Of a stretch of 64,000 bases of DNA, positions 1-64,000 are shown piece after piece. Made by a program: the position numbers and the translations under genes. The notes beneath the pieces were generated by a model. It made no database searches. It had not been told where the DNA came from and was given only the letters and a program-made list of their open reading frames with translations. The stretch comes from a virus (taxonomy: Duplodnaviria; Caudoviricetes). Within the stretch, counting starts at the first letter, position 1. The number at the start of each line of letters is the position of its first letter. The stretch spans positions 1 to 64,000 of the IMG/VR virus record IMGVR_UViG_3300013121_000016. The stretch is one strand, 5' to 3'.

Positions 1-230
1 ATGTTTGACGGACCATCATCAAAGGTAAGGAATAGTACGCTGTCCTCGGTACATACGTGAGTTATGCAGTATTCCGGGTATCGATCTGCCTGGCTTTCAA
101 GCTCGGAGATTGCTGTCTGAGCCTTGCCCGGCGGTTGTGGAGTGAGTACCTTATTCGTGCAGTTTGATGATGGACTGATGACATCGCATGCGGCCAAAAG
201 AAAGGAAAGAGAAAAGATCAAGTAACGCAT
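1..230 (-). CDS. Lipoprotein with polysaccharide deacetylase (CE4/NodB) domain, partial (runs off window edge)
   Basis: Hand translation from ATG 230: MRYLIFSLSFLLAAC (lipobox) ... VLFLTFDDGPSN; TFDDGP is CE4 motif 1. Not in ORF track. Confidence 0.75.
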   Translation of the reverse strand, partial: MRYLIFSLSFLLAACDVISPSSNCTNKVLTPQPPGKAQTAISELESQADRYPEYCITHVCTEDSVLFLTFDDGPSN

Positions 231-237
231 TTTGTTT

Positions 238-1260
238 TTAATTGAATGAACGAAATAATACTTCCCCAGAGTTTTCGTATACGCTCTTAGGAAGATTCCA
301 ATAGTCATTGTCTTTATGCCATTTGTAAGCACGGATGAGGTCATTGATTCCAGGGTAGTACTTACCTCTGGAGCGGCCTCCTTCTATTCCGCATATTCGA
401 TCATATGGATCGGTGCGGTAGATCATAGCAGGCGTATAAGAGTCGGGCTTTGTTTCACAGACTATAAAGACAAAGTCCAGAACGGCGTAGCCATCGTTAA
501 TTAATTCTACGAGGGGAGAGGCGGCTGAGTGGACAGCCACGTCGTATCAGGCCGCCTGCCGGTAATAGCCGAATCCAGTGAAGCTAGATTCGAATTCTAA
601 AACCGATTTCCCCGTAGTCTTAAGATCAAAGGGTTGGATGGTGCGAGCTTCGTGATCAATGAGAACTCCATCTAAGAAAGCTTTACATTCATACACTTCA
701 TTGTCTAGCACGTAATCAAACTCAATCCTTACTTGGTGTAGCAGCGTAGTCCCAGGTTGCTCAAAAAAGTACTTCCTACAAAACTCATTAGCCAAAATCA
801 AATCCTTACATTTCAATGCCTGGTAGTACTCGTCTTTAGATAACGCGATCTTGTCGTCGGGTGTATCTTTAAGTCAAGTGTAGTACGCACTGTTCTTCTC
901 ATTTGACCACAGCTGCTCGACCACCCATCCCAAGCTCTTTTTATATCCTGCTTTTTGGTAAGCTTCTTCGTACAGGTCTAGCGGGCTTTCAGGATCTAAA
1001 CCAGCCGGTAAGTGTACAATGAATTTGTACATCATTCCGTAAGGCTTATATACGTCACCCACTATAAATAAATCATCCCATTTGTCGGGGGTTGTTAACA
1101 GGCAATCAACAGCTGACCCCAGGCGTAAATGCACCTTATCTTCGTCTTCAAAGAGCTCAGGCTCAGTAATTCGCAAGTAGGCTAGCCTGGGGTTCAGCAT
1201 GTTTGAAAGTCACGAGTGACTCAGTTTCTTACTGTCGGTGTAGTCTTTAAAGTTTTTCAT
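238..1260 (-). CDS. PD-(D/E)XK exonuclease (RecE/ExoVIII-like), 340 aa with 3 TGA=Trp
   Basis: Track ORFs 874-1200, 547-816 and 238-540 are one frame, joined by TGA at 1210, 874 and 547. Gives CKAFLD...FDLKTT...YYRQAA[W]Y, with Trp in the QAAWY motif. Confidence 0.85.
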
Positions 1261-1498
1261 GTAGTTGATCTTCTGGTACTTCTTCGGGGACTTCTTCGTC
1301 TTCAGGATAAATAATGGGAACAAGTGCAGCTTCAATATTATCTACCAGGGTGTCTGCACTTGTAGATGCGAATTCTCTCATGCTATCTCGCTCGGGGTGA
1401 TCCTGTACAAGCATGTACAAGCTGGCCATTTTCTTGAAGCCGACGAGAATTTCATCGTTGATCTCCCTTACTTGTTTTTTAAATTCTTCGATTGTCAT
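1247..1498 (-). CDS. Hypothetical protein with acidic tail (83 aa)
   Basis: ATG 1498 overlaps the upstream TAA (TAATG); MTIEEFKKQVRE... Confidence 0.6.
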   Translation of the reverse strand: MTIEEFKKQVREINDEILVGFKKMASLYMLVQDHPERDSMREFASTSADTLVDNIEAALVPIIYPEDEEVPEEVPEDQLHEKL

Positions 1499-1884
1499 TA
1501 TAATCCTTTTATGATGTTGATGGAAAATTCTAGCTCTTTGTGATTTTGAGGTAGGAACAAATAAAACTTTTTCTTGTCGAGTAGGGCTTTCAGCATCTTT
1601 CATTTAATGTTGAAGTCGGGAGTACGTACTCCTTTGGTTTCAATTATCCAGTTCTTACCGACAAAGTCAGGTGTATAGGATATCTCTCGTAAAGAGACTG
1701 AGACCTCGCTGAAAGCCTTTCGCTTTCGTTCATAAGTGACAACTCGCTTCAACTTCCTAGCGGGCTGTAAAACGATCTTATGTGGCTCATACTTGAAGTC
1801 GATCCCCTCTTCTGTAAGACGATTTCAAGCATACTCCTCAAACTTCGATTTGAAATTTGGAGTGCTTTGGTTTTTGTATTTCAT
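1498..1884 (-). CDS. T7 endonuclease I-like / Holliday junction resolvase-type nuclease, 128 aa with 2 TGA=Trp
   Basis: Absent from track. FKSKFEEYA[W]...FKYEP...ISYTPDFVG..WIIETKG.RTPDFNIK[W]KM; TGA at 1825 and 1600. Confidence 0.85.
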
Positions 1885-1895
1885 GTGAGGTATTT

Positions 1896-1938
1896 AAAAA
1901 TGGACGGTCACCCGAGCTCGTTTGCCCAGGTGCCGTCC
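1896..1938 (-). terminator. Hairpin plus U-tract (putative intrinsic terminator), preceded by a second hairpin at 1946-1967
   Basis: GGACGG..CCGTCC stem followed by ATTTTT on the minus strand. Confidence 0.5.
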
Positions 1939-1972
1939 TCTCCCCGGGGGCCGTTTCAATTACCCCCGTAAT

Positions 1973-2692
1973 TCATTTAGCTTGATTCACCTTGCGGCGC
2001 AGGAGTGCTTTGAGCACTTCAAGCGTGTGTTGGTTTACGCCAGTGGTAGCATTGGTTACGTACCACTCATCACCAGAGAATTCCACGGTCACATCGATAA
2101 AGTCAATGCCGAGGCTGCGGACAAATTCGGTGATCAGGACCTCTACCTGGCTGATGTTCAGCAGGCCCTTCGACAGCGGGTTCGCGAACTGCTTGTCAAA
2201 GATGAAGTCGCGTTTTTCACCGCCGATCTCTACACCAGTAGCATTACCTGCCAGGACGTTGACCCCATACATGCAGTCATTGTCTTGCTCATAGAAAATA
2301 CTTTTCAGCCAGTCTTCCTCGCGTCTTGCGAGAGCGTACAGGCTGGCGTGGTTCTCAAGCTTGGTGGATGATGCGGGCGACCGATGTACTATCGTCTGCT
2401 TATTGAGATCGAACGCCTTCTCGAACTTAGAGAGGTCAAGCATGCCCTTCGATATGAGTTCCTCCCCACTTCTGAAGGGCGGTACCGGAACAGCCGCTTT
2501 TTGTAACTGCCGCATCAGCCGACCCTTGTCCTTACAGAGCTCGACCACCTCATTAGAGTTGACCGAAATGCCCTTTCGGAGTTTGGGACGGATTGTGTCG
2601 CCTCCCGCAAAGTTCAATTGCTTGGCGTATTCACCCAAGGCGGCACTACCTCCGAGCAGGGAGGAGGTCGCTGAATCTACTAAAACTTTCAT
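1973..2692 (-). CDS. Divergent ATP-grasp (RimK-like) protein, catalytic residues apparently degenerate
   Basis: NSNEVVELCKDK...LQKAAVPVP and SLGIDFIDVTV..DEWYVTNA match the RimK layout but lack D and ExN. Confidence 0.55.
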   Translation of the reverse strand: MKVLVDSATSSLLGGSAALGEYAKQLNFAGGDTIRPKLRKGISVNSNEVVELCKDKGRLMRQLQKAAVPVPPFRSGEELISKGMLDLSKFEKAFDLNKQTIVHRSPASSTKLENHASLYALARREEDWLKSIFYEQDNDCMYGVNVLAGNATGVEIGGEKRDFIFDKQFANPLSKGLLNISQVEVLITEFVRSLGIDFIDVTVEFSGDEWYVTNATTGVNQHTLEVLKALLRRKVNQAK

Positions 2693-2709
2693 ATAATTAA
2701 GAATTTGAT

Positions 2710-2916
2710 TTACGCTCCATTTGACGCTCGCTTCAGGTAAATGCTGATTGCTAAGGCGAGTGGCGTGGCTTTCTGCTCTAAGCGCTTTACACATAGGCCA
2801 GTCGCGTGTGGTCCAAGGACTGCAACTAGCACCTCTGCCATGACTGCAGCGTCTTCAGACGCGTTGTCTTCTACGGCACGCGCCAAACAATACAACATAT
2901 TACGATATCCTACCAT
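2710..2916 (-). CDS. Hypothetical protein
   Basis: Fills the gap between UDG and ATP-grasp genes in the same orientation. Confidence 0.45.
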   Translation of the reverse strand: MVGYRNMLYCLARAVEDNASEDAAVMAEVLVAVLGPHATGLCVKRLEQKATPLALAISIYLKRASNGA

Positions 2917-3599
2917 TTGATGTTGGTATTAGTGAAATATTGAGTGTCAAAAAAACTGTTCCCGGCCAAAGGAGACGGATGCGCGCCCTGTATAATCGAA
3001 TGTGAGCTATTGGTTATGAGTCCTTCGCAAAAAGTCTGCGCTTTCTTCCCCCACTGGATGTGAATCACATTGTCCAGTGTATTTAGAGATGAAAGCAGGC
3101 TTCTTGTGAATTCCCGCCAATAGAGCAAGTGCGATCCAGCCTCGCCCCTTCTTACTGTCAAAGCAGCATTCAGAAGGAGAACACCTTGACCCGGAAGGTG
3201 TTCTAAGTAAGACAATTTATTCGCTAAACCCGCACTAGGCTTTCCCGTTTCAAGCTCAATTTTCTTGAGGATACGACGCAGGGAAGGCGATATTACGGAC
3301 TGTTTCTTAAAGTTGTCGAAAGCTAAGCCAGTAGCGGACCCATCGTGATAAGGATCCTGGCCCAGAATGACTACTTTAACCGTCTCGAAAGGACAGAGTT
3401 GTAGAGCTCGAAATACTAGCGTCTCGGGTGGGTAAATAGTAATTCCCACGTCGGTGTTCTTAGCAAGTTCGGTCTCTACGTGCAGGGTGGGCGAGACCTT
3501 ATTCACAAAGATCTCGAATGCCTCTGCAGCTCTTTCCACCCATGTAGCTCCGGCAAAGCTAGCGAGAACCGCTTTCTTTGCAGCTGATACATTTTTCAT
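2910..3599 (-). CDS. ung: Uracil-DNA glycosylase family 1
   Basis: VVILGQDPYH, GLAF, GVLLLNAALTV and HPSPL motifs; ends IKW-TAG. Confidence 0.95.
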   Translation of the reverse strand: MKNVSAAKKAVLASFAGATWVERAAEAFEIFVNKVSPTLHVETELAKNTDVGITIYPPETLVFRALQLCPFETVKVVILGQDPYHDGSATGLAFDNFKKQSVISPSLRRILKKIELETGKPSAGLANKLSYLEHLPGQGVLLLNAALTVRRGEAGSHLLYWREFTRSLLSSLNTLDNVIHIQWGKKAQTFCEGLITNSSHSIIQGAHPSPLAGNSFFDTQYFTNTNIKW

Positions 3600-4005
3600 A
3601 CTCAACGATTGTGTCAATTGTATCGGTAGCCCAGTGACAGTCTTCGATAAGGAAGAGTTTGACGGAGTCAGCTAGGCCGTCGTAGTAAAATTCAATCGAA
3701 GCTGTTTGAGCCTCGTACTCAAAGTCGCGAGAAGCGAGTGAAAAAGAAAGATACTCGTTACTAACTTCGGTAGTCGTCGCCACTACAGTCGGTGGAGTCC
3801 ACCACGTAACCTTGTGAATGACGTAATGACAATTCGCAGCGTGCATCTCTGCGACCACATGGGCCGCGACATCCTGACTGAGTTTCGTCATGGTAATAAG
3901 CTGTAAGGCTCCACCAAACAGAAGTCCTGCAAAAATCAGCAAGATATCATTGATCCATTTGGTGCCCTTAATACGGGACCACTGGTCCCTTACTTTCGTC
4001 CACAT
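3559..4005 (-). CDS. Hypothetical protein with N-terminal TM helix
   Basis: ILLIFAGLLFGGALQLI hydrophobic segment. Confidence 0.55.
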   Translation of the reverse strand: MWTKVRDQWSRIKGTKWINDILLIFAGLLFGGALQLITMTKLSQDVAAHVVAEMHAANCHYVIHKVTWWTPPTVVATTTEVSNEYLSFSLASRDFEYEAQTASIEFYYDGLADSVKLFLIEDCHWATDTIDTIVEYEKCISCKESGSR

Positions 4006-4954
4006 ATATTCTTTTCAGAATTTTCTTAACGAACTTATAGGTTTTCTTACGCTTGTGACGCAAGTAGAAATCTGATATGTCCTTAGGGCCAATAGTACTT
4101 GCGTACTTTATCCTGAAGGCAGTAGATAATTTGCGGTTTTGCTCCATCCCAGTCTCGTCATTGTCCATAAATGCCACGACGTATTTGTAGGATGCTTTTA
4201 ATTTTTTCACTACTCGTTTCACTACATCGCTCTCAACACTTACAACTTCACTATTAAAGCAGATGGCAGGGAACCCAAGTTCCCTTAGTGCCATCACGTC
4301 TTTAAGCGAAGAGGTTATAAAGACTGCTACACCCTTTTTCGCGGTTCACTCCATCCCACCGATATCTTCCGCTCCAGCGTTCCCGTACCATTTCCCTTTT
4401 CTGGAAGGGCTTAAGGGCCGGTACAGTTTTAGACGACCTGAGGGAAACGAATACACAAAGATCGGATTCGTCTTTGTTCTTCGCATATAGAGATCTCCAT
4501 TTCGATACACAGTCTTCACAGCAGAGACACCGTACTTGGTTAGCGTTTCAGCGCTTATCCCGAACTGTTGCCAGTACCACAAATCTTCGTCCATGCTCTT
4601 CTGGACTACTTCAAGTAGTACATCTTGTTCAAGATTACCTTTCCGGCGATCACTGTGCTGAGAAACGAGTGGTAATTCTCGTTGTAATATCTTCACTGCC
4701 TCCTTGTAGGAGACTTTGTATTTTTCCATGATGATGTCCATAATGGTGTAAGACTTACCTAAGGGAAAATCCCTAAAGTATAGTACACCATTACTGCCTT
4801 TCTTAAAGGCACAGGACGGGTTGTTGTCTTTTCTAAGCGGATTAGTATACAATCCTTTGCCTACCTCGATACCGAGGAAGTGGGACATAACCGCTTCTTG
4901 CCCCACTTCCTTAATCAGATCCCATGGATCCCGATGCTCGCTTGCCCTAATCAT
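3968..4954 (-). CDS. DNA primase (crAss-type, Toprim), 328 aa with 1 TGA=Trp
   Basis: NPLRKDNNPSC, KLYRP..KWYGN, ITSSLKDVMAL, MDNDETG, KDISD; two track ORFs joined by TGA 4346. Confidence 0.9.
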
Positions 4955-5228
4955 TGATTACTGGGATTTTTAAGAATTTAGTAGCCTTGTAGACTACTGC
5001 TACATGCGTGTCAATCTGATGGTAAATATCCATCTCGGTGTTCACAGCCAACCTCACTTTCGACAATCCTAACTTCTTGTCCTTTGTAGGATCGGGAGTC
5101 GCCACAGAGATCTCGCAAGAGAATGTGACGATCTCTATGTTCTTAAGGAAGGCGGTTAATGCTTCCCTGGCAGCTCGCCTTTTTTCCGGTGAGGGGTCGT
5201 CTAGTTGCTTAATTAATTGCTGTAGCAT
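4947..5228 (-). CDS. Hypothetical protein
   Basis: Operon-packed ORF; N-terminal HEAT-like DDPSPEKRRAAREAL. Confidence 0.55.
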   Translation of the reverse strand: MLQQLIKQLDDPSPEKRRAAREALTAFLKNIEIVTFSCEISVATPDPTKDKKLGLSKVRLAVNTEMDIYHQIDTHVAVVYKATKFLKIPVIND

Positions 5229-5240
5229 AATGGTATGAAT

Positions 5241-5276
5241 AAAAAAGGGGCGCTAAGCTTTTGGCCCCGCCCCTTT
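5241..5276 (-). terminator. Intrinsic terminator-like hairpin
   Basis: AAAGGGGCG..CGCCCCTTT stem with T6 on the minus strand, after the putative SSB. Confidence 0.55.
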
Positions 5277-5293
5277 AGGTGAGTGAGTGGATT

Positions 5294-5848
5294 TTACGCA
5301 AGTAATTTGGAGTCAGCTGAGAGACTGTCTTTGTTAGCCAGTTCCTCAATCTTTTCTTGTTCTTTCTTGGTAAACCTTAAAGAGGTAGGGAACCCCTTCA
5401 CGTATTTCTCCATGTAATTGTAATCCGGAACCTTTCCATACTTGTCATTCTTAGGGTCAACACTGACCTTAAGGCAGATCTCTTCGTCAATGAATTGAGA
5501 AAGAGTGTCGGCTGCAAGTTCCATGAAAGTCTGGTAATCAGGGGCTTCGAGGTTGCCTGCTTGATCTCCTAAAAAGGATCGCAGGGCAACTACTACAATG
5601 CGCACGTTCTTAGCGATTGAGCGCTCTAGTGCGTCAGATGGTGTTTCCCCTTCTTGGAGGAAAGCTGCTTGCGGTTCAAATAAGCGCTTATGTATAAAGC
5701 GTCCGTCCTTAGAGGCGAACTTTAAGTCTCACCAGCCTTGGTCATATACCAGGCCTTTGAATAAAACATCTCCTTCGTGTATTCCCACCGGAATCTTTGA
5801 GCCGCCCGTCGGTAGCTCATTCTCAAAATAAAGCTTAGCTTGTATCAT
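5294..5848 (-). CDS. Putative single-stranded DNA-binding protein, 184 aa with 1 TGA=Trp
   Basis: MIQAKLYF..IPVGIHEGDV..DQGW[W]DLKF joined across TGA 5729; lies between ERF and primase. Function is inferred from context. Confidence 0.55.
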
Positions 5849-5852
5849 CTTC

Positions 5853-6281
5853 TTAATACTTCTTATATGTGTTAGTGTATGTCTGTGCCGAAACGGTTTT
5901 ACCTGATGCTTTATTGCCATCGTCATCGTCCTCGATGTTTAATCCGAGAATTGCACCTAGCGAATAGCGGCGCATGTAGGTGATGGCTGACCCGACTGCT
6001 TGCGGATCGTTCTTTACAGGCTGCGTACTTACAGTGTCCTCTAACCACTCACCTGATTTATGCATCAAGATTGTGGTGAGGCCATTGTCACCTGAAGGAA
6101 ACTGGCAAAACGATAACCCGTTATTTGATAAGGGCTCTCTAATGGCCCTGATGATTGCACTCAAGCTTACGTAAGACGACTTAAAGAAAGGGTTCTTCGC
6201 GTCTTTTACGATAGCATCCATCTCGCCTTGGAATTTTGCGAGTGCTGTAGCGAGATTCGTAATACTCTCTGATTTCTGCAT
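5853..6281 (-). CDS. ERF-family ssDNA annealing protein
   Basis: KDAKNPFFKSSY, PQAVGSAITYMRRYSL..LG...DDDGN. Confidence 0.92.
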   Translation of the reverse strand: MQKSESITNLATALAKFQGEMDAIVKDAKNPFFKSSYVSLSAIIRAIREPLSNNGLSFCQFPSGDNGLTTILMHKSGEWLEDTVSTQPVKNDPQAVGSAITYMRRYSLGAILGLNIEDDDDGNKASGKTVSAQTYTNTYKKY

Positions 6282-7267
6282 TATAGCGTAACCTCTGTTA
6301 ATTTCCCAAACTTAAAGTCTTCAACAAGAGGTATGATTTTAGTCTCACCAAATCTTTCTTTGATTAAGTGCCAATAAACCATACTCTTGGTCTCGTCCTG
6401 TGGCCACTTCACAGGTAAACCGTTTGGAAAGCCTTCTAATTGTGGCCCGTATCTGCGCCCAATGCCACTTAAGGTGGCTGGGCGGTGTGTGATAATTACG
6501 TAATCGCTGCAAGTAAACACAGCTGATGATGCAAAGATATCATTTCTTGTTGGAAAATGCAAATTATAATTCTGCACTCTCTCACTTTTTTCGATTTCCC
6601 TGTTCATCTGTGTGAGGACAATAAAAATAACCTTCAGTCCTTCTGCAGCAAACTGCTTCTTAAGGTCCACGAACGCGCGCATCAGCTCATCTACAATGGC
6701 TTTCTCGTCGTCAGTCTGTTTACCCTTTGTAAGCAGCACGTGGTCGATTGTGACCACTAAGCCTGTGTCCTTATCCAAATGTTCTTTGGTGAATCCGCGA
6801 ATAGTTGAAACAATCTGTTCAACTGTCCCCGCATTATCAACATAGTACACTGGATCATCCTTCATCCTTCCGAGAAGCTCGCGAGCTTTCAAGAAGGTGT
6901 TTTCGTCTATAGGACTCTCTGCCGAGTACAACTCCTTAATGGACTTGTCAAGCTTAGCAGAAAGGCCTTTCGTTAGTTGATCTTCAATTAGCATCTCAAA
7001 CTCGAAGGACAAAATGAAGAACTTCTGATCCCTGTTAAGATCAATGAAATCCCTTTTAAGTTCTTCAAGAAGAGTTGATTTACCACTGCCGCTCATGCCG
7101 GCAAATGATAGAATTCTATTTCAGTCTATCCCATTCATTAGCTGCTTGTTCAGCTTAGCCTTAGAAGTGAGAAGAGACTTGACCTTGCCAGTACGTCGAT
7201 CCTCAAGAGCCTTCCAAGTTAGATTAGCTCCATGGGATATATGTCGATAATTAAGCGATTGAGTCAT
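6281..7267 (-). CDS. DnaB-like replicative helicase, 328 aa with 1 TGA=Trp
   Basis: GID[W]NRILSFAGMSGSGKS (TGA 7121, just before Walker A), FEFEM, IDH, LTQMNR. Confidence 0.9.
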
Positions 7268-7784
7268 AACTTGGTTTATCTGGAGCTTTCACATCTTTGT
7301 AAACGCCATCGGCTAAGAAGCTCGCTGGTCCCTTCATCCATCTGAAGGGAGAACCCGTAGTACTTGCCTCCATAGCAAACCGAGATATATAATTCTCGGT
7401 AGCGCTAAACAACTCATCCTCGTCAAATTGAAGGATGACCCGTTGATAGAGATTGTAGACTTTGTTCTTAGCAATCCTAAAGGAACGACCATCCGTGGTA
7501 GGTGGCCAGAGTACCCACCATTTCTCGAATTTGTCCGAGAATTTAACTAGCGGTTTATCCTCTGATTCGAGAAGGTCTGTAAGGAACGCGAGTCCTTTGT
7601 CTGTGAGCTCATGCGTGTCCCAGTAACCGAGCAGAACTAACCTTGAAAACTCTGGTGCAGTTAACTCGATCTCCAGCTCATGTTTCTCGGCCAGATCCCA
7701 CATGAAAAAAATCATATTCAGGGAAACTTGCGCGTTCCGAGCTTTCTGGACCATAGATTTTATACTGTCGGATGTGATCTTCAT
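7251..7784 (-). CDS. Putative phage replication initiator / helicase-loader-like protein
   Basis: FEKWWVLWP...WMKGPASFL resembles the FxxFWxxYP...patFL C-terminal motif of phage replication proteins; adjacent to DnaB. Confidence 0.55.
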   Translation of the reverse strand: MKITSDSIKSMVQKARNAQVSLNMIFFMWDLAEKHELEIELTAPEFSRLVLLGYWDTHELTDKGLAFLTDLLESEDKPLVKFSDKFEKWWVLWPPTTDGRSFRIAKNKVYNLYQRVILQFDEDELFSATENYISRFAMEASTTGSPFRWMKGPASFLADGVYKDVKAPDKPSYDSIA

Positions 7785-9127
7785 TTTTAAAAAACAAACT
7801 TCTTAGTTCTGGGTTTCCAATGATTACTGTCAGTGCATCCATAATGCAATCACTAATAGTATCAAATGGTCCCGCAATGTGATAATTTTTAGGTGAGCGG
7901 TTGTATCGGTGTTTGAGGATGTATTGCAGGCCAACCACATGTCCCCCGCTTTTCATCTCAAAGATAAGGAGGAAAAGTCGCCAGCCAAACTTTTTGGCTC
8001 TAAAAACTTTTTTCATTAGTTGGTTAACTTTGCGATATCCACCCGGAAGACTCTAAAGATCTCTGAAATGACATCCAAGGGCGACTGGTCGCTGAGTGGA
8101 TAGATTTCACTGCGTATGCGGTTCTTGTCCCACCTGTTCTCGATCTTGTTCCAGAACTCCAGGCGGTATAGTGCCCATATGCGTGTACCGTCATGTGAAT
8201 ACCCAACTTCGACCGTGAGCATTTGTTTCCCTTCATTTGACACAATGGGATGCTCCAGTGTTAAAATCTTAGGCATGATAGTTCGCCGCTAGAATGAATG
8301 CGTGCGAAAGCACGTTCATTCCGAGCGGGTTTTTGTACGATGGCTCAATAAGATTCCCGTCTTTCGTTTTGATGGAGCAGGAATACTGTCCTGATGCATC
8401 TAAGTATACGGTAATCTTTGCGCCATCGGCTAGTGAAATCTTACGCTGAACGCGTCTGTTGTTTATGTCTGCCATATTAGTCTAGGTCCCAGCCTGTTAA
8501 GATTGGTTTTCTTTCTTCAAATTGTAATTCTGCAACCAAAGCAGCCGCTGCTGCAACAGCATCGCTTATGTCAGCGACTTCTTCAGTAGTGCCGACCTTG
8601 CAAACTTCTTGGAGATTACGCGCCGTTACTCTGATTTTTGATTTGTCGTAGATTACAGCGTAGTAAGTTTCTTTGAAGACATGCTTCCAAATGGTAGCAT
8701 AAAAACGATCGTCCAGCGTGGCCGTGTTAATGTACTCTGCCATAAAGTATCTCTGAAACTCTCATAAATCCCATTGACACCGCATCACATATGCCTAGTA
8801 TAGCGGCAGTTCTCAAACTAAAACCGCTTGAAGGATCGTGTACGGTGCAAGAGTATTTGCTTAGCATGGTGGATCCACTGCTAAGTTCAAGGTGGACAAA
8901 CATTACTACGTTTGTCCCGGTATCTACTTTGATTGGGAAGTCAGCTTCCATAGCTCGATAAATGCTGCGCAGACACAGTCTGCAATGTTATCGTAAATAT
9001 ACGAATTGCTATTCACTGCTGGCAAATATATAACCCAATAGAATTGTGGAAATCCATGTGAATTATTTATAAGCTCATAGATATGAATTTCATTGATGCC
9101 AACTTTGATTTTAGCCAAGGGTCCCAT
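7678..9127 (-). CDS. Array of six small hypothetical proteins (7678-8016, 8016-8276, 8269-8475, 8477-8743, 8727-8951, 8924-9127)
   Basis: Abutting or overlapping starts and stops; similar beta-rich plus C-terminal helix pattern. Confidence 0.6.
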
Positions 9128-10233
9128 TACATAGTCAGGGAGGTAAAGTCGCGTCCATATTTGAGCACAACTTGCTGAACAATGTCCACGGGGTTACCGT
9201 GAATTATCATGTCTTTGGGGTGCGCATATTGCTCTTTGATTATCACCCGGACGCCCGCCTTATGTGGGTAGTACCCAATGAACGTAGTACCGAGTATTGA
9301 TACGTGGACTGGTCCACCTTCAATGCCTCCATGGCAACGTGCGCACATCTTGAGTTTGTCCCTCGATATAAAGGATTCGATCAAAAGTTTAGGTAGAAGT
9401 GTAGCATCCACCAGAAATAAGTCGGTGCAGTATTCACATTCGTGCTCATAGTACCTAGTGGTGACCGGATCAATGTCTAGGATTAGTCTTCCCCGATTTG
9501 GAGGTTCTCCGTCGTTTGCTCCGGAACCTACCAAATAAGAATAGGCGCAAGCTGGGCACATATGCTTATTAATAGAGTCGTCTTTGTATGACCCTCTGTA
9601 TTCAGCTTCGTGCGGATCGATAAAGTATATGTCACCGCAGTTAGGCACTGCGCATATGGCGATTAAGTTTGGGCCATGTGGTTGAGGTGTATCCATCTTT
9701 AGATTCAGCCCATACTCAGCATGTGCAAAAGGTACGCATTGAGACGTACAAATTCTGACATTCCCACCACTCAATTGACTAGAGTCACCTCGAACTGGGG
9801 CGCTTACTAAAAGATAATTGTCAGTCCTTTCCTTACACGCGTAACAGCAACGGCTGTTCGGGAAAGCGTAAGGATCAAGATGAATGTAATGCTGGTCGAC
9901 TGAGAGATCGAACTTACCAAACTTAGCAAGTAACTCTAGCCGGGAACGAGCGGAATCTTCAATCTGATCGAAGAGTCCTCCACGAACAGGTGGACCCAAG
10001 AGCTCAGATTCCATAAGCACTACTTCCTCAGAGCAAGGCCAGCACATATATGCTGTTGTGAAATGTGCTCCTTCTGTAGTCCCTCGTGTAGGGAAGAACA
10101 GCACAGGGAAAGACTGATTGCGCTCTTGGCAAAAAGGACATAGGTGATCTTTGTCTCCACCCGCCTTATATCTGTAGAACTCAGGGGGAAGCGCCTGGCC
10201 CTTCGAGTTAATGTATCTCTCCAGGTAATTCAT
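9127..10233 (-). CDS. Multi-CxxC zinc-finger protein (368 aa)
   Basis: Repeated CxxC pairs (CPFC, CWPC, CYAC, CPAC, CEYC, CARC). Confidence 0.7.
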   Translation of the reverse strand: MNYLERYINSKGQALPPEFYRYKAGGDKDHLCPFCQERNQSFPVLFFPTRGTTEGAHFTTAYMCWPCSEEVVLMESELLGPPVRGGLFDQIEDSARSRLELLAKFGKFDLSVDQHYIHLDPYAFPNSRCCYACKERTDNYLLVSAPVRGDSSQLSGGNVRICTSQCVPFAHAEYGLNLKMDTPQPHGPNLIAICAVPNCGDIYFIDPHEAEYRGSYKDDSINKHMCPACAYSYLVGSGANDGEPPNRGRLILDIDPVTTRYYEHECEYCTDLFLVDATLLPKLLIESFISRDKLKMCARCHGGIEGGPVHVSILGTTFIGYYPHKAGVRVIIKEQYAHPKDMIIHGNPVDIVQQVVLKYGRDFTSLTM

Positions 10234-11368
10234 GGATCTGAGTTATTCATTTAACGTTCTTAAGAGAAGATGTTTTCTTAAGAATCCATTTCTCTTCTTG
10301 CGTGTCTGGCACGTAAAGATTGATAAAAACAGCTTTCTTACCTTCTTGTGGTCGGAGTATTCTCCCTAGCCTTTGAATGTTTTCAAGGTCAGTAGAGGCT
10401 CCTGCGGCACAGATAGCGCTGTCAACATCAACAACATTTAGCCCCTCATTAAGGGCGTCCACTGTGATAAGTGGGTGGTTATTCTTTTTAAATGATTCCA
10501 ATACCACCTGCCTTTCTTTGTCAGAAAGCTTAGAGTGATAGACTGGGCAGTCCATTGTTTTTGCAAGCCCTTCGGCAAAGGATATGCTTTTGGTGAATAT
10601 GATTCACTTTCTTTTTGGAAACTGCTTCACCAACTTTACAATGGCTTCCATTTTGGATGGACAAGAGTACAGGGTGTTTTTACGTAAGGACATCCCTGCC
10701 CAATATTTTTTAGAGAGTTCAACCACTGGCGTCTTATCAGACTGCTTTGCCATATAGTTAGCCAGGTCAAAGATAGATTTAAACTTATCCTTGTAATGAG
10801 CCGACCATAGTCTAGCTAGTCCTATCCGTGAAGAGGAAAACATTTGATCGAACACTCGATATTTCGCTGCTGTGTGGTGATCCATCTTAACCGCCAAGTT
10901 ATAGACTAGATATGGCGCTAATGTGCCATCTATCTCATCTAAATGCTTTGCGTAGATCACTGGGGAAACTTGCTCCATTAAAGCCAGCTTACCTTCGTTA
11001 GGAAGAGTGGCAGTCAAACAAATGAGATGTTTGTACTTAATGGATGAAAATAATTTGATGAATGCCGGTGAGAAGGCCCTGTGGGCCTCGTCCACGATCA
11101 ATAAGTCACATTCTGTCTCAGTCTTGTAGGCAGTGTTAATGACCATGACCCTAACGTCTGCGTCAGGATACGTTTCCTCGTATTCCTTTTTCCACTGTTC
11201 TACTAAAGGCACTCGGGAAGTGACGACAACACAGGAGCCTCCCAGACTCTTGTGCGCCATCACTCCCAAGCGCGTTTTTCCGGTCCCTGTTGGCAGTACT
11301 ACGGTACCATTTCAGTTCCGCTGCGCCAACATAGCTATTGCTTCTTCTTGTATTTCTGTTCTAGTCAT
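10208..11368 (-). CDS. SF2 DExH helicase, 386 aa with 3 TGA=Trp
   Basis: LPTGTGKT, IVDEAH, LTAT, LNEGLNV, QRLGRILR; TGA at 11312, 10604 and 10247; TAA at 10208. Confidence 0.9.
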
Positions 11369-12239
11369 GATTGTATGGTGAGCAATCGCTGCAAATTATT
11401 TGCGAAGAATCACACTTGTACTCTTTGCACGAAGGACATTTAAATGTGGCTGCTTGACAGACCTCACATGTTTGCCCTTCGTACATGACTTCCTCGTCGT
11501 AACATCTTTCGCACTTGAATGGTGTCATTGAGTAGGAGCGAGTATAATAGTCATCTTCACTACATTCCATGCACCAACCTTCACCGTCTGTAAGTTGTGC
11601 AGATTTACTATCGCAGTAGGTGCAGATGCCTTGTCGTTTCTTGTCGTGACAAGTTACACAAAGCAGATCATTGCGATCCATAGGTACGAATTTATCGCTG
11701 CAGCCCTTACAGTTTGGGAGACAATCTTGGCATTGCCACTGATCTTCAGAGTGCGCAGTGAAAATTGTCTCACAGTCAGCACATTCTCTCTGTCTTAGCA
11801 TATGGTAATGACAGTAATCCTTATCGGCAGGAATCCATTCGTCGCATGCTTTACATCGGTGAATTGATAGAGCAAAACTATCACCTCTTGCTGCCGCTAT
11901 GTCAACTTGACCATTTACATAGCAAATGCAACAGATGTTCGCTTTATTAAGCACCAGGTAGCGGGAACACGAAGAACACTCACGTGCTCTCAGGGAGTCC
12001 TTAGGATGCTCCTCCCAACCACGTAAAGGACCGTATGCGCAAGTCGGGCAGTGCATGTCGTCGTCAACGACCTCAACCACCGTGTGACACTCGACACATA
12101 TCAAAGGTAAGTCTTGTCTGCAAGATTCGCAAGCATTTACCCAACCAATGTTTACAGTCTTTGGTGCACAATCGGCACAAACACCTTTAGCATCTAGCCA
12201 ATGCATTTCAAGACAGTAAGAGCAGGCGCCTTGTGTCAT
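11361..12239 (-). CDS. Cys-rich zinc-ribbon repeat protein (frame open upstream to 12476)
   Basis: About 20 CxxC units; see frameshift finding. Confidence 0.7.
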   Translation of the reverse strand: MTQGACSYCLEMHWLDAKGVCADCAPKTVNIGWVNACESCRQDLPLICVECHTVVEVVDDDMHCPTCAYGPLRGWEEHPKDSLRARECSSCSRYLVLNKANICCICYVNGQVDIAAARGDSFALSIHRCKACDEWIPADKDYCHYHMLRQRECADCETIFTAHSEDQWQCQDCLPNCKGCSDKFVPMDRNDLLCVTCHDKKRQGICTYCDSKSAQLTDGEGWCMECSEDDYYTRSYSMTPFKCERCYDEEVMYEGQTCEVCQAATFKCPSCKEYKCDSSQIICSDCSPYNHD

Positions 12240-12430
12240 TGCTCTAAACGGAAGCGTAAAGCGCGTGTATATTCGCTTTAGTTCTGTTGCATGGACTGTA
12301 TCTAGACAACTTCCGCACTCGTTGTAGTCTCCTGACCCGTAAGGACATGCAGGTCTTCCACAAACGAAATCCTTGGGTGGAGTCTCTAGATAAAAGGGGC
12401 AGTCTGCCGTTAAACAAACTGCCTCCCCCT

Positions 12431-13498
12431 CTAAGGGTTTATAGTCATTGCCAAGCCCCCCTCCTTGGGCGACTTCTTAAATTGAGCAAGGATCTCGGCA
12501 ATGAGATCTTTCTTCTCTTTATCCGTACCGTTGAAACCTTCTACCTTGAGGTAGAGACGTCCAATGGCCTCGGAGACGGCAAGCTGAGTCTTCGCATTTT
12601 GGCTCGCGAGAAACTTGTGGGCAGAGGTCTTTTTACTTTCTACCTTATCGTCCGCAAGTCCGCAGAATGTGAGCAGCTTACCTACATTCTCTGCGAACGG
12701 TTTTGCTTTATCCTTGTCCTTTCCTTTGTCTTTATCCTTATCCTTGTCCTTATCCTTGTCTTTGTCTTTATCCTTATCAGCAGCAGGATCCTTTTCAAGG
12801 TCCGAATTGAGTACACCTTTAGTGCTCTCACGTCTTGAGCGCGCTACCTTCAGCGTTTCCCAAAGTACTAAGAGTAAGTGACAAACGGTGATAGCGAAGG
12901 AAGCAATTAAAACGCCAGAGGAATCAGACAATACATTGTAAGTCAAGGGTTTTCCCAAGGAATACAGCTCTGCGAAGTATTCACGCGCGCTCATCAAGTT
13001 GAACGCTACAAATATTCGGTGGAACATTAACGTCAACTGTGTCATTTCGCCTAAGTTGTTGGCAATGACAATCAAGTTAACGACCGGGGTCCCTAGAGAG
13101 AGGATAGTGGTAACAAACACTAGGCCTAAGGAGATCAGCGCATCAACGACGGATTTCTCCTTCATGATGGCTGAGTATAGGTTGTTTAATTCTTTCGTCC
13201 ACACCAAGCCAGCAGCAACGGATAGGGCGGCCATACAAGTGTGAGTGAGCATCCGTGCGAGAGGAGATATGTCGTTCGATGCAAAGCCTGCGGCTAGAAC
13301 ACCCTCGGCAAAGTTTGCCCAGAATAAAAAGATGAAGAATAGAGACATTGGGTACCGAATTGTTAACTCGGCGACTACCAAACCGATCTCTTTGCCTTTG
13401 TTCTTCGGGTCACGTGCCACCTTCACAATCAGGAGGATGACAGCGACCACAAAAAGTATCGCTAAGAGAATCACTAATAGCTGGTTCGAACTGACCAT
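12431..13498 (-). CDS. Polytopic membrane protein with (DK)n linker
   Basis: About 5-6 hydrophobic segments, then a DK repeat and a helical C-terminus. Confidence 0.75.
   Translation of the reverse strand: MVSSNQLLVILLAILFVVAVILLIVKVARDPKNKGKEIGLVVAELTIRYPMSLFFIFLFWANFAEGVLAAGFASNDISPLARMLTHTCMAALSVAAGLVWTKELNNLYSAIMKEKSVVDALISLGLVFVTTILSLGTPVVNLIVIANNLGEMTQLTLMFHRIFVAFNLMSAREYFAELYSLGKPLTYNVLSDSSGVLIASFAITVCHLLLVLWETLKVARSRRESTKGVLNSDLEKDPAADKDKDKDKDKDKDKDKDKGKDKDKAKPFAENVGKLLTFCGLADDKVESKKTSAHKFLASQNAKTQLAVSEAIGRLYLKVEGFNGTDKEKKDLIAEILAQFKKSPKEGGLAMTINP
12707..12778 (-). repeat. Hexamer tandem repeat encoding (DK)9-GK-(DK)2
   Basis: GAY-AAR units visible directly. Confidence 0.9.
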
Positions 13499-15312
13499 TA
13501 TTTAATCCATTTTCGTGTAATTTTAGCTTCGGCAGGAATTGGTAGACTTTTGCAGAAGACGTTCGCAGCTTTCTCCATAGAAGAGCTTAGAATATCTTTT
13601 ACTTCTAACGCATCCTGCTCTTTGCACATTACTACCCACTCGTCATGAACGAGCAGTATGAGCTCAAAGATAGGCCGTTTTTTTTGAGCCTCGCGCATGT
13701 AGACACCTGCTAGCTTCGAAATTGAAGCTCCGGTACCTTGTGGACGGTAGTTCTGAGAAATCCGTTGATACTCAGCCTTAAGGGTCTTGTAAAGAGACGC
13801 ATACTTAGGATGTAAATCCTTGTGTTTTTCTACGAAACGATATAGATCCCATTTAGGTAAATACGACTTTCTGCCTAGAACCATGTCGATTAACACGTAC
13901 CCTTGAGCGCGTGTTTTATTTCCGACCTCGTCGAAGTACTCTTTCAACGTCGGAAACGTCTTAAAGTATTTCGCCACCATATCCTTAGCATTAGCGCTAG
14001 GGACTCCGTATCGACTTGTGACGGTTGATGCCCCGCCGCCAAAAGCAATAGCAAAGCCAACGTTTTTGGCAAGTCTACGCTCTGGCGAATCCTTCGTAAG
14101 GTTCGGGTTGTTAAAGGCTTTCTTAGCGGTTTCAAGGTGATAGTCAAGACCATCACGGAACATCTGCCGCAACACTTCCTCACCTGAAATATCCGCAAGC
14201 AAACGCGCTTCTTGTTGCGAGTAGTCGGCAACGACGAAGGTTCACCCTTTCGGGGCTTCAAATGCCGACCGGTACTCTTCTCCATGTGGGATGTTTTGCA
14301 TGTTAGGATCGGAGGACGATGTGCGACCAGTATCCTTTATCTGCCAAAAGGATGAGTGGATCCGTCCAGTCCGTGGATTAACGTGCTGTAAGAAACTTTC
14401 ACCGTAAGTACCGTCACGTTTGACTGCCTCACGATAGTCGATGTACGTCTTTACTAGAGGATCTGACATCTTAGATGCCAAAGCCACTTTGGAGACGCTT
14501 TCTTTGATTGTGCCGGTTTTCCGGTCGATGAATTCGACGTTTATTCCTTTCGTCTTAAAGACCTTAGATACTTGCTGCCAAGATAACCAATTGATATCAG
14601 CCACAAGCTTTAGCTCCTTAAGGAGCTCCTCTGCTGCTGCTTTCGATTGCTCGGCGACTTTTAGCCACGCATCCTTATTGATGGGGATACCATTGATTGA
14701 CATATCTGTAAGGACTTTAATCGTTTCGAACTCTAACCTAGCTAGATCGTGAAGGTCATTCTCGCGAAGAAGTCTTTGCAGATGGACGTAAAGACCGTAA
14801 GCATATACGACGTCTAGAGCACCATAAGTAAGATGCACCTCACTAAATTCCTCGTCGTCCTCAATTAAAGCAAAGGAGTCCCTTACCTTCTTGGTGACGT
14901 AAGGAATAAAAAGGTTACCTTGGTTAGTGTACGCGAAAGGATCGTAATACCTCTGCGCCGTCTTCTCTAGAGTGAAATGGCCGCGTTTAGTTGGCAGCCC
15001 GCACTCAAGGATTTGAGCCGCGATCATCGTATCGAACAGGTTCTCTAGAGTGATTCCAAAGTCCTGCTTGATTACTCGATAGTCGTAGGATAAGTTGTGC
15101 CCGATAACCAACTTGTTTTGGTCAGCAATCATCTTGACAAGCTCGTAAGCTATATCGTAATGACTGCGCACGTCCACAATTCATTGGGTCTCGTTGTTTC
15201 CTAACTGAAGCATGATCACCTTATGGTCCTTTGTTTCAGTGTCCAGCGCCAGACAGGTCTGTCGGCGCAGCCAGGCCTTAGCCTTAATTAAGTTTTTCTC
15301 GTTTACTATCAT
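13498..15312 (-). CDS. polA: Family A DNA polymerase with 3'-5' exonuclease, 604 aa with 2 TGA=Trp
   Basis: LALDTET, GHNLSYD, TGRTSSSDPNMQNIP, APKG[W]TFVVADYSQQEARLLA, RRLAKNVGFAIAFG, VHDE; TGA at 15181 and 14242. Confidence 0.95.
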
Positions 15313-15632
15313 TAGAATACCTCTTTGCCGTTTCATCTCAGAAACGAGTCTTTCTCGACCTCAGATGCTAACTTGATTGGTTTGGTATGGGTTAGCTTTG
15401 ATAGGCCAGTATAGGCCAGATGCCTTATCCGGCGTACAAAGATACGATTGTCTATGCGCACTTTCCAAATTTGAGGCGTATAAACTTTCTGCTGAGCTTC
15501 TTTATCGGCCTCGTCCAAAATGAAGGGGAGCCCTTCGGAGATAAACTCCAGTAGCTCCCCCTCTTGAAACTCGCCGGTTTGGTGCTCTCAGTCAGTATAG
15601 ATCCTGACCTTAGCTCCTTTACGTTTACGCAT
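15312..15632 (-). CDS. Hypothetical protein, 106 aa with 2 TGA=Trp
   Basis: MRKRKGAKVRIYTD[W]...FLR[W]NGKEVF*; read-through gives a TAATG overlap with polA. Confidence 0.7.
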
Positions 15633-16254
15633 TTTCTCCGACGTGGATGTGGTTCCCCGTCGCGTTTTCATTAAAGAACACGTATTTGGCTGTCTGTGGA
15701 TCACTCAGGTAACGCTTTACCTTACTTGATCCAGGCTTACCTTCAATATAGAAATAAAGATTGTAAGCTGACAGCCAAACTTGGCCATCTTCTGAGACAA
15801 GCCAGTCGATAAGGTCTTTTGAGAATTCCAAATCAACTGCTTTGCCGTGAAAGTGGTCGCTTTTCTGATTGTAGTGGCGTCGTAGCGAAGAAACCTTCAC
15901 TTGCGGACCCCGATAATCCTCTAAAGCGATTTTGAATGATTCGGCGACCGAGGTATCGACAGGTGTGTAGACGATAAATCCGAAGAAAGTACCGTTCTTA
16001 CACACGTTGCTGCTTCACTTTTTCTTCTTGAAGTCTCTCCAAGGGTGCATAGTTTGCAGTGAGTCGATACGTCTCGTCTGCTCGCGCAGCAGGGTGTTAA
16101 GGCTGTCAAGTTGTTCGAGTACTCTGCGCTGATCGGCTTCAATTCCTTGAAGTTTTGCAGCGTACCAGTTGATCGAATGGGTTGTCAATTGACTTCCCAA
16201 AAAACCGACTGTAATTAACCCGAACGCTATAACAACCTTCTTCCATAAATCCAT
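15625..16254 (-). CDS. Membrane-anchored peptidase M15-like endolysin, 209 aa with 1 TGA=Trp
   Basis: Track ORFs 16015-16254 and 15625-16005 are in frame across TGA 16015; SSLRR..SDHFHGKAVD..NHIHV Zn-peptidase motifs. Confidence 0.75.
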
Positions 16255-16325
16255 AAATATACATTTAAGTGTTCAATAGGTCAGTTATTACTGTCTAGGA
16301 CACTGACCACGCTGTAGCTTAGTCC

Positions 16326-16640
16326 TTAATAGATAAGGCGAAGTGCTTTATCTATCCATGTAAATTCGGCAACCTGAGCCGCTTCAGTGCTGTGGTTCTT
16401 AGGTGTAAACCTTTCGACATACACATCACTTGACGGCGTTAAGTCTCCTCTTAACTTGCCTTTTACTACAAAAGCACGCTTATACATCAGCGCTCTTCCG
16501 AGTTTATTACAAGTTCATTGGAGGCCTTCAACAGAATACGACACGTTAAGCGCGTACCCGTCTCTTTTTCTTCGTAGTACCCACAGCTTCTGGCGGCTGA
16601 TGTGATCAATCATCGGCTGTGGTATTTCTCTTATTACCAT
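16326..16640 (-). CDS. Hypothetical protein, 104 aa with 1 TGA=Trp (first recoded gene of the left arm)
   Basis: MVIREIPQP...VEGLQ[W]TCNKLG...; TGA 16515; absent from track. Confidence 0.65.
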
Positions 16641-16658
16641 TTCACTAGATTATTGGTT

Positions 16659-16693
16659 AAAAAATCAGGAGTGTCCAATGCACGGACGTCCTG
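16659..16693 (-). terminator. Hairpin plus U6 (terminator/attenuator-like)
   Basis: CAGGA-GTCC..GGAC-TCCTG followed by ATTTTTT. Confidence 0.5.
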
Positions 16694-16709
16694 TGTACCG
16701 TTTGTCTAG

Positions 16710-16741
16710 CGAAGTTAGAGGTTTTTTTTGACAAAGTCAAA
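16710..16741 (-). promoter_or_regulatory. Bacteroidota sigma-A-type promoter for the replication operon
   Basis: TTTG-N20-TAACTTCG (consensus TTTG-N19-21-TAnnTTTG, one mismatch). Confidence 0.6.
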
Positions 16742-17246
16742 TATTTTCACAGAATTCTTCAAATTTCTTCATAGCCCACTTAGGAACCAGATTTTTCTTC
16801 ACTCGTTGACGATCATTCGTATCCTTATCAAAGCTGATCGCGACATTCACGGATTTGAAGACTGTGGGTACTCCGTCATTGTTTTTGAAAACACAGACAT
16901 ACTCGTAATACAGAGTGTGTTCGCTTGTTTTCGCAAAGTAAAGCGAGAAGTAATATGCGTCCGACTCGTTTCGTGAAATGAACGCCCCAAAAGGTTTCAG
17001 GGGCGGTAAAACTAGTTGGACGCCCAATGACCGGAGCCAGATGATACACCTTCTGGCTACAATGATACGTTCAAGCTCGTCTTCAGCCTTCGTATTGATA
17101 GTACTGACGAGGTGTAGAAGTTGGTTTACCTGGTCGTATTTGGAGCGTGAGCGCTCAAGCTTGAGCGCCAAGGCATTGACGACCGATGGCATGGGGAGAG
17201 TTCCGGTAACGTGCTTGAGCACTTGTGCAATTTGCGTCGTCTTCAT
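16737..17246 (-). CDS. Hypothetical protein (TGA stop)
   Basis: ATGA overlap with the upstream gene. Confidence 0.65.
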   Translation of the reverse strand: MKTTQIAQVLKHVTGTLPMPSVVNALALKLERSRSKYDQVNQLLHLVSTINTKAEDELERIIVARRCIIWLRSLGVQLVLPPLKPFGAFISRNESDAYYFSLYFAKTSEHTLYYEYVCVFKNNDGVPTVFKSVNVAISFDKDTNDRQRVKKNLVPKWAMKKFEEFCENI

Positions 17247-17848
17247 GATATTGGTGGCGGAACTACCGCATTTTTAGCTTTATCAATGATGGGCGGGGCG
17301 ACGACCGGTATCATCACTGCGGCCAGTTGCTCACCCTCGTTATGTCGTACCAGTTTGTGCAAAATACACCAAAGGTCCTCATCGCTTGGAGTATCCCGCA
17401 GACCGACGTACTTGTCAGTCTGGAATGCCCAGTCGCTAGACTCTGACAGGAATTTAGCGTCATCGTTGCGAAACGGTTCAAGCTGCTCATCAGCCACGTT
17501 CCAATCTATTTTCCCATCAAGAAGGTAGGCCCATACAACTAAACCGGACGTGCCCAGTCCAACTACGGGAATACCCTTTTTTTTATACCAGGGTAGCGTA
17601 TTGAGGATAAACCTCTGATATGCCTGGTCCTGACCCGGTACATTTGGCGGATAAGTGACGTGCGGATAGAACGCGGGAGCAGAACAATCAATGCCCCCTG
17701 TGTCTAACAGTAACAAACAATCCACCATAGTGCACTGTTTCCAGTCTATGGAGATTACGCGTACGTCTTGCAGTTGAAGAGCGAGCTTAATTCTCGCTTC
17801 CTCGACGGCTGCCTTTGGTGATACTTGACTTAATATAGCGATTCTCAT
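17243..17848 (-). CDS. Class I glutamine amidotransferase / peptidase C26-like protein lacking the nucleophile Cys
   Basis: DCLLLLDTGGID..Y and GIPVVGLGTSG (canonical PxLGICRG). Confidence 0.55.
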   Translation of the reverse strand: MRIAILSQVSPKAAVEEARIKLALQLQDVRVISIDWKQCTMVDCLLLLDTGGIDCSAPAFYPHVTYPPNVPGQDQAYQRFILNTLPWYKKKGIPVVGLGTSGLVVWAYLLDGKIDWNVADEQLEPFRNDDAKFLSESSDWAFQTDKYVGLRDTPSDEDLWCILHKLVRHNEGEQLAAVMIPVVAPPIIDKAKNAVVPPPIS

Positions 17849-18134
17849 CGAATTTTGCGTTTAAGAATTTAATGATGCAGTAATTGTAGGCGTCGTATCG
17901 TCTCGGGCTTCGACTGGTATATACCTCTGTGGGCACACCATCGATCTCTACAATAAGAACCGCGGAATATATCCGGTTACGCACCGACATTGTAACTACG
18001 TGCTTTACATCCGTTCTGTCGAAGCACGTGTAGCATTCTTTTTTGGTTGCGGGGACAGGTCGACCACTGGCCACTCTTTTGAACGCTTTTATGATTGCGT
18101 TTGTTGGCGGCTGAATTGTCAGATCACTTGCCAT
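17787..18134 (-). CDS. Hypothetical protein
   Basis: Operon-packed ORF. Confidence 0.55.
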   Translation of the reverse strand: MASDLTIQPPTNAIIKAFKRVASGRPVPATKKECYTCFDRTDVKHVVTMSVRNRIYSAVLIVEIDGVPTEVYTSRSPRRYDAYNYCIIKFLNAKFDENRYIKSSITKGSRRGSEN

Positions 18135-18705
18135 TGTGTAGCGATTTAAATTTAGCAGATGTGCGTTCTATCAAATCTTCCATAGCCCGTCTGGCATGGT
18201 AATGCTCACTCTGAAGTTCCAGGATACCGACGGAATTGAGCCACGTACCAATGTTGTTGATGCGCGCGACCCAACTGAATTTGTGTCCCTCGTCTGTCTT
18301 CTCATGGACGAGATTGATGCCCCATGCATGATAGAGCTTTGCAAGCAACGCCTCGTAGTTACTGAAGTGGTCCTTGAAAGCGCCTGCCAGACGCTTCGCT
18401 ACCGGCTTAGCCAATAAGGAGTTCCACTGTTTTTTGGGCAACTGAAACTCGTGCTTATTCATTTCCTTTTTGAATTGGCGATCGAGGCGAGCATACTCAG
18501 CCTCTCTTACCGCATTTACTTGATGACTAGGATGGTGATGCTTTAAGAGGAGAAACCTGCGCTCCTCCCTGGTCCTTTCTGGACGTACTTCGTTGGGCGC
18601 CCCATTTAGGTAAGCGTCGATAATCTCTTCTTCGGAAAGTTCGGCAGCGGTGTCTTGCTGAGCCTTCTGCTCATAGCACTGCTCTACAGGCGAAAGTTTT
18701 TTCAT
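18124..18705 (-). CDS. Hypothetical protein (TGA stop)
   Basis: ATGA overlap at 18702-18705. Confidence 0.6.
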   Translation of the reverse strand: MKKLSPVEQCYEQKAQQDTAAELSEEEIIDAYLNGAPNEVRPERTREERRFLLLKHHHPSHQVNAVREAEYARLDRQFKKEMNKHEFQLPKKQWNSLLAKPVAKRLAGAFKDHFSNYEALLAKLYHAWGINLVHEKTDEGHKFSWVARINNIGTWLNSVGILELQSEHYHARRAMEDLIERTSAKFKSLHNGK

Positions 18706-18971
18706 TTTCCTGTGCTTGTGATTTTGTAGGTAAAAGTTGAGTCAGAGGTGAATGTTACCTCTACGACGACCTTTGCGGGTCTCGATTTGGCACCACCCCA
18801 GACAATGTTGCCTGGAATGACCAAGACCTTAGAGTCAGTAATGACCGGTTCTTGGAGTTTTACTGAAGACGAGTCTGCGGCACTGAAACCAGCTGCCTGC
18901 TCGTAGTAGCTGGCGTCGTTGCCAGAGCAACCGGCAAGGAACACCACTAAAAGCAACAATAAGAATCTCAT
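18702..18971 (-). CDS. Lipoprotein
   Basis: MRFLLLLLVVFLAGC lipobox. Confidence 0.7.
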   Translation of the reverse strand: MRFLLLLLVVFLAGCSGNDASYYEQAAGFSAADSSSVKLQEPVITDSKVLVIPGNIVWGGAKSRPAKVVVEVTFTSDSTFTYKITSTGK

Positions 18972-19537
18972 ATTAATTTGTTTTTAAAATACTGAAAAGG
19001 GGTTACGCCTCCTTCGGAGTAGTACTTCGGAATGGGCAGTGTAGCGGCCCATATTTCGGCAATAAACTCAACTGGATCGCTGCATTCTTCAAGCAGAAGT
19101 GTCGTTGCAAATCTCGTATTAGCTACGACAAGTGACGGAGAGTCGAAGATTCGAAATGCGTCCATCTTATTTAAATTGACAGATTCCATTACGTGGAGCT
19201 GCCAAAATAAATCTTTCCGCTCATGGGCAGGGAACTTGATTTTTTCGAATGGAAGACTTTCCGCCGTCATCAGCTTAACAGGTATACGGACTTCGTCTTT
19301 GTTTCGCTGACTCAACAAAAACGTGTGCACACCGTCACGGTCAGCTTTATTAAAAAACTTGATGTATCTTACTTGGCTCGCACAATTGAGCGCAATCACC
19401 GGAATCTGCTTTCCTCGGTGATGCTTGTGAGGGGACACGTAATCGTCCTCTTTGGCTATACGGATGACCCCTTCAATGGTGTTTAGACGAAGAACACCAT
19501 CTTTTTTCCCTAATGTATTATAAAACGAAATATTCAT
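18968..19537 (-). CDS. Hypothetical protein
   Basis: ATG 19537; ATGA overlaps at both ends. Confidence 0.6.
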   Translation of the reverse strand: MNISFYNTLGKKDGVLRLNTIEGVIRIAKEDDYVSPHKHHRGKQIPVIALNCASQVRYIKFFNKADRDGVHTFLLSQRNKDEVRIPVKLMTAESLPFEKIKFPAHERKDLFWQLHVMESVNLNKMDAFRIFDSPSLVVANTRFATTLLLEECSDPVEFIAEIWAATLPIPKYYSEGGVTPFQYFKNKLI

Positions 19538-20184
19538 ACTAATAACAATATTGAGTAGTCGGCATAGAATTGGCAACCATTGCCAAAATCAAGCCAGACT
19601 TGTAATTTTCTTTTTCCTTTCAGAAACAAATTATTTATTGCAACTTCCTCTACAATCTCAGGCACATCCTCATGCGCATTGCTTGAAACTGCAAAATGCA
19701 CCGCTTTACCTTGATAATACGCTGCAGTAAATAACTTTTTCTCTAGAAGCCACTTAGATAACCAGACGCCTGCGTCTTTTTGGTCACCAACTGGCGATTC
19801 TAATATGTGGACGTCGATAGAATCGTCAGCCCTCACCAAGGATATTCCCTTAGTATACAGCTCCTTTTCATATAACGTGCCGTGTATCTGTATTTTTGGA
19901 ACGTACACCCTTTTATTCCCCTCATCAGTGTACGTGCAAAATGAACGCATTGATGGGTTAAGTAGTGTTGGGTGTATGAAGGTATCGTATGGGCTTGGTC
20001 CCAATCTAAAAGCAGGGAAAGAGAGTGGCAAGTATATTTCCACCTCTCCTATAAATGAAGTGTCCACTCCTGTGGAAATCGTTTGATACATGACACATAA
20101 AGCAAACCCCGCATCTAGATCAAACTCCTTTATCCTAAAGTCTGTGGATAATGTAAACGTGTCACCAATTCTTACCAGTTTCAT
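19534..20184 (-). CDS. Hypothetical protein
   Basis: Likely start MKLVRI at 20184, downstream of a hairpin. Confidence 0.55.
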   Translation of the reverse strand: MKLVRIGDTFTLSTDFRIKEFDLDAGFALCVMYQTISTGVDTSFIGEVEIYLPLSFPAFRLGPSPYDTFIHPTLLNPSMRSFCTYTDEGNKRVYVPKIQIHGTLYEKELYTKGISLVRADDSIDVHILESPVGDQKDAGVWLSKWLLEKKLFTAAYYQGKAVHFAVSSNAHEDVPEIVEEVAINNLFLKGKRKLQVWLDFGNGCQFYADYSILLLV

Positions 20185-20197
20185 TGCTAAAAGGTTA

Positions 20198-20220
20198 GGA
20201 GGGGGAGTTACCCCCCTCCC
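20198..20220 (-). terminator. GC hairpin after the AAA ATPase
   Basis: GGAGGGGG..CCCCCTCC immediately after the TGA stop at 20223. Confidence 0.5.
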
Positions 20221-20222
20221 GT

Positions 20223-21647
20223 TCAGGATGTGATTGCCGGAGCTGTCGTCACTTTCCAACGCTGGAAGGTATCCTTCCATTTGTCGCTGGTCGTTTTCGG
20301 TGAGAACGCGGCATAAACTTCCGCCAACGAGCCTTCGCCCTTCGACAGTAAGTTTGCAGCGATGGCTTCGTTCTTCACCCACTCCGTCCGCATAGACAGG
20401 TGGTTGAGGAGCGCCTCCATCTTCTTCTTTTTGAGAAGCTCAAGTACCACCAGGGTATTCGCCCTTCCTGGACGTACCAGTGCTGGATCGAGGTCTTCCT
20501 TCTTCTCTGCGGATACGCTGCCGAGCACGGATATCTGGGCCTCACCTATGTGAAGCCCTTCCATGAACTCCAGTAGCGGAGTGAGTTGAGCGCTGTTGGT
20601 TATCTGCTGCCCCTCATCGACATAGAGGACAATTTTCTTTGTCCCCTTTTTCGAATTGATGTGAGAGAGGAGCACAGCCTTTCCGGTCGGCTTAGTGATC
20701 TCATTGATTGTGGCGTAATCCAGCCGGATGATGCTCGTGTCAGGTTCTGCTGCAAGCACACGAGCCGCCACATTTGAGGACAACACTGTTTTACCACGGC
20801 CAGTCTTGCCAATGATAAGCACATTACGTCCTTGCAGCAACTGATCGGCATAGTAATCCACTAATTCCCCTGTGGGAACGTGGTACATAGCATCGCCAAT
20901 CGGCGTCGTTACCGTGTTGAAGGACAGATTTAGTGTTGTCGTGTCAGCATGGTGGTAGCCAAACGGCACAGATACAAAACTCGGGGTAAGTGCACCAGGA
21001 TGTTGCACCAATTCCAGAATTTTGAGCGAGCCCCCCACTACTGGCTGTTCCGCAGCTATCAGTTCGGCCAGCAAATGTGCCGACTTAACACTGTTATACA
21101 ACGTGATCTCGCAGTTCTCATCACAGTCCTCATGGGGAATAACGATTTTGAGTTCATGGCCCACGTTAAGCTGACCTGATGTCTCCAAAAACTGAGACAG
21201 ATCAAACTTCTCGGACCGGTAGTGCTTTGCATCCAGCATGGCCCCCTCAAAGATGAGAAGGTGTTTTACGCCTCCATGCGTAATAATTACGCTGGTATTG
21301 TACCCACCAAATGTCTCCGGTGCGGCGTTCAGCATGATGACCTGGTCCACCAGCGTTTGGAGCGTGTTGATCATGTACTTGACCGAGACTGTTCCCGTTC
21401 GCGAGAGCACCCGGTACTTGTTGGTCCCAAGCTCGGAGATTGCCAAAGAAGCTAAGTTAGTCTTTACTATGATCTCGGGTTTGCTTTTCGACCCGAGGGC
21501 TGTGGCAATTTCGCCGAGCACCGAAACCTTGGCCGTGTCGTTTTCTGCGGCGGCTGGTGCAATTTTGTAGATCATGTGCCATGTCGCATATGCTCCCATA
21601 CCGACAATAGCAACGATCCCAATGAAACTCATTATGTCTATGATCAT
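20223..21647 (-). CDS. Membrane-anchored AAA+ ATPase (BCS1-like architecture)
   Basis: N-terminal TM; GKTGRGKT, LYVDEG, LDPALVRPGR. Confidence 0.85.
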   Translation of the reverse strand: MIIDIMSFIGIVAIVGMGAYATWHMIYKIAPAAAENDTAKVSVLGEIATALGSKSKPEIIVKTNLASLAISELGTNKYRVLSRTGTVSVKYMINTLQTLVDQVIMLNAAPETFGGYNTSVIITHGGVKHLLIFEGAMLDAKHYRSEKFDLSQFLETSGQLNVGHELKIVIPHEDCDENCEITLYNSVKSAHLLAELIAAEQPVVGGSLKILELVQHPGALTPSFVSVPFGYHHADTTTLNLSFNTVTTPIGDAMYHVPTGELVDYYADQLLQGRNVLIIGKTGRGKTVLSSNVAARVLAAEPDTSIIRLDYATINEITKPTGKAVLLSHINSKKGTKKIVLYVDEGQQITNSAQLTPLLEFMEGLHIGEAQISVLGSVSAEKKEDLDPALVRPGRANTLVVLELLKKKKMEALLNHLSMRTEWVKNEAIAANLLSKGEGSLAEVYAAFSPKTTSDKWKDTFQRWKVTTAPAITS

Positions 21648-21828
21648 GATAAGCCTTTTAAACGGGCGGAGCGGTGTGCCCTTGGCAAAGGTCAGCGGCC
21701 TTCAAGGCTCAGCAGGAAAGAGTGTAACCTCAAACCTAGAACCCAGTTACCGACCTCCCTCCGGAGACCTACTAGCATCACCGTCCGTATTCCCGAATGC
21801 AGTAACAAGTGGGATTTACAAGGGGTAC

Positions 21829-22335
21829 TCACTGCAACTCCCCCAAGTAACTTATTTGTTTTAATCTGAATTTGATGTGTCGAGCATAATTTTTGTCTTC
21901 TGCATAGCCAACTTTGACTAGCATCTTGATATAATCGTCCTCGGTTTTTACCCAAGGATTCAATTCAAGACGCCGTTTTTGCCACGCAGCATAGTCCTTT
22001 ATGCTCGCTATAAAGTCTGGGTACACGGCGTGATTACGATTTTCCCCGATATCAAAATCCCGGGAATTTGTTTTCATGCCGAACCTGTTGAAGTTTTCCT
22101 TGTAGATATTCGAGCTGAACCAGTCCGTTTCATGGACCTCTTGTGCTAGAACCACACGGGCAAACTTGATATCATATTGCCTAAGGAGCCTATAATGAAT
22201 TCGTAGGAGTTCCTTAGGAGAAAGCGCCTTTATATCCTCTTGCACGCTGATCCATTGGCTTTCCTTAGCCGTTAGATACATACATGCGCCGAGGAGTGTG
22301 AGGTAAACCGTATTTTTTATAAGTCGCGTCAACAT
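21829..22335 (-). CDS. GH73-like glucosaminidase with N-terminal hydrophobic segment
   Basis: LAQEVHET...NRFGMK...SIKDY...GYAEDKNY. Confidence 0.75.
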   Translation of the reverse strand: MLTRLIKNTVYLTLLGACMYLTAKESQWISVQEDIKALSPKELLRIHYRLLRQYDIKFARVVLAQEVHETDWFSSNIYKENFNRFGMKTNSRDFDIGENRNHAVYPDFIASIKDYAAWQKRRLELNPWVKTEDDYIKMLVKVGYAEDKNYARHIKFRLKQISYLGELQ

Positions 22336-22699
22336 GATCAATCACTTTTCGCAGTATTCGGCTTGACAGTCCTCTTAATGCTTGTGCCTCTCCCTTAGTG
22401 GGAGTCAAGCAGGTTTTATCAATTGTGAGTCGACCTGCAATCTTGGCATTCCTTTCCCGCATCCCCAGATTGAGCCGAATTAACGCGTAAGCGTCGGAAC
22501 GCTCACTTTGCATTTCTTCGAGTGCAATGGCACGGCACCTGGAGTACACACTCGGATCGACGACATTGATTTCCGCAAACTGTCGAAGCGTTTTCAGCGG
22601 AAGCAAACGCGTATCGGACATACGCGTGCCTTCAATCCGCGTCCCATTGAGTGTCAACTCAAGTCGCACTCTGTTAAACAAACTCACGATTACGGGCAT
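22265..22699 (-). CDS. Hypothetical protein
   Basis: Operon-packed ORF. Confidence 0.5.
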   Translation of the reverse strand: MPVIVSLFNRVRLELTLNGTRIEGTRMSDTRLLPLKTLRQFAEINVVDPSVYSRCRAIALEEMQSERSDAYALIRLNLGMRERNAKIAGRLTIDKTCLTPTKGEAQALRGLSSRILRKVIDHVDATYKKYGLPHTPRRMYVSNG

Positions 22700-23475
22700 G
22701 GCGGAACGATGATTTTAACGAGTGGGGGAGCGGGCACATGGATCTTTGGAACGGCGATTCTTGGTTCTGCTCTGATCGTTGCGATATCATTACACAACTT
22801 TAACAGCTGCGTCTCTACGCAGGTCTTGTTGTGAGTCCTCACCTGAGGATAGACTCGGTTACCGTCCACACTGAGTGATTCTGAACTTGTCCAGTGAGTC
22901 AAAGCCTCATGCGCTTCTTGCGCCGACCTGAAGGTGAGGCCAAATAACTCGAATGTTGGAGAAGTCGGCTCGAGGACTGTCGTCCCTACCGCGCGCCCCG
23001 CATAATAATGTTCGATGAAATGCATCACTTTTCCACCAAGAGCCGCAACAGTGCCCTTGGTCAACCGGTGTTCTACGATTGGTGAAATTCGGGGCGTGTA
23101 CCCCGTGAGATCGCTGGTGTGCACCAAGAGGTTGTCCGATGAGTGAGATACTCTCATCGGCAGGTCCATAACAAAATTTGTGATGTCATAGCCAGCATGA
23201 GGCCGACCGATCCCGCATTGCTGCTGAATCATTTGTGCCTGATGTGCCGACCAAGGAGAAGGGAAGCGTACCAGTACAAAGTCTGACCGACGCACTTGCC
23301 GATCTTTCCATTGGATGCAGACCCTTCCATGGAGGGACTTGCCCTGCATAGTAAGGCGAATCCAGGAGCCGCCCGTCATGAAAGTTTCCTTTCCTTCCAC
23401 CATCACTGGCTTCGAAGGTGTAAAATATGCATCTGACGAGGTGAAAATGTGCCTCAAATATTGAATTACGGTCAT
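22690..23475 (-). CDS. Hypothetical protein
   Basis: 261-aa ORF with AT-rich start. Confidence 0.65.
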   Translation of the reverse strand: MTVIQYLRHIFTSSDAYFTPSKPVMVEGKETFMTGGSWIRLTMQGKSLHGRVCIQWKDRQVRRSDFVLVRFPSPWSAHQAQMIQQQCGIGRPHAGYDITNFVMDLPMRVSHSSDNLLVHTSDLTGYTPRISPIVEHRLTKGTVAALGGKVMHFIEHYYAGRAVGTTVLEPTSPTFELFGLTFRSAQEAHEALTHWTSSESLSVDGNRVYPQVRTHNKTCVETQLLKLCNDIATIRAEPRIAVPKIHVPAPPLVKIIVPPCP

Positions 23476-23489
23476 TATACTAAAATTTT

Positions 23490-23526
23490 AAAAAAAGGGT
23501 GCCCTCTCGTTTGAAGACACCCTTTT
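23490..23526 (-). terminator. Intrinsic terminator
   Basis: AAAAGGGTG..CACCCTTTT with T-run. Confidence 0.6.
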
Positions 23527-23544
23527 CATGAGAGGTGGGATTAG

Positions 23545-24714
23545 TTAGTCAACCAACTGGGCATCCTCGGCTTTCGGTGCTTCGGTTGCCGGAACTTCGG
23601 CCAACGCGGCCAGGTCCTGTTTGATCAGATCCATGTCCTCCATGAACCGTGTTTGGATGAGCTCGATGCGACGGGAAGTGCTTGCCATGTAGGTCGCCTT
23701 TGTGTTGACGGAAATGGGAGCACTGTTCATCACCTTGGCGGGCGCATCAACCACAGCAGCGGGCGCATCAACCGGAGCAACCGGGGCAACAGGAACATCG
23801 ACAGGCGCGGCCTGCGTGTCTGCTGTAGGTGCCGGTACTTCGGCGGCAGGAGCTGTAGGTGCCTGGGCTTGTACTTGGTCGCCTTGTGCTTTCGCGAGAG
23901 CGGCCGCCACCTCTTCGGCACTCGCCACTTCCGCTTCCTTCAGGTCGGCTCCGAGGAATTGGGCGATTGCTGCGGCAGCAGCCTCCTTTTCCTCGTCGCT
24001 ACTTTCGCCAAAAGCGGTGACGCACGATTCGACGAACTCGCGAACCGTCGGCTCCGATGCCGTCAAGTCGGCGAGCAGGCCGCTGATCGTTTCGGCGTCG
24101 GCTGCGATAACGGTGAGCAATTCCTCGGCTGCGGCCTCTGCGAACAAGGCAAAGCAGGCATTCTCATGCTTTGCTGCCCACGCCTTTGCGTTAGCTTCTG
24201 CGGTCCCTTCCAGCGCCTCTTTTGCCCACTCGAGGACGATTGCGTGGATCTTCGCCACATCCTCGGTTGGCACGAGGCTACCGGTAGCCGGGTCCGGAAT
24301 GTTGAGGGGGAACGGAAGTCCGAGTTGCTCCTTGGTGAAAGAGGCTGGATCGGTGACGGTAATGATGCCGTTGATAACGGCGAACTGAGAAACTTTCATA
24401 TATGAATTTGTTTTAATAAGTTCGTAATCAGTAATGTCCTCATTAAAGATTTCTAACATCTTATTTGAGGAAATAACTAAGTGGCCGCCAGAGATATTAT
24501 TATATCTGACAGCCCCCTGGTTTGTTGCCTTTACCAGATAAGTCTTCTTACCCGTGGCGAAATGATTAGTACAAGTTCCAACTGGCAGTTCTATAAATTG
24601 TTTATGACTGCGAGGTTTACGAGTACTCAAGACATAAAGCGTCCCGTTTACCCTAAACCCTGGCCGATACTTGTTCTCATCAAATGCGTCCTGATAAGTA
24701 AAGAGCCTTATCAT
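23545..24714 (-). CDS. Ala/Glu/Pro-rich protein; probable internal start at 24399 (284-aa form)
   Basis: ATGA-coupled ATG 24714 and AT-rich ATG 24399 lie in one frame. Confidence 0.65.
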   Translation of the reverse strand: MIRLFTYQDAFDENKYRPGFRVNGTLYVLSTRKPRSHKQFIELPVGTCTNHFATGKKTYLVKATNQGAVRYNNISGGHLVISSNKMLEIFNEDITDYELIKTNSYMKVSQFAVINGIITVTDPASFTKEQLGLPFPLNIPDPATGSLVPTEDVAKIHAIVLEWAKEALEGTAEANAKAWAAKHENACFALFAEAAAEELLTVIAADAETISGLLADLTASEPTVREFVESCVTAFGESSDEEKEAAAAAIAQFLGADLKEAEVASAEEVAAALAKAQGDQVQAQAPTAPAAEVPAPTADTQAAPVDVPVAPVAPVDAPAAVVDAPAKVMNSAPISVNTKATYMASTSRRIELIQTRFMEDMDLIKQDLAALAEVPATEAPKAEDAQLVD

Positions 24715-25892
24715 ACGAGGTGAAATTTTCCGCCACTTCTGATACAAACCGCCGCTAAATCAGCATTTTGCTGTTCGATTGAAATGGCCGTTACAGGAAT
24801 GGATATTTCAATTGCAGGATCAATGTAATCCTGACCGTCGTTTACAATGATAATCTCGGGCTCAATGCCTTCGATTTCAAATGGCCCGATCTTGTTTTGT
24901 AACAAGTCGGTCTGTAATGTTTGGAGGCAGTACGCAATGTCTGTGCTGCCTCCTTCTGGTTCTTTCCAGTTGTTGTACAGATCGTCAGCCTTTTCGGCTG
25001 TATCAACGAGCTGCCATTCGTCGATTGTATCTTCGAATGTGGAGATGTAGATGCGCGCATTGTCATTCTTGACTTCCTCTCCCATCGTGAACAGCATGGC
25101 GCGTACAACGCCTTGCTTATACGTGTATGACATGGAGCCAGAACGGTCGATCAGGATAATGTAAACCTTTTTATCGCCCTCTATACGCTTGTAGCGCACG
25201 GGAACGGACACCTCCTGCCTGACGAGGTTAAGAAGGAAATCAGGGCGCATTTGATCGATCAGGGACACGCGCGGAAAGTCTCTTATAGACTCTATGCGCT
25301 CCATCTCGATATGGTCCCCGTCAATCGACCTCTTTGGTCGCTGAGAAGATTTCGCCTTGAAGCCTATCGATGTAAGAACACCGAGCCCCATGATAAGAGC
25401 TTTCTGCTCATCAGTAAGCTCTCCTACTACATCAGTAATAGGGCGGTTCAGGTCTGGCAGATGACCACCACCACGAGACGCGTAGTTGCGCTTAGCTTCC
25501 TCAAGCCCCTTTGAAAGGGCTTTGGCGTTGCGGCGATTGATTTTTCTGATGGTTTCCTTTTGAGACGGGGAATACCAATCCCGCTCTTCGTGCTCCTTTG
25601 TAGCTTCGCGGATGGCCGCATAATTGAGGGCTTTGTCAATTATAGACTGCCCAGGTATTTCACTAAATGTTAAGTCATTGATCTCCTTGTGAAGATCCGC
25701 GGCTCGTTGAATTTCATGGGGCTTAAAGTCCGACAACAGTCGCATGGCGTCTGTACGATTCCCGCCCATGGCTTCCCACGAGAGCGAGTCTGCCAGACCT
25801 TTGACAAGGACAGGATCCCCCAGCTTTATTTTTGCTTTTATATCGCCTAGGGTGACACCGTCCCATTTCGGGTGCGGATCGGAGATTATCAT
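24711..25892 (-). CDS. vWA (MIDAS) domain protein, ViaA/CoxE-like
   Basis: IILIDRSGSMS, GGSTDI, IIVNDG. Confidence 0.85.
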   Translation of the reverse strand: MIISDPHPKWDGVTLGDIKAKIKLGDPVLVKGLADSLSWEAMGGNRTDAMRLLSDFKPHEIQRAADLHKEINDLTFSEIPGQSIIDKALNYAAIREATKEHEERDWYSPSQKETIRKINRRNAKALSKGLEEAKRNYASRGGGHLPDLNRPITDVVGELTDEQKALIMGLGVLTSIGFKAKSSQRPKRSIDGDHIEMERIESIRDFPRVSLIDQMRPDFLLNLVRQEVSVPVRYKRIEGDKKVYIILIDRSGSMSYTYKQGVVRAMLFTMGEEVKNDNARIYISTFEDTIDEWQLVDTAEKADDLYNNWKEPEGGSTDIAYCLQTLQTDLLQNKIGPFEIEGIEPEIIIVNDGQDYIDPAIEISIPVTAISIEQQNADLAAVCIRSGGKFHLV

Positions 25893-26908
25893 TTGTAGAG
25901 CGTCGATTGTAAGTATTCTGCTTCCATTTGCGCCTTCTTATCAGCCAACTCGGTGGTAGCTTTCGCGATCTTGTCGAGCAGTCTATCGTCCGGGCTCGGA
26001 TATCGATTGAGCTCGTCAATCGCTTTTTTGACATCCTTGGCTGATGGAGATTTAGTCCCAAGTAAGGTCTTGGCTTCGTTGAGCCAGTGGTTGATGTGTT
26101 TGATTCGGTCTTGTGCGGAATCAATCTTTACGAACTCCTCGTACAAGCCGGGGTTGGTCGCGCACTCATTGAAGTGTTTCAAGGACTGGATGCCGGACAT
26201 TCCGTATGATTGTGCCATCTTTATGGCACTCCGCGGCGATATCATTTGGCCGGCATTGAATGCTTTTTCCATCATCTGACAGAAAGCATCGCTCTTGGTG
26301 TTCAAAACAATCTCGATCATTTTGGCGTAATGGTCGGCTGTATACGCGGGCCACACTACGCGGTTATGGATAGGAAAGCGATCAATGAGAGCCTCGTATG
26401 AGTCTCTTTTTAGGTTGTCACCGGATGCCGCCCACTTCATCGGGTCCACGTTTGTGGGCGCAACAACAAACTTGCATTTGCTTTGATAGCAGGCTTTCCC
26501 CCCGGCACAGTACTCACCGGACTCGAGTATATCCTTGAGCATCTGGATTATGACCATGGGCGCATCAAGAAACTCCTCAAAGCGTGCTGCTTTGAAGTCG
26601 AGAAATGATCCCTCGAGATTGTAATTGAGCACGCCCTTCTGGAGGTCCTCCATTATTGGCACGCCAAAGAGGTGTTCCTCTTTCGTGGCATACGAAAACT
26701 GCGCTTTGTAAATGTCCTTCGAGTCGAAGAACACCTTCAAAAACGCATCGGAAAGCTGTGTCTTCCCATGGCCTTTTGGTCCGAATAGGATAACGTTTCC
26801 AGCAATTCCAATTGTGGAGAGCTCGTAGCCGGCAAACATTGCGGCCACCGCCTCTTCCACGAACACAAACTTTTTGCCCAATTGGGCTTGCACTTCTTTC
26901 AGCGTCAT
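25889..26908 (-). CDS. MoxR/RavA-like AAA+ ATPase
   Basis: GPKGHGKT, TKEEHLFG, FEEFLD, PTN, ALIDRF; adjacent to vWA gene. Confidence 0.85.
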   Translation of the reverse strand: MTLKEVQAQLGKKFVFVEEAVAAMFAGYELSTIGIAGNVILFGPKGHGKTQLSDAFLKVFFDSKDIYKAQFSYATKEEHLFGVPIMEDLQKGVLNYNLEGSFLDFKAARFEEFLDAPMVIIQMLKDILESGEYCAGGKACYQSKCKFVVAPTNVDPMKWAASGDNLKRDSYEALIDRFPIHNRVVWPAYTADHYAKMIEIVLNTKSDAFCQMMEKAFNAGQMISPRSAIKMAQSYGMSGIQSLKHFNECATNPGLYEEFVKIDSAQDRIKHINHWLNEAKTLLGTKSPSAKDVKKAIDELNRYPSPDDRLLDKIAKATTELADKKAQMEAEYLQSTLYK

Positions 26909-27028
26909 TATGTATTTAATTTAATTTCAAAAAATTGGAACCGCCCTGATGGCTGCTATCACTCCCAGTGATTAAAGTGGCCTAGGTCTCACCCGCAAGC
27001 CCATCATTATTGGGCGGCTCCGCAGCTC

Positions 27029-27322
27029 TTACAGTATAATCGGGGATGGTCCGAATCCGGACAGCTCATCAAACAGCGTACACAGATCGCGACAGAGGCC
27101 TTCGCCTTTATCAGTGATCGCGTAGTGGTGAGGGGCTCCCGGGCCTCTAGGACCCGGGATGTTTATTGTTCTTACGCATCTCCTTGACACAAGCTCGTCA
27201 AGGATACACCATACTCGATTAGGTTTCACGGGCATCGCTGCTGCAATACCTTTTACCGTACACGGGCCTTCTAACCAGACCTTAAGCAAGATCAGACATT
27301 CAATAGCTCGTGAATCCCTCAT
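27029..27322 (-). CDS. Winged-helix (PadR/MarR-like) DNA-binding protein
   Basis: CTVKGIAAAM...ILDELV...HHYAITDKG. Confidence 0.65.
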   Translation of the reverse strand: MRDSRAIECLILLKVWLEGPCTVKGIAAAMPVKPNRVWCILDELVSRRCVRTINIPGPRGPGAPHHYAITDKGEGLCRDLCTLFDELSGFGPSPIIL

Positions 27323-28110
27323 CTGTCAAATCGATGCAGGTCATACTTCTCGATTACCCCTATCAGCTTGCTGGCGTAGGCTTTATCGGTAGCGTAGCCG
27401 GCCGTACGTAGGCCTACCGCCCACTTCCTGTAGTCCTTACCATATTTTTTGAGCTTTGAATAACGCCCGCCCGCTAACATCAGACTATGAGCGCGCCAGC
27501 TTTCCCAGGCATTTCCAAACTTCTTGAAGTAGTCCTTATGTGAATCATCACTGGCATTAATACAGTGTCCAGCTTTACACCTTTTGGAAAAACATTTTAT
27601 GCCGAAATGGTTGTTTGCCTTTACAGCAAGTCTGCTTGTCCCTGCTCCACTCTCAATTAACCCTTGTGCAAGGCTGATGCTGGCGGGAATGCCGTACTTT
27701 TTCATTTCCAGCACAGCAATCTTTTTAAACCTATCAATGTAGGCAGTCGCCTGGTCCTCCTTCAGGGAGCTCACTGGCCGTGGGGCCGCGGACTCATCAG
27801 GGATTTCTTCCTTCTTTTTCTCGTTTTTCTTTTCAGGATATGGGAGAGTGACTTCCTTTTTTTCTTCCGGTAGTGGGGGGCGATCGATTATCCGCGGTAC
27901 CTCCATATTGGCCATACTGGCCTGATAGGAGAGCGTCGCGTCCTTGTAGGACTGCAGGGTAAACCCTATGCCAAAGAGGATGAAAATGCCCATTACGTGC
28001 CACGTACGCGGCTGGAATGGGGTGAAAAATACTTTCACGCATATCAGTGAAATAGCGCGAGTCAACAGGGACGTGGGTGAATTAACATCCACTTTTTTTT
28101 GTAGTTTCAT
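27319..28110 (-). CDS. GH73 (FlgJ-type) glucosaminidase with TM anchor
   Basis: YGIPASISLAQGLIESGAG.SRLA..ANNHFGIKC, GYATDKAYASKL. Confidence 0.9.
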   Translation of the reverse strand: MKLQKKVDVNSPTSLLTRAISLICVKVFFTPFQPRTWHVMGIFILFGIGFTLQSYKDATLSYQASMANMEVPRIIDRPPLPEEKKEVTLPYPEKKNEKKKEEIPDESAAPRPVSSLKEDQATAYIDRFKKIAVLEMKKYGIPASISLAQGLIESGAGTSRLAVKANNHFGIKCFSKRCKAGHCINASDDSHKDYFKKFGNAWESWRAHSLMLAGGRYSKLKKYGKDYRKWAVGLRTAGYATDKAYASKLIGVIEKYDLHRFDR

Positions 28111-28263
28111 GACTGAACTAAGAGTTTGAGTTAAAAAATCGTGTTTCTTGTAGCCCTGACAATGGGCAATCAAGTTGTTTACCACAAGAAACACGGATAA
28201 CCTCATACTCCTTTTAGTATGAGGGGCAATAGTGGAGGGCCCATTAAATTAAAACTGCTATGT

Positions 28264-31200
28264 TCATGTGGGTGGTGGAATCACCTTCCATGGGTTGAAC
28301 CCATAGAGGGTTTCAAACGCGACACCTAAAGCCTCCAACTTCAGGCGCACGTCAGCCACGTTTTCAGATTGCTTAAAGAGCTCCTTCGACCGTCGAAGGA
28401 AGTCCTTTTGGAGCTCCTCTTTTGTCGGTGGATTTCTCTTAACTGTGTAACGGCTGAGCAAAAGTGTGCTCAAGCAAACAAACCCCGACAAACCCAGAAT
28501 AAATAACCAGGTTGCGGGATCTCCCGAAAAAATTAAATCGTAGATCTGCATTTATCTTTCAACATTAGTTCCAAATGTATCGCAAATTACGTCAATTTCA
28601 CGCAGTGTCAAGATGAGACCAATTGCGTCGAAAACGACTAATCCTTTGACGATATCTGTAGACACGTGATTGACATCGACGTGCCGGTTGATTGTTTCTA
28701 TCCAGACCCGCTTCGTTTCGATCTGGAGTTGCCAAGGCAATGTGATCGGGATGTACGAAGGGCTGTCTGTACTGCAGTCCGTAGTATACAGAAACTGCAG
28801 CATGATGAGACTTTTCATTTTCTATTAGGCATTGGGACCGGTTGAACAGGACAGTCCAGTGGCGCAAAATTCCTGAACTTTCGCATAAACAGCTGTTCAA
28901 GAAGAATCCTGGCTTGACCGATTTTTCGCAGGTGCTCATTATCCTTAAAGTCCAGGTAAACGTCAGGCGCATCGGTTAGGTATAGGCATTCCGTCCGCCC
29001 GTATTTCAACGTCATTTCCCACTTGGGGACTACGATTTCCACGCCAATGGCCACCTCAGTCATTACGAGGCGGAATGCGTACCGGTACTCTGCGGTGTCC
29101 TTGGAAAATCCCCATACCTGGTAGCCGGGGATTACCCCCAGCTCGTAGTAGAACTTATTTCCAATCTCACCGAGGTTGATTGGATTGATTTCCCCAGGCA
29201 GAGTTACGAAAAGGTCCGTGGGAGTGAACGTAAATTTGGAGTAAGTTACTCCGCCTTCTGTTACGGACATCTTGATGGTATCCGGGATTGGGGACTTCTG
29301 CGCTGTACAGGCAACCGCTGTGATGAGCAGTGCCAGCATAATGATGGATTTTTTCATGTCGATTGAATTTTGTTGATGAGATACTGTCTGGCTTGGTCCG
29401 AGCTGTGTCGGACGATGAGGTTAAACATTCTGGCTCGGTCAGTGGCCTCGTCGGCGCTGATCTTACCAGTACTGTACAGGAGCGTGTTGATCTCGATCAG
29501 ATCTTGAGATCGCAAGAGTTCCAGTGTGGAACCGAGAAGGTATTTAAGGCGCACGTTCTTTTGCGCCTTTAATGACTCAGCCTCCATTCGTGGAATCACA
29601 GTGTGTAGCACATGATTGAGTAAATCGATATACTCATTACGGTCTTTCGACGCGTAATGATACCGCAATGCGAGTTCCTCACTTTGGGTGCCAGATATCA
29701 TACCCTGGAGGGAGTGAAGAATCCTGTTTAATGTGGGGAGTTTCATTTCTTGGTGGTCCAACAGGATCAGGACCTCCCTTTTTATCATTTCGATGGTCAT
29801 AAATATATACAGACGTTAGCAAGATGACTGCCAAGACGGCGGTGGCGAGATTCCTTTCGGAGCGCCACAAAGAGGTGACGGCGATGTAACGACCACGAGT
29901 TCGTCGGTCGTCATTAATTATGGCTTCTGCTTCGTGATGGTCTTTGTGCCGGTCGGTGATCCTACCGAAGAACGACATTAGCCAAATCACTAGGAGCGCC
30001 AACGCGAGAATTGTAGCCATATGTAATGAATAATTGCAACCAACAACCCGGCAGCGAGCCAACACGCACCCCTTGCGTAAATAATTGGGCAAAAATGTGA
30101 TTTATCACCCACGGCCCAATCAGTTAGGAGGCTGAATGTAAGGAATAAAATTAGCGCTTTGTGGTAGTGCCAATAGGCCTTCAACTGGTGCATATGAAAG
30201 ATGCTGGTTTACGATTGAACGTATATTTGATAGCGCTCGGTAGGCACGTTGAATCAATCCAGCTCGATCGGTGGGCCCGAAGAACTCTTCGAACTCAACG
30301 ATGTTAGTGAACTGATCAGTAAGGTAGGTCACTGCAATAGCGTCGAAAAAGTCGACACCAAAGTCAGTGACCATCACACGGACGAATCGGGAGACTGTCA
30401 TGTCCACAGTCTCCCCGGTTATTAGTTTCATTGCAACTTAGTTCCGTTGTGTCTGATGAAATCGGTATCCGCCCATGTGGAATGTAGTATAGGCGTTACA
30501 TAACCTATCATGTTGCTCCCAATGTAGTAAAAGGTTCCGGTAGACCGGACGTCAATCCTATCATATTGGACGGCCCAACATGTGATGTCTCGGTCGCATA
30601 CTACAATTGCTGAGCCATCGGCAGGAGGGTAGATCTGGAAAAACATCTGTGCGCTTACCCCCATCCACGTTTTGAGGACGTTTTTACGCGACATATCGTT
30701 ACCGATCTTGGTCACAATACCGTAACTGAACACGACAAGTAGCGTAATGCCAATTGCGACGATTAAGGATGCCTTTTTCATACGCTCTGACTTCTTTCTA
30801 CCATAGCCTCCTGCCACTTGAGGTAGCAGTCGTACCTGACAAACAGTATGGTATATGGCTGGTGAGGCGCAAAAAAGTGCCGTGGGCCCAGATGATCGAT
30901 TTCTTGTATAGGCGCGCTGTCGACGATTTCAAAAAAATCTACGCCTACTATATCACGATATTTAAGGCAGACGTATGTCGGGGACATGTCCGGACCCAGA
31001 TGGCAAATAAACAATTCGAATGTCTCCTGAGCTTTTGCCCAGTCAACGATGCCGTCCGATGCCGTCGAGTCGCGGACGAGTTGGAAAACTGATGGTGCCA
31101 TAGCTATAGCGGTTTAGAAGGTGATCGTTGTTGAACAGTAGGATTTCTCCTCTGCTCGGTTTGACGAAGACTGTGAACATCTTACCTGCACTTACGAAGC

Positions 31201-34200
31201 AGGAGTCACACTCCCAGTACCCTGAGATTGGATGTCCATCGATGTTCAAAGAATCAGATGAAAAGTAGTGGCGGGCCTCAATCCCGCTACAATTTTCTAC
31301 GGTATTTCCGTAAACGACGCAGGAGCGACTCGTAACGAGTTCGCCCACCCATTCTGCCGGCCACTGTCCATTGGGCAGTGAGATGGGCGTCACGCAGCCC
31401 GTCAGGACTACGCAGAGAAAAAACAATTTCTTCATAGATTGACGTTAGGTTATCGCGATTGAATAAATTATTCCACATCGCTCTGTTAGTTTGTAGTGAA
31501 CGCAAACGACGGACTTCAAAGGCTGTCATTTGCCTTATAAATACGCCGGGTTTATTGAGTATTTCTCCGTTTTCGACGTGGTAGCGCTTACGCCCAGCCC
31601 CGTCGATGTAAAAGGCTTCCCCTTCGTCATCATATACACGCACGAGTACGTGTTTATAGATGATTTTGGGTCCGCCGAATAAGATGTCGAACATATGGTT
31701 TTCCAGCATTACGCTGGCATTTAACCCCATCTCCTTCTTGAAAAGGTCATAGAGCAAGAGCGCAACGGCGCCACAGCCTCCCCAATTCACGTAGTAGCGG
31801 GGCTGTAGCTGGAGGCGACCGATGACTGCGCAAACGTATTCAAGCTGATGTTTCTGCATAACAAAATAAAAAGCCCCTACGCTATTGCAGCGCAAGGGCC
31901 AATTAAAAGTAATGGTTCCTGTCTTTATGCGAAGTTACAATCGCTCAATGAGGCAACGGGGCGGGTAGTGTTCCCGCAAGTACAAGTCTTGGACGGTGTA
32001 AATATCCGTAGCATTCAAGGCCTTGATTGCCCGGACAGAGTTACTGTGGGCCTCCTGGATTTTTTCGCAGCGCTCCTCCGCTTCACAGTACGTCGTAACG
32101 ACGTCTATGTACAGAGTGTCGACCTGCAGGTCGGACATGTCGTCCTGACACCAGGTGAAGTCATACGAGATGTACGTGGCTTTGACTTGTTCGCTGCAAG
32201 GCTCTTCCTGCTTAGCGCAGGCTTGATGGCCGATCGCTGCCAGTCCGAGTACGGCGAGCAGCAGGGTTGTCAGAAATGTGTTTTTCATGCTTGTTAAAGT
32301 ACCATTTGGACTTGCCCTTAACGGATATTTGAGCGAAGTCATTTTTAGAGATGAATAAGGAAGCACCTGGACACTCGATCCAGTACTCCTTACATGATTG
32401 TTTGAGTGAAATTGCCGGGGCAGCGACGTAAGAGTCATGACTGGGCAATATCACTGTCCGGTTAATAATAAGGATGTATCCGGCATCCTTGTTAACCGTG
32501 TCGGGTGTGGGCGAGGTGTGGCTAAATCCGAAAAGGAGCGCCGCACCCATCAAGGTAAGTGGGTTCATTAGTTCTTTACGTAGAGTCTTGTTGTGCGACC
32601 GTTGACCCATTCCACGCCGTTGTTGTATACTTGGATCGTGTCGGGGATGTCATCGGGGACGAAAATGTAGCGGTTAATCCAGTGGCCGAAGATCGGCTTG
32701 GATAACCCAAGAATTTTATTCTCGTAGAATTCCCAGGCCACCTCCCGATCAAGCTCGACCTTGAGGATTTCCTCGCGGTAAAGTTTGTTAGTGGTGAGCT
32801 GATATTCCTCGATCGGGTCCCCCAGATCATTGATCCAAGGGTAGTGCGGACTGTAGGTCACGCTTTGAGGCACAGGCGCCTTGCAGAAGACTGCGAGCAA
32901 TGCGATGAGGAGCAAGGCGCCCCCCGCAAAAATGAAATTTTTCATTGAAGATATGGTTTGAATGTGAAAAGTTCAAACTGGTGCATGATTCACATGGATA
33001 TCCTCCTTCCTAGACCTTACGGTCCCCCAGTACTTGGAAAAGCTGGGCGTCAAGTTATATCCATAGGGGAGAGCTAGAATTAACTAACCCTCCCCAGTGT
33101 GCCATTAGTGGCATCCGGTCTGATTGCCCCCGGATAGGCGTCTGTTAATGATACCTAATGTGTCATTGGTTGTTGCTTTTTGAATGTAAAACGTGCTGGG
33201 TTATACTTCTTTCCAGTTTCCTAGATCCTCCCCACTTAATCATTAAAAGTTACACCGGCTCACCGTTAGGCCGTAGAAAAGGAACATCGAAAGCGTTAGG
33301 AAGAGGTGCCAGTGGGGTGGGCACCGTTGGGCGAATGGTTTGGATCCTTGGCCGAATTTTGGCTAAGATCTTCACCAGGACTATCAAACAACAGGAATAT
33401 GGCATAAACGAAGCATCCGCATAGAATGATGTTGGTGATTATGCGGGTGCTGGAATTTATCGGATTGACCATCTCAAACTCGTTTATAACATGTAGCTGG
33501 CCTTCGAGGTACCCCATACTAAAGGGGACTGCGAAGACAACGGCAATGCGCAGCAGAAAATAGGCAATCTTTTTCATCAGTGGTCAATGATTAAGTATGA
33601 CGGGGCATATTGTCGCCACATTACTAGGCGGCCTGCCTTCCAAATGATACTCAGACAATCCCCAAGATTGGGGTCCTGGTAGTACTCTCCTATCCATCCG
33701 TTACTAAAGAACAGTACAAGGGCTTTGTTCCGCACCTTAGTACTGTCAATGTTGAAGGTTAGTGACGTCAATTGGAGAGACTTCTGGTTGACCTTCAGGC
33801 TAAAATCACAGTTGTTGATGACTGTGATAGTGTCGTTGGACACCATGTAGGCCTGTGTAAACCTCACATCCTGAGCCTTAGAGGGTACGTCCCACAGCAG
33901 GAGCATGAATGTGATCAGTGTTACTACAAGAAACCACGGGAAATATTCCTCGTGGCCATTTTTGAACCTGATGCGCGGGATGAATATTGCCCCAAAAGGG
34001 TACTCGTTGGTCCGCGTAATGGGGTTGAACACCGCGATCATCGGGAGTAAAATGGCATACCCTACGGCTACCAATCCCATGAAGAGGTCTAAGATGGGCA
34101 CAAAATCGTCAGGGTACCCCACTGATTGGTATCCAAAGATTACAAATGCCAGCAATCCCGTAAACAGTACGAGATTTGCGGTTGCGAAAATATTACTCTT

Positions 34201-34620
34201 TCTCATTGTTGATGCAGATGATTAAAAACGTGATTGTGGCGCCGTAAAACGAAAATGCGATACCGCTGAATGCGACACGAGCTGGGCCGGTGAATACGCT
34301 GTAGCCTATTATTCCTAAAGCTAGGAACGTAATGGCAAGGATCGATAGGCCGATAATCCGGCCTGTTCTTGTTATTCTCATTCGAAATATCCTATTCTGA
34401 TAAGTTCATAATGACACTCAAGTTCTGTACGTGTATCGCCGCGTACAGCGGCTTTACCGTACTCTTCGAGCAGCTTGTCAATTTCTGCTCTTTTGATCCG
34501 TCGATTTGCCCAGGCAGGGACAACTACGCCCATAACATAAAGCATGAGACACCCCATCCCTATTCCTAGGCACGCGAAAAAAGCATGGAGCATTATCCGC
34601 GTCACGTATTCGTTATTCAT
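28264..34620 (-). CDS. Cluster of about 19 small hypothetical proteins, many membrane or lipoprotein (e.g. 28815-29357 and 31043-31435 with lipoboxes; 28264-28551, 30428-30781, 32568-32945, 33296-33577, 33577-34206, 34193-34381, 34378-34620 with TM or signal peptides)
   Basis: Chained ATGA/TGATG overlaps, N-terminal hydrophobic segments; no recognisable enzyme motifs. Confidence 0.6.
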
Positions 34621-34912
34621 CGATTAACTTGTCGATTACCTGTTTATTGTACTCCTCTTTCGCCCAGAAGGCATCCACGAGCTGCTTGGCTTCCTTTAGG
34701 CCATAGCCCAGATGCTCAAGGCCGAGTTTTACCTCTTTTACTGCCTTGAGCTTGTCATTGGGATTACGCCGGCAGCACTCTTCAATAAATTGATTTTCGT
34801 CCCTGAACTGCTGGAACAGATGCTCCAATTCCAGACGACCAATCATGTCATACCTGTTAAGGAAATACAGTTCCTTCAGGTAAGAAAGTTGCTGTTTAGT
34901 GAACTTTTCCAT
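34613..34912 (-). CDS. Protein with ribosomal bL12 (L7/L12) C-terminal-like domain
   Basis: DKLKAVKEVK...GYGLKEAKQLVD resembles KxxVIKxVR..TGLGLKEAKDLVE. Confidence 0.7.
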   Translation of the reverse strand: MEKFTKQQLSYLKELYFLNRYDMIGRLELEHLFQQFRDENQFIEECCRRNPNDKLKAVKEVKLGLEHLGYGLKEAKQLVDAFWAKEEYNKQVIDKLIDE

Positions 34913-34915
34913 TGT

Positions 34916-35737
34916 CTAGTGGAGATTGCCCTGGACCCAGATGATGAGGTCCTGGAGGTGATTGCGCTGGAAGCGCGTAAACCAGAGTTTACCGGCCTCG
35001 AGCTGGTTAACTTTTTCGGCAAGCGCGTCCCATTGGACAGCTTGGTCGTCGGTGAATATCGGCGAAGTGAGGCGCTCGGATACAGCATCCCTGAACGCCT
35101 GCCATCTTTCAATGGTGGGGCCGTCGTTTAATGCGTTCCAGAGCTCGGACCATTTAGTGGCCCGTTGCTGTTCTTCGACCTCTTTGTAGAAGTCGGCAAG
35201 CAGTGCGTCTTTCAGTTCGAGCCACTCCCGGACGATGGCTTTCATTTTTTCGATGCGATAGGCCTCGGAGTTCGACGTAAATTTCTTGGATGCCAGTATG
35301 TCCACGTAATCCAGGAACTCTGTTCCCAGGTACTTGTGGAAAATGTCAGCCAGGCGCCGCATCTCCTCGACAGGATAGGTAAGCTCGCGCTCCATCTTCT
35401 CGAGGGCCTCAAAGACCCGTACGAAAAGAGCATACTCGTTTTTTGGCTTGTCCTCTGCCACCACATTCGTGATGTACACGAACTGATTTACTCGGACGTC
35501 GCCTGTAAGGTAAATCTTCGGCATCCTGTCGACAAGCTCCATTAAAGCCCAGTTTATACTGGACTGGATGCGCAGCCATTCGCCGAATTCGATGAGACCC
35601 ATGTTGTATTGTTTCCTTCCGTTGTTGTACCGTGCAGCGAGAAGCAAGGCGTCGGAGTGGTGTGGAGTGACGTGCTCCAGGGCACGCTCAGTTTGGCCCT
35701 CTTGTATAAGGACCCGGATCTTTTCTTTAAGTGTCAT
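34916..35737 (-). CDS. EAD11 (effector-associated domain 11)-like N-terminus plus helical domain
   Basis: IRVLIQEGQTERAL..DALLLAARYNNGRKQYNMGLI..EW..IQSSINWALMELVD. Confidence 0.7.
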   Translation of the reverse strand: MTLKEKIRVLIQEGQTERALEHVTPHHSDALLLAARYNNGRKQYNMGLIEFGEWLRIQSSINWALMELVDRMPKIYLTGDVRVNQFVYITNVVAEDKPKNEYALFVRVFEALEKMERELTYPVEEMRRLADIFHKYLGTEFLDYVDILASKKFTSNSEAYRIEKMKAIVREWLELKDALLADFYKEVEEQQRATKWSELWNALNDGPTIERWQAFRDAVSERLTSPIFTDDQAVQWDALAEKVNQLEAGKLWFTRFQRNHLQDLIIWVQGNLH

Positions 35738-35748
35738 GATGGTTGATT

Positions 35749-37233
35749 TTATCCCAAGCGATCTTTCTTCGTTCTTGGGGAGTTTTTTAAATAGTTTGAT
35801 GCAAAATCTGGTTGGACTTTTTCAATTGCCGAAATATGGGCTGCCAAACGCTTAATTTGAGTAGGTCCGACGCGATTGTCCCTGTCGATCACTTCCGGCA
35901 CGCCCCACTTCTTGACGCGCATTGGCTGCGTGAAGAACCAGTCTCCAAAGCCGCAGTCAAATCGCCATCCAGTAAGCTGGCACGCCCGATCAATCCTAGC
36001 TTGCAGGACGTTGGCATACTCAATGTTGACTTCATCGAGTTTTGCCAAAAATTTGGTGATGTTAACTTTTGACATGTCTAATTTAGTGTTAAAAAATACC
36101 CTCACGCAGAGGCCAATGGATTCTATCCAACTGTGGCATACGTGAGGGTCAAAGGGATATAGCCCATCAGCGGGCGGCGGCATTCGTCCCTTTACGGTTC
36201 TTAATACTCCAGTGTCAGATACCCTTGACTGGAAGGGAATGTCCAAACACTGCCACCACGACCTTTACGGCCATTGATGTGTTCTTGAGGGATTGTTTCA
36301 TACGACCAATGTGGGTGTTCTTCCCTCCAGGCAATAGCATTCGCCCATTTCCTAATGCGTTCGTAGACCTTCACTGCATCTTCACGTGATTGTGTTATGA
36401 AAGGGCGATGTTGTGGTACCTTAAACCCGGTACAAGACACCTCATAACGAGGACCTTGTTCGGTTTTTATCAGTTTAATCCACATTTCGATTTCTGCCTT
36501 AGTTTCAGGGACTACTTTGATAAAACTGCTGCAAACGTTCATGATAGTTATGATTGTTTGTTTTTCTTTATTTATTCTCGAATAAAGAATACGAGCCAGG
36601 TTTTCAGGTAAACCTAGATTTAAACCATTTGCTTGGGGTTGTCGCGATTAAGTGCGATTATTCAGAAATCTCTATTTGTTGAAAACTACGCGCAGGACGT
36701 GATCGGAGCCATCCTCCAATCCGGTTAAGTACACTTGGGCCGACAGTGGATTGATGTCAATCTTTACCCGCACAAACGTGGCAGGCATGTTGACGACGTT
36801 GTTAGCGAGCGTCGCAAGGAGTTCGCTGAGGTTCTTGTTGAACTCAATTTGCGGAATAATCTGCTGTACCTTACTCATGTGATATAAAATTGAGGGGAGA
36901 TTTCTCTCCCCATTGTTATTTGTAGAATACGAGAATTGCGGGCGATGCGGCGATGAGTGCGGCCAATACGATAGCGGCCAGAAGAATAATATCCTTAATG
37001 GTTTGCTTGCGCATAGTATAAGTTATTTAATTGTTTGAGAATATGCACTGGATGATCTCGCCGTCGTGCTCATCATCGCCAGCAATAAAGCGGCGATTGA
37101 GCCGGAATAGAACCGTATACGTGGCACGGCCTGTTAGGAATGTTTTAAACAATTCATACATGGCGTGAAAATTTAGGCGTTCAAAAAAATGTCGGGTAAA
37201 TAGGGGCAGGCTAAACAGGTTATTACTATCCAC
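35749..37233 (-). CDS. Several small hypothetical proteins (35749-36075, 36201-36542, 36672-36878, 36916-37014, 37027-37233)
   Basis: Same-strand ORFs with AT-rich starts. Confidence 0.5.
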
Positions 37234-37774
37234 CGTTAACGGCGGGTGCTGTTGTTGCTTTGGCGAACGCGGGCAAGGTCAACAGGTATTCTTTGACGGA
37301 CGCCGTATCTTTTACGGCGTCCAGCACTTTGTTTTTGGCGGGCGTCAGGTTAATTAACCGTTTTCCGACCAATGCGCCGCTTTTGTAGGTCGGAGCTTCC
37401 TTGCCCGGTTTGGCGGGTACAAAGTAAGCCTTTATGACCGCTTTGCCCCCGTTGGTGGCAAGTGCGAACAAAGTGCCGAAGTCTACGGAAAAAGGTGAGC
37501 TGACGGCACCAATGGAAAGTTTCGTTTGGAAATTCCCCAACTCGGTTGCTGGTCTCTCCAAATCGGTGTCGTCGCGGTAAATACCGTAACTCACGGCGAA
37601 AGTAGAGTCTGGGTGCAAAGAAATTTCCAGACCGTCGGGGCTATCTACCAACATTTGATAAAATGTTGGGTCAATAGCATACGGACTTTCCCCGCCCGTG
37701 AGTGATGCGATACCGTTGGCAATACGATCAAGAAATTCCAAAGCATTAGCCGTTTCTTTAATACGCTTATACAT
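37226..37774 (-). CDS. Hypothetical protein, first gene of the leftward block
   Basis: MYKRIKETANALEF, preceded by AT-rich initiation region. Confidence 0.6.
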   Translation of the reverse strand: MYKRIKETANALEFLDRIANGIASLTGGESPYAIDPTFYQMLVDSPDGLEISLHPDSTFAVSYGIYRDDTDLERPATELGNFQTKLSIGAVSSPFSVDFGTLFALATNGGKAVIKAYFVPAKPGKEAPTYKSGALVGKRLINLTPAKNKVLDAVKDTASVKEYLLTLPAFAKATTAPAVNGG

Positions 37775-37916
37775 AAGTAAGGAATTTAATTTTGTTTGCA
37801 ATAGTCCTACCCCTATTGCTAGGCTATCAAATAACCCGCTACACGTTTGCAGCGGCATTTGAAACTATGTTTTCAAGATTAAGTACCAATGATAAAAAAA
37901 CCACTGGTACGAGCCT

Positions 37917-38050
37917 ACCCCCATTTGTTCCGACAGTTACGATAGGGGGGTATTTTGTTGGGGGGCACCATCTTTAACACACATACATCCCGGGCGTCAT
38001 CTTTAATACTCGCGTATCCGGGGGGGGGGGGCAGATAAGACCAGGGGGGT
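37917..38050. repeat. G-tract cluster at the transcription divergence point
   Basis: Several G5-G7 runs and one run of about 13 G (38020-38032). Confidence 0.8.
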
Positions 38051-38085
38051 ATCTTTCACTGTCACGCAAAATTAATTTCCAACTA

Positions 38086-38117
38086 TTTGCATATCACTCA
38101 TTAAGTTCGTATCTTTG
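38086..38117 (+). promoter_or_regulatory. Bacteroidota sigma-A-type promoter (near-leaderless ORF 38122)
   Basis: TTTG-N20-TATCTTTG, perfect consensus. Confidence 0.8.
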
Positions 38118-38121
38118 TTAC

Positions 38122-38361
38122 ATGAAACAAGAAGAACTAGATCAAGCAATTAAGGAGATGGAAGATCTTCGAGCCCATCCAGCAGGGGTGCTTAGGCAAT
38201 ACCCTAAAACGTCAGCGGCACTTGCTGCTATCATTTATCTTTCTCTTAACCCCGAGACCGACCTAGATGATTGGGAAGTCTTACTGGCTAATACTATGTG
38301 GTCAGAAATCTTTCCTACTGATGGAAAAAATGGTTTAATTAATGCCGCTAAAGACAACTAA
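38122..38361 (+). CDS. Hypothetical protein
   Basis: ATG 4 nt after the -7 element. Confidence 0.6.
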   Translation: MKQEELDQAIKEMEDLRAHPAGVLRQYPKTSAALAAIIYLSLNPETDLDDWEVLLANTMWSEIFPTDGKNGLINAAKDN

Positions 38362-38515
38362 ACACGCTCCCTTCACCTCTATGTTCATAGGCGGAGAATG
38401 GGCTTGCAGACTTCAATTCTAAGTACGAAGAGCTTAAAATTGAGCCCTCTCAACAGGTGTAAAAGCCGTTAGGGCTATTAGTTTTAAAACTTTTTTAAAA
38501 ATAGTTGTGTTTTTA

Positions 38516-38548
38516 TTTGGTGAAAACACAAAAGTTTTTATATCTTTG
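38516..38548 (+). promoter_or_regulatory. Bacteroidota sigma-A-type promoter
   Basis: TTTG-N21-TATCTTTG. Confidence 0.8.
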
Positions 38549-38549
38549 T

Positions 38550-38890
38550 ACTTTAGTCCAGGAGACTCTACAGGTTTCCTTATCAGCCCCGAGAAGCCTA
38601 AAGCGAGTTAGGGGTTCAGAAGTCGGATTAGTAGTTCCAAATAGGAACGAGGTTTTCTCCGATAGGACACAAATGGTTATGCTATAAAGGATAGGTGAGA
38701 GTTGGTTCACTGTAGTGTTAAAGAGGACCCTTTATTTCTTTAACAGCCTTCTCGAGGTTACATGCACTGCCTATAACGAAATGTATAACTTAAGATTCTA
38801 CAAGAGGTGGTAGCCAGACCGCTAGGGGACTCCTATGTTAGTTTCCTACCCACCACGCCCTTCAAAGGGCGCCGCTTGCAGCGGTTGGAA
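38550..38890 (+). ncRNA. Candidate structured leader/ncRNA
   Basis: About 340 nt without a credible ORF, with consecutive hairpins. Confidence 0.4.
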
Positions 38891-38907
38891 GAAAGTTTAA
38901 ACAAACG

Positions 38908-39285
38908 ATGACGATAAATTTTAATGTTTCCGAGCAAGCTTTCTTGGACAAATACCTGGCACTGATATCAGCTTTGCGTACCTCTGACAAGCAAATCTCT
39001 CCTCTAGAGAAGGAAGTTCTAATAGCTTTCTGCTTACTTCCTTCTCGCTTTAACTCTTTCCCCTTATCTCCTGCAGGTAAGAAGCAAGTACTGTCTTCAC
39101 TTTCGATGTCACTAGCTTCTCTTCACGCTAAGATATATTCCCTACTGTCTAAAGGTTATCTATTAAGGGAGGAGGATAAGACTATTATTATTGCGCCTTT
39201 TATTAGGCAAGCACTCAATTCTTTTAGGAATAATTCTAACTATGAGTTTATATTTACCTTTTCACTCGACGGCTCCACTGATTAA
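38908..39285 (+). CDS. Putative winged-HTH protein
   Basis: ISPLEKEVL...MSLASLHAKIYSLLSKGYL. Confidence 0.55.
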   Translation: MTINFNVSEQAFLDKYLALISALRTSDKQISPLEKEVLIAFCLLPSRFNSFPLSPAGKKQVLSSLSMSLASLHAKIYSLLSKGYLLREEDKTIIIAPFIRQALNSFRNNSNYEFIFTFSLDGSTD

Positions 39286-39691
39286 GCAGACGGCTACTTT
39301 AACTGATATTCCGAAGCATATTGTTGAGGATGTAGTATTACATCAGTTTGCGTGGCTCAAGCAGAACCTAGAGTTTCCTACGGCCACTGAGATTAAGCTG
39401 CTTCGGTTAGGCACTTTTTCCTTGCATAAAAGGATTACGTATGAAAATATTTCTAAGATAATTTCTCGCTTAAAGAGGAAAGATTCGTATCTTTACACTA
39501 ATTCTAATGAAGAGAAGTTAACTAAGCTTCTCAATAACTTATTATTACTTCGACACTATGCAAAAAAGTCAAAAAGGTCCCGCGAAGGCTTCTTCGGTCT
39601 CCCAAGAAAATCTTCAGCAACTAATTCAATCTCAGATGATTCAGCAGCAGATGCAACATCAGAACCATCAGCTCCATCTGGACACTCTTAA
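39242..39691 (+). CDS. HU/IHF-like DNA-binding protein
   Basis: LIKQTA..TDIPKHIVEDVV...EIKLLRLGTFSL. Confidence 0.65.
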   Translation: MSLYLPFHSTAPLIKQTATLTDIPKHIVEDVVLHQFAWLKQNLEFPTATEIKLLRLGTFSLHKRITYENISKIISRLKRKDSYLYTNSNEEKLTKLLNNLLLLRHYAKKSKRSREGFFGLPRKSSATNSISDDSAADATSEPSAPSGHS

Positions 39692-39839
39692 AACTCTTAC
39701 GGAGCTCTTCACTGCCACTAAGCCCGCCTCCTCGACTGAGGCAATTTCTCCACTTAATGAGAAGGTAGCGACCGCTCTAGATCATCTCCTCAAACCGTTC
39801 CTTCCTCAAGAAAACGAAATCACTGATGACACTATCTAA
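39558..39839 (+). CDS. Gln-rich hypothetical protein
   Basis: Operon-packed ORF. Confidence 0.5.
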   Translation: MQKSQKGPAKASSVSQENLQQLIQSQMIQQQMQHQNHQLHLDTLKTLTELFTATKPASSTEAISPLNEKVATALDHLLKPFLPQENEITDDTI

Positions 39840-40215
39840 TATTACTCTTACTGGAGACAGGGTACTCATCGCACTAGATGAGCATCCTACTCACACTGTT
39901 ACTAAAGGGAATATAGTTGTGCCGCGTTTTGAGCAAGGAGTCACAGAAGGAGGTAAGCCTCGATCTGATTTAGATTCGAGAAAACACCTCTCAGTAGGGA
40001 CAGTGGTCGCTATTTCGCCCTTAGCGTCCAAGCGAATGTCTGAGGAAGAGACTCCCCTCCGCCCTGGAGACAGGGTTTACATATCGGCTACGGCTAATAA
40101 TATCTCATACCAATTTATATCTGATCGTTCGCGCTTAGTCGTGGACTTTGACGGCCTGATCGCCGTGCCTCATAATTATATTGAGGCAATTGTAAATACA
40201 CCAACCAATGGCTAA
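39826..40215 (+). CDS. groES: Co-chaperonin GroES-like
   Basis: LTGDRVLI, TKGNIVVP, GTVVAI, LRPGDRV. Confidence 0.75.
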   Translation: MTLSNITLTGDRVLIALDEHPTHTVTKGNIVVPRFEQGVTEGGKPRSDLDSRKHLSVGTVVAISPLASKRMSEEETPLRPGDRVYISATANNISYQFISDRSRLVVDFDGLIAVPHNYIEAIVNTPTNG

Positions 40216-40522
40216 TAAAGCTCTCAGTGCTGCACAACTTCAAAAGCAAGTTGCAGACCTTCAGGCAGCTCTTGCGTCTTCAGAGAAATTGGCTGCCGAT
40301 CGCGGCCGTCTTCTCGAATACGTTGCTAATCTTTTACTTGAGATTCAAAACAAGTTCTCTAACTCCCCTGTTCTTACAAATCTGCCCAAGAAAGTTAACT
40401 TTTGGTGGCTCCTTACGAACTGGCGTGCAGTCTTAGAGTTCATCGAGTTTGTAGTTCTCAAGATTAAAGAGTTCATCAAGAATGTAAAAGTTCAGCCTAA
40501 TCCAGATGCTGCTGCTCAATAA
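40208..40522 (+). CDS. Coiled-coil hypothetical protein
   Basis: Heptad N-terminus, amphipathic C-terminus. Confidence 0.6.
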   Translation: MANKALSAAQLQKQVADLQAALASSEKLAADRGRLLEYVANLLLEIQNKFSNSPVLTNLPKKVNFWWLLTNWRAVLEFIEFVVLKIKEFIKNVKVQPNPDAAAQ

Positions 40523-41009
40523 TTTTGATCCGTTCGAAGATTTCTGGGCCACAAACCCGCAGCTAAGAATCCTCTTTAAGGAGGAGTACGATGCGAAAGT
40601 TCCATCTTCTCAGATGTGGGCTGTGGCTCTCTTCGTCCATCCATCTTCTAAGCTTTTCAATGAATCGCCGGAGAACCGCAAAAAACTTATTCTAAGTGAT
40701 TATCTTAATGATCCTTCTTTTGATTTTGATTCGCTTTCTCCAACAATTGATAAGTTTAAAAGACTAGTGCTCACGAAGGCGGAGCTTCTTCTCTCTAATT
40801 GGGAGAAAAGAATGTATGATCGCGAAGCCTTCCTAGACTCGGTTCCTTACTCGCCAGACACTTTCGACATGATCGAAAAGATGGTTAAGGAAACTCCTAA
40901 ACTCTGGCAAAACCTCTTTCAAATTCAGACTGCTCTGTCAAAAGAGCAAGATACTAAGGTTGAAGGAGATATTGAGGAGTCACTTTCTGAGAAAGGACTT
41001 CTCGACTAA
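40506..41009 (+). CDS. Hypothetical helical protein (possible terminase small subunit)
   Basis: Upstream of the packaging genes; C-terminal VEGDIEESLSEKG. Function is inference. Confidence 0.5.
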   Translation: MLLLNNFDPFEDFWATNPQLRILFKEEYDAKVPSSQMWAVALFVHPSSKLFNESPENRKKLILSDYLNDPSFDFDSLSPTIDKFKRLVLTKAELLLSNWEKRMYDREAFLDSVPYSPDTFDMIEKMVKETPKLWQNLFQIQTALSKEQDTKVEGDIEESLSEKGLLD

Positions 41010-41254
41010 GGGCCTGATCCTGGACATCTTTGGTTAGTTGTAATCTTTAAATGACGAATCGCTTTCTTTTGCTGCCTCAATCCCCTCGTGGGCCGTGACT
41101 TACATCCAGGCAGCTCCGCTCACCTCTACAGCGGATGACCAAGTAGAGGCACCCGAACTCCTCGAAGTTTTAGTATAGTCATTACCCTTTACACCTTACT
41201 AGCTTAATCGCCCTCTAATCAAACACGCGGGTTCGACTCCCGCCAGGTCCACCA
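41010..41254 (+). ncRNA. ssrA: Minimal tmRNA (245 nt)
   Basis: Acceptor GGGCCTG/CAGGTCC with G3-U, ACCA end, T-arm GCGGG-TTCGACT-CCCGC, helix TTTGGTTAG/CTAATCAAA, H-type pseudoknot 41116-41149, tag-like frames. Confidence 0.85.
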
Positions 41255-41334
41255 AAAGCTTGCCAGCTATAGGGGGAGATTGATTAACGATCGCTCCCCC
41301 AAAGAATAACCGTTCACTTTTAAATTTTTTGCTT

Positions 41335-41436
41335 ATGTCCTACATTCAGGGGGTTTTCAACCACTGTGCACCGACGTGTCTGCTCAACGATCATCGCCGC
41401 GATGTCCCCCAGCAGCCACCCGGTAGTCGGGTCTAA
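41335..41436 (+). CDS. Possible 33-aa small ORF between tmRNA and tRNA
   Basis: MSYIQGVFNHCAPTCLLNDHRRDVPQQPPGSRV*, AT-rich start context. Confidence 0.35.
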   Translation: MSYIQGVFNHCAPTCLLNDHRRDVPQQPPGSRV

Positions 41437-41523
41437 CCTTTAATCCGCTTCAAGGCTTTGGCAGATCAAAAAGTTGATCGCTTTACGGGGTAAGGGCGCT
41501 GTAATAGTGCCCTGCCCCACTAT

Positions 41524-41597
41524 AGGGTGGTAGTTCAATAGAGTTAGAATGACGGTCTTCAAAACCGTAGATGAGGGTTCGAGTCCCTACTGCCCTG
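41524..41597 (+). tRNA. Opal suppressor tRNA-Trp(UCA)
   Basis: Cloverleaf; anticodon arm ACGGT-CTTCAAA-ACCGT (TCA at 41559-41561); A1-U72 and G73 as in tRNA-Trp; short variable loop; CCA not encoded. Confidence 0.92.
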
Positions 41598-41614
41598 CTA
41601 ATTTAAACTTTGCT

Positions 41615-41896
41615 ATGGAAAACACTTGGTACAGATTTCCAATTACTGTCGTTTCTCAACAAGACTACGAGCTTTATGGTAACCAACCACCGGCTGACGC
41701 CTCTATGCGGTCGTACGTAGACTTTAGACTTGACTCAATCGTAGGCCTCAGAGCTTACTTTGAAGATGACGGCACGGTCACTGGAACACAAATTTACACG
41801 ACAGCTGGAACTGATTTTGCTGTCGATCTCAAACCATCCGAGGTACGCAAGATTCTCGGATACACACCTATAAATAAAGAAGAACATGGAAACTAA
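41615..41896 (+). CDS. Hypothetical protein
   Basis: Start moved to ATG 41615, downstream of the tRNA. Confidence 0.65.
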   Translation: MENTWYRFPITVVSQQDYELYGNQPPADASMRSYVDFRLDSIVGLRAYFEDDGTVTGTQIYTTAGTDFAVDLKPSEVRKILGYTPINKEEHGN

Positions 41897-42131
41897 TTAT
41901 ATTGAAACAGATGGAACCGTCTCAACATCTACAATGCTGAGTCATGCCATCCCTATGGCGGATTGTCCTTGTAAGAAAGAGTATGTAGAGCGCAAACAGG
42001 AACATCGCGTATCTCTATACGCCATATCAGATATGGACCCAATAAAGATTACGCAAGACTTTTCTAAAATTATTGAGTACATACAGACACTCGGATTCAA
42101 GACGACAGGAGTCGAATTAACTCGTTGGTAA
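41886..42131 (+). CDS. Hypothetical protein
   Basis: Operon-packed ORF. Confidence 0.55.
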   Translation: METNYIETDGTVSTSTMLSHAIPMADCPCKKEYVERKQEHRVSLYAISDMDPIKITQDFSKIIEYIQTLGFKTTGVELTRW

Positions 42132-42373
42132 TGGAAATCACTATTTATTTTGAAGCTATTGATGAGGACACTCTTGGTAATGGGCGCACGATGGTAGCCA
42201 TCGACGTTCCCTTGGCAAGGAACGTCGAGGACTTCGACAAAGTACTTGACTCTCAATTCTCAAACTTCAAGATGCGCCTCCTTACCGAGCTCTATAAAAA
42301 GTACCCCCACTACTGGCATAAGAATTCACCGATCGAACACGATAAATTAAAATCACTAGAAACGAATGGCTAG
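42131..42373 (+). CDS. Hypothetical protein
   Basis: TAATG overlap. Confidence 0.55.
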   Translation: MEITIYFEAIDEDTLGNGRTMVAIDVPLARNVEDFDKVLDSQFSNFKMRLLTELYKKYPHYWHKNSPIEHDKLKSLETNG

Positions 42374-43979
42374 AAAAGTCATATCAGGACAAGAACTACA
42401 GGACGGATTATCAAGAGGAGTCGACATCCTTGCCGACGCTGTAGGTTCAACCCTGGGCCCACTGGGCCGAAACGCTATTATTGAGACTCCTTACGGAGCG
42501 ACTACCGTGACTAAGGATGGAGTGACAGTGGCTGAGCTTATTGATCTTGAAGATCCTATCGAGAACCTTGCTGCTCAGATCCTTAAGCAAGCTGCACAGC
42601 GAACAGCCAAGGTTGCCGGAGACGGCACGACCTCTGCTACAATTATTGCGCAAACTCTCTATCAAGAAGCCCGCAAGCTTATTACGTCTGGAGTAGCTCC
42701 GATTCACATCAAACAGAGCTTCGAGCGGTTCCTAACCCAAGTTATTCCGCTCATCAGAGATAAGTCTTTAGAGGTCTCTACCAAAGAGGATATCTATCAG
42801 ATTGCTCTCATCTCAGCTAATAATGATGCGCATATTGCCAGTCTTATTGCTCAGGCAATGGAATATGTTGGAAAGGATGGGACTATTACATTAGAGGAGT
42901 CAAAGACTGGGACCACTGAAGTTACACTTGTTGATGGTTACGCTTTCGAGCGTCCTTACGCGTCTCCCTATTTTGTTACTAATCCTGCGAAAGGCGAAGT
43001 AGAATTGGATAACCCACTCATTTTCATTACAGATAAGAAGCTTCGCTACACGCAAGAGATTATTCCTATCCTGGAACTTGCTCACGCCAATTCTCGTCCA
43101 CTGCTGATTATTGCTGATGATATTGAAGGCCAAGTCTTACAGACCTTAGCAATCAACAAGATCTCCGGGACTATTAAAGTATCAGCCTGCCGTGCACCTT
43201 CGTATGGTGAGAATCGTCTTCAAGTCTTACAGGATATTGCAGCGCACACTTCTGCTACTGTTATCTCAGAGTCTTCGGGCCAGCGCATTGAAGACACTAC
43301 TTTTGAACAACTAGGCGAAGCTGCTAAAGTTCGTTCAACTCGTAACGAAACTATTATTATTGATGGAGCTAAAGATGAAGCACGTACTGAAGAGCGCGCA
43401 GAGCAAATCAGACTTGCTCTTAAAGACTACACCGGTGACTCTTATTACCACAAGCAATTACAAACACGCCTCTCGAAACTCACAGCCAAAGTGGCTATCC
43501 TACATGTTGGAGCAGCAACGGAAACTGAACTCAAAGAGAAGAAGGCGCGAGTTGATGATGCACTCCGAGCTACGACGTGCGCTGTCCAAAAAGGATATGT
43601 TGTAGGTGGTGGTACTCTTCTTGCTAAACTTTCAAAACAATTTGCAAATGAAAACGACATCATATCGACAGTTTTCGCCAGAGCTCTTTCGGCGCCGCTT
43701 CGCAGAATTGCTCAAAACGCTGGCACATCCCCGGATCTCGTCCTTGCGAAAGTACTTGAGGAAAAGAATGAGTTTTATGGCTACAACGCGTTAACTAACG
43801 AGTATACTGACCTAATTGTTGCCGGGATCATTGATCCTACCCTGGTCGTTGAACAAGCACTACTTAACGCAGTCTCCGCTGCAAACATGCTAATTCTATC
43901 TGCTACTGGTATCTACAACATAGACCGCACGCCGCCCTACTCTCCCGGTAATTTAGGAGACTTTCAGTCAGAAGAATAA
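42366..43979 (+). CDS. groEL: Chaperonin GroEL
   Basis: TLGPLGRN, VTKDGVTVA, AGDGTTSAT, GAATETELKEKK.RVDDAL.AT, GIIDP; no GGM tail. Confidence 0.96.
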   Translation: MARKVISGQELQDGLSRGVDILADAVGSTLGPLGRNAIIETPYGATTVTKDGVTVAELIDLEDPIENLAAQILKQAAQRTAKVAGDGTTSATIIAQTLYQEARKLITSGVAPIHIKQSFERFLTQVIPLIRDKSLEVSTKEDIYQIALISANNDAHIASLIAQAMEYVGKDGTITLEESKTGTTEVTLVDGYAFERPYASPYFVTNPAKGEVELDNPLIFITDKKLRYTQEIIPILELAHANSRPLLIIADDIEGQVLQTLAINKISGTIKVSACRAPSYGENRLQVLQDIAAHTSATVISESSGQRIEDTTFEQLGEAAKVRSTRNETIIIDGAKDEARTEERAEQIRLALKDYTGDSYYHKQLQTRLSKLTAKVAILHVGAATETELKEKKARVDDALRATTCAVQKGYVVGGGTLLAKLSKQFANENDIISTVFARALSAPLRRIAQNAGTSPDLVLAKVLEEKNEFYGYNALTNEYTDLIVAGIIDPTLVVEQALLNAVSAANMLILSATGIYNIDRTPPYSPGNLGDFQSEE

Positions 43980-46219
43980 TGATTTTACCTTCTAATCCTA
44001 AAGATTTCTTACTTAAAGAAATTCCAGATTTCCATCCTCTTTCTGCATCTTGGGCTGCTTTCTGAAGAGAGCAGTATCGATACTGCAAGGAGGGCTATTG
44101 GGTGGGTGGCACTTGAATGCCGCCTGCCCTTTACTATTATGCGAACTTTGGAACTATTAAGAAGAACATAAAGTTTTCCTCAGCCAAAGTTTACGATCGA
44201 CCAGACCTTCGAGATCTGGAATGGGACCTCTTCTATCACTACAGTGAAGCAAGAGGTTTTTCTGGTTTTAAGTATGATGACGTTTATTCGTCACACAGGA
44301 TACTACTTGATCCTGACGTAACTGACGATTTTTTACTTCTTAATCTTCCTGAGACACTTAATTCTAAGGGAGAACGTAAGACATATGTGCCTGCGCGAGA
44401 TTACATGCGCAAGCTACATCCCACCGCTCTTGGCCCACCGCTCTTTGACAACGAGAAGAAGAACCTTATGCTTCTCGGCTCTCGTGACTTAGGTAAGTCG
44501 TTTGCTGTCGGTGTAGGGATGGTTGGTCACATGTTCCTCTTTCCGCCCGCTGCCAATCACACCAAACGTATTCCTACTGAGGTTCTAGTTGGAGCATCTA
44601 TTTCTGACAAGTCTCGAGATCTTCTAAAGAAGACTAAAGACTCTTTTGACTTCCTTCCGGGTAAGCGCACTATCTCTGGTCGCACTTACCCTTCGCCATT
44701 TTATAAGCAGTACTCTGGCTCTTGGTCAGTAAACTCGGATATAAAGGCTGAATATAAGAAGAAAGTGGATGGTCGTTGGGATACTGTTGGTAGTCGTGCT
44801 GTTATTAAACACAGGTCCTTCAACGAGAATCCGTTTGCTGCTCAAGGTACCCGCCCCGACCTTATGGTCATTGAAGAAGCAGGTATGGCTCCCGAGCTTA
44901 AAGACATTTATGTTCACTCAGTGGATGCTCTTCGTCGCGGTCTTACCAAGACTGGTACTCTCCTTGTACTTGGTACTGGTGGTGACATGGCTAAAGGTAC
45001 ACTTCCAGCCTCTGAAATGTTTTACGAGCCTGAGAAGTACGACTTCCTGGCTTTTGAAGACATTTATGAGCAGCGCGGCAAGATATGTTACTTCATACCA
45101 GCCTACTATTCGCTTGATGAATTCCGTAACGCTAATGGATATGTTGATGTAGAGAAGGCGACTAAGAAACTTCTCAATGTACGTAAGCTCAAAGGAGGCG
45201 ACTCGGGTGCGTCTACGGCACTCGATATGGAAATGCAGTATCGTCCTTTGGTGCCGTCAGAGATGTTCCTATCTAAGACAGCAAACATCTTTCCTTTTGC
45301 GGAATTGCGTCGCCGCCTCTCGGAAATACAAGCTACCTCTACTTACGAGAAACTAGAAAAAAAGGTAGATCTGTTCTTCGATCCGTCGGCCAAGTCCTAC
45401 AACGGAGTATCTTACGAGATTAACGATAGACTTAATCCAATTACTACGTTTCCTTATGATGGAGACGATAGAGAAGGAGCTGTTGTTATTTACGAGTTCC
45501 CACAGCTTATCGACGATAAAGTACCGCAAGACGCCTACATTATTGGTTGTGACCCGTATAAAGATGATACACAGGAAGGCCAATCGCTCGCCGCAATTTA
45601 CGTCGTAAAAACCTCGAAGTACTTCTCCACTATCGGTCACGATGAGATAGTTGCTTCATATATAGGACGCCCATACATGGGTAAAGTGATTGTGAATGAG
45701 ATACTTCACAAGCTGTCACTATTTTACGGCAACGCCAAGATTTACTTCGAGAACTCAGTGGGTAATGTCAAAGATTACTTTGAGCGCGTTACGCGCCTAG
45801 ACTTACTTGCAACACAGCCCACGACTCTTTTCAACAAGAAGGCTTCCTACAACACTTCTCCGACACTTATTTACGGTTATCCCATGCCCAATCAACGAGT
45901 TAAGTGGGAGGCGCTCCAGTACTTGCGTACGTGGCTTCTTACCGACCGAGGTGATGGTAAGCGCAATTTAGATCTCATATCTGACCCAGCGCTTCTTCAA
46001 GAGCTAATCTCCTTTAACCTTGACGGCAACTTCGATAGGGTGATGGGCTTGGTGGGTTGCGTTATTGGACTGGAGGAAACCTTCAACCACACAAAACGAT
46101 CACAGGAGCGAGAAGTATACTCTTCAGCTCTTGATTTAGAGATAATATCAAAGCTTACAAATAACAAAGCTTTATTCTATGAAAACTTTCCCAAAGCAAA
46201 GACTTCCATATTCGCATAA
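43979..46219 (+). CDS. Terminase large subunit, 746 aa with 2 TGA=Trp
   Basis: PDFHPLS..WAAF[W]REQ...EGYWVGGT[W]MPPALYYY (TGA 44063, 44114); GSRDLGKS, IEEAG, GTGG, GCDPY, NFDRVM. Confidence 0.93.
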
Positions 46220-48584
46220 GATAGCAAAGGATTACAAGTGGGCTAAGGAAGTGATGAACCATCTACTCGAGAATTTCACACTAGACTCCACTGCTGTAAA
46301 CGCTTTCCAGACCGATTACCATAGGAAGCTTTCTAACTACCAACTTTACAATAATCAAATTAATCAAAAGGACTTCGAGCGTGAATGCAATCCACTAGGA
46401 CTAGAGGTCGGTCAGATCGCTGACGAAATACAGCCTTATAATAAAGGTAACAACAAGATTCAGGTCATCCTTGGTGAGGAACTCCGTCGCCCATTCAACT
46501 TCCGTACTATCTTAGTTAATTCAGATGGAATTCGCTCTAAGATGATGTATCGCGACACCCTACTTCGCAAGTTCGTGGAGGATCAAGTTCAACAGGTGTT
46601 GTCATCTCTTTCGCAGATGTACGATCAAGAGAGACTTCAAGAAGAGACAGAGAAGATACTTAACCCCAAAGAAATAGAACGCTACATGTCGACGTCTTAT
46701 TTAGATGCGCGTGAGCAGCTGGCAGCTAAAATGCTACGTTATCTTCTTCGTTCCCTCGATATACAAGATAAGCGCAATGACGCTTTTAAGCACGGGCTCA
46801 TCTCTGGTGAAGAGGTTGTCTATGTAAGCGTGCAGAATGAGCAGCCTGTGCTCGAGATTATCAATCCTCTAGGGTTCTTCTATCACAAGTCTGCTGAGAC
46901 TAAGTGGATTCAAGACGGACTTTACGCGGGCTTCCGTACTTACCTTTCACCTGCTGAGATCATCGATCGATACGGTCAATACCTTTCGGAAAAAGAGCTT
47001 AAGGACATTGATTCAGCTCTTTCAGCATTCCACGACTCTGATAACGCAATCTCGCGCTCTATGAATTATGGACACGATCAGTTGCTTAAAGTACAGCTAG
47101 ACCTCACCACGCAAGGTTCTTACTCGGATTCCTCTATCGAGGATTATCTCGTTGAGCACATAGAATGGGTGTCTCAGCGCCGCATCGGTTTTCTAGAGAT
47201 CACTTCTCCAGACTCCGAGCCAGTGACTGATATGGTGTCAGAAGACTTTCCAATTCCTACTTACGCCACATCTCGCACCGAGACTAAGGAGTACGGCAAA
47301 AAGTGTACTTACATCGAGTGGCTTGACGAGTTAGGCAATGCCTACTCGCTTGAGTGGGGATGAATCCCAGAAGTATGGGAAGGTGTGCGCATTAACCGTA
47401 ACATCTATTGCTGCATTGGTCCTAAAAAGGAGCAGTTCCGTTCAACGGACGATCCTTATACAGTTAGACTCGGCTACCATGGTCTTGTCTATAATGCGAT
47501 GAATGCTCCATCTATTGCTATGATGGATCGCATGAAGCCTTTCATCTATCTTTACATGATAGTGATGCATAAGCTGAAGCGGCTAATTGCCCAAGATCAA
47601 GGTAAGGTGTTCCACTTCGATATATCGATGGTAGATCCTAAGATAGGTCTAGAAAAGACGCTCTACTACCTTAAGGAGATGAATCTTGACATCTTTAATC
47701 CGCTTCAAAATGCTGACCAGCCCGGTCAAATGCAGCGCGGTAAAGTGTCTTCGTCTACGGATATGTCTAACACACAACATATTCTTAATTACGTGTCTTT
47801 ACTTGCTGCTATCGATCAACAGATCGCTGAGGTTGCAGGTGTGACTCGTCAACGCGAAGGACAGATTTCCCCTAATGAAGCTGTAACTAATGCTCAGTCT
47901 AACGCGCAAATGTCATCTGTAATCACTGAGATTTATTTCTACGCGCACGACCGGCTTTGGGAGAAAGTCCTCACTTCACTTCTGCAAGTTACACAAGCTG
48001 CCTGGAAAGGTAAGTCAATAACCAAGCAGTACGTTCTTGATGATCTTTCCCTAGCTACCCTCGAAATATCTGCAGATCAAGAGTTCGAAGAGATAGGAGT
48101 GTTTGTTACTAACTCTGGACATGAAGTACAGATGTTCGACGCGCTCAAAGGTATATCTGATGGTCTACTGAACACCAACCGCGCTACCTTCTCTGATCTT
48201 ATTGCGCTCTATCAAGCAACTTCTGCCGAAGAACTCAAGGACCTTATTAGACAATCCGAGAAAGAATCCTTCGATCGCGAAATGCAGAAACAACAGCAGC
48301 AGACTGAAGCACAAGCACAGATGCAGCAGCAACAACAAGCTTTCGAGCTTGAGAAACAACAGCGTGAATTTGAGCACGACGTTCTCATACACGAGATTGA
48401 TTCTTTTAAATTCCAGAAAGATCAAGACTCTAATGACAATCAGATACCTGATCAGCTTGAAATTGCGAAGCTAAAACTGGACGCAGCGACAAAGCAAAAG
48501 AAACTTCAACTTGAAGAAAGAGCCCTTGATATCAAGGAGAAAGAAGTCAAATTAAGGGCAAAACAGAGCTCCACAAAGAAATAG
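46179..48584 (+). CDS. Portal protein, 801 aa with 1 TGA=Trp
   Basis: LEWG[W]IPEVWEGVRI across TGA 47361; ILGEELRRPF, AGVTRQREGQI; follows terminase. Confidence 0.9.
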
Positions 48585-48651
48585 AGCTATAGCAAATTTT
48601 ATTTTTTATAATTTCTACTTACCCAAAAGCACAATCTATAAATAATTTTGT

Positions 48652-49695
48652 ATGGAAAATCACATAGAAGATCCGCTCGAGGAATTTATCGCTGCTGGCA
48701 TAGTCCAGAAGGATGCCTCTAATAAGGACACACCGTCTCCCGAAGATTTACTTCTCCAAGACGATGACCCCGAGCCCCCTTCTGAGGATAACGATCCCCC
48801 TATTCACGATGATGAAGACTCTGAAGAAGTACAAGCTCAATACGAGTTCCTACTTTCCACTGGGTTCATCCAGCCTCCAAGCGAAGACTACGAGTTTGAC
48901 GGCAAGGCTGAAACTCTTGAAGAACTTATCGGACAATCACGTCGATCCGCAGAGAGCTCAGGCATCAACAAACTCTGGGCAGCGCTTTCCCCAGAATTCC
49001 AATCCGTAATTGAGTACGCACTCAATGGCGGCCAAGATCTCGAAAGCTTCTACAGAGAATACTCGGCACCTGATTTCTCGTCTATTGACATTAAGAAACC
49101 TGAGAATCAGCGTAGGGTCATTCGCGAATACTTTAAACAAACTACGCCGTATACGGATGAGCGCATCGATAAAATGATCGCGCGTTTAGAAGAAGACGGT
49201 GAACTGGAGAGTGAAGCACTCCAGACAATAGAAGACCTTCAAGACTTAAGGGAACAGCGTAAAGCCAAGTACCTAAAAGAACAACAGGAACAAGAAAGAG
49301 AGCTTAGAGCTGAAAATGAACGCAAGACTAACGAGTTAGTTAACGCAATTAACACGTCTAACTTTATTCATCAGCAGCGTCGCGACAAAGTGCGCGCTTT
49401 CTTTTTTAATCCTATTAAAGTTAATGACCAGGTAACAACTGGTTTCAATGAAGCGCTCCGAGCGATACGCGCCAACCCGGAACATCAAGCTCAGCTAGCT
49501 GACATTTTACTTGATTACGATCCTAGGAACGGTATATCACTCGAACGTATCGAAAAGCGAGTTAAATCTAAAGCCACATCAGACTTTAAATCAAAGCTCG
49601 GACGAGTCACTAACCCTAAGTTAACGACTCCTTCTTCCTCAGGGAAGAACAAACAATCTGACGACAATTTTTTATCTAAATGACTTTCTGCTTAA
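48652..49695 (+). CDS. Capsid scaffolding/assembly protein (1 TGA=Trp near the C-terminus)
   Basis: Acidic N-terminus, coiled coil, between portal and capsid; read-through adds WLSA and ends 3 nt before the capsid ATG. Confidence 0.7.
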
Positions 49696-49698
49696 TAA

Positions 49699-51171
49699 AT
49701 GGCAACTCCTCAATCCTCCTTTATTATTAAACAGTTGGAAGGCTTTGGTGGCTCCTTTGTAGATTCCGATTACTTGGGCGCTTCCTACGAGATAGGTAAA
49801 CCTCACGTATTCGAAGGTACGCTCATGAAAGTGTACTCTTCACAGTCCATGTTCTTCGGTCTTAAGCCGCTGATCTCCATGACTGGCGCAAAAGGCGGTA
49901 CTGTTGAGATCCCTACCGAAATCTACCGTTGGTCACTGCAAGGCGCTGAAGAGCGCACTGCACGTAGCCTTGAAAACCTGGAATCGTCCAACGACACCCC
50001 GGGCTTGAATGGTACGACCTTCCGCATCAAACTTGACATCGACTACTACAAGTATCCGGATGTCCTCTTCTCGGAAGACAATGAACTTCCGCTTGCTATC
50101 CAAGAAGGCCCGATTCCTGACGGAACTGGCTTCATCTACATTGTTCGCATTCAATCGGACAATCCTACTCTCTACCTGCCTAACACGTACCTGGAACCAG
50201 GTCGCCAGTTCAACAAAGTTTGGACTTCGACTCCTTCAGAAAACAATCAATGGTACGGCACACAACAGGCTCCCAATACCTTCCAGCTCGAAGCTCAAGT
50301 TGGCTTCTTCTCTCAAGGTTTGGAAGTAACTGACAAGGCTATGCGTGAAGACGGTCGCCTGCTCATCAAATTCCTCCACACGGATGCATCTGGTAACTCC
50401 ACAGTTATCAACAAATTCATCCCTTACTACGAGGCTAAGATGCAAGACGAACTGTACCGCTCCATGGAGGTTAACCTCATGTACGGTAAGCGCTCAACCC
50501 TGCCGGGCAAAGAGAAGTACTGGACCAAAACTGGTGCTGGTTTGCGCGAGCAACTCCGCGATTCTTGGATCGAGACATACTCCTCAGCTCTGACAGCTAA
50601 CATGCTTCAGGACTACCTGATGAATATTTTCTTCGCTCGTGAAAATGAGCAGAACCGTTCGGTTCGGGCTATGACCGGTACCTTGGGCTCACTCTTGTTT
50701 CACAATGCGCTTGTCGCCATCTCCAACGGTTTCTTAACCGTTGACTCTCACTTCATCTCTTCGGCTCCCAATGGCTCGGCCGTTCCTGGCTTGGCGTATG
50801 GCGCTCAATTCACGCGCTACCGTGGACCAGAAGGTATCATTGTAGACTTGATGAAGAATGGTATGAATGACTCTACGCTGTACTGCAAACGTTTCCACCC
50901 GCAGTATCCTGATATGCCGATTGACTCAGCTCGTATGACGTTCCTTGATTTTGGAACTTCCGGCGGTCAAAACAACATCTCGATGCTCAAAGTGAAAAAC
51001 TCGTTTACTTACGGTGTTGTAGAAGGCATGGTTGGTCCTAACGGTCCTAAGACTTCGGGCACGACTTCTTCGCTCAAGCATTCCTACGATGTGGGTATGA
51101 GTGGCTCGGCTGGTATCTGGGTTAAAGATATCACGCGCTGCGGTGAACTCATCATGGACTTCGAAGGGTAA
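49699..51171 (+). CDS. Major capsid protein
   Basis: Position; YRWSL, TGAGLREQL, MTGTLG..LFH, HPQYPDMPIDS.RMTFLDF resemble crAss-like capsid motifs. Confidence 0.85.
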   Translation: MATPQSSFIIKQLEGFGGSFVDSDYLGASYEIGKPHVFEGTLMKVYSSQSMFFGLKPLISMTGAKGGTVEIPTEIYRWSLQGAEERTARSLENLESSNDTPGLNGTTFRIKLDIDYYKYPDVLFSEDNELPLAIQEGPIPDGTGFIYIVRIQSDNPTLYLPNTYLEPGRQFNKVWTSTPSENNQWYGTQQAPNTFQLEAQVGFFSQGLEVTDKAMREDGRLLIKFLHTDASGNSTVINKFIPYYEAKMQDELYRSMEVNLMYGKRSTLPGKEKYWTKTGAGLREQLRDSWIETYSSALTANMLQDYLMNIFFARENEQNRSVRAMTGTLGSLLFHNALVAISNGFLTVDSHFISSAPNGSAVPGLAYGAQFTRYRGPEGIIVDLMKNGMNDSTLYCKRFHPQYPDMPIDSARMTFLDFGTSGGQNNISMLKVKNSFTYGVVEGMVGPNGPKTSGTTSSLKHSYDVGMSGSAGIWVKDITRCGELIMDFEG

Positions 51172-51683
51172 TGATAGAAATAGTTTTAACTGGTGTACTC
51201 TCTTTTATTTTTGGTGGTAGTTTAATTGGCTATCTTAAGTTTTATCAAGACAAGAGAAAAGATCACCTTACATTCATAGAGTCTGATTGGCAAAGAACAA
51301 AACATGCTTATGAGACTTTACGTACCGAGGTAGACAAGTTAAAATTAGCTGTTATGCCTTCAGCTGTTCCTGAATGGAGAAAGGACATCAGAGGCACGTA
51401 TGTGTACGTTTCACCACAGTATGAGATGTATATTTTACTGCCTCTGTCCCTAACCGTTCTCGATATTCTCGGGAAAACAGATGACGACGTTTTTGCAGAT
51501 TATCCGGATTTTGCTGCCGTTCTAAAGGCAATTGACAATGAGGCTAGACTCTCTTACAAGAAATTCGCAGTCCGCCGTAACGTTCAATTTCCAGGACAAA
51601 TGGGCACTTCAATGGTAATTAAAGAAATTTCACAGACTGTTGACGGTACTACATATTTTATAGGCCGTTGTTATCCAGAATAA
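51171..51683 (+). CDS. TM plus coiled-coil plus PAS-domain protein
   Basis: WRKDIRGTYVYVSPQYE...DILGKTDDDVF is a PAS_4-like signature. Confidence 0.7.
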   Translation: MIEIVLTGVLSFIFGGSLIGYLKFYQDKRKDHLTFIESDWQRTKHAYETLRTEVDKLKLAVMPSAVPEWRKDIRGTYVYVSPQYEMYILLPLSLTVLDILGKTDDDVFADYPDFAAVLKAIDNEARLSYKKFAVRRNVQFPGQMGTSMVIKEISQTVDGTTYFIGRCYPE

Positions 51684-51686
51684 TTT

Positions 51687-51953
51687 ATGCGCAAAAAACT
51701 TAAACAGTCATCATCCTCTTCCAACTTCTGGGTTGGTCTAGCCACCCTAGGATCAGCCGCCGTCACAGCTGTTATAACTGTACTTACCTCTGATCCAGAA
51801 GCGATCAAAACAATGACATTGACTACATTCAGTACAACTATACTGATGCAAATGTCAAATATACTTTATCATTTAAATAAGAATACTGCGATACCCACAC
51901 AAGGATTGGCAGGTCCCCATACCCAGGGGGGTACAAATCTGGATACACAATGA
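51687..51953 (+). CDS. Holin-like 2-TM protein (TGA end; read-through adds WTTET, to 51968)
   Basis: Basic N-terminus, SSNFWVGL, two hydrophobic helices. Confidence 0.5.
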   Translation: MRKKLKQSSSSSNFWVGLATLGSAAVTAVITVLTSDPEAIKTMTLTTFSTTILMQMSNILYHLNKNTAIPTQGLAGPHTQGGTNLDTQ

Positions 51954-52942
51954 ACAACAGAAACTTAGTATTTATTTACACAATACCGCGTCCTTCGGCG
52001 CTCGGTCTATCTGAATGGACCTCAGACACCTCAGGTGTCAAACTTAAGAAAACTAAGGTTGGTAAGACTGCCGATTACATAAGAGCACTTTATTCGCCCA
52101 CTATTGGCGGTCTTGCTAATCACATATCTTACACACCGTGGATGGAAGCAGGTGAGCCTCAGCTCGATGCAGCCGGCAAGCCACAAATGCTCCAAACAAA
52201 GTACGAAGAGAAGTGGAACCTCCCTAAAGGCTTTTTACATAACCGTCCTTTTGGTTTCCATGTTCACTCAAATAAGGCCCCTGAAGAACTTTCTTTTTTC
52301 CAGTCTTATCGCTGGAAACTTGTTGATGGCTGCACAGTCTTAGACAAGTCAAAGATGGAAGATGAAATGGGATATTTCACGATGTTAGCTTCGTCTAAAG
52401 TAGCTAACTCAGAGCGTGAGTATCGCATGCATAAATGGCCCAAAGCTCAATGGTATATTGCGCTTGAGAATGAAAGCGAAGAAATTAAGTACGAAAAGTC
52501 ACTCGCCAAAACGCACGCGTACGCAGCCCTTCACTCAACAGAGTTAACGGACAACTACAAGCGCAAATTGGTCTCACTCCTAGGCTTAGTAGATTCTACC
52601 TCCTCTATCTCACAGCAACTTATCCACAATACGCTCACGGCATTCATCGAAAACTCTTCTGCTGGTCCTGGCTCAAACATAGAAAAGTTCCAGTATTACG
52701 TCAACTTACTTAAAACGCAAGATGGTCGTGAACGCTTCGAAGCTATGTGGACTCTTAAGCAAGCAATTGATTTGCGTATTATTGATGAGCGCCAAGATAC
52801 TTACACTTGGAAACGTCCTTCAGGAACACCGCTACCAATTGCTGATCGATATTCAGAAGCCGTAGATTTCTTTATCAATCCTAAAAAGTCGGTTGAACAA
52901 GAAGAGATCCAAAGCCAAATAGACGCTAAATTACCTCGTTAA
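51950..52942 (+). CDS. Putative virion/head-associated protein
   Basis: 330-aa ORF in the crAss-like post-capsid position. Confidence 0.6.
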   Translation: MNNRNLVFIYTIPRPSALGLSEWTSDTSGVKLKKTKVGKTADYIRALYSPTIGGLANHISYTPWMEAGEPQLDAAGKPQMLQTKYEEKWNLPKGFLHNRPFGFHVHSNKAPEELSFFQSYRWKLVDGCTVLDKSKMEDEMGYFTMLASSKVANSEREYRMHKWPKAQWYIALENESEEIKYEKSLAKTHAYAALHSTELTDNYKRKLVSLLGLVDSTSSISQQLIHNTLTAFIENSSAGPGSNIEKFQYYVNLLKTQDGRERFEAMWTLKQAIDLRIIDERQDTYTWKRPSGTPLPIADRYSEAVDFFINPKKSVEQEEIQSQIDAKLPR

Positions 52943-53679
52943 TGACTAACGCAGAACTTTATTACGCAATAGACATCAATCTAGATCGCATTGCGACACT
53001 TGCGAATCCCGATCTAAATGTGGCGGAAAAGGACTGATTATTAACCGAGGCACAGCTGATGCTAATTAAGCAGCGCTTTTCCGCTCTGTCCAATCCTAAA
53101 AGAGCTGGCTTTGAGCATACTGAAAAGCGTATACAGGACTTAAGCTCTTTAGTAATTAAATCGCCAATCCAACCTCCGATTATTCCGACTGTCCTTGACA
53201 CAGGTGTAGTCGAAGTTGACCTGGCCCAAACAATCTATCCTTACTTATTTATCATCTCGGCTTTTGCTACAGTTGAAATAAGTGAAGATTGTCTTAAAGA
53301 AATTCCACTTAAGTTCATACAGCACGACGATTACAGAGAAATCCTAAGGGATCCTTTCAACTCACCTTCACAAGAGTTTCTCCCTTATAATCTAGGATTA
53401 GCCTCGTCAAGACTAAATCCGTCAATGTTCGTCTATACAGGCAGCATCGACTCAACAGCAGTCAGTTCTGTGAGCGTAGAGTTCATAAGACGTCCACCAA
53501 GAGTATCATCCGGTACTTACACGTATTTGGATGGTATTACTTATCCGCAAACAGGTCTATCGGTACCAGAGCACTTACAACTTGAAGTTGTAGACTTAGC
53601 CTGTCAACTTGCGGCGCTTTCCACTCAGAATCCTGAGTACATACAGCTGCGCAATCAAAAAGTACTGATCAACGAATAA
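52942..53679 (+). CDS. Putative head-tail connector (ring) protein, 245 aa with 1 TGA=Trp
   Basis: EKD[W]LLTEAQ..LIKQR, GFEHTEKRIQDL; TAATG overlap restored by read-through of TGA 53035. Confidence 0.75.
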
Positions 53680-53708
53680 TTTCATATCTTAATTAATTTT
53701 TATACAAC

Positions 53709-55064
53709 ATGACTTCTAATAACAGACGTAGAATGGAGTCGTTCCTCGTGAACCTCGCCGGAGCTACTACAATCCCGGTTTCGACCACTACTCTTGTTAA
53801 CTCCTCCACCGGAGCTGTTAACCTGACGAACGGTCAACTCGGTATCGTTTCTGTTTCGCCCTTTGGCACGATTGGTCACAACGTATTCACTGATTCGACC
53901 CCAACTGTAGCAGAGAACCCGATCATCCAGATCGTTCAAGGTACTCCGTACTCCGCCTCCCCGGCAACGGCCTCAGTGAAATACCCTCTGTGGGCTCGTC
54001 CTTTTGAGGCGTCCTCCCCTATCGATGGCCGTAACAATTCCCTGATGGTTACTAAGCAAGACTTCCGCTATGGCTCACATTCGTTGTGGGTACTTGGCGA
54101 ACCGTCCGCTACTACAACTGGTCAGATCAACGTTCTTGATGAAACCGAATACGCTCTCCACATCGCCTTTGCAGGCCGTCGTGTAGAATATCAGTACTCG
54201 CTGGAACAAGCAGCTTCGCTGTCCGTCTCCGTAACTACTCCGAACTTCACTGATCTGTCGGCTACTTACACCGAGCCTGTAGACTGGATTGTACAAAAGC
54301 TTGGTTACGAGATCAATCGTAACTCACAGTACTTCCAACTCGGCGCCCGCTTCCAAGGTTCCGATCCTATTGTCGCCTTCGCAGTGTCTGATGATGCTGG
54401 CGGTGACCAGGAAATCGCAGCTCTGACTGTAGGTGCAGTTGTAGACGTATTCGTTTACAATGGTGTTACGCGCACCATCACGTTGACCAAAGAGATGGTT
54501 GACACTCTTCAAGAGGCCGCTACCGCTTCAGGCTTCACCTACATTACCGCTATCGACCTTTCGACTGCAGGCACTGCTGGTGCTACAGTGGCGAACTCAG
54601 GTCTCTTCATCATGGCTCTGGATTCTAACACTGCCCACATTGACTACATCCCTGAGATCAAAAATCGCATCCGTGTGGGTCTTAAGCGCGGTTTTGACTA
54701 CTCCACGGTAACTCTCGATGAGACTGTTGCTGCTGACGAAGGTCAAGGTTACGCTCGCCAATTGGAACTGCTGTACCAAAATACAGCCGGCCAGCGCAAG
54801 TACGCTCAAAAACACACACTTGATCCGGTAATCAAATTTGATTCGCCGATCGTAAGTGGACAAGAATATGTCGTGTATAACATTTTACACGGCCGTTCGG
54901 AGCAAATCGATCACGCAAACATCGTTTATTCTCCTTTCCGTGAGATAGTGTGTATTCCACGCTACTCCTCGGGCACAACAACCAACGCCGTCATCGCGAC
55001 TTTCGATACGGCAATCAACGCCTTCTTGGCCTCCGCAGGTTCTTCTGCAATCGTGTCGATCTAA
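53709..55064 (+). CDS. Abundant structural protein (auxiliary capsid/decoration-like)
   Basis: Capsid-like codon bias; followed by a strong terminator. Confidence 0.6.
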   Translation: MTSNNRRRMESFLVNLAGATTIPVSTTTLVNSSTGAVNLTNGQLGIVSVSPFGTIGHNVFTDSTPTVAENPIIQIVQGTPYSASPATASVKYPLWARPFEASSPIDGRNNSLMVTKQDFRYGSHSLWVLGEPSATTTGQINVLDETEYALHIAFAGRRVEYQYSLEQAASLSVSVTTPNFTDLSATYTEPVDWIVQKLGYEINRNSQYFQLGARFQGSDPIVAFAVSDDAGGDQEIAALTVGAVVDVFVYNGVTRTITLTKEMVDTLQEAATASGFTYITAIDLSTAGTAGATVANSGLFIMALDSNTAHIDYIPEIKNRIRVGLKRGFDYSTVTLDETVAADEGQGYARQLELLYQNTAGQRKYAQKHTLDPVIKFDSPIVSGQEYVVYNILHGRSEQIDHANIVYSPFREIVCIPRYSSGTTTNAVIATFDTAINAFLASAGSSAIVSI

Positions 55065-55086
55065 TTTTTCCATTCAAAGTTCTTCC

Positions 55087-55142
55087 AAAAGGGGTCTTAA
55101 GGGAGTCGTTTCTACGTCTCACTCTAGACCCTTTTATTTTTT
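55087..55142 (+). terminator. Intrinsic terminator
   Basis: AAAAGGGGTCT..AGACCCCTTTT followed by T-run. Confidence 0.7.
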
Positions 55143-55155
55143 AACAACTTAACAA

Positions 55156-55650
55156 ATGTTAACTACACAACAACTTTCTCGCATATTCCTTCCGCTTTCT
55201 TTCGGCAAGCGCTCGGGCAATTCTGCCTCCCTTTACGAGATCATCAATTCTTACCTTAAACTGTTCCCTACCAATAAGGTAGTTGTAAACTCTTCTGCTC
55301 CCGCTGCCACCATAACAATTGGTGATGCGGCTAATAATGGCGATACGGATGGAGCGGTTTCTATCGTCGGCAATAAGTACGCAGGTCAAATTACTGTTGA
55401 AACAGGTGATGCTACCGCGGCTGATGATGTGATCTGCACTGTCAATTTAAATGATAGTAAGTACGACGAAAGCGTGAACACGTTATTTGTCCAAATTACT
55501 CCGGTAAATGCAGACACCGCCCCCTACGCAGTATTTACGCATGTGGAAGATGCCCTCAATCCTGGAGGAGAGTTCACCCTTAACAACTCTGATACACCGT
55601 TGGTCGCCGCCACTACGTACGTTTGGAACTACACAGTCCACTACATATAA
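55156..55650 (+). CDS. Fibre/decoration protein
   Basis: Beta-rich Thr/Ala/Asp composition. Confidence 0.6.
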   Translation: MLTTQQLSRIFLPLSFGKRSGNSASLYEIINSYLKLFPTNKVVVNSSAPAATITIGDAANNGDTDGAVSIVGNKYAGQITVETGDATAADDVICTVNLNDSKYDESVNTLFVQITPVNADTAPYAVFTHVEDALNPGGEFTLNNSDTPLVAATTYVWNYTVHYI

Positions 55651-55653
55651 ACT

Positions 55654-57390
55654 ATGGCTAAATATTCACTAGACACGCTCACCTCTATTTTTCTTCCGAA
55701 AAATATACGTAAAAGACGGGATAACTATCCTGAGTCTAGAGTCACTCTAGTGCCACACGCCGATGCCATAAGTTTGTACCATGTAGTTAAAGACATAATC
55801 GAGTACTTAAATATTACTCCCGGCAGTGGTACTACAGATTTGACTGCGACTCACGCAGCGTCATCCGTAATCATTGAATCTTCGTCAGGTGATGACGCAA
55901 CAATTAATGCAGCTACGACAACACTTGCTGGCGTCATGACTGCATCAGATAAAACAAACTTAAATTCTTTAGTTACATTAAGTGGTGTCTCAGCAGCATC
56001 TACAGACCTAGGTACATTCACAGGTACGACAATCGCCGATTCTTCCACAATTAAACAAGCACTTCAAGCACTTGAAACGTCCTTGGAAGCCGGCGGTTCT
56101 TATACTGATGAAAATGCTCAGGACGCTATCGGAGGAATTCTCTTAGACTCAGCGACAATCGACTTTACATACGTAGACGGAACACCATCAATATCAGCAG
56201 CAGTTAAAGATGCTTCGATAACGTACTCGAAAATTGCTAACGTAAATGCTGAAAGGCTTTTGGGTAGATACTCCAATTCAATTGGAGTAGTACAAGAAGT
56301 CTCACTTGGTGCAGGGCTTGCATTCTCTGGATCAACACTCACACACTCTGACACATCTTCTGTAGCTAACTCCACTAATTCAGGAGCCACTGTCCTTCAA
56401 TCAATCTCTTTCGACACATTCGGACACGTTCAAACAGTAACAACGAAAACGATTACTGCAGCAGACATTGGAAGTATCGATGGTTCAGGTGGGGCAAATA
56501 GAGTCGCTTACTGGGTAGATGGAGATACGCTGACTTCTGATGCAGACTTTACGTTCAACGGAAGTGGTCTTGCAATCAACACAACCTTAGCAGCTTCGCA
56601 CACTCTCACGGTAGGGGGCGCAACAAAGACGGCAACACTTACCGTAGAAGGCGTTGGGGCACTTGGCGGCTCACTTGCGGCCGCAGAAATACGTCTGAAC
56701 AACACTACAGCCTTAACAGGCCAAACGTGGTATCTTAACTCGGCTAACGCAGGCAACCTCTACATCGCAACGAATTCATTAAATCCAGAATTAACTTTGG
56801 ATACGAATGGCGATGTGTTAGTTGAAAATAGATTGTCTTTGGGAGATTCTCTCACAGGGACGGCTACCCGTGTCATAGGCATAACTGCTGACGGTTATCT
56901 CAGAGAAATCACGATGGGATCTAACATGATCCTGTCTTCTAATCAGCTTTCTTCTTCGGGAGGCGGTGGAGGCGGAGGTGGCTACGATGAAATCCAGAAA
57001 GATACCACTCCTTTTACGCCTTACTCTATACTTAACTTTGTTGGTGTTGCATTCGATGTTTCAGATAATGCTATCAATTCTTCGACCGACGTCGAACTCC
57101 ATTCCAATCTCGAGACGATTGCCGATATCTCAGGCTTAAGTAGTGGAGACTTTATTTACTATAATTCATCGGCTTTCCAGAAACTAACTCCAGTAAAAGA
57201 TACACAAGACATTTCTTCGGGTACTACTGTAACGCTTCCTTCTTCTCCGGCAGCTAATACGATTGTAGATGTTTATCGCAACGGAATACTCCAAGAAGAG
57301 AATGAGGATTACACGATCGCGGGGACACTTCTAACTTTTACTAATCCGTTTGTGACTGGAGAAAAGGTAACCACAAAATACTTCACATAA
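55654..57390 (+). CDS. Fibre-like structural protein
   Basis: ATTTLAGVMTASDK fibre motif; C-terminal VYRNGILQ..DYT. Confidence 0.7.
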   Translation: MAKYSLDTLTSIFLPKNIRKRRDNYPESRVTLVPHADAISLYHVVKDIIEYLNITPGSGTTDLTATHAASSVIIESSSGDDATINAATTTLAGVMTASDKTNLNSLVTLSGVSAASTDLGTFTGTTIADSSTIKQALQALETSLEAGGSYTDENAQDAIGGILLDSATIDFTYVDGTPSISAAVKDASITYSKIANVNAERLLGRYSNSIGVVQEVSLGAGLAFSGSTLTHSDTSSVANSTNSGATVLQSISFDTFGHVQTVTTKTITAADIGSIDGSGGANRVAYWVDGDTLTSDADFTFNGSGLAINTTLAASHTLTVGGATKTATLTVEGVGALGGSLAAAEIRLNNTTALTGQTWYLNSANAGNLYIATNSLNPELTLDTNGDVLVENRLSLGDSLTGTATRVIGITADGYLREITMGSNMILSSNQLSSSGGGGGGGGYDEIQKDTTPFTPYSILNFVGVAFDVSDNAINSSTDVELHSNLETIADISGLSSGDFIYYNSSAFQKLTPVKDTQDISSGTTVTLPSSPAANTIVDVYRNGILQEENEDYTIAGTLLTFTNPFVTGEKVTTKYFT

Positions 57391-57392
57391 AA

Positions 57393-59612
57393 ATGGTAAC
57401 TAGAACTAGTATAGCCGATCAACTTTATCCTTCGACATCGGCAAGATCAATCATAATTACAGACGCCAGTAATAAACCGTCATATTTTGCGCCCACCACT
57501 GGCGCAGATCGGCTCTTAATGTGGGACGACTCGGCTTCTGCGTGGGCTTCAGCGACTCTTGGCGCTAACCTCTCATTTTCCGGCACTACATTGAATGCCG
57601 CAGCTTCTTCCGGCTATTCTACAATACAAGAAGAAGGAGTGTTAGTGTCTGCTGCTAATAGCATAATCAACTTTGTTGGTAGTGGTATTACTGCTGCGGA
57701 CGCTGGAGGTGGTGTGACTTCAATCACACTGGACGCCACTTTAAATGCACTTTCGGCACTCGATTCTTCTACCGGTTATCTAGTTATGACTGGTGGAGAC
57801 TCCTTTGCTAAACGTGAACTCACAGGTACAGCTAACAGAATTAGCATCACAAATGGCGATGGTACTGCTGGAGACCCCGTAATAAACATAGACCTTGCAT
57901 ATATAGGTCAAACAACAATTACGACACTTGGCACTATAACAACTGGTACATGGCAGGGAACTGCCGTAGACGAGCTTTTTGGCGGCACTGGAATAACAAC
58001 TTACGCACAAGGTGATACACTCTATGCATCAGCGGCAGATACTCTAGCAAAACTTACTATCGGCGCTAACGGCTCAGTTTTACAATCGAACGGAACTACG
58101 CCATCGTGGCAAGTGCTCGAGTCCGCTGACCTTTCTGATAACGCTAATATTGCGCACTTAAATGAAAATGAGATCATCAGTGGTAACTGGGAATTTGATA
58201 ACAATATTGTAGTTCCCACCGTTCCAACAGATGGCACACATGCTGCTTCTAAAGATTATGTAGATGCGCTTTCGTTTGGAACTGTTAAACACTACGCAGA
58301 TCTTTACGCAGATTCTAACCTCACTTTATCGGGCGAGCAGACCATCGACGGGACACTAACATCAACTTCTCGAGTACTTCTTAATGCACAATCAGCCCCA
58401 GAGGAAAATGGCGTCTATCTTACGGGCGCCGGTGCTTGGTCCAGGGTGACCGACTTAGATGATGAATCTGAAATCAACGCTGCCTTAGTTGTAATTAAGT
58501 TTGGCACGACTTACGCCTCTACTTTTTGGACAACAGTAGAAGACATCGTGACTATCGATACTGATCCGATCGATTTTATTCAAATCAATAATCCAGTCAC
58601 ATTAACAGCTGGCGATGGTTTAACCAAAATAGGCGACACTATAGATGTTGTTACGGCTTCTTCTTCTCGTATTGTAGTTAACGCTAATGACATCGACTTG
58701 GCTTCTGGAGTAGTGGGCGGTTCCGGACCTGGTTCTTACGGATCAGCTTCGACCATCCCCGCCATTACTGTCGATACTTACGGTAGAATTACGTCTACAG
58801 CTTCCAATGCTGTAGCAATTACTTCGTCTAATGTATCCGACTTTACGGAGGCTGTCCAGGACGTAGTTGGCAATCCTTCATTCCTAATAGATACCGGAGC
58901 AGTCGTCATTACTTATGATGACGGTCTAAACACCCTTACCATCCACGCTGACAATCTTTATACGGACGATGGCACGATTCCTAATTCTACAACACGTACT
59001 GTTAGCCTGGGAGACGCTACCTCAACATTGTTATTTCAGAATGCAGCGACTGGAATGCTTCTGCAGATTGAGGATGATTCAGTATCCTTAATGGACGGCA
59101 TTGCGGGCTTTACGTCCACAGACATATTCTTTACCACGCCTTCATCTCTTCTAACCATGGATAATTCGGAGTTCCGACTGAGATTAGATGGTGGATTAGG
59201 AATTATTCAAGATGCTCGTGTAACTACATTAGGACTTCAATATGCAGCTGACTACTCAGCTGATTGGAACGACCGGTCTATTGTAGACAAGGAATATGTA
59301 GATAACGCAATTGCTGGTGTAACGGTAACACCAACCTACACTTGGGGATACATCGAATCATCGACTGCAACTACAATCGATCTCGATGCTAACGTGGGTG
59401 AGGTTAAAGACCGCAACGGGAATAATATAGCTTTCACTATTCCTTCAGATCCAGACTTATTGGAAGTCTATCGCAATGGTATGCTACTCAGTAGAACTGG
59501 TACTTCAACAACCAGAGACTACTCACTGAATACAGTTACAAACGAGATTACTTTTGTAGTGGCACTCACCTCTACAGATTCAATCCTTTTGAAGAAAATA
59601 AATCTCACATAG
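57393..59612 (+). CDS. Fibre-like structural protein
   Basis: LGTITTGTWQGT, ASKDYVD, LSGEQTIDG..RVLL..Q...ENGVY, ITVDTYGRITS fibre motifs. Confidence 0.75.
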   Translation: MVTRTSIADQLYPSTSARSIIITDASNKPSYFAPTTGADRLLMWDDSASAWASATLGANLSFSGTTLNAAASSGYSTIQEEGVLVSAANSIINFVGSGITAADAGGGVTSITLDATLNALSALDSSTGYLVMTGGDSFAKRELTGTANRISITNGDGTAGDPVINIDLAYIGQTTITTLGTITTGTWQGTAVDELFGGTGITTYAQGDTLYASAADTLAKLTIGANGSVLQSNGTTPSWQVLESADLSDNANIAHLNENEIISGNWEFDNNIVVPTVPTDGTHAASKDYVDALSFGTVKHYADLYADSNLTLSGEQTIDGTLTSTSRVLLNAQSAPEENGVYLTGAGAWSRVTDLDDESEINAALVVIKFGTTYASTFWTTVEDIVTIDTDPIDFIQINNPVTLTAGDGLTKIGDTIDVVTASSSRIVVNANDIDLASGVVGGSGPGSYGSASTIPAITVDTYGRITSTASNAVAITSSNVSDFTEAVQDVVGNPSFLIDTGAVVITYDDGLNTLTIHADNLYTDDGTIPNSTTRTVSLGDATSTLLFQNAATGMLLQIEDDSVSLMDGIAGFTSTDIFFTTPSSLLTMDNSEFRLRLDGGLGIIQDARVTTLGLQYAADYSADWNDRSIVDKEYVDNAIAGVTVTPTYTWGYIESSTATTIDLDANVGEVKDRNGNNIAFTIPSDPDLLEVYRNGMLLSRTGTSTTRDYSLNTVTNEITFVVALTSTDSILLKKINLT

Positions 59613-59613
59613 G

Positions 59614-61815
59614 ATGACTAAATTAGATCTAGACCAACTTAAACAGGAAGGTGCCTCTATAGGTGACGTCTTAAGTTGGGGCGCAAGCGGATGAGAACCG
59701 ACTACTCTCACATTTTCCGGTGGTATATATTCAGGTAGTGGTACTGTTCCCGGTACTACGGTTGTATCACTTACCAACAATTTAGACATACAATTTGCGT
59801 CAACAGCTCCCGCAATACAAATTTTTGGCGGTGTTACAACTGGAGTTTATTTAGCATCTGCTGATGGTTCTACTAATGCTTATGTAGAAGATAATGGAAG
59901 ATTTGAGATGTTTGGTACAGGTTTGGGTAGTATTGCGGCGGATTCTTTAAACCTAACTGGTACTACTGATCTTACTATCGATATAGCAGGCGCAACAGGT
60001 ACGGCAGGTCAAGTTATCACAGCCGTTGGAGATGGTACAGCTATATGGGACGACAACCCCTCAGGTGGTATATACGGGGGTTCTGGTAATATCGCGTCGA
60101 ATGTTGACGCACATTTAACAGCCGCTAATTCATTTACTATTACGTATGCCGATTCTGCCATATCTGCAGCATTTAATGATGATACAGGATCTGTCTATAT
60201 AGGTTCGAAAGATACAGGAACTAACCTTACGCTACAAAATGGTTTATTCAGTTTGTCTACAGATACCGATGGTTCTATTTTAGCAGATGCTCTAACCTTA
60301 GGAGGTGCGACATTTGGATTAACTATAGGGGCATCTTCTGGGACAGCTGGACAAGTCTTGACAGCCATAGGAGACGGAACTGCTGTATGGGATGATCCCA
60401 CAGGTGGTATTTATTCAGGAAGTGGAACTATAGCTTCTGGTGCGGCAGCAACTGTTACAGCGTCGTCGTTATTTAAAATAAATTACTCTACAGCTAATCC
60501 GGCTTTCCAAGTAGATGATACAGACAACTCGACCACAATTTTCTCTGATAGTGGATCTGTTTATGTTTACGTGAATGATTCGACTATAGATTTAGGCACA
60601 ACAATAATTAATGTTGGTGGTGGAGCAACCGCAGCACAACTTAGATTCTTAGAGCCTTCAGGTTCTGGAACTAACTATTTTAGTTTGCAAGCTCCCGCTC
60701 TAGCTGCAAATACAGCCTACACACTTCCTAACGCTTTTCCTGCAGGATCTGACTACGCACTAGTTTCTGATGCTTCGGGTAATATGAGTTGGTTAGACAC
60801 CTCTACTTTAGGAAGTAGCCCATCAGTTATATCTCCCTCTCAATTGACAGCTGACCAAGACGACTATAGTCCTACAGGCTGGTCTACAGCTACTATTGTT
60901 AGATTAGATGGTGATTCAGGCATGCGGGCTATAACTAGTATGGCTGCTGGATCTTCTGGAGAAATTAAACAATTAGTTAATATAGGATCATACACTATTT
61001 ATTTTCCAGGTGAGCACCCCGATGGAACAGCAGCTAACAGAATTTCTGTTGGTTCTGACTACAAATTATATCCTGGCGCTTCAGCTAGAATTATGTATGA
61101 CGGTACTAGCTCGCGTTGGAGATTCTTAGATCCAGAAGTATCTTCAGCTAGAGTAGCAGGTAACCACTATGAATTGAGTGCGGCTAGTATCTCTGCTGGA
61201 GATCATGCTGCTTTAGCTTTTACCGCCGTCAATTCTGGCAGTGTTGGCTTATCAGGGGGAGGGACTACAGGTTTACCTTCTTTGTTTGGTGTGTCCACAT
61301 TGACTACTACTAATGGTGGAGGTTACTACTACTTTCTTAAAAGTAACGTTACATATGGATATTTTGGTAGCTCTCATATAGCAGCACGTTATCTTACTTC
61401 AATTCCAACTTTATCTGACGGAACTGACACTTTCCAAGTAGATTATCAGATAACCGCGTCACCAACTTCAACTAGTAGTACACCTAATAATAGTGTTGGT
61501 ATACGTTACTCACACGGTATTAATGGTGGTAACTTTCAAGGTTACTCCAGAGATAATGCTGGAAGTGAGGCAAGCGGTACTGTTGATTTAGGAATAGCTC
61601 CAACAGCTGGTACAATGTACGATCTAGTTATTGAGATCGATAAAAGCAACACGGAAGCACGATTCTATATAGATGGAGTATTTCGTGGTAGAGTAACTGG
61701 AAATTTACCAAACACTGTTGCGGCTGGATCCAGAGCAATCTTATTAAAATCAGCTGGTACAAATGCTAGAACTCTCAATCTTCACGCATTATCAGCAACT
61801 TCAATTTATAAATAA
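59614..61815 (+). CDS. Fibre-like protein with internal repeats, 733 aa with 1 TGA=Trp
   Basis: GDVLSWGASG[W]EP (TGA 59692); GTAGQVxTAxGDGTAxWDD twice, GGIYxGSG three times. Confidence 0.75.
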
Positions 61816-61835
61816 AATACTAAATTTTAAACACA

Positions 61836-62327
61836 ATGCCAAAAATTTCAAATTTAGATTCCGTTCCAGGTACATTAACTGGTACTGAGCAACTTGCATT
61901 GAATCAAAACGGAGTTACTTATCAAGCAGGGCTACAAGATTTACCTATGCTTCGTTATAGTGATATAGAGTTTAATGACGATGGAGAAAACAACGCTAAT
62001 AGGCCTAACGGGGCAATATATGTAGGAACAGATGGTTCGTTTACAGTACGTTCTACTAATGATAATGTAGCGCTTACTGTATATGATGACGGAGGTGATA
62101 ACTATGCAATAAATATTGCAAACTCTAATAGTACAATCTTAACAGTTGAATCAACACAAGCTTATTTAGAATCTTCTTTGGTAAACTTTAAACTTTATAC
62201 ACCTACAGGTTTTGATGATGCAGCAGGAGTAGTAGGAGCTATTACTTGGGATGAAGATTACATTTACGTAAAAACCATTGCTGGTTGAGCTCGCACCGCA
62301 TTAGCACTCATGAATCCAACTCCTTAA
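61836..62327 (+). CDS. Structural protein, 163 aa with 1 TGA=Trp
   Basis: GAITWDEDYIYVKTIAG[W]ARTAL matches the G..wD..YlYv....WkR.aL fibre motif. Confidence 0.75.
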
Positions 62328-62331
62328 TATT

Positions 62332-63303
62332 ATGCAAATAGAACACGGTGAAAATAGACTGATTAGAGTTGAAGAGCCACTTACTCAAGTCTATCACGAT
62401 AATACTTTAATAGGTAAAGGAACAAAAGGCTCTAGATTAAGAACTAATGGGAGCGGTATTCATGACTCTACATTATTTGGTGACGGCACCGCTTCTCAAC
62501 CTTTGACTACCTATACTGCTGATGATATCTTACTTGATGAAAATGGTAAAGGACTTTTAACTGAGAGTGGTGAATATATTCTAGTAGAGTCGGCCATTAT
62601 AAATCATGGTATCTATGATGGCAGTGGTTCGCTAGCTGATAATGTAACTGTTGATCTAAATGGTAAGACGCTACTATTTTCTTATACGAATGGTACAGCA
62701 GCTCTTACATTAGACGATAGCAGTGGAACTATTGGCATGAGCTCTCCAAATAACGCTACTTACATACAAATATCAGATAACACGTTCCTGTTAGGCATAG
62801 GTGAAGACGCTAGTGCTATTCTTACTGATGCTAGAGTTTCCCTATCGGATAGAGTTGGTCTTCAATATGATAACACTATAAATTTTGTTAACAGTTCTTT
62901 AATTAGTAGAGATTATGCAGATGGTTTAGCAATTGGCACACCTAACGTCACTATACATGGTTCCACCGTAGTAGGTAGATATAGAGCGTTATTATCACAA
63001 AGTGGAACAAATGATCCTGTTGCGTTCGTAACACTTAATACATTAGATGGAGATATTGTCTGAACAAGAAGCGCATTAGGGCTTTACCACGGAACACTTG
63101 CTGGAGCATTCGCTACACAATATGTATATTGTTTAGCTAACTACACTCCTCTTCGTGGAGGAGTAGCAAATGTGTCACTTGGTAAGATTGATGGTGATAC
63201 TGTAGGACTTTACGCCTTACATGCCGCCACAGGTAATCCTGAGGAAATAGATTGTGGAACAAACTATGATGTCTCAATTGATATTACTGTTTATAACGAT
63301 TAA
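62332..63303 (+). CDS. Structural protein, 323 aa with 1 TGA=Trp
   Basis: YRALLSQSGTNDP...NTLDGDIV[W]TRSALGLY; frame open to TAA 63303. Confidence 0.75.
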
Positions 63304-63318
63304 AAACAACTAAAAATT

Positions 63319-64000
63319 ATGTTAAAAACTTTTTTACCTAAAGCGTTTAGATCTGAGAAGACTCCCTCTAATAAAGGCTACTTTAATTTAGAGAATTGGA
63401 TTCAGGCCCGGATACAAGACGGGACGATTGAATTAGGAACTGCTGGCGTAGATGCAACTATCTACACTGCAGATGGTACATTTACTGAAAGTAGAAATAT
63501 ATCTCTAGCTCCTGACACGGGCATCACTTGAACTATTAACCCATCAAACTATATTACTTGGGGAGATGATGGTGGAATGTTCTTTAGTATGCTTTCTTCT
63601 GATGCTTCTATACTCCGTATGGATGGTAGTAGTATTATAATGGGTGAATCAGACGGCATTACTACACTTATTGGTAACAATAATGGAGGAGATGATACTC
63701 AAACAGTTAGATCTTTTGTTAATGTACAACAAGATTCTATTGAAATTGGTGTGAACGATAATGACACCGTAACAGGATCAATTTTTGTCAATTCAGGGGG
63801 TGAGTTTGTAATTAGTAATAATTACAATACTATTTCAATAGGAGCTACTCCCGGCACTTCGGGAGATGCCAAACACTTTTTTGATATCGCTGCGGCTAAC
63901 ATTTTATTCGGTATGTCTGATGAGGATACTATATATTCATCTTTCGAGATAGCTTCAAATGGCAACATTACTTTATCGCAAGGAACGAATGAAAATGGAG
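63319..64000 (+). CDS. Fibre-like protein, partial, with 1 TGA=Trp
   Basis: Frame stays open past TGA 63529 to the window end. Confidence 0.7.

What the first reader, a model, noticed from the sequence alone, without database searches (positions are those of the whole stretch)
238..64000. Genome partitioned into two genetic codes: TGA=Trp in replication and virion blocks, TGA=stop in the early block
Seen: 17 in-frame TGAs in 238-16640 and 9 in 43979-64000. They restore intact genes and fall at motif Trp positions (QAA[W]Y, IK[W]KM, GID[W]N, APKG[W]TFVVADYSQ, G[W]IPEVWEG, EKD[W]LL). Genes in these blocks end in TAA/TAG, with only 3 exceptions. In 16737-37774 at least 18 genes end in TGA, about a dozen in ATGA/TGATG coupling (17243, 18702, 18968, 19534, 24711, 25889, 27319, 28815, 29354, 30428, 30778, 33577, 34378), and I found no case needing read-through. 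Known: stop-codon recoding occurs in crAss-like and other phages of standard-code hosts. Inference: a temporal code switch during infection.
Basis: partly seen in the sequence, partly recalled or inferred. Interest (0 to 1): 0.9.

Follow-up and report, generated by a model that had tools for sequence, protein, structure and literature searches.

The report
Block-wise TGA recoding in crAss-like phage
A complete 103-kb crAss-like phage from activated sludge reads the stop codon TGA as tryptophan in its replication and virion genes, using its own tRNA, but still uses TGA as a true stop in one 21-kb gene block; this is a clear new example of a mixed-code layout already described for such phages.

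Summary
The window is the first 64 kb of a complete 103,169-bp phage with terminal repeats, distantly crAss-like, from activated sludge. Replication genes (238-16640) carry 14-16 in-frame TGAs and virion genes (43979-64000) carry 9. Coding potential and homologue alignments continue across them. In relatives these codons align with Trp as often as TGG codons do (16/30 against 102/179; other codons 0.5%). The only tRNA (41524-41598) has a tRNA-Trp body with anticodon UCA.

In 16737-37858, 36 genes hold 94 TGG and no internal TGA. Twenty end in TGA, 13 of them overlapping the next gene's start codon (Fisher P about 1e-5). I add a third regime: 38122-43979, which holds the tRNA, has no in-frame TGA at all. 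A relative with 45% polymerase identity shows the same layout.

Block-wise codes and a temporal switch are already published for crAss-like and other phages (Yutin 2021, Borges 2021, Mgcod 2022), and this scan has found them before on other DNA. Timing was not testable here. The "early" label is unproven, because the block holds two endolysin-like genes. A few genes in the recoded blocks may also end in TGA. Verdict: a new member of a known kind.

The parts
238..16640 (-). Replication and recombination block with TGA used as a sense codon. Genes: RecE-like exonuclease 238-1335, resolvase-like 1498-1884, primase/Toprim 3968-4954, DnaB-like 6281-7309, SF2 helicase 10208-11368, PolA 13498-15336, and others. 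It continues across the genome ends to about 100115-103030.
   Evidence: Pfam/PHROG matches span the TGAs. Coding potential continues downstream of the TGAs. TGA aligns with W in 7/18 comparisons, against 30/82 for TGG. The block has 16 internal TGAs in the window and 86 TGG overall.
16641..16736 (-). A 96-nt intergenic gap where the code regime changes on the same strand. The last TGA stop is at 16737-16739 and the first sense TGA is at 16517.
   Evidence: One sigma-70-like match lies at 16677-16649 just upstream of the first recoded gene. It is only a consensus match and not evidence of function.
16737..37858 (-). Standard-code block of 36 genes with no internal TGA; 20 end in TGA and 13 of those are coupled to the next start. 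Genes include AAA ATPase 20223-21647, vWA 24711-25892, MoxR-like 25889-26908, endolysin-like glucosaminidases 21829-22341 and 27319-28206, and an EAD11 protein 34916-35737.
   Evidence: The 40 homologues of gene 17243-17848 all end at or before its TGA; none covers the 38-codon extension. GC3 is 0.545, against 0.485 in the replication block and 0.39 in the virion block.
38122..43979 (+). TGA-free block of 11 small genes, including a GroES-like gene 39826-40215 and GroEL 42366-43979. All end in TAA or TAG, and none has an in-frame TGA. The block holds the suppressor tRNA.
   Evidence: TGA stops 0/11 here against 20/36 in the standard-code block, Fisher P=0.001.
41524..41598 (+). tRNA-Trp-type opal suppressor, anticodon UCA, 75 nt, with A1:U72, G73 and a short variable loop.
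   Evidence: ARAGORN. Rfam tRNA 55.7 bits. Of 120 bacterial stretches matching its D-arm plus anticodon stem with the anticodon left free, 118 have CCA. It is about 80% identical to bacterial tRNA-Trp.
43979..64000 (+). Virion block with TGA used as a sense codon. Genes: terminase 43979-46219, portal 46179-48584, the TGA-free major capsid protein 49699-51171, and tail/cargo genes. It runs on to 100018 beyond the window, with 12 more sense TGAs.
   Evidence: PHROG matches. TGA aligns with TGG/W in relatives in 9/12 comparisons. Coding potential continues across the TGAs. Only one of 27 genes may stop at TGA (51951).

Best explanation
This is a crAss-like phage of a standard-code host that has partly reassigned UGA to tryptophan.

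Shown:
- The phage encodes one tRNA, a tRNA-Trp body with anticodon UCA.
- About 14% of the Trp codons in its replication genes (16%) and virion genes (13%) are TGA.
- These genes need read-through to give full-length PolA, helicases, primase, terminase, portal and the giant virion proteins.
- A 21-kb leftward block never uses TGA inside genes. It uses TGA as its main stop codon, mostly in ATGA overlaps where termination is coupled to the next start.
- The rightward block that holds the tRNA avoids TGA altogether.

Inferred:
- Genes that the host's unmodified ribosomes can read are made first. These are the TGA-stop block and the TGA-free block with the tRNA.
- As the suppressor tRNA accumulates and competes with host RF2, the replication and virion genes become translatable.
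- The switch is probably soft rather than hard. Many TGA stops in the standard-code block are followed closely by TAA/TAG, which would limit the damage from read-through.
- Sense TGAs lie towards the 5' ends of genes, where a failed read-through costs little.

My odds: TGA=Trp recoding by the phage tRNA 0.95; partition kept by selection 0.85; partition reflects timing of expression 0.55.
For: Genome and family: complete genome with a 141-bp terminal repeat. CrAss-like portal, terminase and capsid genes.

Read-through: open frames with positive coding scores on both sides of 37 TGAs. Pfam/PHROG domains span them.

Trp identity: TGA columns are W-enriched about 80-fold over background and match the TGG columns. 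Six TGA positions are shared with relative G001.

tRNA: Trp scaffold.

Partition statistics: P about 1e-5. Thirteen coupled ATGA/TGATG junctions. Homologues of an E-block gene end at its TGA.

Selection signals: backup stops at a median of 6.5 codons against 21 by chance, P=0.008. Sense TGAs are 5'-biased, median relative position 0.26 against 0.50 for TGG, P=0.009.

Conservation: the same gene order, the same partition and the same GC3 offset in relative G001/L030, at 45% PolA identity and from another sample.

tRNA position: the tRNA lies near the 5' end of the strand that carries recoded late genes, as reported for such phages (Mgcod preprint 10.1101/2022.06.29.495998).

Published model: PMC7886860; 10.1101/2021.08.26.457843.
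Against: - No expression or proteome data exist, so timing is pure inference.
- The standard-code block holds two endolysin-like genes. Lysis genes are late, and they are the genes most strongly recoded in Borges et al.
- The replication genes are recoded. In phi14:2 the replicative module is early and in crAss001 it is middle, so the switch would have to come very early.
- Up to 6 genes in the recoded blocks seem to end in TGA, so the two meanings coexist within a block.
- No release factor or TrpRS gene is present to enforce a switch.
- Several single TGA columns are not Trp in homologues: 4348 Q, 14244 N/Y, 876 L/D.
- The host is unknown.
Confidence: 0.7

Rival explanations
1. There is no temporal switch. 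Suppression is constant and partial throughout infection, with the phage tRNA competing with host RF2. Sense TGAs act as throttles that lower the yield of particular proteins. TGA-terminated genes are simply read through at some rate. The blocks differ because their proteins need different expression levels, not because they are made at different times.
For: - The most abundant virion protein, the major capsid protein, has 6 TGG and no TGA, and about half of the virion genes are TGA-free.
- Sense TGAs are 5'-biased, which suits a throttle as well as a gate.
- TGA stops in the standard-code block have nearby backup stops.
- Some TGA stops also occur in the recoded blocks.
- No RF or TrpRS gene is present.
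- The Mgcod authors argue for a 'soft' switch.
Against: - A throttle alone does not explain the complete absence of sense TGA among 94 Trp codons in 36 contiguous genes, nor the complete absence of TGA in the 11 genes around the tRNA.
- Block-wise rather than gene-wise distribution, conserved in a distant relative, points to a shared property of the blocks such as the transcription class.
Confidence: 0.22
2. The partition has a mosaic origin. The 16737-37858 block is an accessory module exchanged with standard-code phages or hosts. It keeps the standard code for historical reasons or for compatibility, not for regulation.
For: - GC (0.48 against 0.43-0.45) and GC3 (0.545 against 0.39-0.485) differ from the rest of the genome.
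- Gene content is accessory: MoxR-vWA, AAA, EAD11, glucosaminidases.
- Recoding intensity varies among relatives; L005 and L031 are almost TGA-free.
Against: - Relative G001/L030 has the same genes in the same order next to the same replication genes. It shows the same GC3 offset (0.44 against 0.355) and the same partition. The block is therefore old in this lineage and has had time to acquire sense TGAs if they were neutral there.
- Backup stops suggest adaptation to the suppressor.
Confidence: 0.06
3. The pattern is an artefact: a chimeric assembly of a code-4 phage and a code-11 phage, sequencing errors (TGG read as TGA), or a host that itself reads TGA as sense (code 4 or 25).
For: The genome is a metagenome assembly at low depth. 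Logan contigs have a depth of about 3.
Against: - The contig closes on a 141-bp terminal repeat.
- An independent contig from another sample bridges both block boundaries in the same order.
- A separate assembly shows identical letters at the TGAs it covers.
- Thirty-seven errors falling only at G-to-A in Trp-like columns is not credible, and six of these TGAs are shared with G001.
- A code-4 or code-25 host would not tolerate 20 TGA-terminated, start-coupled genes. TGA columns align with Gly only 1-3 times.
Confidence: 0.02

Closest known systems
TGA-to-Trp (code 4) recoded crAss-like phages with block-wise code use (Yutin et al. 2021, PMC7886860; Pfennig, Lomsadze and Borodovsky, Mgcod, bioRxiv 10.1101/2022.06.29.495998)
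   Same: - CrAss-like genome of about 100 kb with two divergent arms.
- In-frame TGA in terminase and portal that aligns with TGG in relatives.
- A Sup-TCA tRNA near the 5' end of the strand that carries the recoded late genes.
- One block that is readable by the standard code.
   Different: - The sample is environmental (activated sludge), not gut.
- The code change does not follow the strand switch. On the leftward strand a standard-code block is followed by a recoded replication block.
- Replication genes are recoded, whereas Mgcod found replication genes mostly among the non-recoded genes.
- The standard-code block does not merely lack TGA; 56% of its genes stop at TGA.
- A separate TGA-free block surrounds the tRNA.
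Stop-codon recoding as a regulator of late and lytic genes (Borges et al., bioRxiv 10.1101/2021.08.26.457843: Agate, Jade, Lak and other clades)
   Same: - A standard-code host is inferred.
- The phage carries its own suppressor tRNA.
- Structural genes are recoded.
- The proposed model is a switch from the standard to the alternative code during infection. The authors state that use of the alternative code in replication genes is variable, and that in Lak these genes are mostly recoded.
   Different: - That paper proposes loss of TGA stops before recoding (2.7% TGA stops in a close standard-code relative). Here 26 of 103 genes still end in TGA.
- Lysis genes are the most recoded there. Here the two free-standing endolysin-like genes are in the standard-code block.
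- There is no RF1 or TrpRS 'code change module'.
Temporal gene classes of cultured crAss-like phages (phi14:2, bioRxiv 10.1101/2020.03.07.982082; crAss001, PMC8375218)
   Same: - Divergent arms.
- A block of small genes of unknown function next to the replication genes.
- Virion and giant-protein genes on the other arm.
   Different: Those phages use the standard code. Their temporal classes were measured by RNA-seq, while nothing has been measured here. In phi14:2 the whole replicative module is early, which would make a suppressor-dependent PolA surprising.

Membership tests
Stop-codon-recoded phage with block-wise code use (TGA to Trp) | In-frame TGA in conserved essential genes, with homology and coding potential continuing across it | tested here: met
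   PolA, SF2 helicase, DnaB-like, primase, terminase and portal
Stop-codon-recoded phage with block-wise code use (TGA to Trp) | Reassigned codon aligns with Trp (TGG), or with itself, in relatives | tested here: met
   TGA aligns with W in 9/12 and 7/18 comparisons, TGG in 72/97 and 30/82, and other codons in 0.47%. Six TGAs are shared with G001, and 17 of 25 G001 TGAs fall on W or TGA.
Stop-codon-recoded phage with block-wise code use (TGA to Trp) | Phage-encoded suppressor tRNA with a matching anticodon | tested here: met
   tRNA with anticodon UCA at 41524-41598 on a Trp scaffold
Stop-codon-recoded phage with block-wise code use (TGA to Trp) | A contiguous block readable by the standard code | tested here: met
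   16737-37858 has 0 internal TGAs among 94 Trp codons, and 38122-43979 has no TGA at all
Stop-codon-recoded phage with block-wise code use (TGA to Trp) | Standard-code block expressed before the recoded blocks (temporal switch) | not testable with these tools
   No RNA run is listed for this phage. No shared promoter motif was found.
Stop-codon-recoded phage with block-wise code use (TGA to Trp) | Host uses the standard code | not testable with these tools
   The host is unknown. This is inferred from 20 TGA-terminated, start-coupled genes and from the Bacteroidota hosts of known crAss-like phages.
Crassvirales (crAss-like phages) | Homologous portal, large terminase and major capsid protein | tested here: met
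   phrog_6547, phrog_6681 and phrog_11589, E from 1e-68 to 1e-108. The portal is 26-30% identical to 130 crAss-like and Flavobacterium phage records.
Crassvirales (crAss-like phages) | Giant virion-packaged RNA polymerase with a DFDxD motif | not tested
   A 5366-aa ORF lies at 79332-95432, beyond the window. It was too long for the family scan and was not examined.
Bacterial-type tRNA-Trp | Cloverleaf with A1:U72, discriminator G73 and a Trp-type D arm and anticodon stem | tested here: met
   Of 120 genomic matches to the scaffold, 118 have anticodon CCA.
Bacterial-type tRNA-Trp | Charged with Trp by the host TrpRS despite U34 | not testable with these tools
   Inferred from the W-enriched TGA columns only
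Selenocysteine or TGA=Gly (code 25) decoding | tRNA-Sec architecture (8/5 acceptor/T stems, long variable arm), or Gly at the TGA columns | tested here: not met
   The window tRNA is a 75-nt 7/5 cloverleaf with a short variable loop. Gly appears at 1 of 18 and 0 of 12 TGA comparisons.

The most novel reading that the evidence does not exclude
In this lineage UGA has two selected meanings at once. In a coupled operon block it is the principal stop codon, and termination there feeds re-initiation at 13 ATGA/TGATG junctions. In the replication and virion genes it is Trp, placed early in the genes as a gate. The code switch would then come before DNA replication rather than before lysis. Free-standing lysis-type enzymes would sit on the standard-code side. 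That would be a different regulatory logic from the published 'late and lytic gene' model.
Probability: 0.3. Interest if true: 0.5.

Novelty: new member of a known kind. Interest (0 to 1): 0.3.

Why it matters
Annotation: this genome needs block-aware gene calling. Under table 11, PolA, two helicases, primase, terminase, portal and the giant virion proteins are all split. Under table 4, 20 genes of the standard-code block gain false tails.

Biology: the genome extends block-wise TGA recoding to an environmental (activated sludge) crAss-like lineage. The reassigned codon is still the commonest stop of one block, and the replication genes depend on the suppressor. These two points do not fit the simplest published path of 'lose the stop first, then recode late and lysis genes', so the lineage is a useful test case.

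The principle itself is already published.

Tried and rejected
- The search for related loci with PolA alone found nothing. An alignment query was needed.
- Greedy ORF coverage under tables 11 and 4 does not separate the blocks, because gene fragments still count as coding.
- Promoter and terminator consensus scans were at chance level for promoters. A k-mer search of 29 intergenic regions found no shared motif. No independent evidence for transcription classes was obtained.
- No RNA holder was listed among public runs, so there is no information on expression.
- The Logan contigs laid on 1-17300 are short, low in depth and probably from the source sample. They cover only some of the TGAs.
- The extended form of E-block gene 18124-18705 has no homologue other than itself.
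- RF-1/RF-2 (PF00472) and class Ib synthetase (PF00579) searches of the whole genome were blank.
- Rfam shows no HDV-like or theta-type ribozyme next to the tRNA. Only 16 nt separate the tRNA from the next start codon.
- The tRNA family search on the records of relatives was blank, because their UCA tRNAs fit the tRNA-Sec model instead.
- Sec or Gly decoding, a chimeric assembly and a code-4 host were considered and rejected (see the rival explanations).
- The +4 base after TGA differs only weakly between stops and sense codons: T in 5/20 against 2/38, P=0.04. I did not build on this.

Full report
WHAT THE DNA IS

The window is bases 1-64000 of a single 103,169-bp contig that closes on a 141-bp direct terminal repeat. 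The collection lists it as a virus record that is 100% complete. PHROG models identify a large terminase (43979-46219), a portal (46179-48584), a major capsid protein (49699-51171) and GroEL (42366-43979). The portal is 26-30% identical to 130 crAss-like and Flavobacterium phage records. This makes it a distant, environmental crAss-like phage. The only public runs that hold it are activated-sludge metagenomes.

Genes run leftward from about 37858 to 1, and on across the ends to about 100115. They run rightward from 38122 to 100018.

CHECKING THE OBSERVATION

I trained a codon log-odds score on 37 long TGA-free ORFs. It separates the true frame from the shifted frames well. I then scored the stretch on each side of every in-frame TGA on the coding strand.

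In 238-16640 and 43979-100018 the frame stays coding across the TGAs. Pfam/PHROG domains and tblastn alignments to relatives run across them in PolA, the SF2 helicase, the DnaB-like helicase, the primase, a RecE-like exonuclease, a resolvase-like nuclease, the terminase, the portal and the giant virion proteins.

In 16737-37858 every in-frame TGA is followed by a short stretch with a zero or negative score that overlaps the next gene in another frame.

With curated gene models:

| Block | Genes | TGG | Internal TGA | TGA stops |
|---|---|---|---|---|
| Standard-code block (16737-37858) | 36 | 94 | 0 | 20 |
| Replication block | 29 | 86 | 16 | at most 5 |
| Virion block | 27 | 145 | 21 | 1 |

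Fisher tests give P=1.2e-5 for internal TGA and P=8e-6 for TGA stops. The six quoted motifs are real.

For one gene with a long possible tail (17243-17848, +38 codons), 40 homologues from the 1.8-billion-protein library all end at or before the TGA.

WHICH AMINO ACID

Single columns are mixed. In PolA, TGA 15183 aligns with F/Y/I/V and 14244 with N/Y/W. In the primase, 4348 aligns with Q. The fair test is to compare TGA columns with TGG columns at the same divergence.

| Comparison | TGA aligned with W | TGG aligned with W |
|---|---|---|
| Virion-block relatives L001-L005 | 9/12 | 72/97 |
| Replication-block relatives L030/L031 | 7/18 | 30/82 |

All other codons align with W in 28 of 5998 cases. 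In the reverse direction, 17 of 25 in-frame TGAs of relative G001 fall on W or TGA in this genome, and six TGA positions are shared. Gly, Cys and Arg are not enriched.

The only tRNA in the genome (41524-41598) has anticodon UCA. It is a normal 75-nt cloverleaf with A1:U72 and G73. I searched 185,579 bacterial genomes for its D arm and anticodon stem with the anticodon left free. Of the 120 stretches returned, 118 had CCA. TGA therefore most likely means Trp, supplied by a phage tRNA-Trp with C34 changed to U. No release factor or TrpRS gene is present.

REFINEMENTS

1. There is a third regime. The 11 rightward genes from 38122 to GroEL surround the tRNA. They contain no in-frame TGA and all end in TAA or TAG.
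2. The recoded blocks are not pure. Genes ending at 7680, 1975, 15335 and 51951 seem to stop at TGA, although some of these are ambiguous. Three near-terminal TGAs turn out to be sense: 10249 and 49681 by homology, and 62286 by spacing.
3. TGA stops in the standard-code block are followed by an in-frame TAA or TAG after a median of 6.5 codons. The median for all TGA triplets there is 21. Eleven of 20 have one within 8 codons, against 27% expected (P=0.008).
4. Sense TGAs sit early in genes. Their median relative position is 0.26, against 0.50 for TGG (P=0.009).
5. GC3 falls stepwise: 0.545 in the standard-code block, 0.485 in the replication block and 0.39 in the virion block.
6. The 57-kb contig G001, from another sample and with 45% PolA identity, has the same gene order across both block boundaries. 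It has no clear sense TGA and 4 TGA stops in 13 genes of the corresponding block, 6 or more sense TGAs in its replication genes, and the same GC3 offset. Other relatives (L005, L031) are almost TGA-free. Recoding intensity therefore varies within the clade, as reported for crAss-like phages.

HOW IT PROBABLY WORKS

The shown and inferred steps are set out under the best explanation. The temporal part is inference only. Two things argue for caution. First, the block called 'early' holds two endolysin-like glucosaminidases, besides a MoxR-vWA pair, an AAA ATPase and an EAD11 protein. Second, the replication genes, which are early in phi14:2 and middle in crAss001, depend on the suppressor here. 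The backup stops fit the 'soft switch' of the Mgcod authors. A constant partial suppression that throttles certain proteins remains a live rival. A mosaic origin is made unlikely by the conserved synteny and partition in G001. Artefacts are excluded as far as the data allow.

COMPARISON WITH WHAT IS KNOWN

- Yutin et al. [quoted passage not shown]
- Borges et al. proposed the switch from the standard to the alternative code during infection. They noted that recoding of replication genes is variable.
- Mgcod formalised the block structure, the position of the tRNA at the 5' end of the recoded strand, and the 'dual-coded' early block.
- This scan has also reported the same kind of layout on other phage genomes.

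The present genome differs in five details: an environmental source; a code change within one strand; recoded replication genes; heavy use of TGA as a real, coupled stop in the standard-code block; and a separate TGA-free block round the tRNA. These make it a new member of a known kind, not a new kind.

SIDE OBSERVATIONS

Relatives G001 and L005/L002 carry, at the site of the window's tRNA, a 94-98-nt UCA tRNA with a second hairpin that copies the tRNA-Trp anticodon loop (CCA). They also carry a bona fide tmRNA just upstream. A pattern scan of IMG/VR found 38 unique such tRNAs with compensatory changes in both hairpins. This scan has already reported this 'two-headed' tRNA many times. What is new here is that a canonical one-armed version and the two-armed version occupy the same syntenic slot within one clade.

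Noticed in passing
L232:12974-13068 (G001), L005:4332-4429, L002:4332-4429; syntenic to window 41524-41598: Relatives carry a 94-98-nt UCA tRNA with two tandem anticodon-like arms: the first has loop CUUCAAA (UCA) and the second has loop (C/G)UCCAAA (CCA, the Trp anticodon loop). Rfam reads them as weak tRNA-Sec (35-36 bits, gathering score 47). A pattern scan of IMG/VR gave 38 unique examples. In 27 of them the CCA arm has 5/5 stem pairs, and there are 30 distinct stems, although the stems were not part of the pattern. The window's own tRNA is the plain one-armed form, so both designs occur in one clade at one site. This scan has reported the two-armed tRNA before on other genomes.
   Followed up: partly
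window 41010-41254; L232:11903-12151; L005:3947-4208: Both relatives have a tmRNA above Rfam's gathering score (62.9 and 53.4 bits, gathering score 47) just upstream of the UCA tRNA. ARAGORN gives a tag peptide for G001. In the window, only an 18-nt tmRNA 3' end (41226-41243, E=2.5e-4) and a weak permuted-tmRNA match are found, and ARAGORN finds no tmRNA. The window aligns with the relatives over the T arm/acceptor end and the TAAATGAC resume region. A phage tmRNA beside a stop-codon suppressor may serve to rescue ribosomes that read through.
   Followed up: partly
window 21829-22341 and 27319-28206 (-): Two glucosaminidase (endolysin-like) genes lie in the standard-code block, and both end in TGA. 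If they are the lysis enzymes, lysis genes here are on the non-recoded side, the opposite of the bias reported by Borges et al.
   Followed up: partly
G000 72574-77409 (L230:8574-13409), beyond the window: A 1611-aa virion protein with tail-like and endolysin-like segments holds 7 of the genome's 37 sense TGAs, all within its first 470 codons (against 12 TGG). This is the densest recoding in the genome.
   Followed up: no
L005/L002 13504-16854: The major capsid gene of this relative is split into three pieces by two insertions of about 0.8-1 kb. The inserted ORFs contain in-frame TGA. They are probably self-splicing introns with homing-endonuclease genes, as described for crAss-like phages.
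   Followed up: no
window 24711-26908 (-): A MoxR-like AAA+ ATPase and a vWA-domain protein are encoded as a coupled pair (ATGA overlap, each ending in TGATAA). The pair is conserved in relatives G001 and L029.
   Followed up: no
window 1247-1884 (-): The resolvase-like gene 1498-1884 reads through TGA 1602 (W or TGA in relatives). It therefore overlaps the ORF 1247-1603 by about 105 nt, and that ORF's ATG forms an ATGA with this same TGA. Either the downstream gene starts later, or the same TGA serves as a sense codon for one gene beside a start for the next.
   Followed up: partly
whole genome: GC3 falls stepwise by block: 0.545 in the standard-code block, 0.485 in the replication block and 0.39 in the virion and tRNA blocks. 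The same offset is seen in relative G001 (0.44 against 0.355).
   Followed up: partly

Follow-up and report, generated by a model that had tools for sequence, protein, structure and literature searches.

Putative suppressor tRNA and minimal tmRNA genes between the chaperonin genes of a crAss-like phage with a mixed genetic code

Jade phages carry a TGA suppressor tRNA in a standard-code 'code change module' (Borges et al., bioRxiv 10.1101/2021.08.26.457843). As summarised by Yutin et al. 2021 (PMC7886860) and in the MgCod preprint (10.1101/2022.06.29.495998), crAss-like phages use two codes in a block-wise manner and have their own suppressor tRNAs. Phage tmRNAs that have no connection with recoding have also been described (Al-Shayeb 2020, PMC7162821).

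The window analysed here is the whole stretch at positions 1 to 64,000 of IMGVR_UViG_3300013121_000016, a phage genome of 103,169 bp (~103 kb). The phage is crAss-like; its large terminase (TerL) is 33% identical to that of Cellulophaga phage phi14:2. As in the Jade module, a TGA suppressor tRNA lies beside translation-related genes and can be read in the standard code, and genes with in-frame TGA follow immediately downstream. Jade phages have TrpRS and RF1, both of which are missing from this genome. It does have a tmRNA, whereas Borges et al. mention neither tmRNA nor ribosome rescue, and in its relatives recoding extends to the protein genes next door. Like the crAss-like phages summarised in those two sources, the phage combines TGA=Trp blocks with a block in the standard code and encodes a suppressor tRNA. 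It differs from that summarised picture in being an environmental lineage, in having recoded replication genes besides late genes, and in using TGA sparsely as a Trp codon (44 TGA to 214 TGG).

The part of the window described below is probably the head of a plus-strand packaging and virion unit, with a suppressor tRNA and a rescue tmRNA in a variable slot and with chaperonins that are independent of the code. The long plus-strand transcription unit of this dual-coded phage would start here. Its conserved backbone consists of the GroES-like gene, p167, GroEL and TerL; the variable slot is the interval between p167 and GroEL, which in this phage carries two RNA genes, tRNA(UCA) and the tmRNA. 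The original prediction was of an integrated translation-reprogramming cassette. A Trp-like tRNA(UCA) that the genome needs and a real tmRNA are supported; the inclusion of GroES/GroEL, the TGA-free design, the expression before the code switch and the role given to the small ORFs are not. The features are as follows.

38086-38117, plus strand: Bacteroidetes-type promoter match 1 (TTTG, 20-nt spacer, TATCTTTG)
38516-38548, plus strand: Bacteroidetes-type promoter match 2 (TTTG, 21-nt spacer, TATCTTTG)
39826-40215, plus strand: GroES-like co-chaperonin, 129 aa (Pfam Cpn10; PHROG 3188)
40208-40522, plus strand: small ORF p104, no family match, homologs in recoded and non-recoded relatives
40506-41009, plus strand: p167, conserved all-helical crAss-like protein (AF2 pLDDT 84)
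41010-41254, plus strand: predicted one-piece tmRNA of minimal size, CCA end encoded (ARAGORN -ps, homologs, covariation, fold)
41053-41178, plus strand: predicted tag reading frame of the tmRNA, 41 codons, GAC to TAG stop, frame common to relatives
41335-41436, plus strand: ORF between the RNA genes ('sORF'), open frame only
41524-41597, plus strand: putative Trp-type opal suppressor tRNA, anticodon UCA, G73, CCA not encoded
41615-41896, plus strand: orphan ORF, 93 aa, no family match, no homolog in relatives
41886-42131, plus strand: orphan ORF, 81 aa, no homolog in relatives
42131-42373, plus strand: small ORF, 80 aa, in one subclade only; 22 loci have a homolog, among them the non-recoded L037
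42366-43979, plus strand: GroEL-type chaperonin, 537 aa (Pfam Cpn60_TCP1, 224.7 bits)
43979-46219, plus strand: TerL (large terminase); its start overlaps the stop of GroEL (TAATG), and codons 29 and 46 are TGA

Mixed genetic code and the suppressor tRNA

Alignments and domain matches argue that TGA is genuinely read as Trp in most genes of this phage. Homologs in relatives have W opposite in-frame TGAs in TerL, the portal protein and g52942; at TerL codon 29, the alignment has W in 24 relatives and TGA in 22. Some in-frame TGAs lie opposite F or Y instead of W. Pfam domains extend over in-frame TGAs in PolA, an SF2 helicase and DnaB. In-frame TGAs occur in the replication block (238-16254, minus strand) and in the late block (43979-100018, plus strand), where TGA is not used as a stop, as in code 4. 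With ~44 in-frame TGAs and 214 TGGs in these recoded blocks, TGA is a sparse Trp codon; an ORF of 5,366 codons holds only two. In the early block (~16.3-37.8 kb, minus strand), TGA terminates 18 of 35 genes and several ATGA overlaps are present. A standard-code early block thus coexists with TGA=Trp blocks in one genome.

ARAGORN and Rfam (55.7 bits) both find a single tRNA, with a UCA anticodon, at 41524-41597/8; it is the sole tRNA of the genome. It is a cloverleaf of 74 nt with a short variable loop, and shares 78.5% identity with a phage tRNA annotated as tRNA-Trp. A tRNA-Sec identity was rejected, since the variable loop is short. The tRNA is best described as a Trp-type opal suppressor, with predicted Trp charging and UGA decoding. 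Host TrpRS presumably charges it, and it would read the TGAs of the replication and late blocks as Trp, with TGA remaining a stop in the early block. The proposal that this tRNA unlocks the recoded genes is supported: it is Trp-like, the genome needs it, and the TGAs align to W or other aromatic residues. Domain searches, six-frame in the case of SmpB, found no release factor, TrpRS or SmpB domain anywhere in the genome. The lack of a release factor and TrpRS, first reported for the window, is thus genome-wide, and the suggested search for RF1 and TrpRS in the rest of the genome recovered neither.

Anatomy and distribution of the tmRNA

The tmRNA predicted at 41010-41254 is best regarded as genuine, though minimal. 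It is missed by default ARAGORN and falls below the Rfam gathering threshold: the Rfam tmRNA model (RF00023) matches the T-arm alone, with 18.5 bits against a gathering score of 47. Relaxed ARAGORN (-ps) places it at exactly these coordinates, and default ARAGORN does call the homologous tmRNAs in relatives. In its acceptor stem, GGGCCTG pairs with CAGGTCC, followed by ACCA; the stem covaries at positions 4-7 across seven distinct homologs, with G3:U70 and A73 invariant. The T-arm (41227-41243) has a TTCGA-type loop, and the anticodon arm is absent. Helix 2 is formed by 41030-41037 and 41215-41222, and an equivalent pairing can be read in the tmRNA ends of relatives. Compensatory changes across lineages are also found in the T-stem and helix 2. 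The minimum free energy fold recovers the acceptor stem and the T-arm.

The tag frame takes up 126 of the 245 nt, which leaves little room for pseudoknots PK1-PK4. Its homologs in relatives are the tag frames called there by default ARAGORN. The start context TAAAT|GAC is common to relatives, and the predicted resume codon is GAC. Only ~15 nt separate helix 2 from this codon, so there is little or no room for pseudoknot 1. In every lineage the frame is open and closes with TAA or TAG; the tags are acidic, 30-45 aa long, and end in V-Y-A, V-L-V or V-H-A. Between relatives L048 and L039, the tag region is the best conserved part of the tmRNA. In this phage, the tmRNA would append a 41-residue acidic tag ending LEVLV, not the usual short tag ending in LAA. 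The RNA resembles bacterial tmRNA (SsrA, RF00023) in its Ala-type tRNA-like domain, with G3:U70, A73, a T-arm and no anticodon arm, in helix 2, and in its internal tag frame closed by a stop. It differs from SsrA and from phage-encoded tmRNAs in its length, its reduced space for pseudoknot 1, its long acidic tag without LAA, its score far below the family threshold and the lack of a phage SmpB. Charging with Ala by host AlaRS is presumed from G3:U70 and A73. With no SmpB domain in the phage genome, host SmpB would have to serve, and the tmRNA would work with it.

It is highly improbable that this sequence is a functionless relic, whether a captured copy of host ssrA or the remnant of an attachment site. 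Fragments of the 3' end of ssrA serve as attP in many phages, and the final 33 nt are the sole part of this tmRNA that matches other phages; the poor Rfam score, the miss by default ARAGORN and the shortage of sequence for the usual pseudoknots would also suit a relic. Against a relic stand the presence of the tRNA-like domain in both its halves, the lack of an integrase in the genome, the invariant AlaRS identity pair, the compensatory changes and the tag frame kept open in every lineage.

The distribution of the tmRNA was counted against recoding in ~150 related phage loci. Where the slot is covered, it is present in 9 of 14 recoded lineages and in none of 13 close non-recoded ones (Fisher P 0.0006). 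It was not found in 69 more distant loci (860 kb), nearly all of them non-recoded; overall, some 80 non-recoded loci from this phage group gave no match. A test corrected for relatedness has six independent contrasts, of which ~3 go in the same direction and none in the opposite one, and at this size is underpowered (P ~0.25). The tmRNA is missing from five of the 14 recoded lineages. L071 and L113 are heavily recoded, with 11 and 21 late-gene TGAs, and have a slot without tmRNA; L082 has the suppressor tRNA and likewise no tmRNA in its slot. L038, a recoded genome that is 99% complete, has its tRNA(UCA) elsewhere, and the 3'-end pattern of the tmRNA type is absent throughout. The reverse is seen in L048, L087 and L075, where the tmRNA is present and no tRNA(UCA) was identified nearby. 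In these loci, the tmRNA was found solely in TGA-recoded relatives, and it is dispensable for recoding. Lineages that keep both RNAs differ in their order and in their spacing, which is 125-1,300 nt within the slot. Being separable and variable in order, the two RNAs are not one inherited block.

A role for the tmRNA as a rescue aid for recoding is suggested by its occurrence only in TGA-recoded relatives. Most likely, it would add ribosome-rescue capacity when suppression lets ribosomes pass UGA stops. It speaks against this role that the phage's own early genes do not yield non-stop ribosomes, since in all those terminated by TGA a TAA or TAG is reached within ~40 codons past the stop. It can be put forward tentatively that the minimal, long-tag tmRNA is a true accessory of the code switch which recycles ribosomes that overrun host stops. 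Recoding would then have a third kind of helper, alongside suppressor tRNAs and release factor or aminoacyl-tRNA synthetase genes, and the products of this tmRNA would bear a phage-specific acidic tag of 30-45 residues. Their fate may differ from normal, as the usual LAA ending is absent. A general-purpose rescue RNA for degraded or cleaved host mRNA, linked to recoding only because it is inherited, gained and lost together with the tRNA in a shared variable slot, seems rather unlikely. It would fit the known phage tmRNAs unlinked to recoding (PMC7162821), the nearness of the two RNAs in one slot, the recoded lineages without a tmRNA and the insignificance of the corrected association. It fits less well with the lack of any tmRNA match in the non-recoded loci of the same group, or with two RNAs that are separable and vary in order.

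Chaperonins, p167 and small open reading frames

Phage-encoded chaperonins include the T4 co-chaperonin gp31, the GroEL-like gp146 of Pseudomonas phage EL, and GroEL and GroES from marine viromes. As in those phages, GroES-like and GroEL-like genes here lie next to virion morphogenesis genes; unlike them, this crAss-like lineage has 2.15 kb of variable cargo separating its two chaperonin genes. The GroES-like protein matches Pfam Cpn10 with 27.5 bits (cut-off 21.1) over residues 6-39 only, in its N-terminal part, and the co-chaperonin family PHROG 3188 (E 6.8e-5) over residues 5-106. GroEL was matched in 82 of the first 91 loci, 36 of which had been retrieved using GroEL as the query. The GroES-like gene is present in recoded and non-recoded relatives, and the GroES-p167-GroEL-TerL layout does not differ between them, which speaks against GroEL/ES as part of a recoding device. 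A comparison of co-occurrence and synteny had been proposed for the tmRNA and tRNA(UCA), to be refuted by a tmRNA/chaperonin arrangement equally common in code-11 relatives; the outcome differs for the two. The chaperonin arrangement also occurs in non-recoded relatives, whereas the tmRNA was found only in recoded ones. The chaperonins are a trait of this phage subgroup, independent of the code change, and probably fold virion proteins. No paper on chaperonins in crAss-like phages was found in the literature.

The p167 gene is found in 43 of the closer loci and in most distant loci; distant relatives have it a short way upstream of TerL, and no GroEL was found in the interval. Uncharacterised proteins from crAss-like phages of the gut match it best, and its predicted structure has no PDB match. 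An SmpB identity was rejected, the AF2 model being all-helical and not an SmpB fold. The ORF at 41335-41436 has no homolog in any relative, the spacer around it (41255-41523) has no DNA match, and it is probably not a gene. For the ORF at 41615-41896, the Atlas gives hypothetical phage clusters only. The small ORFs had been suggested as candidate RF2 antagonists; none follows recoding across relatives, with those at 40208, 40506 and 42131 also present in non-recoded relatives and those at 41335, 41615 and 41886 without homologs.

Promoters and the TGA-free stretch

Much as originally described, the two RNA genes together span 589 nt between GroES and GroEL. Upstream, the Bacteroidetes consensus (TTTG-N20/21-TAnnTTTG) is matched in full at two sites, from which promoter activity is predicted. 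A codon scan likewise bears out that none of the listed genes between 38122 and 43979 holds an in-frame TGA; their stops are TAA or TAG throughout, and the earliest TGAs downstream are TerL codons 29 and 46 (44063 and 44114). TGA ends 18 of 35 genes in the early block vs none of 11 in the proposed cassette (P ~4e-4).

From groES to groEL, the block could be read as one co-adapted TGA-free cassette which installs the new code and supplies rescue, a folding buffer and a block on RF2. Such a reading, which has the adjacency of all parts behind two host-type promoter matches, the freedom from TGA and the analogous Jade module (10.1101/2021.08.26.457843) in its favour, is very unlikely and appears largely refuted by the comparative data. 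Non-recoded relatives have GroES, p167 and GroEL just as recoded ones do, and the small ORFs are orphans or unspecific to recoding. The block has 13 Trp codons, and chance alone would readily leave all of them free of TGA (P ~0.16; range 0.09-0.16). Nor are the genes of the block kept TGA-free across relatives: in-frame TGA occurs in the p167 gene of 10 recoded lineages, and homologs of p166 in recoded relatives contain it too. Expression before the switch had been proposed as well; promoter matches of the type seen at the cassette also precede the recoded replication genes. The picture of a dedicated module, kept clear of TGA and expressed ahead of the code change, is not supported.

A scan for E. 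coli-type promoters gave nothing above chance. The full Bacteroidetes consensus is matched nine times genome-wide, compared with 2.5 in shuffles, and five of the matches have TATCTTTG. This -7 octamer is also found upstream of the minus-strand replication genes (6563, 7989 and 15469).

Two codes and a single tRNA

The record is a complete virus genome of 103,169 bp with direct terminal repeats and 44.6% GC; the window is its first 64 kb. The phage is assigned to the crAss-like phages because its large terminase subunit (TerL) matches that of Cellulophaga phage phi14:2 (33% identity over 96% of the length) and, more weakly, those of gut crAss-like phages. The contig names of relatives point to freshwater and groundwater samples. 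Across most of the genome TGA is a tryptophan codon. In alignments, relatives carry W (24) or TGA (22) at the TGA of TerL codon 29, W (28) or Y (22) at that of portal codon 395, and W (12) or F (8) at that of codon 32 of gene g52942. In three further genes a Pfam domain continues across an in-frame TGA:

6281-7309, minus strand: DnaB-like helicase
10208-11368, minus strand: SF2 helicase
13498-15468, minus strand: DNA polymerase A

In a minus-strand block at about 16.3-37.8 kb, TGA is instead the stop codon of 18 of 35 genes, several of them through ATGA overlaps. The genome therefore has two recoded blocks besides an early block in the standard code, and in both recoded blocks TGA is the minor Trp codon (replication block, 22 TGA versus 69 TGG; late block, 22 versus 145). 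One ORF of 5,366 codons beyond the window (79332-95432 of the full genome) forms an open frame only when both of its TGAs count as sense codons; it possibly encodes a crAss-type virion RNA polymerase. The original prediction saw no release factor or TrpRS in the window. This holds genome-wide: a domain search of the whole genome found no release factor, TrpRS, SmpB or integrase domain.

The genome has one tRNA:

41524-41597, plus strand: tRNA with anticodon UCA, found by ARAGORN and Rfam (55.7 bits)

Its sequence is Trp-like, with A1-U72, G73 and an anticodon stem-loop like that of tRNA-Trp apart from U34; it is 78.5% identical to an annotated phage tRNA-Trp. The tRNA(UCA) genes of relatives are 94-100 nt long and have a long 'variable arm' which the window tRNA does not have. 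This arm is a 4-6-bp hairpin with a TCCAA loop, resembling a second anticodon loop with the Trp anticodon CCA. The stems show compensatory differences among lineages, and the loop is conserved. The hairpin could serve as a decoy anticodon arm for recruiting TrpRS, or the sequence could fold in another way; a literature search found no paper on such tRNAs. They lie in these related loci:

L041:7503-7596; L039:5513-5610; L073:3977-4070; L082:3368-3467; L060:7447-7540; L085, about 7150-7260

The genome of the closest complete relative (that of locus L075) has no recognisable tRNA(UCA). It carries a tRNA-Ser(UGA) and, at L098:1501-1586, a tRNA-like gene of 86 nt whose anticodon region is unusual. 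In the genome of locus L038 (L097), a 132-nt tRNA match (L097:1501-1632, 46.6 bits) contains 76 inserted nt where the anticodon arm would be expected and is possibly an intron-bearing tRNA.

Structure and tag of the tmRNA

Neither default ARAGORN nor Rfam calls a tmRNA in the window; the Rfam model matches the T-arm only, at 18.5 bits against a threshold of 47. With a relaxed threshold, ARAGORN places the tmRNA at exactly 41010-41254. The 5' GGGCCTG pairs with CAGGTCC, which is followed by ACCA, giving G3:U70 and A73. The T-arm is of the TTCGA type, and helix 2 has 8 bp (41030-41037 with 41215-41222). As folded from sequence, the tRNA-like domain is complete; there is scant room for pseudoknots.

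Comparison with relatives indicates a genuine tmRNA that forms part of a phage lineage. tmRNAs are found at the equivalent site, after a homolog of p167 (the ORF at 40506-41009, which abuts the tmRNA), in L041, L043, L044, L046, L091, L048 and L073 with default ARAGORN, in L039, L065 and L060 with relaxed ARAGORN, and in L085 and L087 with a scan for paired ends with G3:U70. L001, L002, L075 and L076 are linked to the window tmRNA by nhmmer. Among seven distinct sequences, acceptor positions 4-7 show compensatory changes (CCTG/CAGG, GGCG/CGCC, GATG/CATC, CGTG/CACG, TCCG/CGGA), the T-stems co-vary, and G3:U70 and A73 are invariant. Blastn against deposited phages matched only the last 33 nt of the window tmRNA, and nothing when the L085 tmRNA was the query. 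An attP remnant is rejected as an explanation: no integrase was found in the genome, and both halves of the RNA are present and co-varying. p167 is likewise rejected as a divergent SmpB; it has no Pfam, PHROG or PDB sequence match, and its all-helical model has no structural match.

The tag frames are acidic and about 30-45 codons long; they are readable in the window, L075, L041, L048, L039, L060, L087 and L073, and unclear in L085. Readable tags mostly begin with Asp after a TAAAT-like context, end in V-Y-A, V-L-V or V-H-A, and close at TAA or TAG, never at TGA. The window tag is DESLSFAASIPSWAVTYIQAAPLTSTADDQVEAPELLEVLV. Its first eight residues resemble an ordinary short SsrA tag, the stop codon of which may have been lost. 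L048 and L039 share 92% identity in the tag region, compared with about 70% in the flanks; a dN/dS-style comparison gives one synonymous and five non-synonymous codon differences. Since these changes are not mainly synonymous, it is conservation of the frame that argues for translation of the tag.

In the closest relatives (L075, at 1988-2757, and also L001, L002 and L076), an ORF lies inside the tmRNA homolog and splits it near the T-arm. The ORF has CxxC motifs and may encode an HNH-like endonuclease; it is flanked by a 16-nt duplication of the 3' acceptor strand, of which the second copy ends in CCA. The arrangement may represent an intron or homing element inside the tmRNA gene.

tmRNA, chaperonins and small ORFs among relatives

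The original prediction described groES, tmRNA, a small ORF, tRNA(UCA) and groEL as a candidate TGA-free cassette which can be expressed before the switch to the new code and then installs it. The parts are all present as described, including two promoter matches, the lack of TGA from 38122 to 43979 and TGA in the terminase:

39826-40215, plus strand: GroES-like protein, confirmed
42366-43979, plus strand: GroEL, confirmed
43979 onwards, plus strand: TerL, overlapping the GroEL stop, with TGA at codons 29 and 46

The interpretation is supported in part: the tmRNA was found only in recoded members, and the chaperonins, the small ORFs and the absence of TGA do not bear it out. The loci compared comprise 36 found via GroEL, 56 via TerL (one already in the GroEL set), 26 from metagenomes and 69 further ones via TerL alignment.

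Among lineages with the gap between p167 and GroEL fully covered, tmRNA is present in 9 of 14 recoded lineages (window, L075, L041, L060, L048, L039, L073, L087 and L085) and in 0 of 13 non-recoded lineages (Fisher P 0.0006). On a TerL-plus-portal tree, recoding changes at least six times and tmRNA presence five times; a phylogenetic contrast test cannot reach significance because there are only six independent contrasts, about three in the same direction and none opposite. Recoding does not depend on the tmRNA. L071 and L113, with 11 and 21 late-gene TGAs, respectively, have no tmRNA in the gap, and in L082 the tRNA is present and a tmRNA was not found. In the recoded genome of L038, which is 99% complete, a Trp-like tRNA(UCA) lies elsewhere and there is no match to the tmRNA 3'-end pattern, a search which recovered both positive controls (window and L085). 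In the 69 loci that are more distant, which total 860 kb and of which nearly all lack in-frame stops, neither ARAGORN at either setting nor the paired-end scan found a tmRNA. The tRNA precedes the tmRNA in L073 and L085 and follows it in the window, L041, L039 and L060, at distances of 125 to 1,300 nt; the two are thus kept together without being one fixed block.

The chaperonins are not tied to recoding, because the order GroES-like, p167, GroEL, TerL, portal is kept in TerL relatives with or without TGA in their late genes, and p125, GroES, p104 (the ORF at 40208-40522) and p167 have homologs in recoded and non-recoded relatives alike. As a protein, p167 is widespread among crAss-like phages; in distant relatives it lies close upstream of TerL, and no GroEL was found between them. 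Between p167 and GroEL lies a stretch of variable content, occupied, depending on lineage, by tmRNA, tRNAs, small ORFs or an endonuclease-like ORF. The small ORFs had been put forward as candidates for an RF2 antagonist, and the comparison singles none of them out as one. Those at 40208 and 40506 occur in both code states, that at 42131 is limited to one subclade which includes the non-recoded L037, and no relative has a homolog of those at 41335, 41615 or 41886; for these three orphans the role is still conceivable.

The listed genes from 38122 to 43979 contain no in-frame TGA and stop at TAA or TAG. Judging from homologs, this absence is not a conserved trait, and it does not bear out a design: p167 homologs upstream of the RNA genes carry one to three in-frame TGAs in ten recoded loci (L075, L041, L039, L048, L060, L064, L071, L073, L082 and L087), and 0 TGA among 13 Trp codons in the window block has P about 0.16 at the late-block rate. 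TGA is a stop in 0 of 11 block genes versus 18 of 35 early genes (P about 4e-4). The block is simply written in the recoded dialect. The chaperonins, the small ORFs and the lack of TGA should not be taken for elements of a purpose-built switch.

The closest relatives have a GroEL match of 2,586 nt (L075:5551-8136), versus 1,614 nt in the window, and a TerL match of 3,360 nt (L075:8132-11491), versus 2,241 nt; each gene must therefore contain about 1 kb of inserted sequence, either an intein or an intron.

Proposed role and expression

Stop-codon recoding in phages is usually attributed to suppressor tRNAs, and in few cases to release factors or synthetases. Earlier accounts of crAss-like phages (PMC7886860; 10.1101/2022.06.29.495998) establish block-wise recoding with suppressor tRNAs. 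Jade phages have a standard-code module of tRNA, TrpRS and RF1 (Borges et al., 10.1101/2021.08.26.457843); neither tmRNA nor ribosome rescue comes up in that account. Huge phages are known to carry tmRNAs (PMC7162821). A literature search found no paper that links tmRNA to TGA recoding, describes the long-tag form, or addresses the fate of ribosomes passing host stop codons in phage recoding. Within one phage group, a tmRNA family with an unusually long tag has turned up in TGA-recoded members only; it offers a concrete and testable handle on the cost of read-through.

The genome is dual-coded, with a single Trp-type tRNA(UCA) and a tmRNA that is structurally sound, has Ala identity and contains a long tag frame conserved among relatives. 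Host-type promoters would fire on both arms. The tRNA(UCA) would be matured and charged by host enzymes and compete with RF2 at UGA. The tmRNA would use host AlaRS, SmpB and EF-Tu, and could free ribosomes that reach message ends after reading through UGA stops; its tag, without the usual LAA end, may send products to a different fate. The phage's own early genes need no such rescue, because TAA or TAG comes within about 40 codons after the TGA of each gene. A benefit of the tmRNA, if any, would lie with host messages or with the supply of ribosomes in general.

The Bacteroidetes promoter consensus is matched in full at two places ahead of the block:

38086-38117: promoter match
38516-38548: promoter match

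There are nine full matches genome-wide versus 2.5 in shuffles, and five of the nine share the octamer TATCTTTG. A scan for E. coli-type promoters gave none above chance. Expression of the block ahead of all recoded genes, as had been proposed, is argued against because promoters of this type also lie in front of recoded replication genes (6563, 7989 and 15469, minus strand).

The -7 box of the first promoter match and the ATG of a 79-codon ORF at 38122 are separated by 4 nt (38110-38124). This ORF has no homolog in relatives; it would be leaderless, or not the first gene of the transcript. The second promoter is followed by a 360-nt leader free of ORFs, in which a 94-nt stretch (38586-38679) is 81-86% identical in L002 and L071. 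It has no Rfam match and may be a small RNA or regulatory element. Where the early block and the plus-strand unit diverge, about 70 nt (37914-37987) are conserved in recoded and non-recoded relatives (L002, L127, L107, L066 and L041). G-runs lie nearby, and the stretch is a candidate early promoter or origin element.

Follow-up and report, generated by a model that had tools for sequence, protein, structure and literature searches.

The region at positions 41010-41254 of the phage DNA analyzed here raises a twofold question: can an RNA of only 245 nt be a genuine tmRNA and, if so, which of its overlapping reading frames encodes the tag? The window, i.e., the whole stretch of 64,000 nt under study, opens a complete IMG/VR record of 103,169 bp with direct terminal repeats, of which it covers the first 64 kb. 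An initial annotation had proposed a miniature phage tmRNA with tRNA-Ala-like ends, one evident pseudoknot, and alternative tag frames, one of them switched by TGA read-through: frame (a), opening at 41047 and running over 43 residues to LEVLV; frame (b), opening at 41046; and frame (c), opening at 41181 and giving ITLYTLLA. The landmarks of this proposal are all in place (TGAs at 41052 and 41136, UAG at 41176, and UAA at 41205), and the three frames translate as claimed.

The TerL of this phage (44117-46219) shares 34% identity with its counterpart in Cellulophaga phage phi14:2, a crAss-like phage, while gut crAss phages match more weakly; judging from these TerL relatives, the host is probably a member of the Bacteroidota. 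DNA identical to that of the window phage is found in an activated-sludge metagenome, and a search of public sequencing runs listed none with RNA of this phage. Upstream of the tmRNA lie a GroES-like gene (39826-40215) and two small genes, the second of which (40506-41009) ends with a TAA stop one base before the tmRNA start. A tRNA with anticodon UCA, a Trp-like opal suppressor (41524-41598, + strand; called by ARAGORN, 55.7 bits with the Rfam tRNA model), lies 270 nt downstream of the tmRNA and is not part of it; it is 78.5% identical to a phage tRNA-Trp. Then come a GroEL-like gene (42366-43979), TerL, and the portal gene (46179-48584), whose reading frame is split by a single TGA at codon 395. 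Phage GroES-like and GroEL-like genes thus flank both the tmRNA and its neighboring suppressor tRNA, an order that is kept across the clade. No ORF of at least 50 codons overlaps 41010-41548 on either strand. A strong hairpin, GGGGGAG...CUCCCCC (41272-41300), stands 18 nt past the 3' end of the tmRNA with no U-run behind it and may be a processing or termination signal; a scan for promoters and terminators gave results at chance level. The phage genome carries neither smpB nor an integrase gene.

The anatomy of the RNA (+ strand throughout) is that of a tmRNA reduced to a few elements. The acceptor 5' strand GGGCCUG (41010-41016) forms seven of seven pairs with CAGGUCC (41244-41250); this stem includes G3:U70, the alanine identity pair, and covaries in related phages. 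The 3' strand continues with the discriminator A (41251) and a genome-encoded CCA ending at 41254, and is preceded by the T-arm GCGGG-UUCGACU-CCCGC (41227-41243), so that the tRNA-Ala-like ends of the annotated 245-nt RNA are borne out. An att-site remnant was considered and rejected, as the tRNA-like domain is complete in its two halves and no integrase is encoded by the phage. P2 is formed by UUUGGUUAG (41029-41037) and CUAAUCAAA (41215-41223), with 9 pairs including one G-U and a duplex energy of -6.6 kcal/mol; the minimum-energy fold instead allows pairing with 41200-41205. Between P2 and a GAC triplet at 41053 there are only 15 nt, without a PK1. Downstream, a helix-5-like hairpin (41071-41114) pairs GCUGCCU (41071-41077) with AGGCAGC (41108-41114), has an extra inner CCC/GGG stem, and appears in the unconstrained minimum-energy fold; within it, UCA AUC (41077-41082) occupies the place of the canonical UAA UAA. 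This hairpin is abutted by an H-type pseudoknot (41115-41149), whose stems are S1 (41115-41120 with 41130-41135, -8.5 kcal/mol) and S2 (41123-41129 with 41143-41149, -9.3 kcal/mol). Interleaved perfect stems of at least 13 bp were reached in 16 of 1000 dinucleotide shuffles, in keeping with the one evident pseudoknot of the initial annotation, and this pseudoknot is likely the counterpart of PK2. PK3 and PK4 are absent, the 36 nt between the UAG at 41176-41178 and P2 containing no predicted stable helix.

Whether such an RNA is recognized depends on the threshold applied. Default ARAGORN reported only the tRNA and left 41010-41254 uncalled, and Rfam at its gathering threshold (47 bits) likewise listed only the tRNA in the window; the tmRNA model RF00023 matched the T-arm alone (18.5 bits, E 2.5e-5, model positions 346-363). 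Once the ARAGORN threshold was lowered to 95% or 90% of its value, 41010-41254 became the sole call in the 103-kb genome, and identical ends were returned at 80%; in 20 composition-matched shuffled genomes (2.06 Mb), ARAGORN gave one standard call. Furthermore, we searched phage loci totaling about 1 Mb, some related to the window and others not, with a strict tRNA-like-domain pattern, which also finds the window gene. The matches were nearly all tmRNA genes, apart from second 5' starts sharing one 3' end and one putative 161-nt match in locus L094. We conclude that 41010-41254 is a real, heavily reduced tmRNA gene lying only just below the ARAGORN threshold. In practical terms, default ARAGORN and Rfam thresholds overlook genes of this sort.

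Relatives of this gene were sought at the same position in other phages. A TerL scan of viral contigs yielded 56 related loci, and the order GroES-orf167-[tmRNA]-GroEL-TerL is conserved among these environmental crAss-like phages. The strict tRNA-like-domain search identified nine distinct tmRNA genes in the slot after orf167, namely those of the window, L004, L006, L013, L025, L029, L038, L051, and L053 (L004 and L030 were merged as one, as were L006, L008, L009, L011, and L057). Five relatives pass RF00023 over the full model (L013, 76 bits; L025, 70.4; L006, 62.9; L004, 53.4; L051, 49.2), showing that the slot holds real tmRNA genes. The check with Infernal, Rfam, and ARAGORN that the annotation had called for thus leaves the window gene below both defaults, with ARAGORN calling it at 95% of threshold and five relatives passing Rfam. 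The slot tmRNAs are mostly 246-261 nt long. The slot is without tmRNA in 11 other lineages and also in the two closest complete genomes by TerL, which makes the gene sporadic and dispensable.

Other searches did not extend this family. blastn of the window region and of the L013 tmRNA against GenBank phages returned no tmRNA match. Pattern scans of viral_contigs for a resume motif followed by a 3' tRNA-like end recovered contigs known already, chance tRNAs, and a small number of canonical tmRNAs from unrelated phages; when the upstream protein was used to scan metagenomes, one locus emerged, without tmRNA. A covariance model built on the tag-helix 5-PK2 module of the relatives (short model R1) misses the window, L053, and other divergent members.

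Several loci of the family show rearrangements of their own. The tmRNA of L025 (3718-4105) reaches 385 nt because some 125 nt are inserted past the tag stop, ahead of P2, and still scores 70 bits with Rfam. In L053 (2589-2702), a tRNA-like piece repeating the first seven bases of the tmRNA stands directly upstream of it, and in L013 (2427-2450) the T-arm and acceptor 3' end occur again about 540 nt downstream of the tmRNA; both extra pieces may have been left behind when the tmRNA gene was duplicated or recombined. L051 carries a group I intron (15375-15596; Rfam, 61.8 bits), and GroEL or TerL is interrupted or stretched in several relatives (L040-L042, where GroEL and TerL matches are split, and L046:2280-5312), which suggests introns or inteins.

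The relatives share one architecture, TLD-P2-(hairpin in the place of PK1)-resume-tag-helix 5-PK2-P2, with a P2 longer than that of the window. PK3, PK4, and the canonical stop have all disappeared, and the tag frame crosses helix 5 and PK2 to stop 22-28 nt later, as in the example DNSYADALIVPENSTSYVSQEVEILELVYA. Covariation, another check named in the annotation, was examined in four relatives: pairing reaches 98.4% across P1, the T-arm, the helix-5 hairpin, S1, and S2, both partners differ in 9 of the pairs, and sliding the partner by 1-3 columns leaves 44-52% pairing. Double changes occur in both S1 and S2, and the helix-5-equivalent hairpin shows a compensatory change. L053 departs from the common layout in having about 17 nt between P2 and the resume codon, without PK1, ahead of a 54-codon frame. 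As L053 has reached this state independently, it and the window represent two lineages without an equivalent of PK1.

This family allows the resume site to be placed. On L013, Rfam aligns its consensus resume region (AAUAAuU GCa AAC) with AUAAAU GAC AAC at high posterior; at low posterior, it places helix 5, whose loop normally contains stops, on a stop-free small hairpin and the first PK2 helix on UCUACC/GGUAGA. The corresponding 8-mer of the window, UAAAUGAC (41048-41055), comprises the resume context UAAAU and the GAC triplet (41053-41055); four relatives carry it unchanged, whereas in L053 UAAAU is followed by CGC. UAAAU also stands directly before the resume codon called by ARAGORN in unrelated canonical phage tmRNAs with ...AA tags (L070, L082, and L090). 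The frame anchored on this motif is stop-free in six lineages, that is, in all those where the motif can be placed, and the other two frames contain 3-6 stops; the probability of such an open frame is 0.09-0.30 for each lineage, and the lineages are not fully independent. Furthermore, the elements of the window follow one another as in the relatives (motif, a larger helix 5, then abutting S1 and S2), and the S2 landmarks UCU-AC and GUA-GA lie in the same phase at distances differing by 33 and 6 nt.

From this alignment and phase, the resume codon is most likely the GAC at 41053. Frame (a) is therefore the conserved frame, and its canonical-like start, lost stop (lost in the relatives as well), and LEVLV end stand as annotated, while the start moves two codons downstream and leaves 41 codons (41053-41178; DESLSFAAS...APELLEVLV, UAG at 41176-41178). 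The predicted tag has seven acidic residues and no basic one and would end in LEVLV rather than with a (Y)ALAA-type protease signal; a YTLLA-stop is present downstream, 1 nt out of phase. The interior of the frame has no significant sequence similarity to the relatives, and the case for frame (a) thus rests on the motif, the order of elements, and the phase. Indeed, peptide similarity is marginal (p ~0.02 against L006 and L053, not significant against the other four), the length of the window frame is unremarkable (reached by 410 of 2000 shuffles), and the third codon-position bias is weak. The long frames end with UAG or UAA, the stops that a phage with recoded TGA would require, in seven of the nine genes, a count in which the stops of L038 and L029 were read by eye and that of L025 is not included; the longest frame of L051 ends with UGA.

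Frame (c) (41181-41207, AUU...GCU UAA) was then compared with the relatives, none of which has a separate downstream mini-frame of this kind. Instead, window positions 41150-41214 align to the 3' end of the relatives' tag with scores reached by only 2, 0, and 5 of 3000 shuffles (p <= 0.002), and the alignments to L004, L013, and L006 each require a single-base gap near 41168-41176, a gap that shifts the frame and creates the UAG of frame (a). In the phase of the relatives, the window reads ...V-I-T-L-Y-T-L-L-A-stop against ...V-Y-A-stop; the leftover length differences are whole codons within an imperfect 9-nt repeat, which makes the alignment ambiguous. Since frame (c) aligns to the tag 3' end and is offset by one nt from frame (a), the two look like parts of one ancestral frame, and frame (c), annotated as a resume site in its own right, appears from these alignments to be the displaced ancestral tag end (...Y-x-L-x-A-stop). 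The 14 of 18 nt at which its stretch TACACCTTACTAGCTTAA was said to match the end of the E. coli tag were confirmed by our own count. A compact tmRNA noted in another phage, with NDNSNVAFALAA-stop as its tag, would fit a history of stop loss. The 1-nt shift reflects a genuine deletion or else an error in the assembly; an independent assembly, probably from the same sample, matches exactly and shows no variants, with 41140-41167 uncovered. Aligned in this way, the three annotated frames look like one ancestral long frame and a 1-nt shift.

The second part of the initial annotation concerned the genetic code, and the recoding itself is well founded. Read with TGA as Trp, the portal gene gives a single PHROG portal profile match, unbroken from 8 to 793 of 827. 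Among 65 distinct in-frame TGAs in the TerL, GroEL, and orf167 of the relatives, 32 fall opposite a Trp in the proteins of the window and 16 further ones opposite Tyr or Phe. These alignments, together with the portal gene, which requires the recoding, indicate that the clade reads TGA as Trp. With table 11, long ORFs cover 90.7%, yet single in-frame TGAs join several late genes; beyond the window, such genes are seen at genome positions 68444-72574, 79320-95432, and 95426-100018. Many other ORFs terminate with TGA, so that the reassignment could be partial or timed. An in-frame TGA is present in every one of the nine tmRNA carriers, in the portal gene for the window and in TerL, GroEL, or orf167 for the other eight, compared with 4 or 5 of the 11 slot-covered lineages without tmRNA (there is one TGA in L021 but none in its near-twins L023 and L024). 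This co-occurrence, whose statistic ignores shared ancestry, hints at a functional link. Five of the nine carriers have a tRNA(UCA) close to their tmRNA. The clade has two different suppressor tRNA designs: that of the window is a 75-nt Trp-like class I tRNA, and those of the relatives are 94-98 nt with a long variable arm (L006:5503-5596, L004:4412-4509, L025:5447-5540, and L038:1977-2070), called as SeC by ARAGORN and silent with the Rfam tRNA models at threshold.

The best explanation of these data, to which we give a probability of about 60%, is a genuine reduced phage tmRNA belonging to a lineage-specific family of TGA-to-Trp-recoded crAss-like phages, resuming at the GAC at 41053 and adding a tag of about 41 residues that ends in LEVLV, frame (c) being its displaced former end. 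The data show the anatomy, the family, the conserved frame, and the recoding; for processing, charging, tagging, the fate of the tagged proteins, and the link to recoding, we infer the following course. The tmRNA would be cut from a transcript that also bears the upstream gene, with RNase P expected to make the 5' cut. Host AlaRS would charge it with alanine through G3:U70, and the SmpB delivering it to stalled ribosomes would be that of the host, the phage encoding none. Translation would resume at GAC, directly past UAAAU, and, since the helix-5 stop is gone, the ribosome would read through helix 5 and the remaining pseudoknot before releasing the acidic tag at the UAG at 41176. The likely benefit to the phage would be the freeing and recycling of ribosomes during infection, and these could include ribosomes driven past host UGA stops by the phage suppressor tRNA.

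The strongest competitor of this explanation is an RNA that no longer tags, either as a decaying gene or as a decoy that binds SmpB or the ribosome and would act, if at all, by competing with host tmRNA. The scores below both the Rfam and ARAGORN thresholds, the lost PK1, the short P2, and the tag end frameshifted relative to the family are all compatible with decay, as is the dispensability of the gene in close relatives, and the TLD-only RNA of mycobacteriophage DS6A, which inhibits host tmRNA, provides a precedent (PMC4131195). A decaying or decoy RNA would nevertheless hardly be expected to keep a perfect tRNA-like domain with its encoded CCA, a resume motif identical to that of the relatives, a perfectly paired helix 5 and pseudoknot, and a 41-codon frame that is still open and retains a UAG end. 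Moreover, the independent L053 has almost no spacer before the motif either, and yet opens a 54-codon frame. We therefore regard loss of tagging as unlikely.

It is less probable again that the RNA encodes a conventional short tag, in which case the pseudoknot would be PK1, translation would resume at the AUU at 41181 after UAGUC, the tag would be ITLYTLLA, and the long frame would stay untranslated. UAGUC is the resume context of E. coli, the tag end resembles YALAA through the 14 of 18 nt mentioned above, and the relatives have, by eye, a UAG-type pentamer 9-13 nt past the pseudoknot, which is the usual spacing between PK1 and the resume site; very short natural tags are also known (PMC11915505). 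In the relatives, however, such tags would be only 4-6 codons long and would start with non-G resume codons, and the spacer of the window would be 31 nt. Rfam puts the resume codon on the upstream GAC and the pseudoknot helix on PK2 rather than PK1. A short tag would furthermore leave the conserved UAAAUGAC and the stop-free upstream frame of six lineages unexplained, and frame conservation, as seen above, belongs to the motif-anchored frame (a) and not to (c), whose mini-frame is the window's alone.

Last, a code-dependent tag, in which translation resuming at the UUU at 41046 would stop at UGA after two codons early in infection and, with the UCA tRNA present, would give a 53-residue tag ending in ITLYTLLA, is highly improbable. 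In its favor, the clade does read TGA as Trp, the suppressor tRNA is 270 nt away, AAAUGA is conserved in five members, and TGA is the sole stop type over 28-64 codons of this frame. However, the frame (b) peptides obtained with TGA as Trp in five relatives are basic, Cys-rich, and unconserved with unrelated ends (RNWSS, SLRLN, and QLLND), L053 has no TGA at that position, the conserved landmarks belong to frame (a), and the UAAAU|GAC resume motif suffices to explain why AAAUGA is conserved. The read-through switch proposed in the initial annotation is thus not upheld, and no link was found between recoding and the choice of a tag frame.

A genuine reduced tmRNA, as preferred here, can be set against the known forms. 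With the bacterial one-piece tmRNA (RF00023), it shares the tRNA-Ala-like domain with G3:U70, the T-arm, the ACCA end, and a closing P2, an A/U-rich resume context followed by a G-starting codon, helix 5 then a pseudoknot after the tag start, and a tag start reading NDES.. where the canonical one is ANDEN... It differs by its length (245 nt versus about 360), by the absence of PK1, PK3, and PK4, by a P2 of only 9 bp, by its LEVLV end in place of ...LAA, by a score below threshold, and by a frame that crosses helix 5 and the pseudoknot over about 41 codons instead of the usual 10 (PMC11915505). PK1 is otherwise the pseudoknot best kept among natural tmRNAs. In E. coli, tmRNAs with PK2-4 replaced by single strands, or with PK1 replaced by a hairpin, continue to tag. 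Since these engineered forms with few pseudoknots still tag, a natural minimal form is plausible; the reduction is natural in the phage, and the window and L053 do without even a hairpin in place of PK1.

Phage-borne tmRNAs have been described in cluster C mycobacteriophages (Bxz1 and others) and in Bacillus phage G (PMC4131195), and a 2025 tmRNA database lists forms without a coding part and tags of 2 residues, next to the usual tag of 10 residues (PMC11915505). Like these phage tmRNAs, the window gene is a phage-borne ssrA with no smpB of its own, and some of them are reduced as well; with the TLD-only RNA of DS6A, strong reduction of a phage-borne form already has a precedent. Unlike DS6A, the window keeps a coding part, and a very long one, and unlike the mycobacteriophage and phage G tmRNAs, it resides in environmental crAss-like phages with probable Bacteroidota hosts. 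As for recoding, crAss-like and other phages reassign TGA or TAG in late genes and carry suppressor tRNAs. The window phage shares with them the in-frame TGA in the portal and other late genes and an encoded tRNA(UCA); we have not found it described that a tmRNA neighbors the suppressor tRNA or that it co-occurs with recoding, a literature search for tmRNA biology in crAss-like or recoded phages returning methods mentions only.

Beyond the preferred explanation, a bolder reading would be that a recoded crAss-like lineage has remade its tmRNA into a minimal one-pseudoknot rescue RNA whose frame crosses helix 5 and the pseudoknot on purpose, adding an acidic tail of 30-57 residues in place of the host degron, so as to clear ribosomes that the suppressor drives past host UGA stops as far as mRNA ends; we advance it tentatively, as rather doubtful. 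Within that reading, it is similarly speculative that two lineages work without PK1 and that rescued proteins are marked in a way unlike host tagging, or are left undegraded. On the evidence of its sequence and its family, the window gene is nonetheless a new, extreme form of tmRNA and a candidate rescue RNA. If this is true, a tmRNA with one pseudoknot, which is itself translated, would set a lower bound for trans-translation, and the phage would alter the fate signal put on rescued proteins. Furthermore, that only recoded members of this clade carry the tmRNA leads to a testable idea, namely that recoding creates a rescue burden and that the phage pays for it.

Follow-up and report, generated by a model that had tools for sequence, protein, structure and literature searches.

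A putative tryptophan-type opal suppressor tRNA for the TGA-recoded genes of a crAss-like phage

Introduction

The phage genome analyzed here holds about 34 in-frame TGA codons, in the genes for DNA polymerase, helicase, terminase, and portal and in other genes, together with one tRNA gene whose anticodon is UCA. This raises the question of whether that tRNA enables translation of the recoded genes and, if so, with which amino acid. UGA-to-Trp suppressor tRNAs have already been published for crAss-like phages (Yutin et al. 2021, PMC7886860), phage suppressors of this type also appear in a preprint by Borges et al. (10.1101/2021.08.26.457843), and the Zeta crAss-like phage Lera carries a SUP-TCA tRNA (PMC12386605). 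A phage tRNA-Trp-type UGA suppressor is, in other words, a kind of molecule already known in recoded phages.

We refer to the whole 64,000-nucleotide stretch of DNA under analysis as the window; it covers positions 1 to 64,000 of a single contig of 103,169 bp. The contig is complete, with direct terminal repeats and a CheckV value of 100%, and has a G+C content of 45%. An ORF at 49699-51171 matches the Pfam family Crass_capsid along its whole length (E 4e-64) and, judged by sequence, the genome is that of a crAss-like phage. Megablast of positions 41000-49700 against the phage collection returned no match.

Results

The tRNA gene and its anatomy

ARAGORN called one tRNA in the window, at 41524-41598 on the plus strand with the anticodon tca, and this UCA tRNA at 41524 was also the sole tRNA found when the whole contig was scanned. 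The Rfam model RF00005 matched positions 41524-41597 end to end (model positions 1-71), scoring 55.7 bits against a gathering score of 29, with an E value of 2.6e-9 for the window and one non-standard pair. The candidate suppressor is accordingly a 74-nt tRNA(UCA) (41524-41597, plus strand). Its anticodon TCA (U34 C35 A36; 41559-41561, plus strand), which pairs with UGA, lies in the loop CTTCAAA closed by ACGGT/ACCGT, giving the anticodon arm ACGGU-CUUCAAA-ACCGU. In the ARAGORN drawing, the acceptor stem consists of A1-U72, G2-C71, G3-C70, G4-C69, U5.G68, G6.U67, and G7-C66, and the discriminator is G73, the G at 41597. The D-stem (G10.U25, U11-A24, U12-A23, C13-G22) closes a D-loop of AAUAGAGUUA that has no GG; the Rfam alignment puts an A at G18 and a G at G19. 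The variable loop is 4 nt (AGAU), the T-loop is UUCGAGU, and the T-stem contains a G49:A65 mismatch, which is the sole non-standard pair flagged by Rfam. After G73, the DNA continues with the trailer CTA (41598-41600, plus strand); CCA is absent from the DNA, so the host must trim the 3′ end and add CCA. A G73-CTA/CAA trailer is also seen in syntenic relatives.

Several of these details had been listed in the original prediction for this locus, and all were found again: A1-U72 and G73 in both the ARAGORN drawing and the Rfam alignment, two G-U pairs in the acceptor stem (U5.G68 and G6.U67), a D-loop lacking GG, genomic CTA in place of CCA, and A24, here paired with U11. The prediction had called such features non-standard; they are real but minor variations, though the D-loop without G18 and the G:A mismatch in the T-stem could lower stability or processing. 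A free-energy fold of the bare tRNA sequence did not return the cloverleaf (z -1.3), which is common for tRNAs and carries little weight.

The ARAGORN label for this gene is "SeC," because of the anticodon alone. Measured against the hallmarks of tRNA-Sec (an 8/5 acceptor/T branch, a long variable arm, and a 6-bp D-stem), a selenocysteine tRNA (selC) was ruled out, as the gene has a 7/5 branch, a 4-bp D-stem, and a 4-nt variable loop with no long arm. It is a normal type-I cloverleaf.

In-frame TGA codons and the amino acid inserted

Among the late genes, the large terminase gene (TerL, 746 aa; 43979-46219, plus strand) has in-frame TGAs at codons 29 (44063-44065) and 46 (44114-44116), and the portal gene (801 aa; 46179-48584, plus strand) has one at codon 395 (47361-47363). 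We place the TerL start at 43979 and not at 44117, as relatives align across both TGA sites. Among the replication genes, that of the family A DNA polymerase PolA (13498-15468, minus strand) has three in-frame TGAs, one of them at 14242-14244 just before motif A, and that of an SF2 helicase (10247-11269, minus strand) is read through one TGA, with Helicase_C and ERCC3_RAD25_C stretches spanning the junction. When TGA is taken as sense, the DNA_pol_A domain matches PolA in one stretch across TGA (E 2.5e-72).

To see which residues stand at these sites elsewhere, we drew on 56 related IMG/VR loci whose near-full-length TerL matches had 47-64% identity and, with the late proteins aligned, compared five late-gene TGA sites in up to 50 related loci per site. 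TerL codon 29 is TGG in 26 relatives and TGA in 21. At TerL codon 46, relatives have TGG (7), TGA (4), Phe (TTT, 15), or Tyr (TAT, 21), and at portal codon 395 they have TGG (27), TGA (1), or Tyr (22). The two further late-gene sites show Trp or Phe/Tyr, apart from one Ile. At none of the five sites did any relative have Gly, Cys, Arg, or Ser opposite a TGA of the window. In PolA, the TGA before motif A aligns to the Tyr of "EDY-VIVSADYSQ" in Klenow.

This comparative codon result, more than the tRNA itself, fixes the predicted reading of TGA as tryptophan. The original prediction had held that the tRNA fixes the amino acid as Trp. Tryptophan stands, through the codons in relatives and the Klenow alignment; the tRNA alone is insufficient, because U34 replaces C34, a major determinant for tryptophanyl-tRNA synthetase (TrpRS).

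Resemblance to tRNA-Trp

We then compared the tRNA with known tRNA-Trp species. A global alignment with Escherichia coli trpT (from NC_000913.3) gave 55 identities over 74 positions. Next, leaving out the anticodon arm, we ranked by similarity the 290 unique type-I tRNAs that ARAGORN called across all the loci gathered for analysis: trpT came first, and tRNA-Trp, which makes up only 15 of the 290, accounted for 9 of the 15 nearest non-suppressor tRNAs. Annotated phage tRNAs whose matches cover at least 90% of the tRNA are labeled tRNA-Trp, except for one phage's "tRNA-Lys." BLAST of the tRNA gave no match at E ≤ 10 in all E. coli genomes and only chance fragments in the K-12 chromosome, where trpT was missed because mismatches break seeds. 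The features common to trpT and the phage tRNA are the 5′ AGGG, the GUAGUUCAAU D-arm, the CGGUCU-CAAAACCG anticodon arm, the GUUCGAGUC T-loop, and G73. At position 24, trpT has G in the column where the phage tRNA has A, whereas the Hirsh UGA suppressor (trpT G24A) has A24 as well; the phage tRNA does not depend on A24 for suppression, because its anticodon is fully cognate to UGA. Relative to both trpT and its UGA suppressors, the Hirsh mutant and the variant with a UCA anticodon, the phage tRNA has lost G18, has U.G as pair 5-68, and has a variable loop of 4 rather than 5 nt.

The determinants of bacterial tRNA-Trp are G73, the anticodon, the first base pair, G2-C71, G3-C70, and G4-C69 (PMC9976931). 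Within this set, the phage tRNA has G73, A1-U72, G2-C71, G3-C70, G4-C69, C35, and A36. It lacks C34, with U34 instead, as in every UCA suppressor, and it also lacks G5-C68, a minor Trp element in Bacillus subtilis, with U5.G68 instead. Collectively, these sequence comparisons support a tryptophan-type body, in agreement with the earlier proposal of the anticodon TCA on a tRNA-Trp scaffold.

The loss of C34 does speak for a different outcome, in which the tRNA would be charged with Arg, Cys, Gly, Ser, or Sec or mischarged with a mixture, and the SUP-TCA tRNA of a Zeta crAss-like phage was scored as Trp or Arg by tRNAscan-SE (PMC12386605). We regard such charging as very improbable. G73, A1-U72, and G2-G4:C69-C71 fit Trp, the lack of a long extra arm puts SerRS and the Sec pathway out, and the lack of U73 does the same for Cys. 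Arginyl-tRNA synthetase needs an A at position 20, where the Rfam alignment places U. The aligned codons in relatives are likewise TGG, Phe, or Tyr, apart from the one Ile.

An apparent split between two codes in one genome

Counting TGA and TGG codons along the contig demonstrates an uneven distribution. The replication block (1-16.6 kb, minus strand) has 15 internal TGA against 72 TGG, and the late, or virion, block (44-100 kb, plus strand) has 19 against 145. Between them, the middle block (16.6-38 kb, minus strand) has no credible in-frame TGA and 94 TGG, and the block around the tRNA (38.8-44 kb, plus strand) has no TGA and 11 TGG in nine ORFs. About 20 middle-block genes (16650-37858, minus strand) end at TGA, with TAA or TAG following 0-48 codons later. 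The genome thus appears to be split between two codes, with TGA as a stop in the middle block and as a sense codon in the flanking blocks. The use of TGA as an ordinary stop in the middle block argues for a standard-code host. Several of the middle-block gene ends are tandem stops (TGATAA). The base after TGA showed no clear difference between sense and terminator TGAs.

Were the host itself to read UGA as an amino acid (code 4 or 25), the phage tRNA would merely supplement it. Code-4 tRNA-Trp(UCA) from Mycoplasmatales and mitochondria does resemble the phage tRNA in being short and type-I, with A1-U72, G73, and the arm ACGGU-CUUCAAA-ACCGU, and short tRNA-Trp(UCA) genes with this exact anticodon arm are common in code-4-like, AT-rich contigs. 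We give a host of this kind very little credence, as the roughly 20 middle-block genes that end at TGA shortly before TAA or TAG fit a UGA-stopping host, the nine ORFs around the tRNA avoid TGA entirely, the TGAs align with Trp or aromatic residues and not with Gly, and crAss-like phages have been placed on standard-code Bacteroidota (PMC7886860). The code-4 tRNAs serve a genome-wide reassignment, whereas the phage tRNA must act in a standard-code host against release factor 2 (RF2). Code-4 cells are said to be without RF2 activity on UGA.

Surroundings of the tRNA gene

A GC-rich hairpin (41487-41518, plus strand) lies 5 nt upstream of the tRNA, where the original prediction had placed it, and folds at -24.3 kcal/mol (z -4.1 versus shuffles). 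No T-run follows the stem, and we rejected it as a canonical terminator; it possibly has a role in processing, stability, or transcript structure. Strong hairpins are also found upstream of the tRNA in the related loci L003 and L005, but not in every relative. The loop motif GCUGUAA-N-AGU occurs both in the window hairpin and in the strong hairpin 5′ of the L003 tRNA (about 4350-4390), and hairpins with this loop may represent a conserved processing or structural element. A scan of 40400-42500 for sigma-70 promoters and terminators found nothing above shuffled expectation near the tRNA.

Downstream, a small ORF of 93 aa (41615-41896, plus strand) starts 18 nt past the tRNA, and an ATG likewise occurs 3-22 nt past the tRNA in L005, L015, and L037. 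A listed 115-aa ORF that begins at 41549, within the tRNA, is probably over-extended. The tRNA gene and these neighbors belong to a block of small ORFs and a GroEL-like gene (38908-43979, plus strand; the nine TGA-free ORFs above), which, having no TGA, is translatable in the host's standard code. The GroEL-type chaperonin gene itself (42366-43979, plus strand) was recognized by a Cpn60 Pfam match.

Traces of tmRNA were also seen near these loci. In the window, a short Rfam match to a tmRNA 3′ end lies at 41226-41243 (E 4.7e-5). In L005 (4431-4677) and its near-copies L007, L008, L010, and L056, ARAGORN called a tmRNA that precedes the suppressor tRNA by about 1 kb; in L037 (3143-3466), the tmRNA called follows the suppressor tRNA at about 1.1 kb, and a further one was called in L012 (1624-1884), where no UCA tRNA was seen.

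Suppressor tRNAs of related phages and a second, CCA-loop arm

In relatives with enough upstream DNA, a UCA tRNA occupies the corresponding position, 2.4-5.2 kb ahead of TerL and in its orientation. Its presence mostly tracks in-frame TGAs in TerL and portal: recoded lineages with the tRNA are L002, L005/7/8/10/56, L015/24, L037, L039-41, L047, L050, and L052, and non-recoded lineages without it are L013, L017, L020, L022, L023, L030, L033/34, and L046. Exceptions occur in both directions: L003/29 has the tRNA and no TGA in TerL or portal, and L012, L028, and L035 are recoded, yet no UCA tRNA was seen at their syntenic spot. Given L012 and L035, the phage tRNA may not be the sole route to recoding. 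The syntenic tRNAs keep every stem despite widely differing sequence, which argues for selection on the fold.

Most syntenic relatives differ from the window in having a longer UCA tRNA of 94-100 nt, in which a second hairpin of 4-7 bp follows the anticodon arm. The loop of this second arm is 7 nt, N-U-C-C-A-A-N, a copy of the CCA anticodon loop of tRNA-Trp. Such two-armed tRNAs are located at L003:4412-4509, L005:5503-5596, L015:216-309, L037:1977-2070, L039:2807-2905, L047:3368-3467, L050:5140-5237, and, in L052, near 4290-4400. They share a Trp-like acceptor stem, G73, the CUUCAAA anticodon loop, and the genomic position with the tRNA of the window, whose 4-nt variable region has no second arm. 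Literature searches found no publication describing a CCA-loop arm.

We also scanned IMG/VR for long forms with a pattern that did not require the CCA-loop motif (GGTCTTCAAAACC, 16-34 nt, GGTTCGA). This gave 69 unique long tRNAs, 38 of them with UCCAA in the arm and about 4 more with other CCA-containing loops (GUCCAUA, or CUCCACA in L192). G73 is present in every one of these CCA-loop tRNAs, and in most the acceptor stem is Trp-like and begins with A1-U72. The other ~27, on viral contigs, mostly look like true tRNA-Sec (a subset of L159-L201, e.g., L173, L195, and L190). These tRNA-Sec-like viral tRNAs combine an acceptor stem of the GGAAG...CTTCCG type with a 6-bp D-stem and a long arm that has no CCA loop. 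A short-form scan of IMG/VR gave 18 matches, of which about 5 were Trp-like and none were like the tRNA of the window, so that in these scans two-armed tRNAs are about 8 times as numerous as short Trp-like UCA tRNAs.

No close copies of the tRNA were found in the IMG/VR and metagenome collections searched. A first metagenome pattern search for tRNAs like it gave no matches, and the 91 matches to a second pattern were rejected as relatives, as they look like organellar or code-4 tRNA-Trp(UCA). Short tRNA(UCA) genes with the exact anticodon arm of the window are common in marine and freshwater metagenomes (L233-L321); these are AT-rich, with A1-U72 and G73.

Two-armed forms are spread over the TerL tree, from deep to shallow branches, and the two short forms, those of the window and L002, do not group together as sisters. 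By portal identity, the window is closest to L039-41 (65%), whose tRNA is two-armed. These observations suggest, at somewhat less than even odds, that the window tRNA is a natural arm-less form within a lineage in which the syntenic suppressors usually bear the CCA-loop arm. The short forms may possibly have arisen through two losses of the arm, and replacement of the gene by a captured bacterial tRNA-Trp is likewise possible, the body of the window tRNA being closer to trpT than to the two-armed forms. If the arm-less reading is true, the arm was lost, or the gene replaced, at least twice while TGA recoding was kept, the CCA-loop arm would be an enhancer of charging and not a requirement, and the locus would offer matched natural pairs, with and without the arm, for testing its role. 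As an arm-less contrast, the window tRNA offers a way to learn whether charging by TrpRS depends on the CCA-loop arm; if it does, the window tRNA may be a poor substrate.

The missing arm bears on one further reading, that the tRNA is a decaying or weak relic and that read-through comes mainly from near-cognate reading by the host tRNA-Trp or from an unrecognized factor. The arm is kept by most relatives, the tRNA has a D-loop without G18, a mismatched T-stem, and a variable loop of 4 nt, and recoding occurs in L012 and L035, in which no UCA tRNA was seen. A relic is nonetheless hard to reconcile with 55.7 bits on the tRNA model and a single non-standard pair, with its retention as the sole tRNA of a complete genome, or with essential genes (PolA, TerL, and portal) that need efficient read-through at about 34 sites, and we hold it to be most unlikely.

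Discussion

Taken together, the sequence evidence favors the window tRNA as a phage-encoded, tryptophan-type opal suppressor that would enable translation of the TGA-recoded genes, a reading to which we assign a probability of about 85%. The original prediction had proposed this tRNA as the mechanism of recoding, and the proposal gains support from need and correlation: TGAs interrupt PolA, helicase, TerL, and portal, the tRNA is the only one in the genome, and its presence among relatives mostly follows TGAs in TerL and portal.

A six-frame search of the complete genome found no class-Ib synthetase (TrpRS/TyrRS family) and no RF-1-domain release factor. Without a phage TrpRS, the host TrpRS must charge the tRNA, and without a phage release factor, host RF2 stays a competitor. 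We propose that the tRNA is transcribed on the plus strand within the 5-kb TGA-free block, which would be expressible under the host's standard code, and that host enzymes would excise it and add CCA. The host TrpRS would then charge it through G73, A1-U72, G2-C71, G3-C70, G4-C69, C35, and A36. The UCA anticodon would pair with UGA, and by wobble probably with UGG too, in competition with host RF2. Tryptophan would in this way be inserted at the ~34 TGAs of the replication (1-16.6 kb) and virion (44-100 kb) blocks. Genes of the middle block (16.6-38 kb) would stop at TGA or, in the presence of the tRNA, be extended by a few residues to the nearby TAA/TAG.

The genome resembles published recoded crAss-like and gut phages in being crAss-like, in having a UCA tRNA and TGAs at Trp positions in TerL and portal, in relying on the host enzyme with no TrpRS of its own, and in having TGA stops that are soon followed by another stop. 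It differs in that replication genes (PolA, helicase, and a primase-like gene) are recoded besides late genes, the middle block uses TGA as a stop, the UCA tRNA is the only tRNA and adjoins a GroEL-like gene, and the G+C content is 45%. For annotation, the replication and virion blocks need TGA = Trp, as the standard code would break PolA, helicase, TerL, portal, and giant proteins into pieces. With a complete genome, one tRNA, no synthetase, and no release factor, this is a clean case of recoding, in which one suppressor, charged by the host, appears to sustain a partial recoding that includes the DNA replication genes.

Suppressors have reportedly been detected in only 35-40% of recoded phages in published surveys. 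Two of the related tRNAs have non-canonical T-loops, CUCGAAC in L002:3397-3469 and UGCAAGU in L039:2807-2905. ARAGORN misses both; Rfam scores the L002 tRNA at 42.9 bits and does not report the L039 tRNA. T-loops of this kind may help explain the survey figures. In L225, the record of L002, an Rfam tRNA match at 4136-4267 takes in the whole model yet extends over 132 nt, so that this tRNA gene contains an insertion of about 60 nt; ARAGORN makes no call there. Finally, the TerL match is split or stretched in L039-41, L045, and L048-50: in L045, 3 kb of DNA covers 694 residues, and in L039, the match starts at residue 209. Such split matches suggest introns, inteins, or insertions in the terminase gene.
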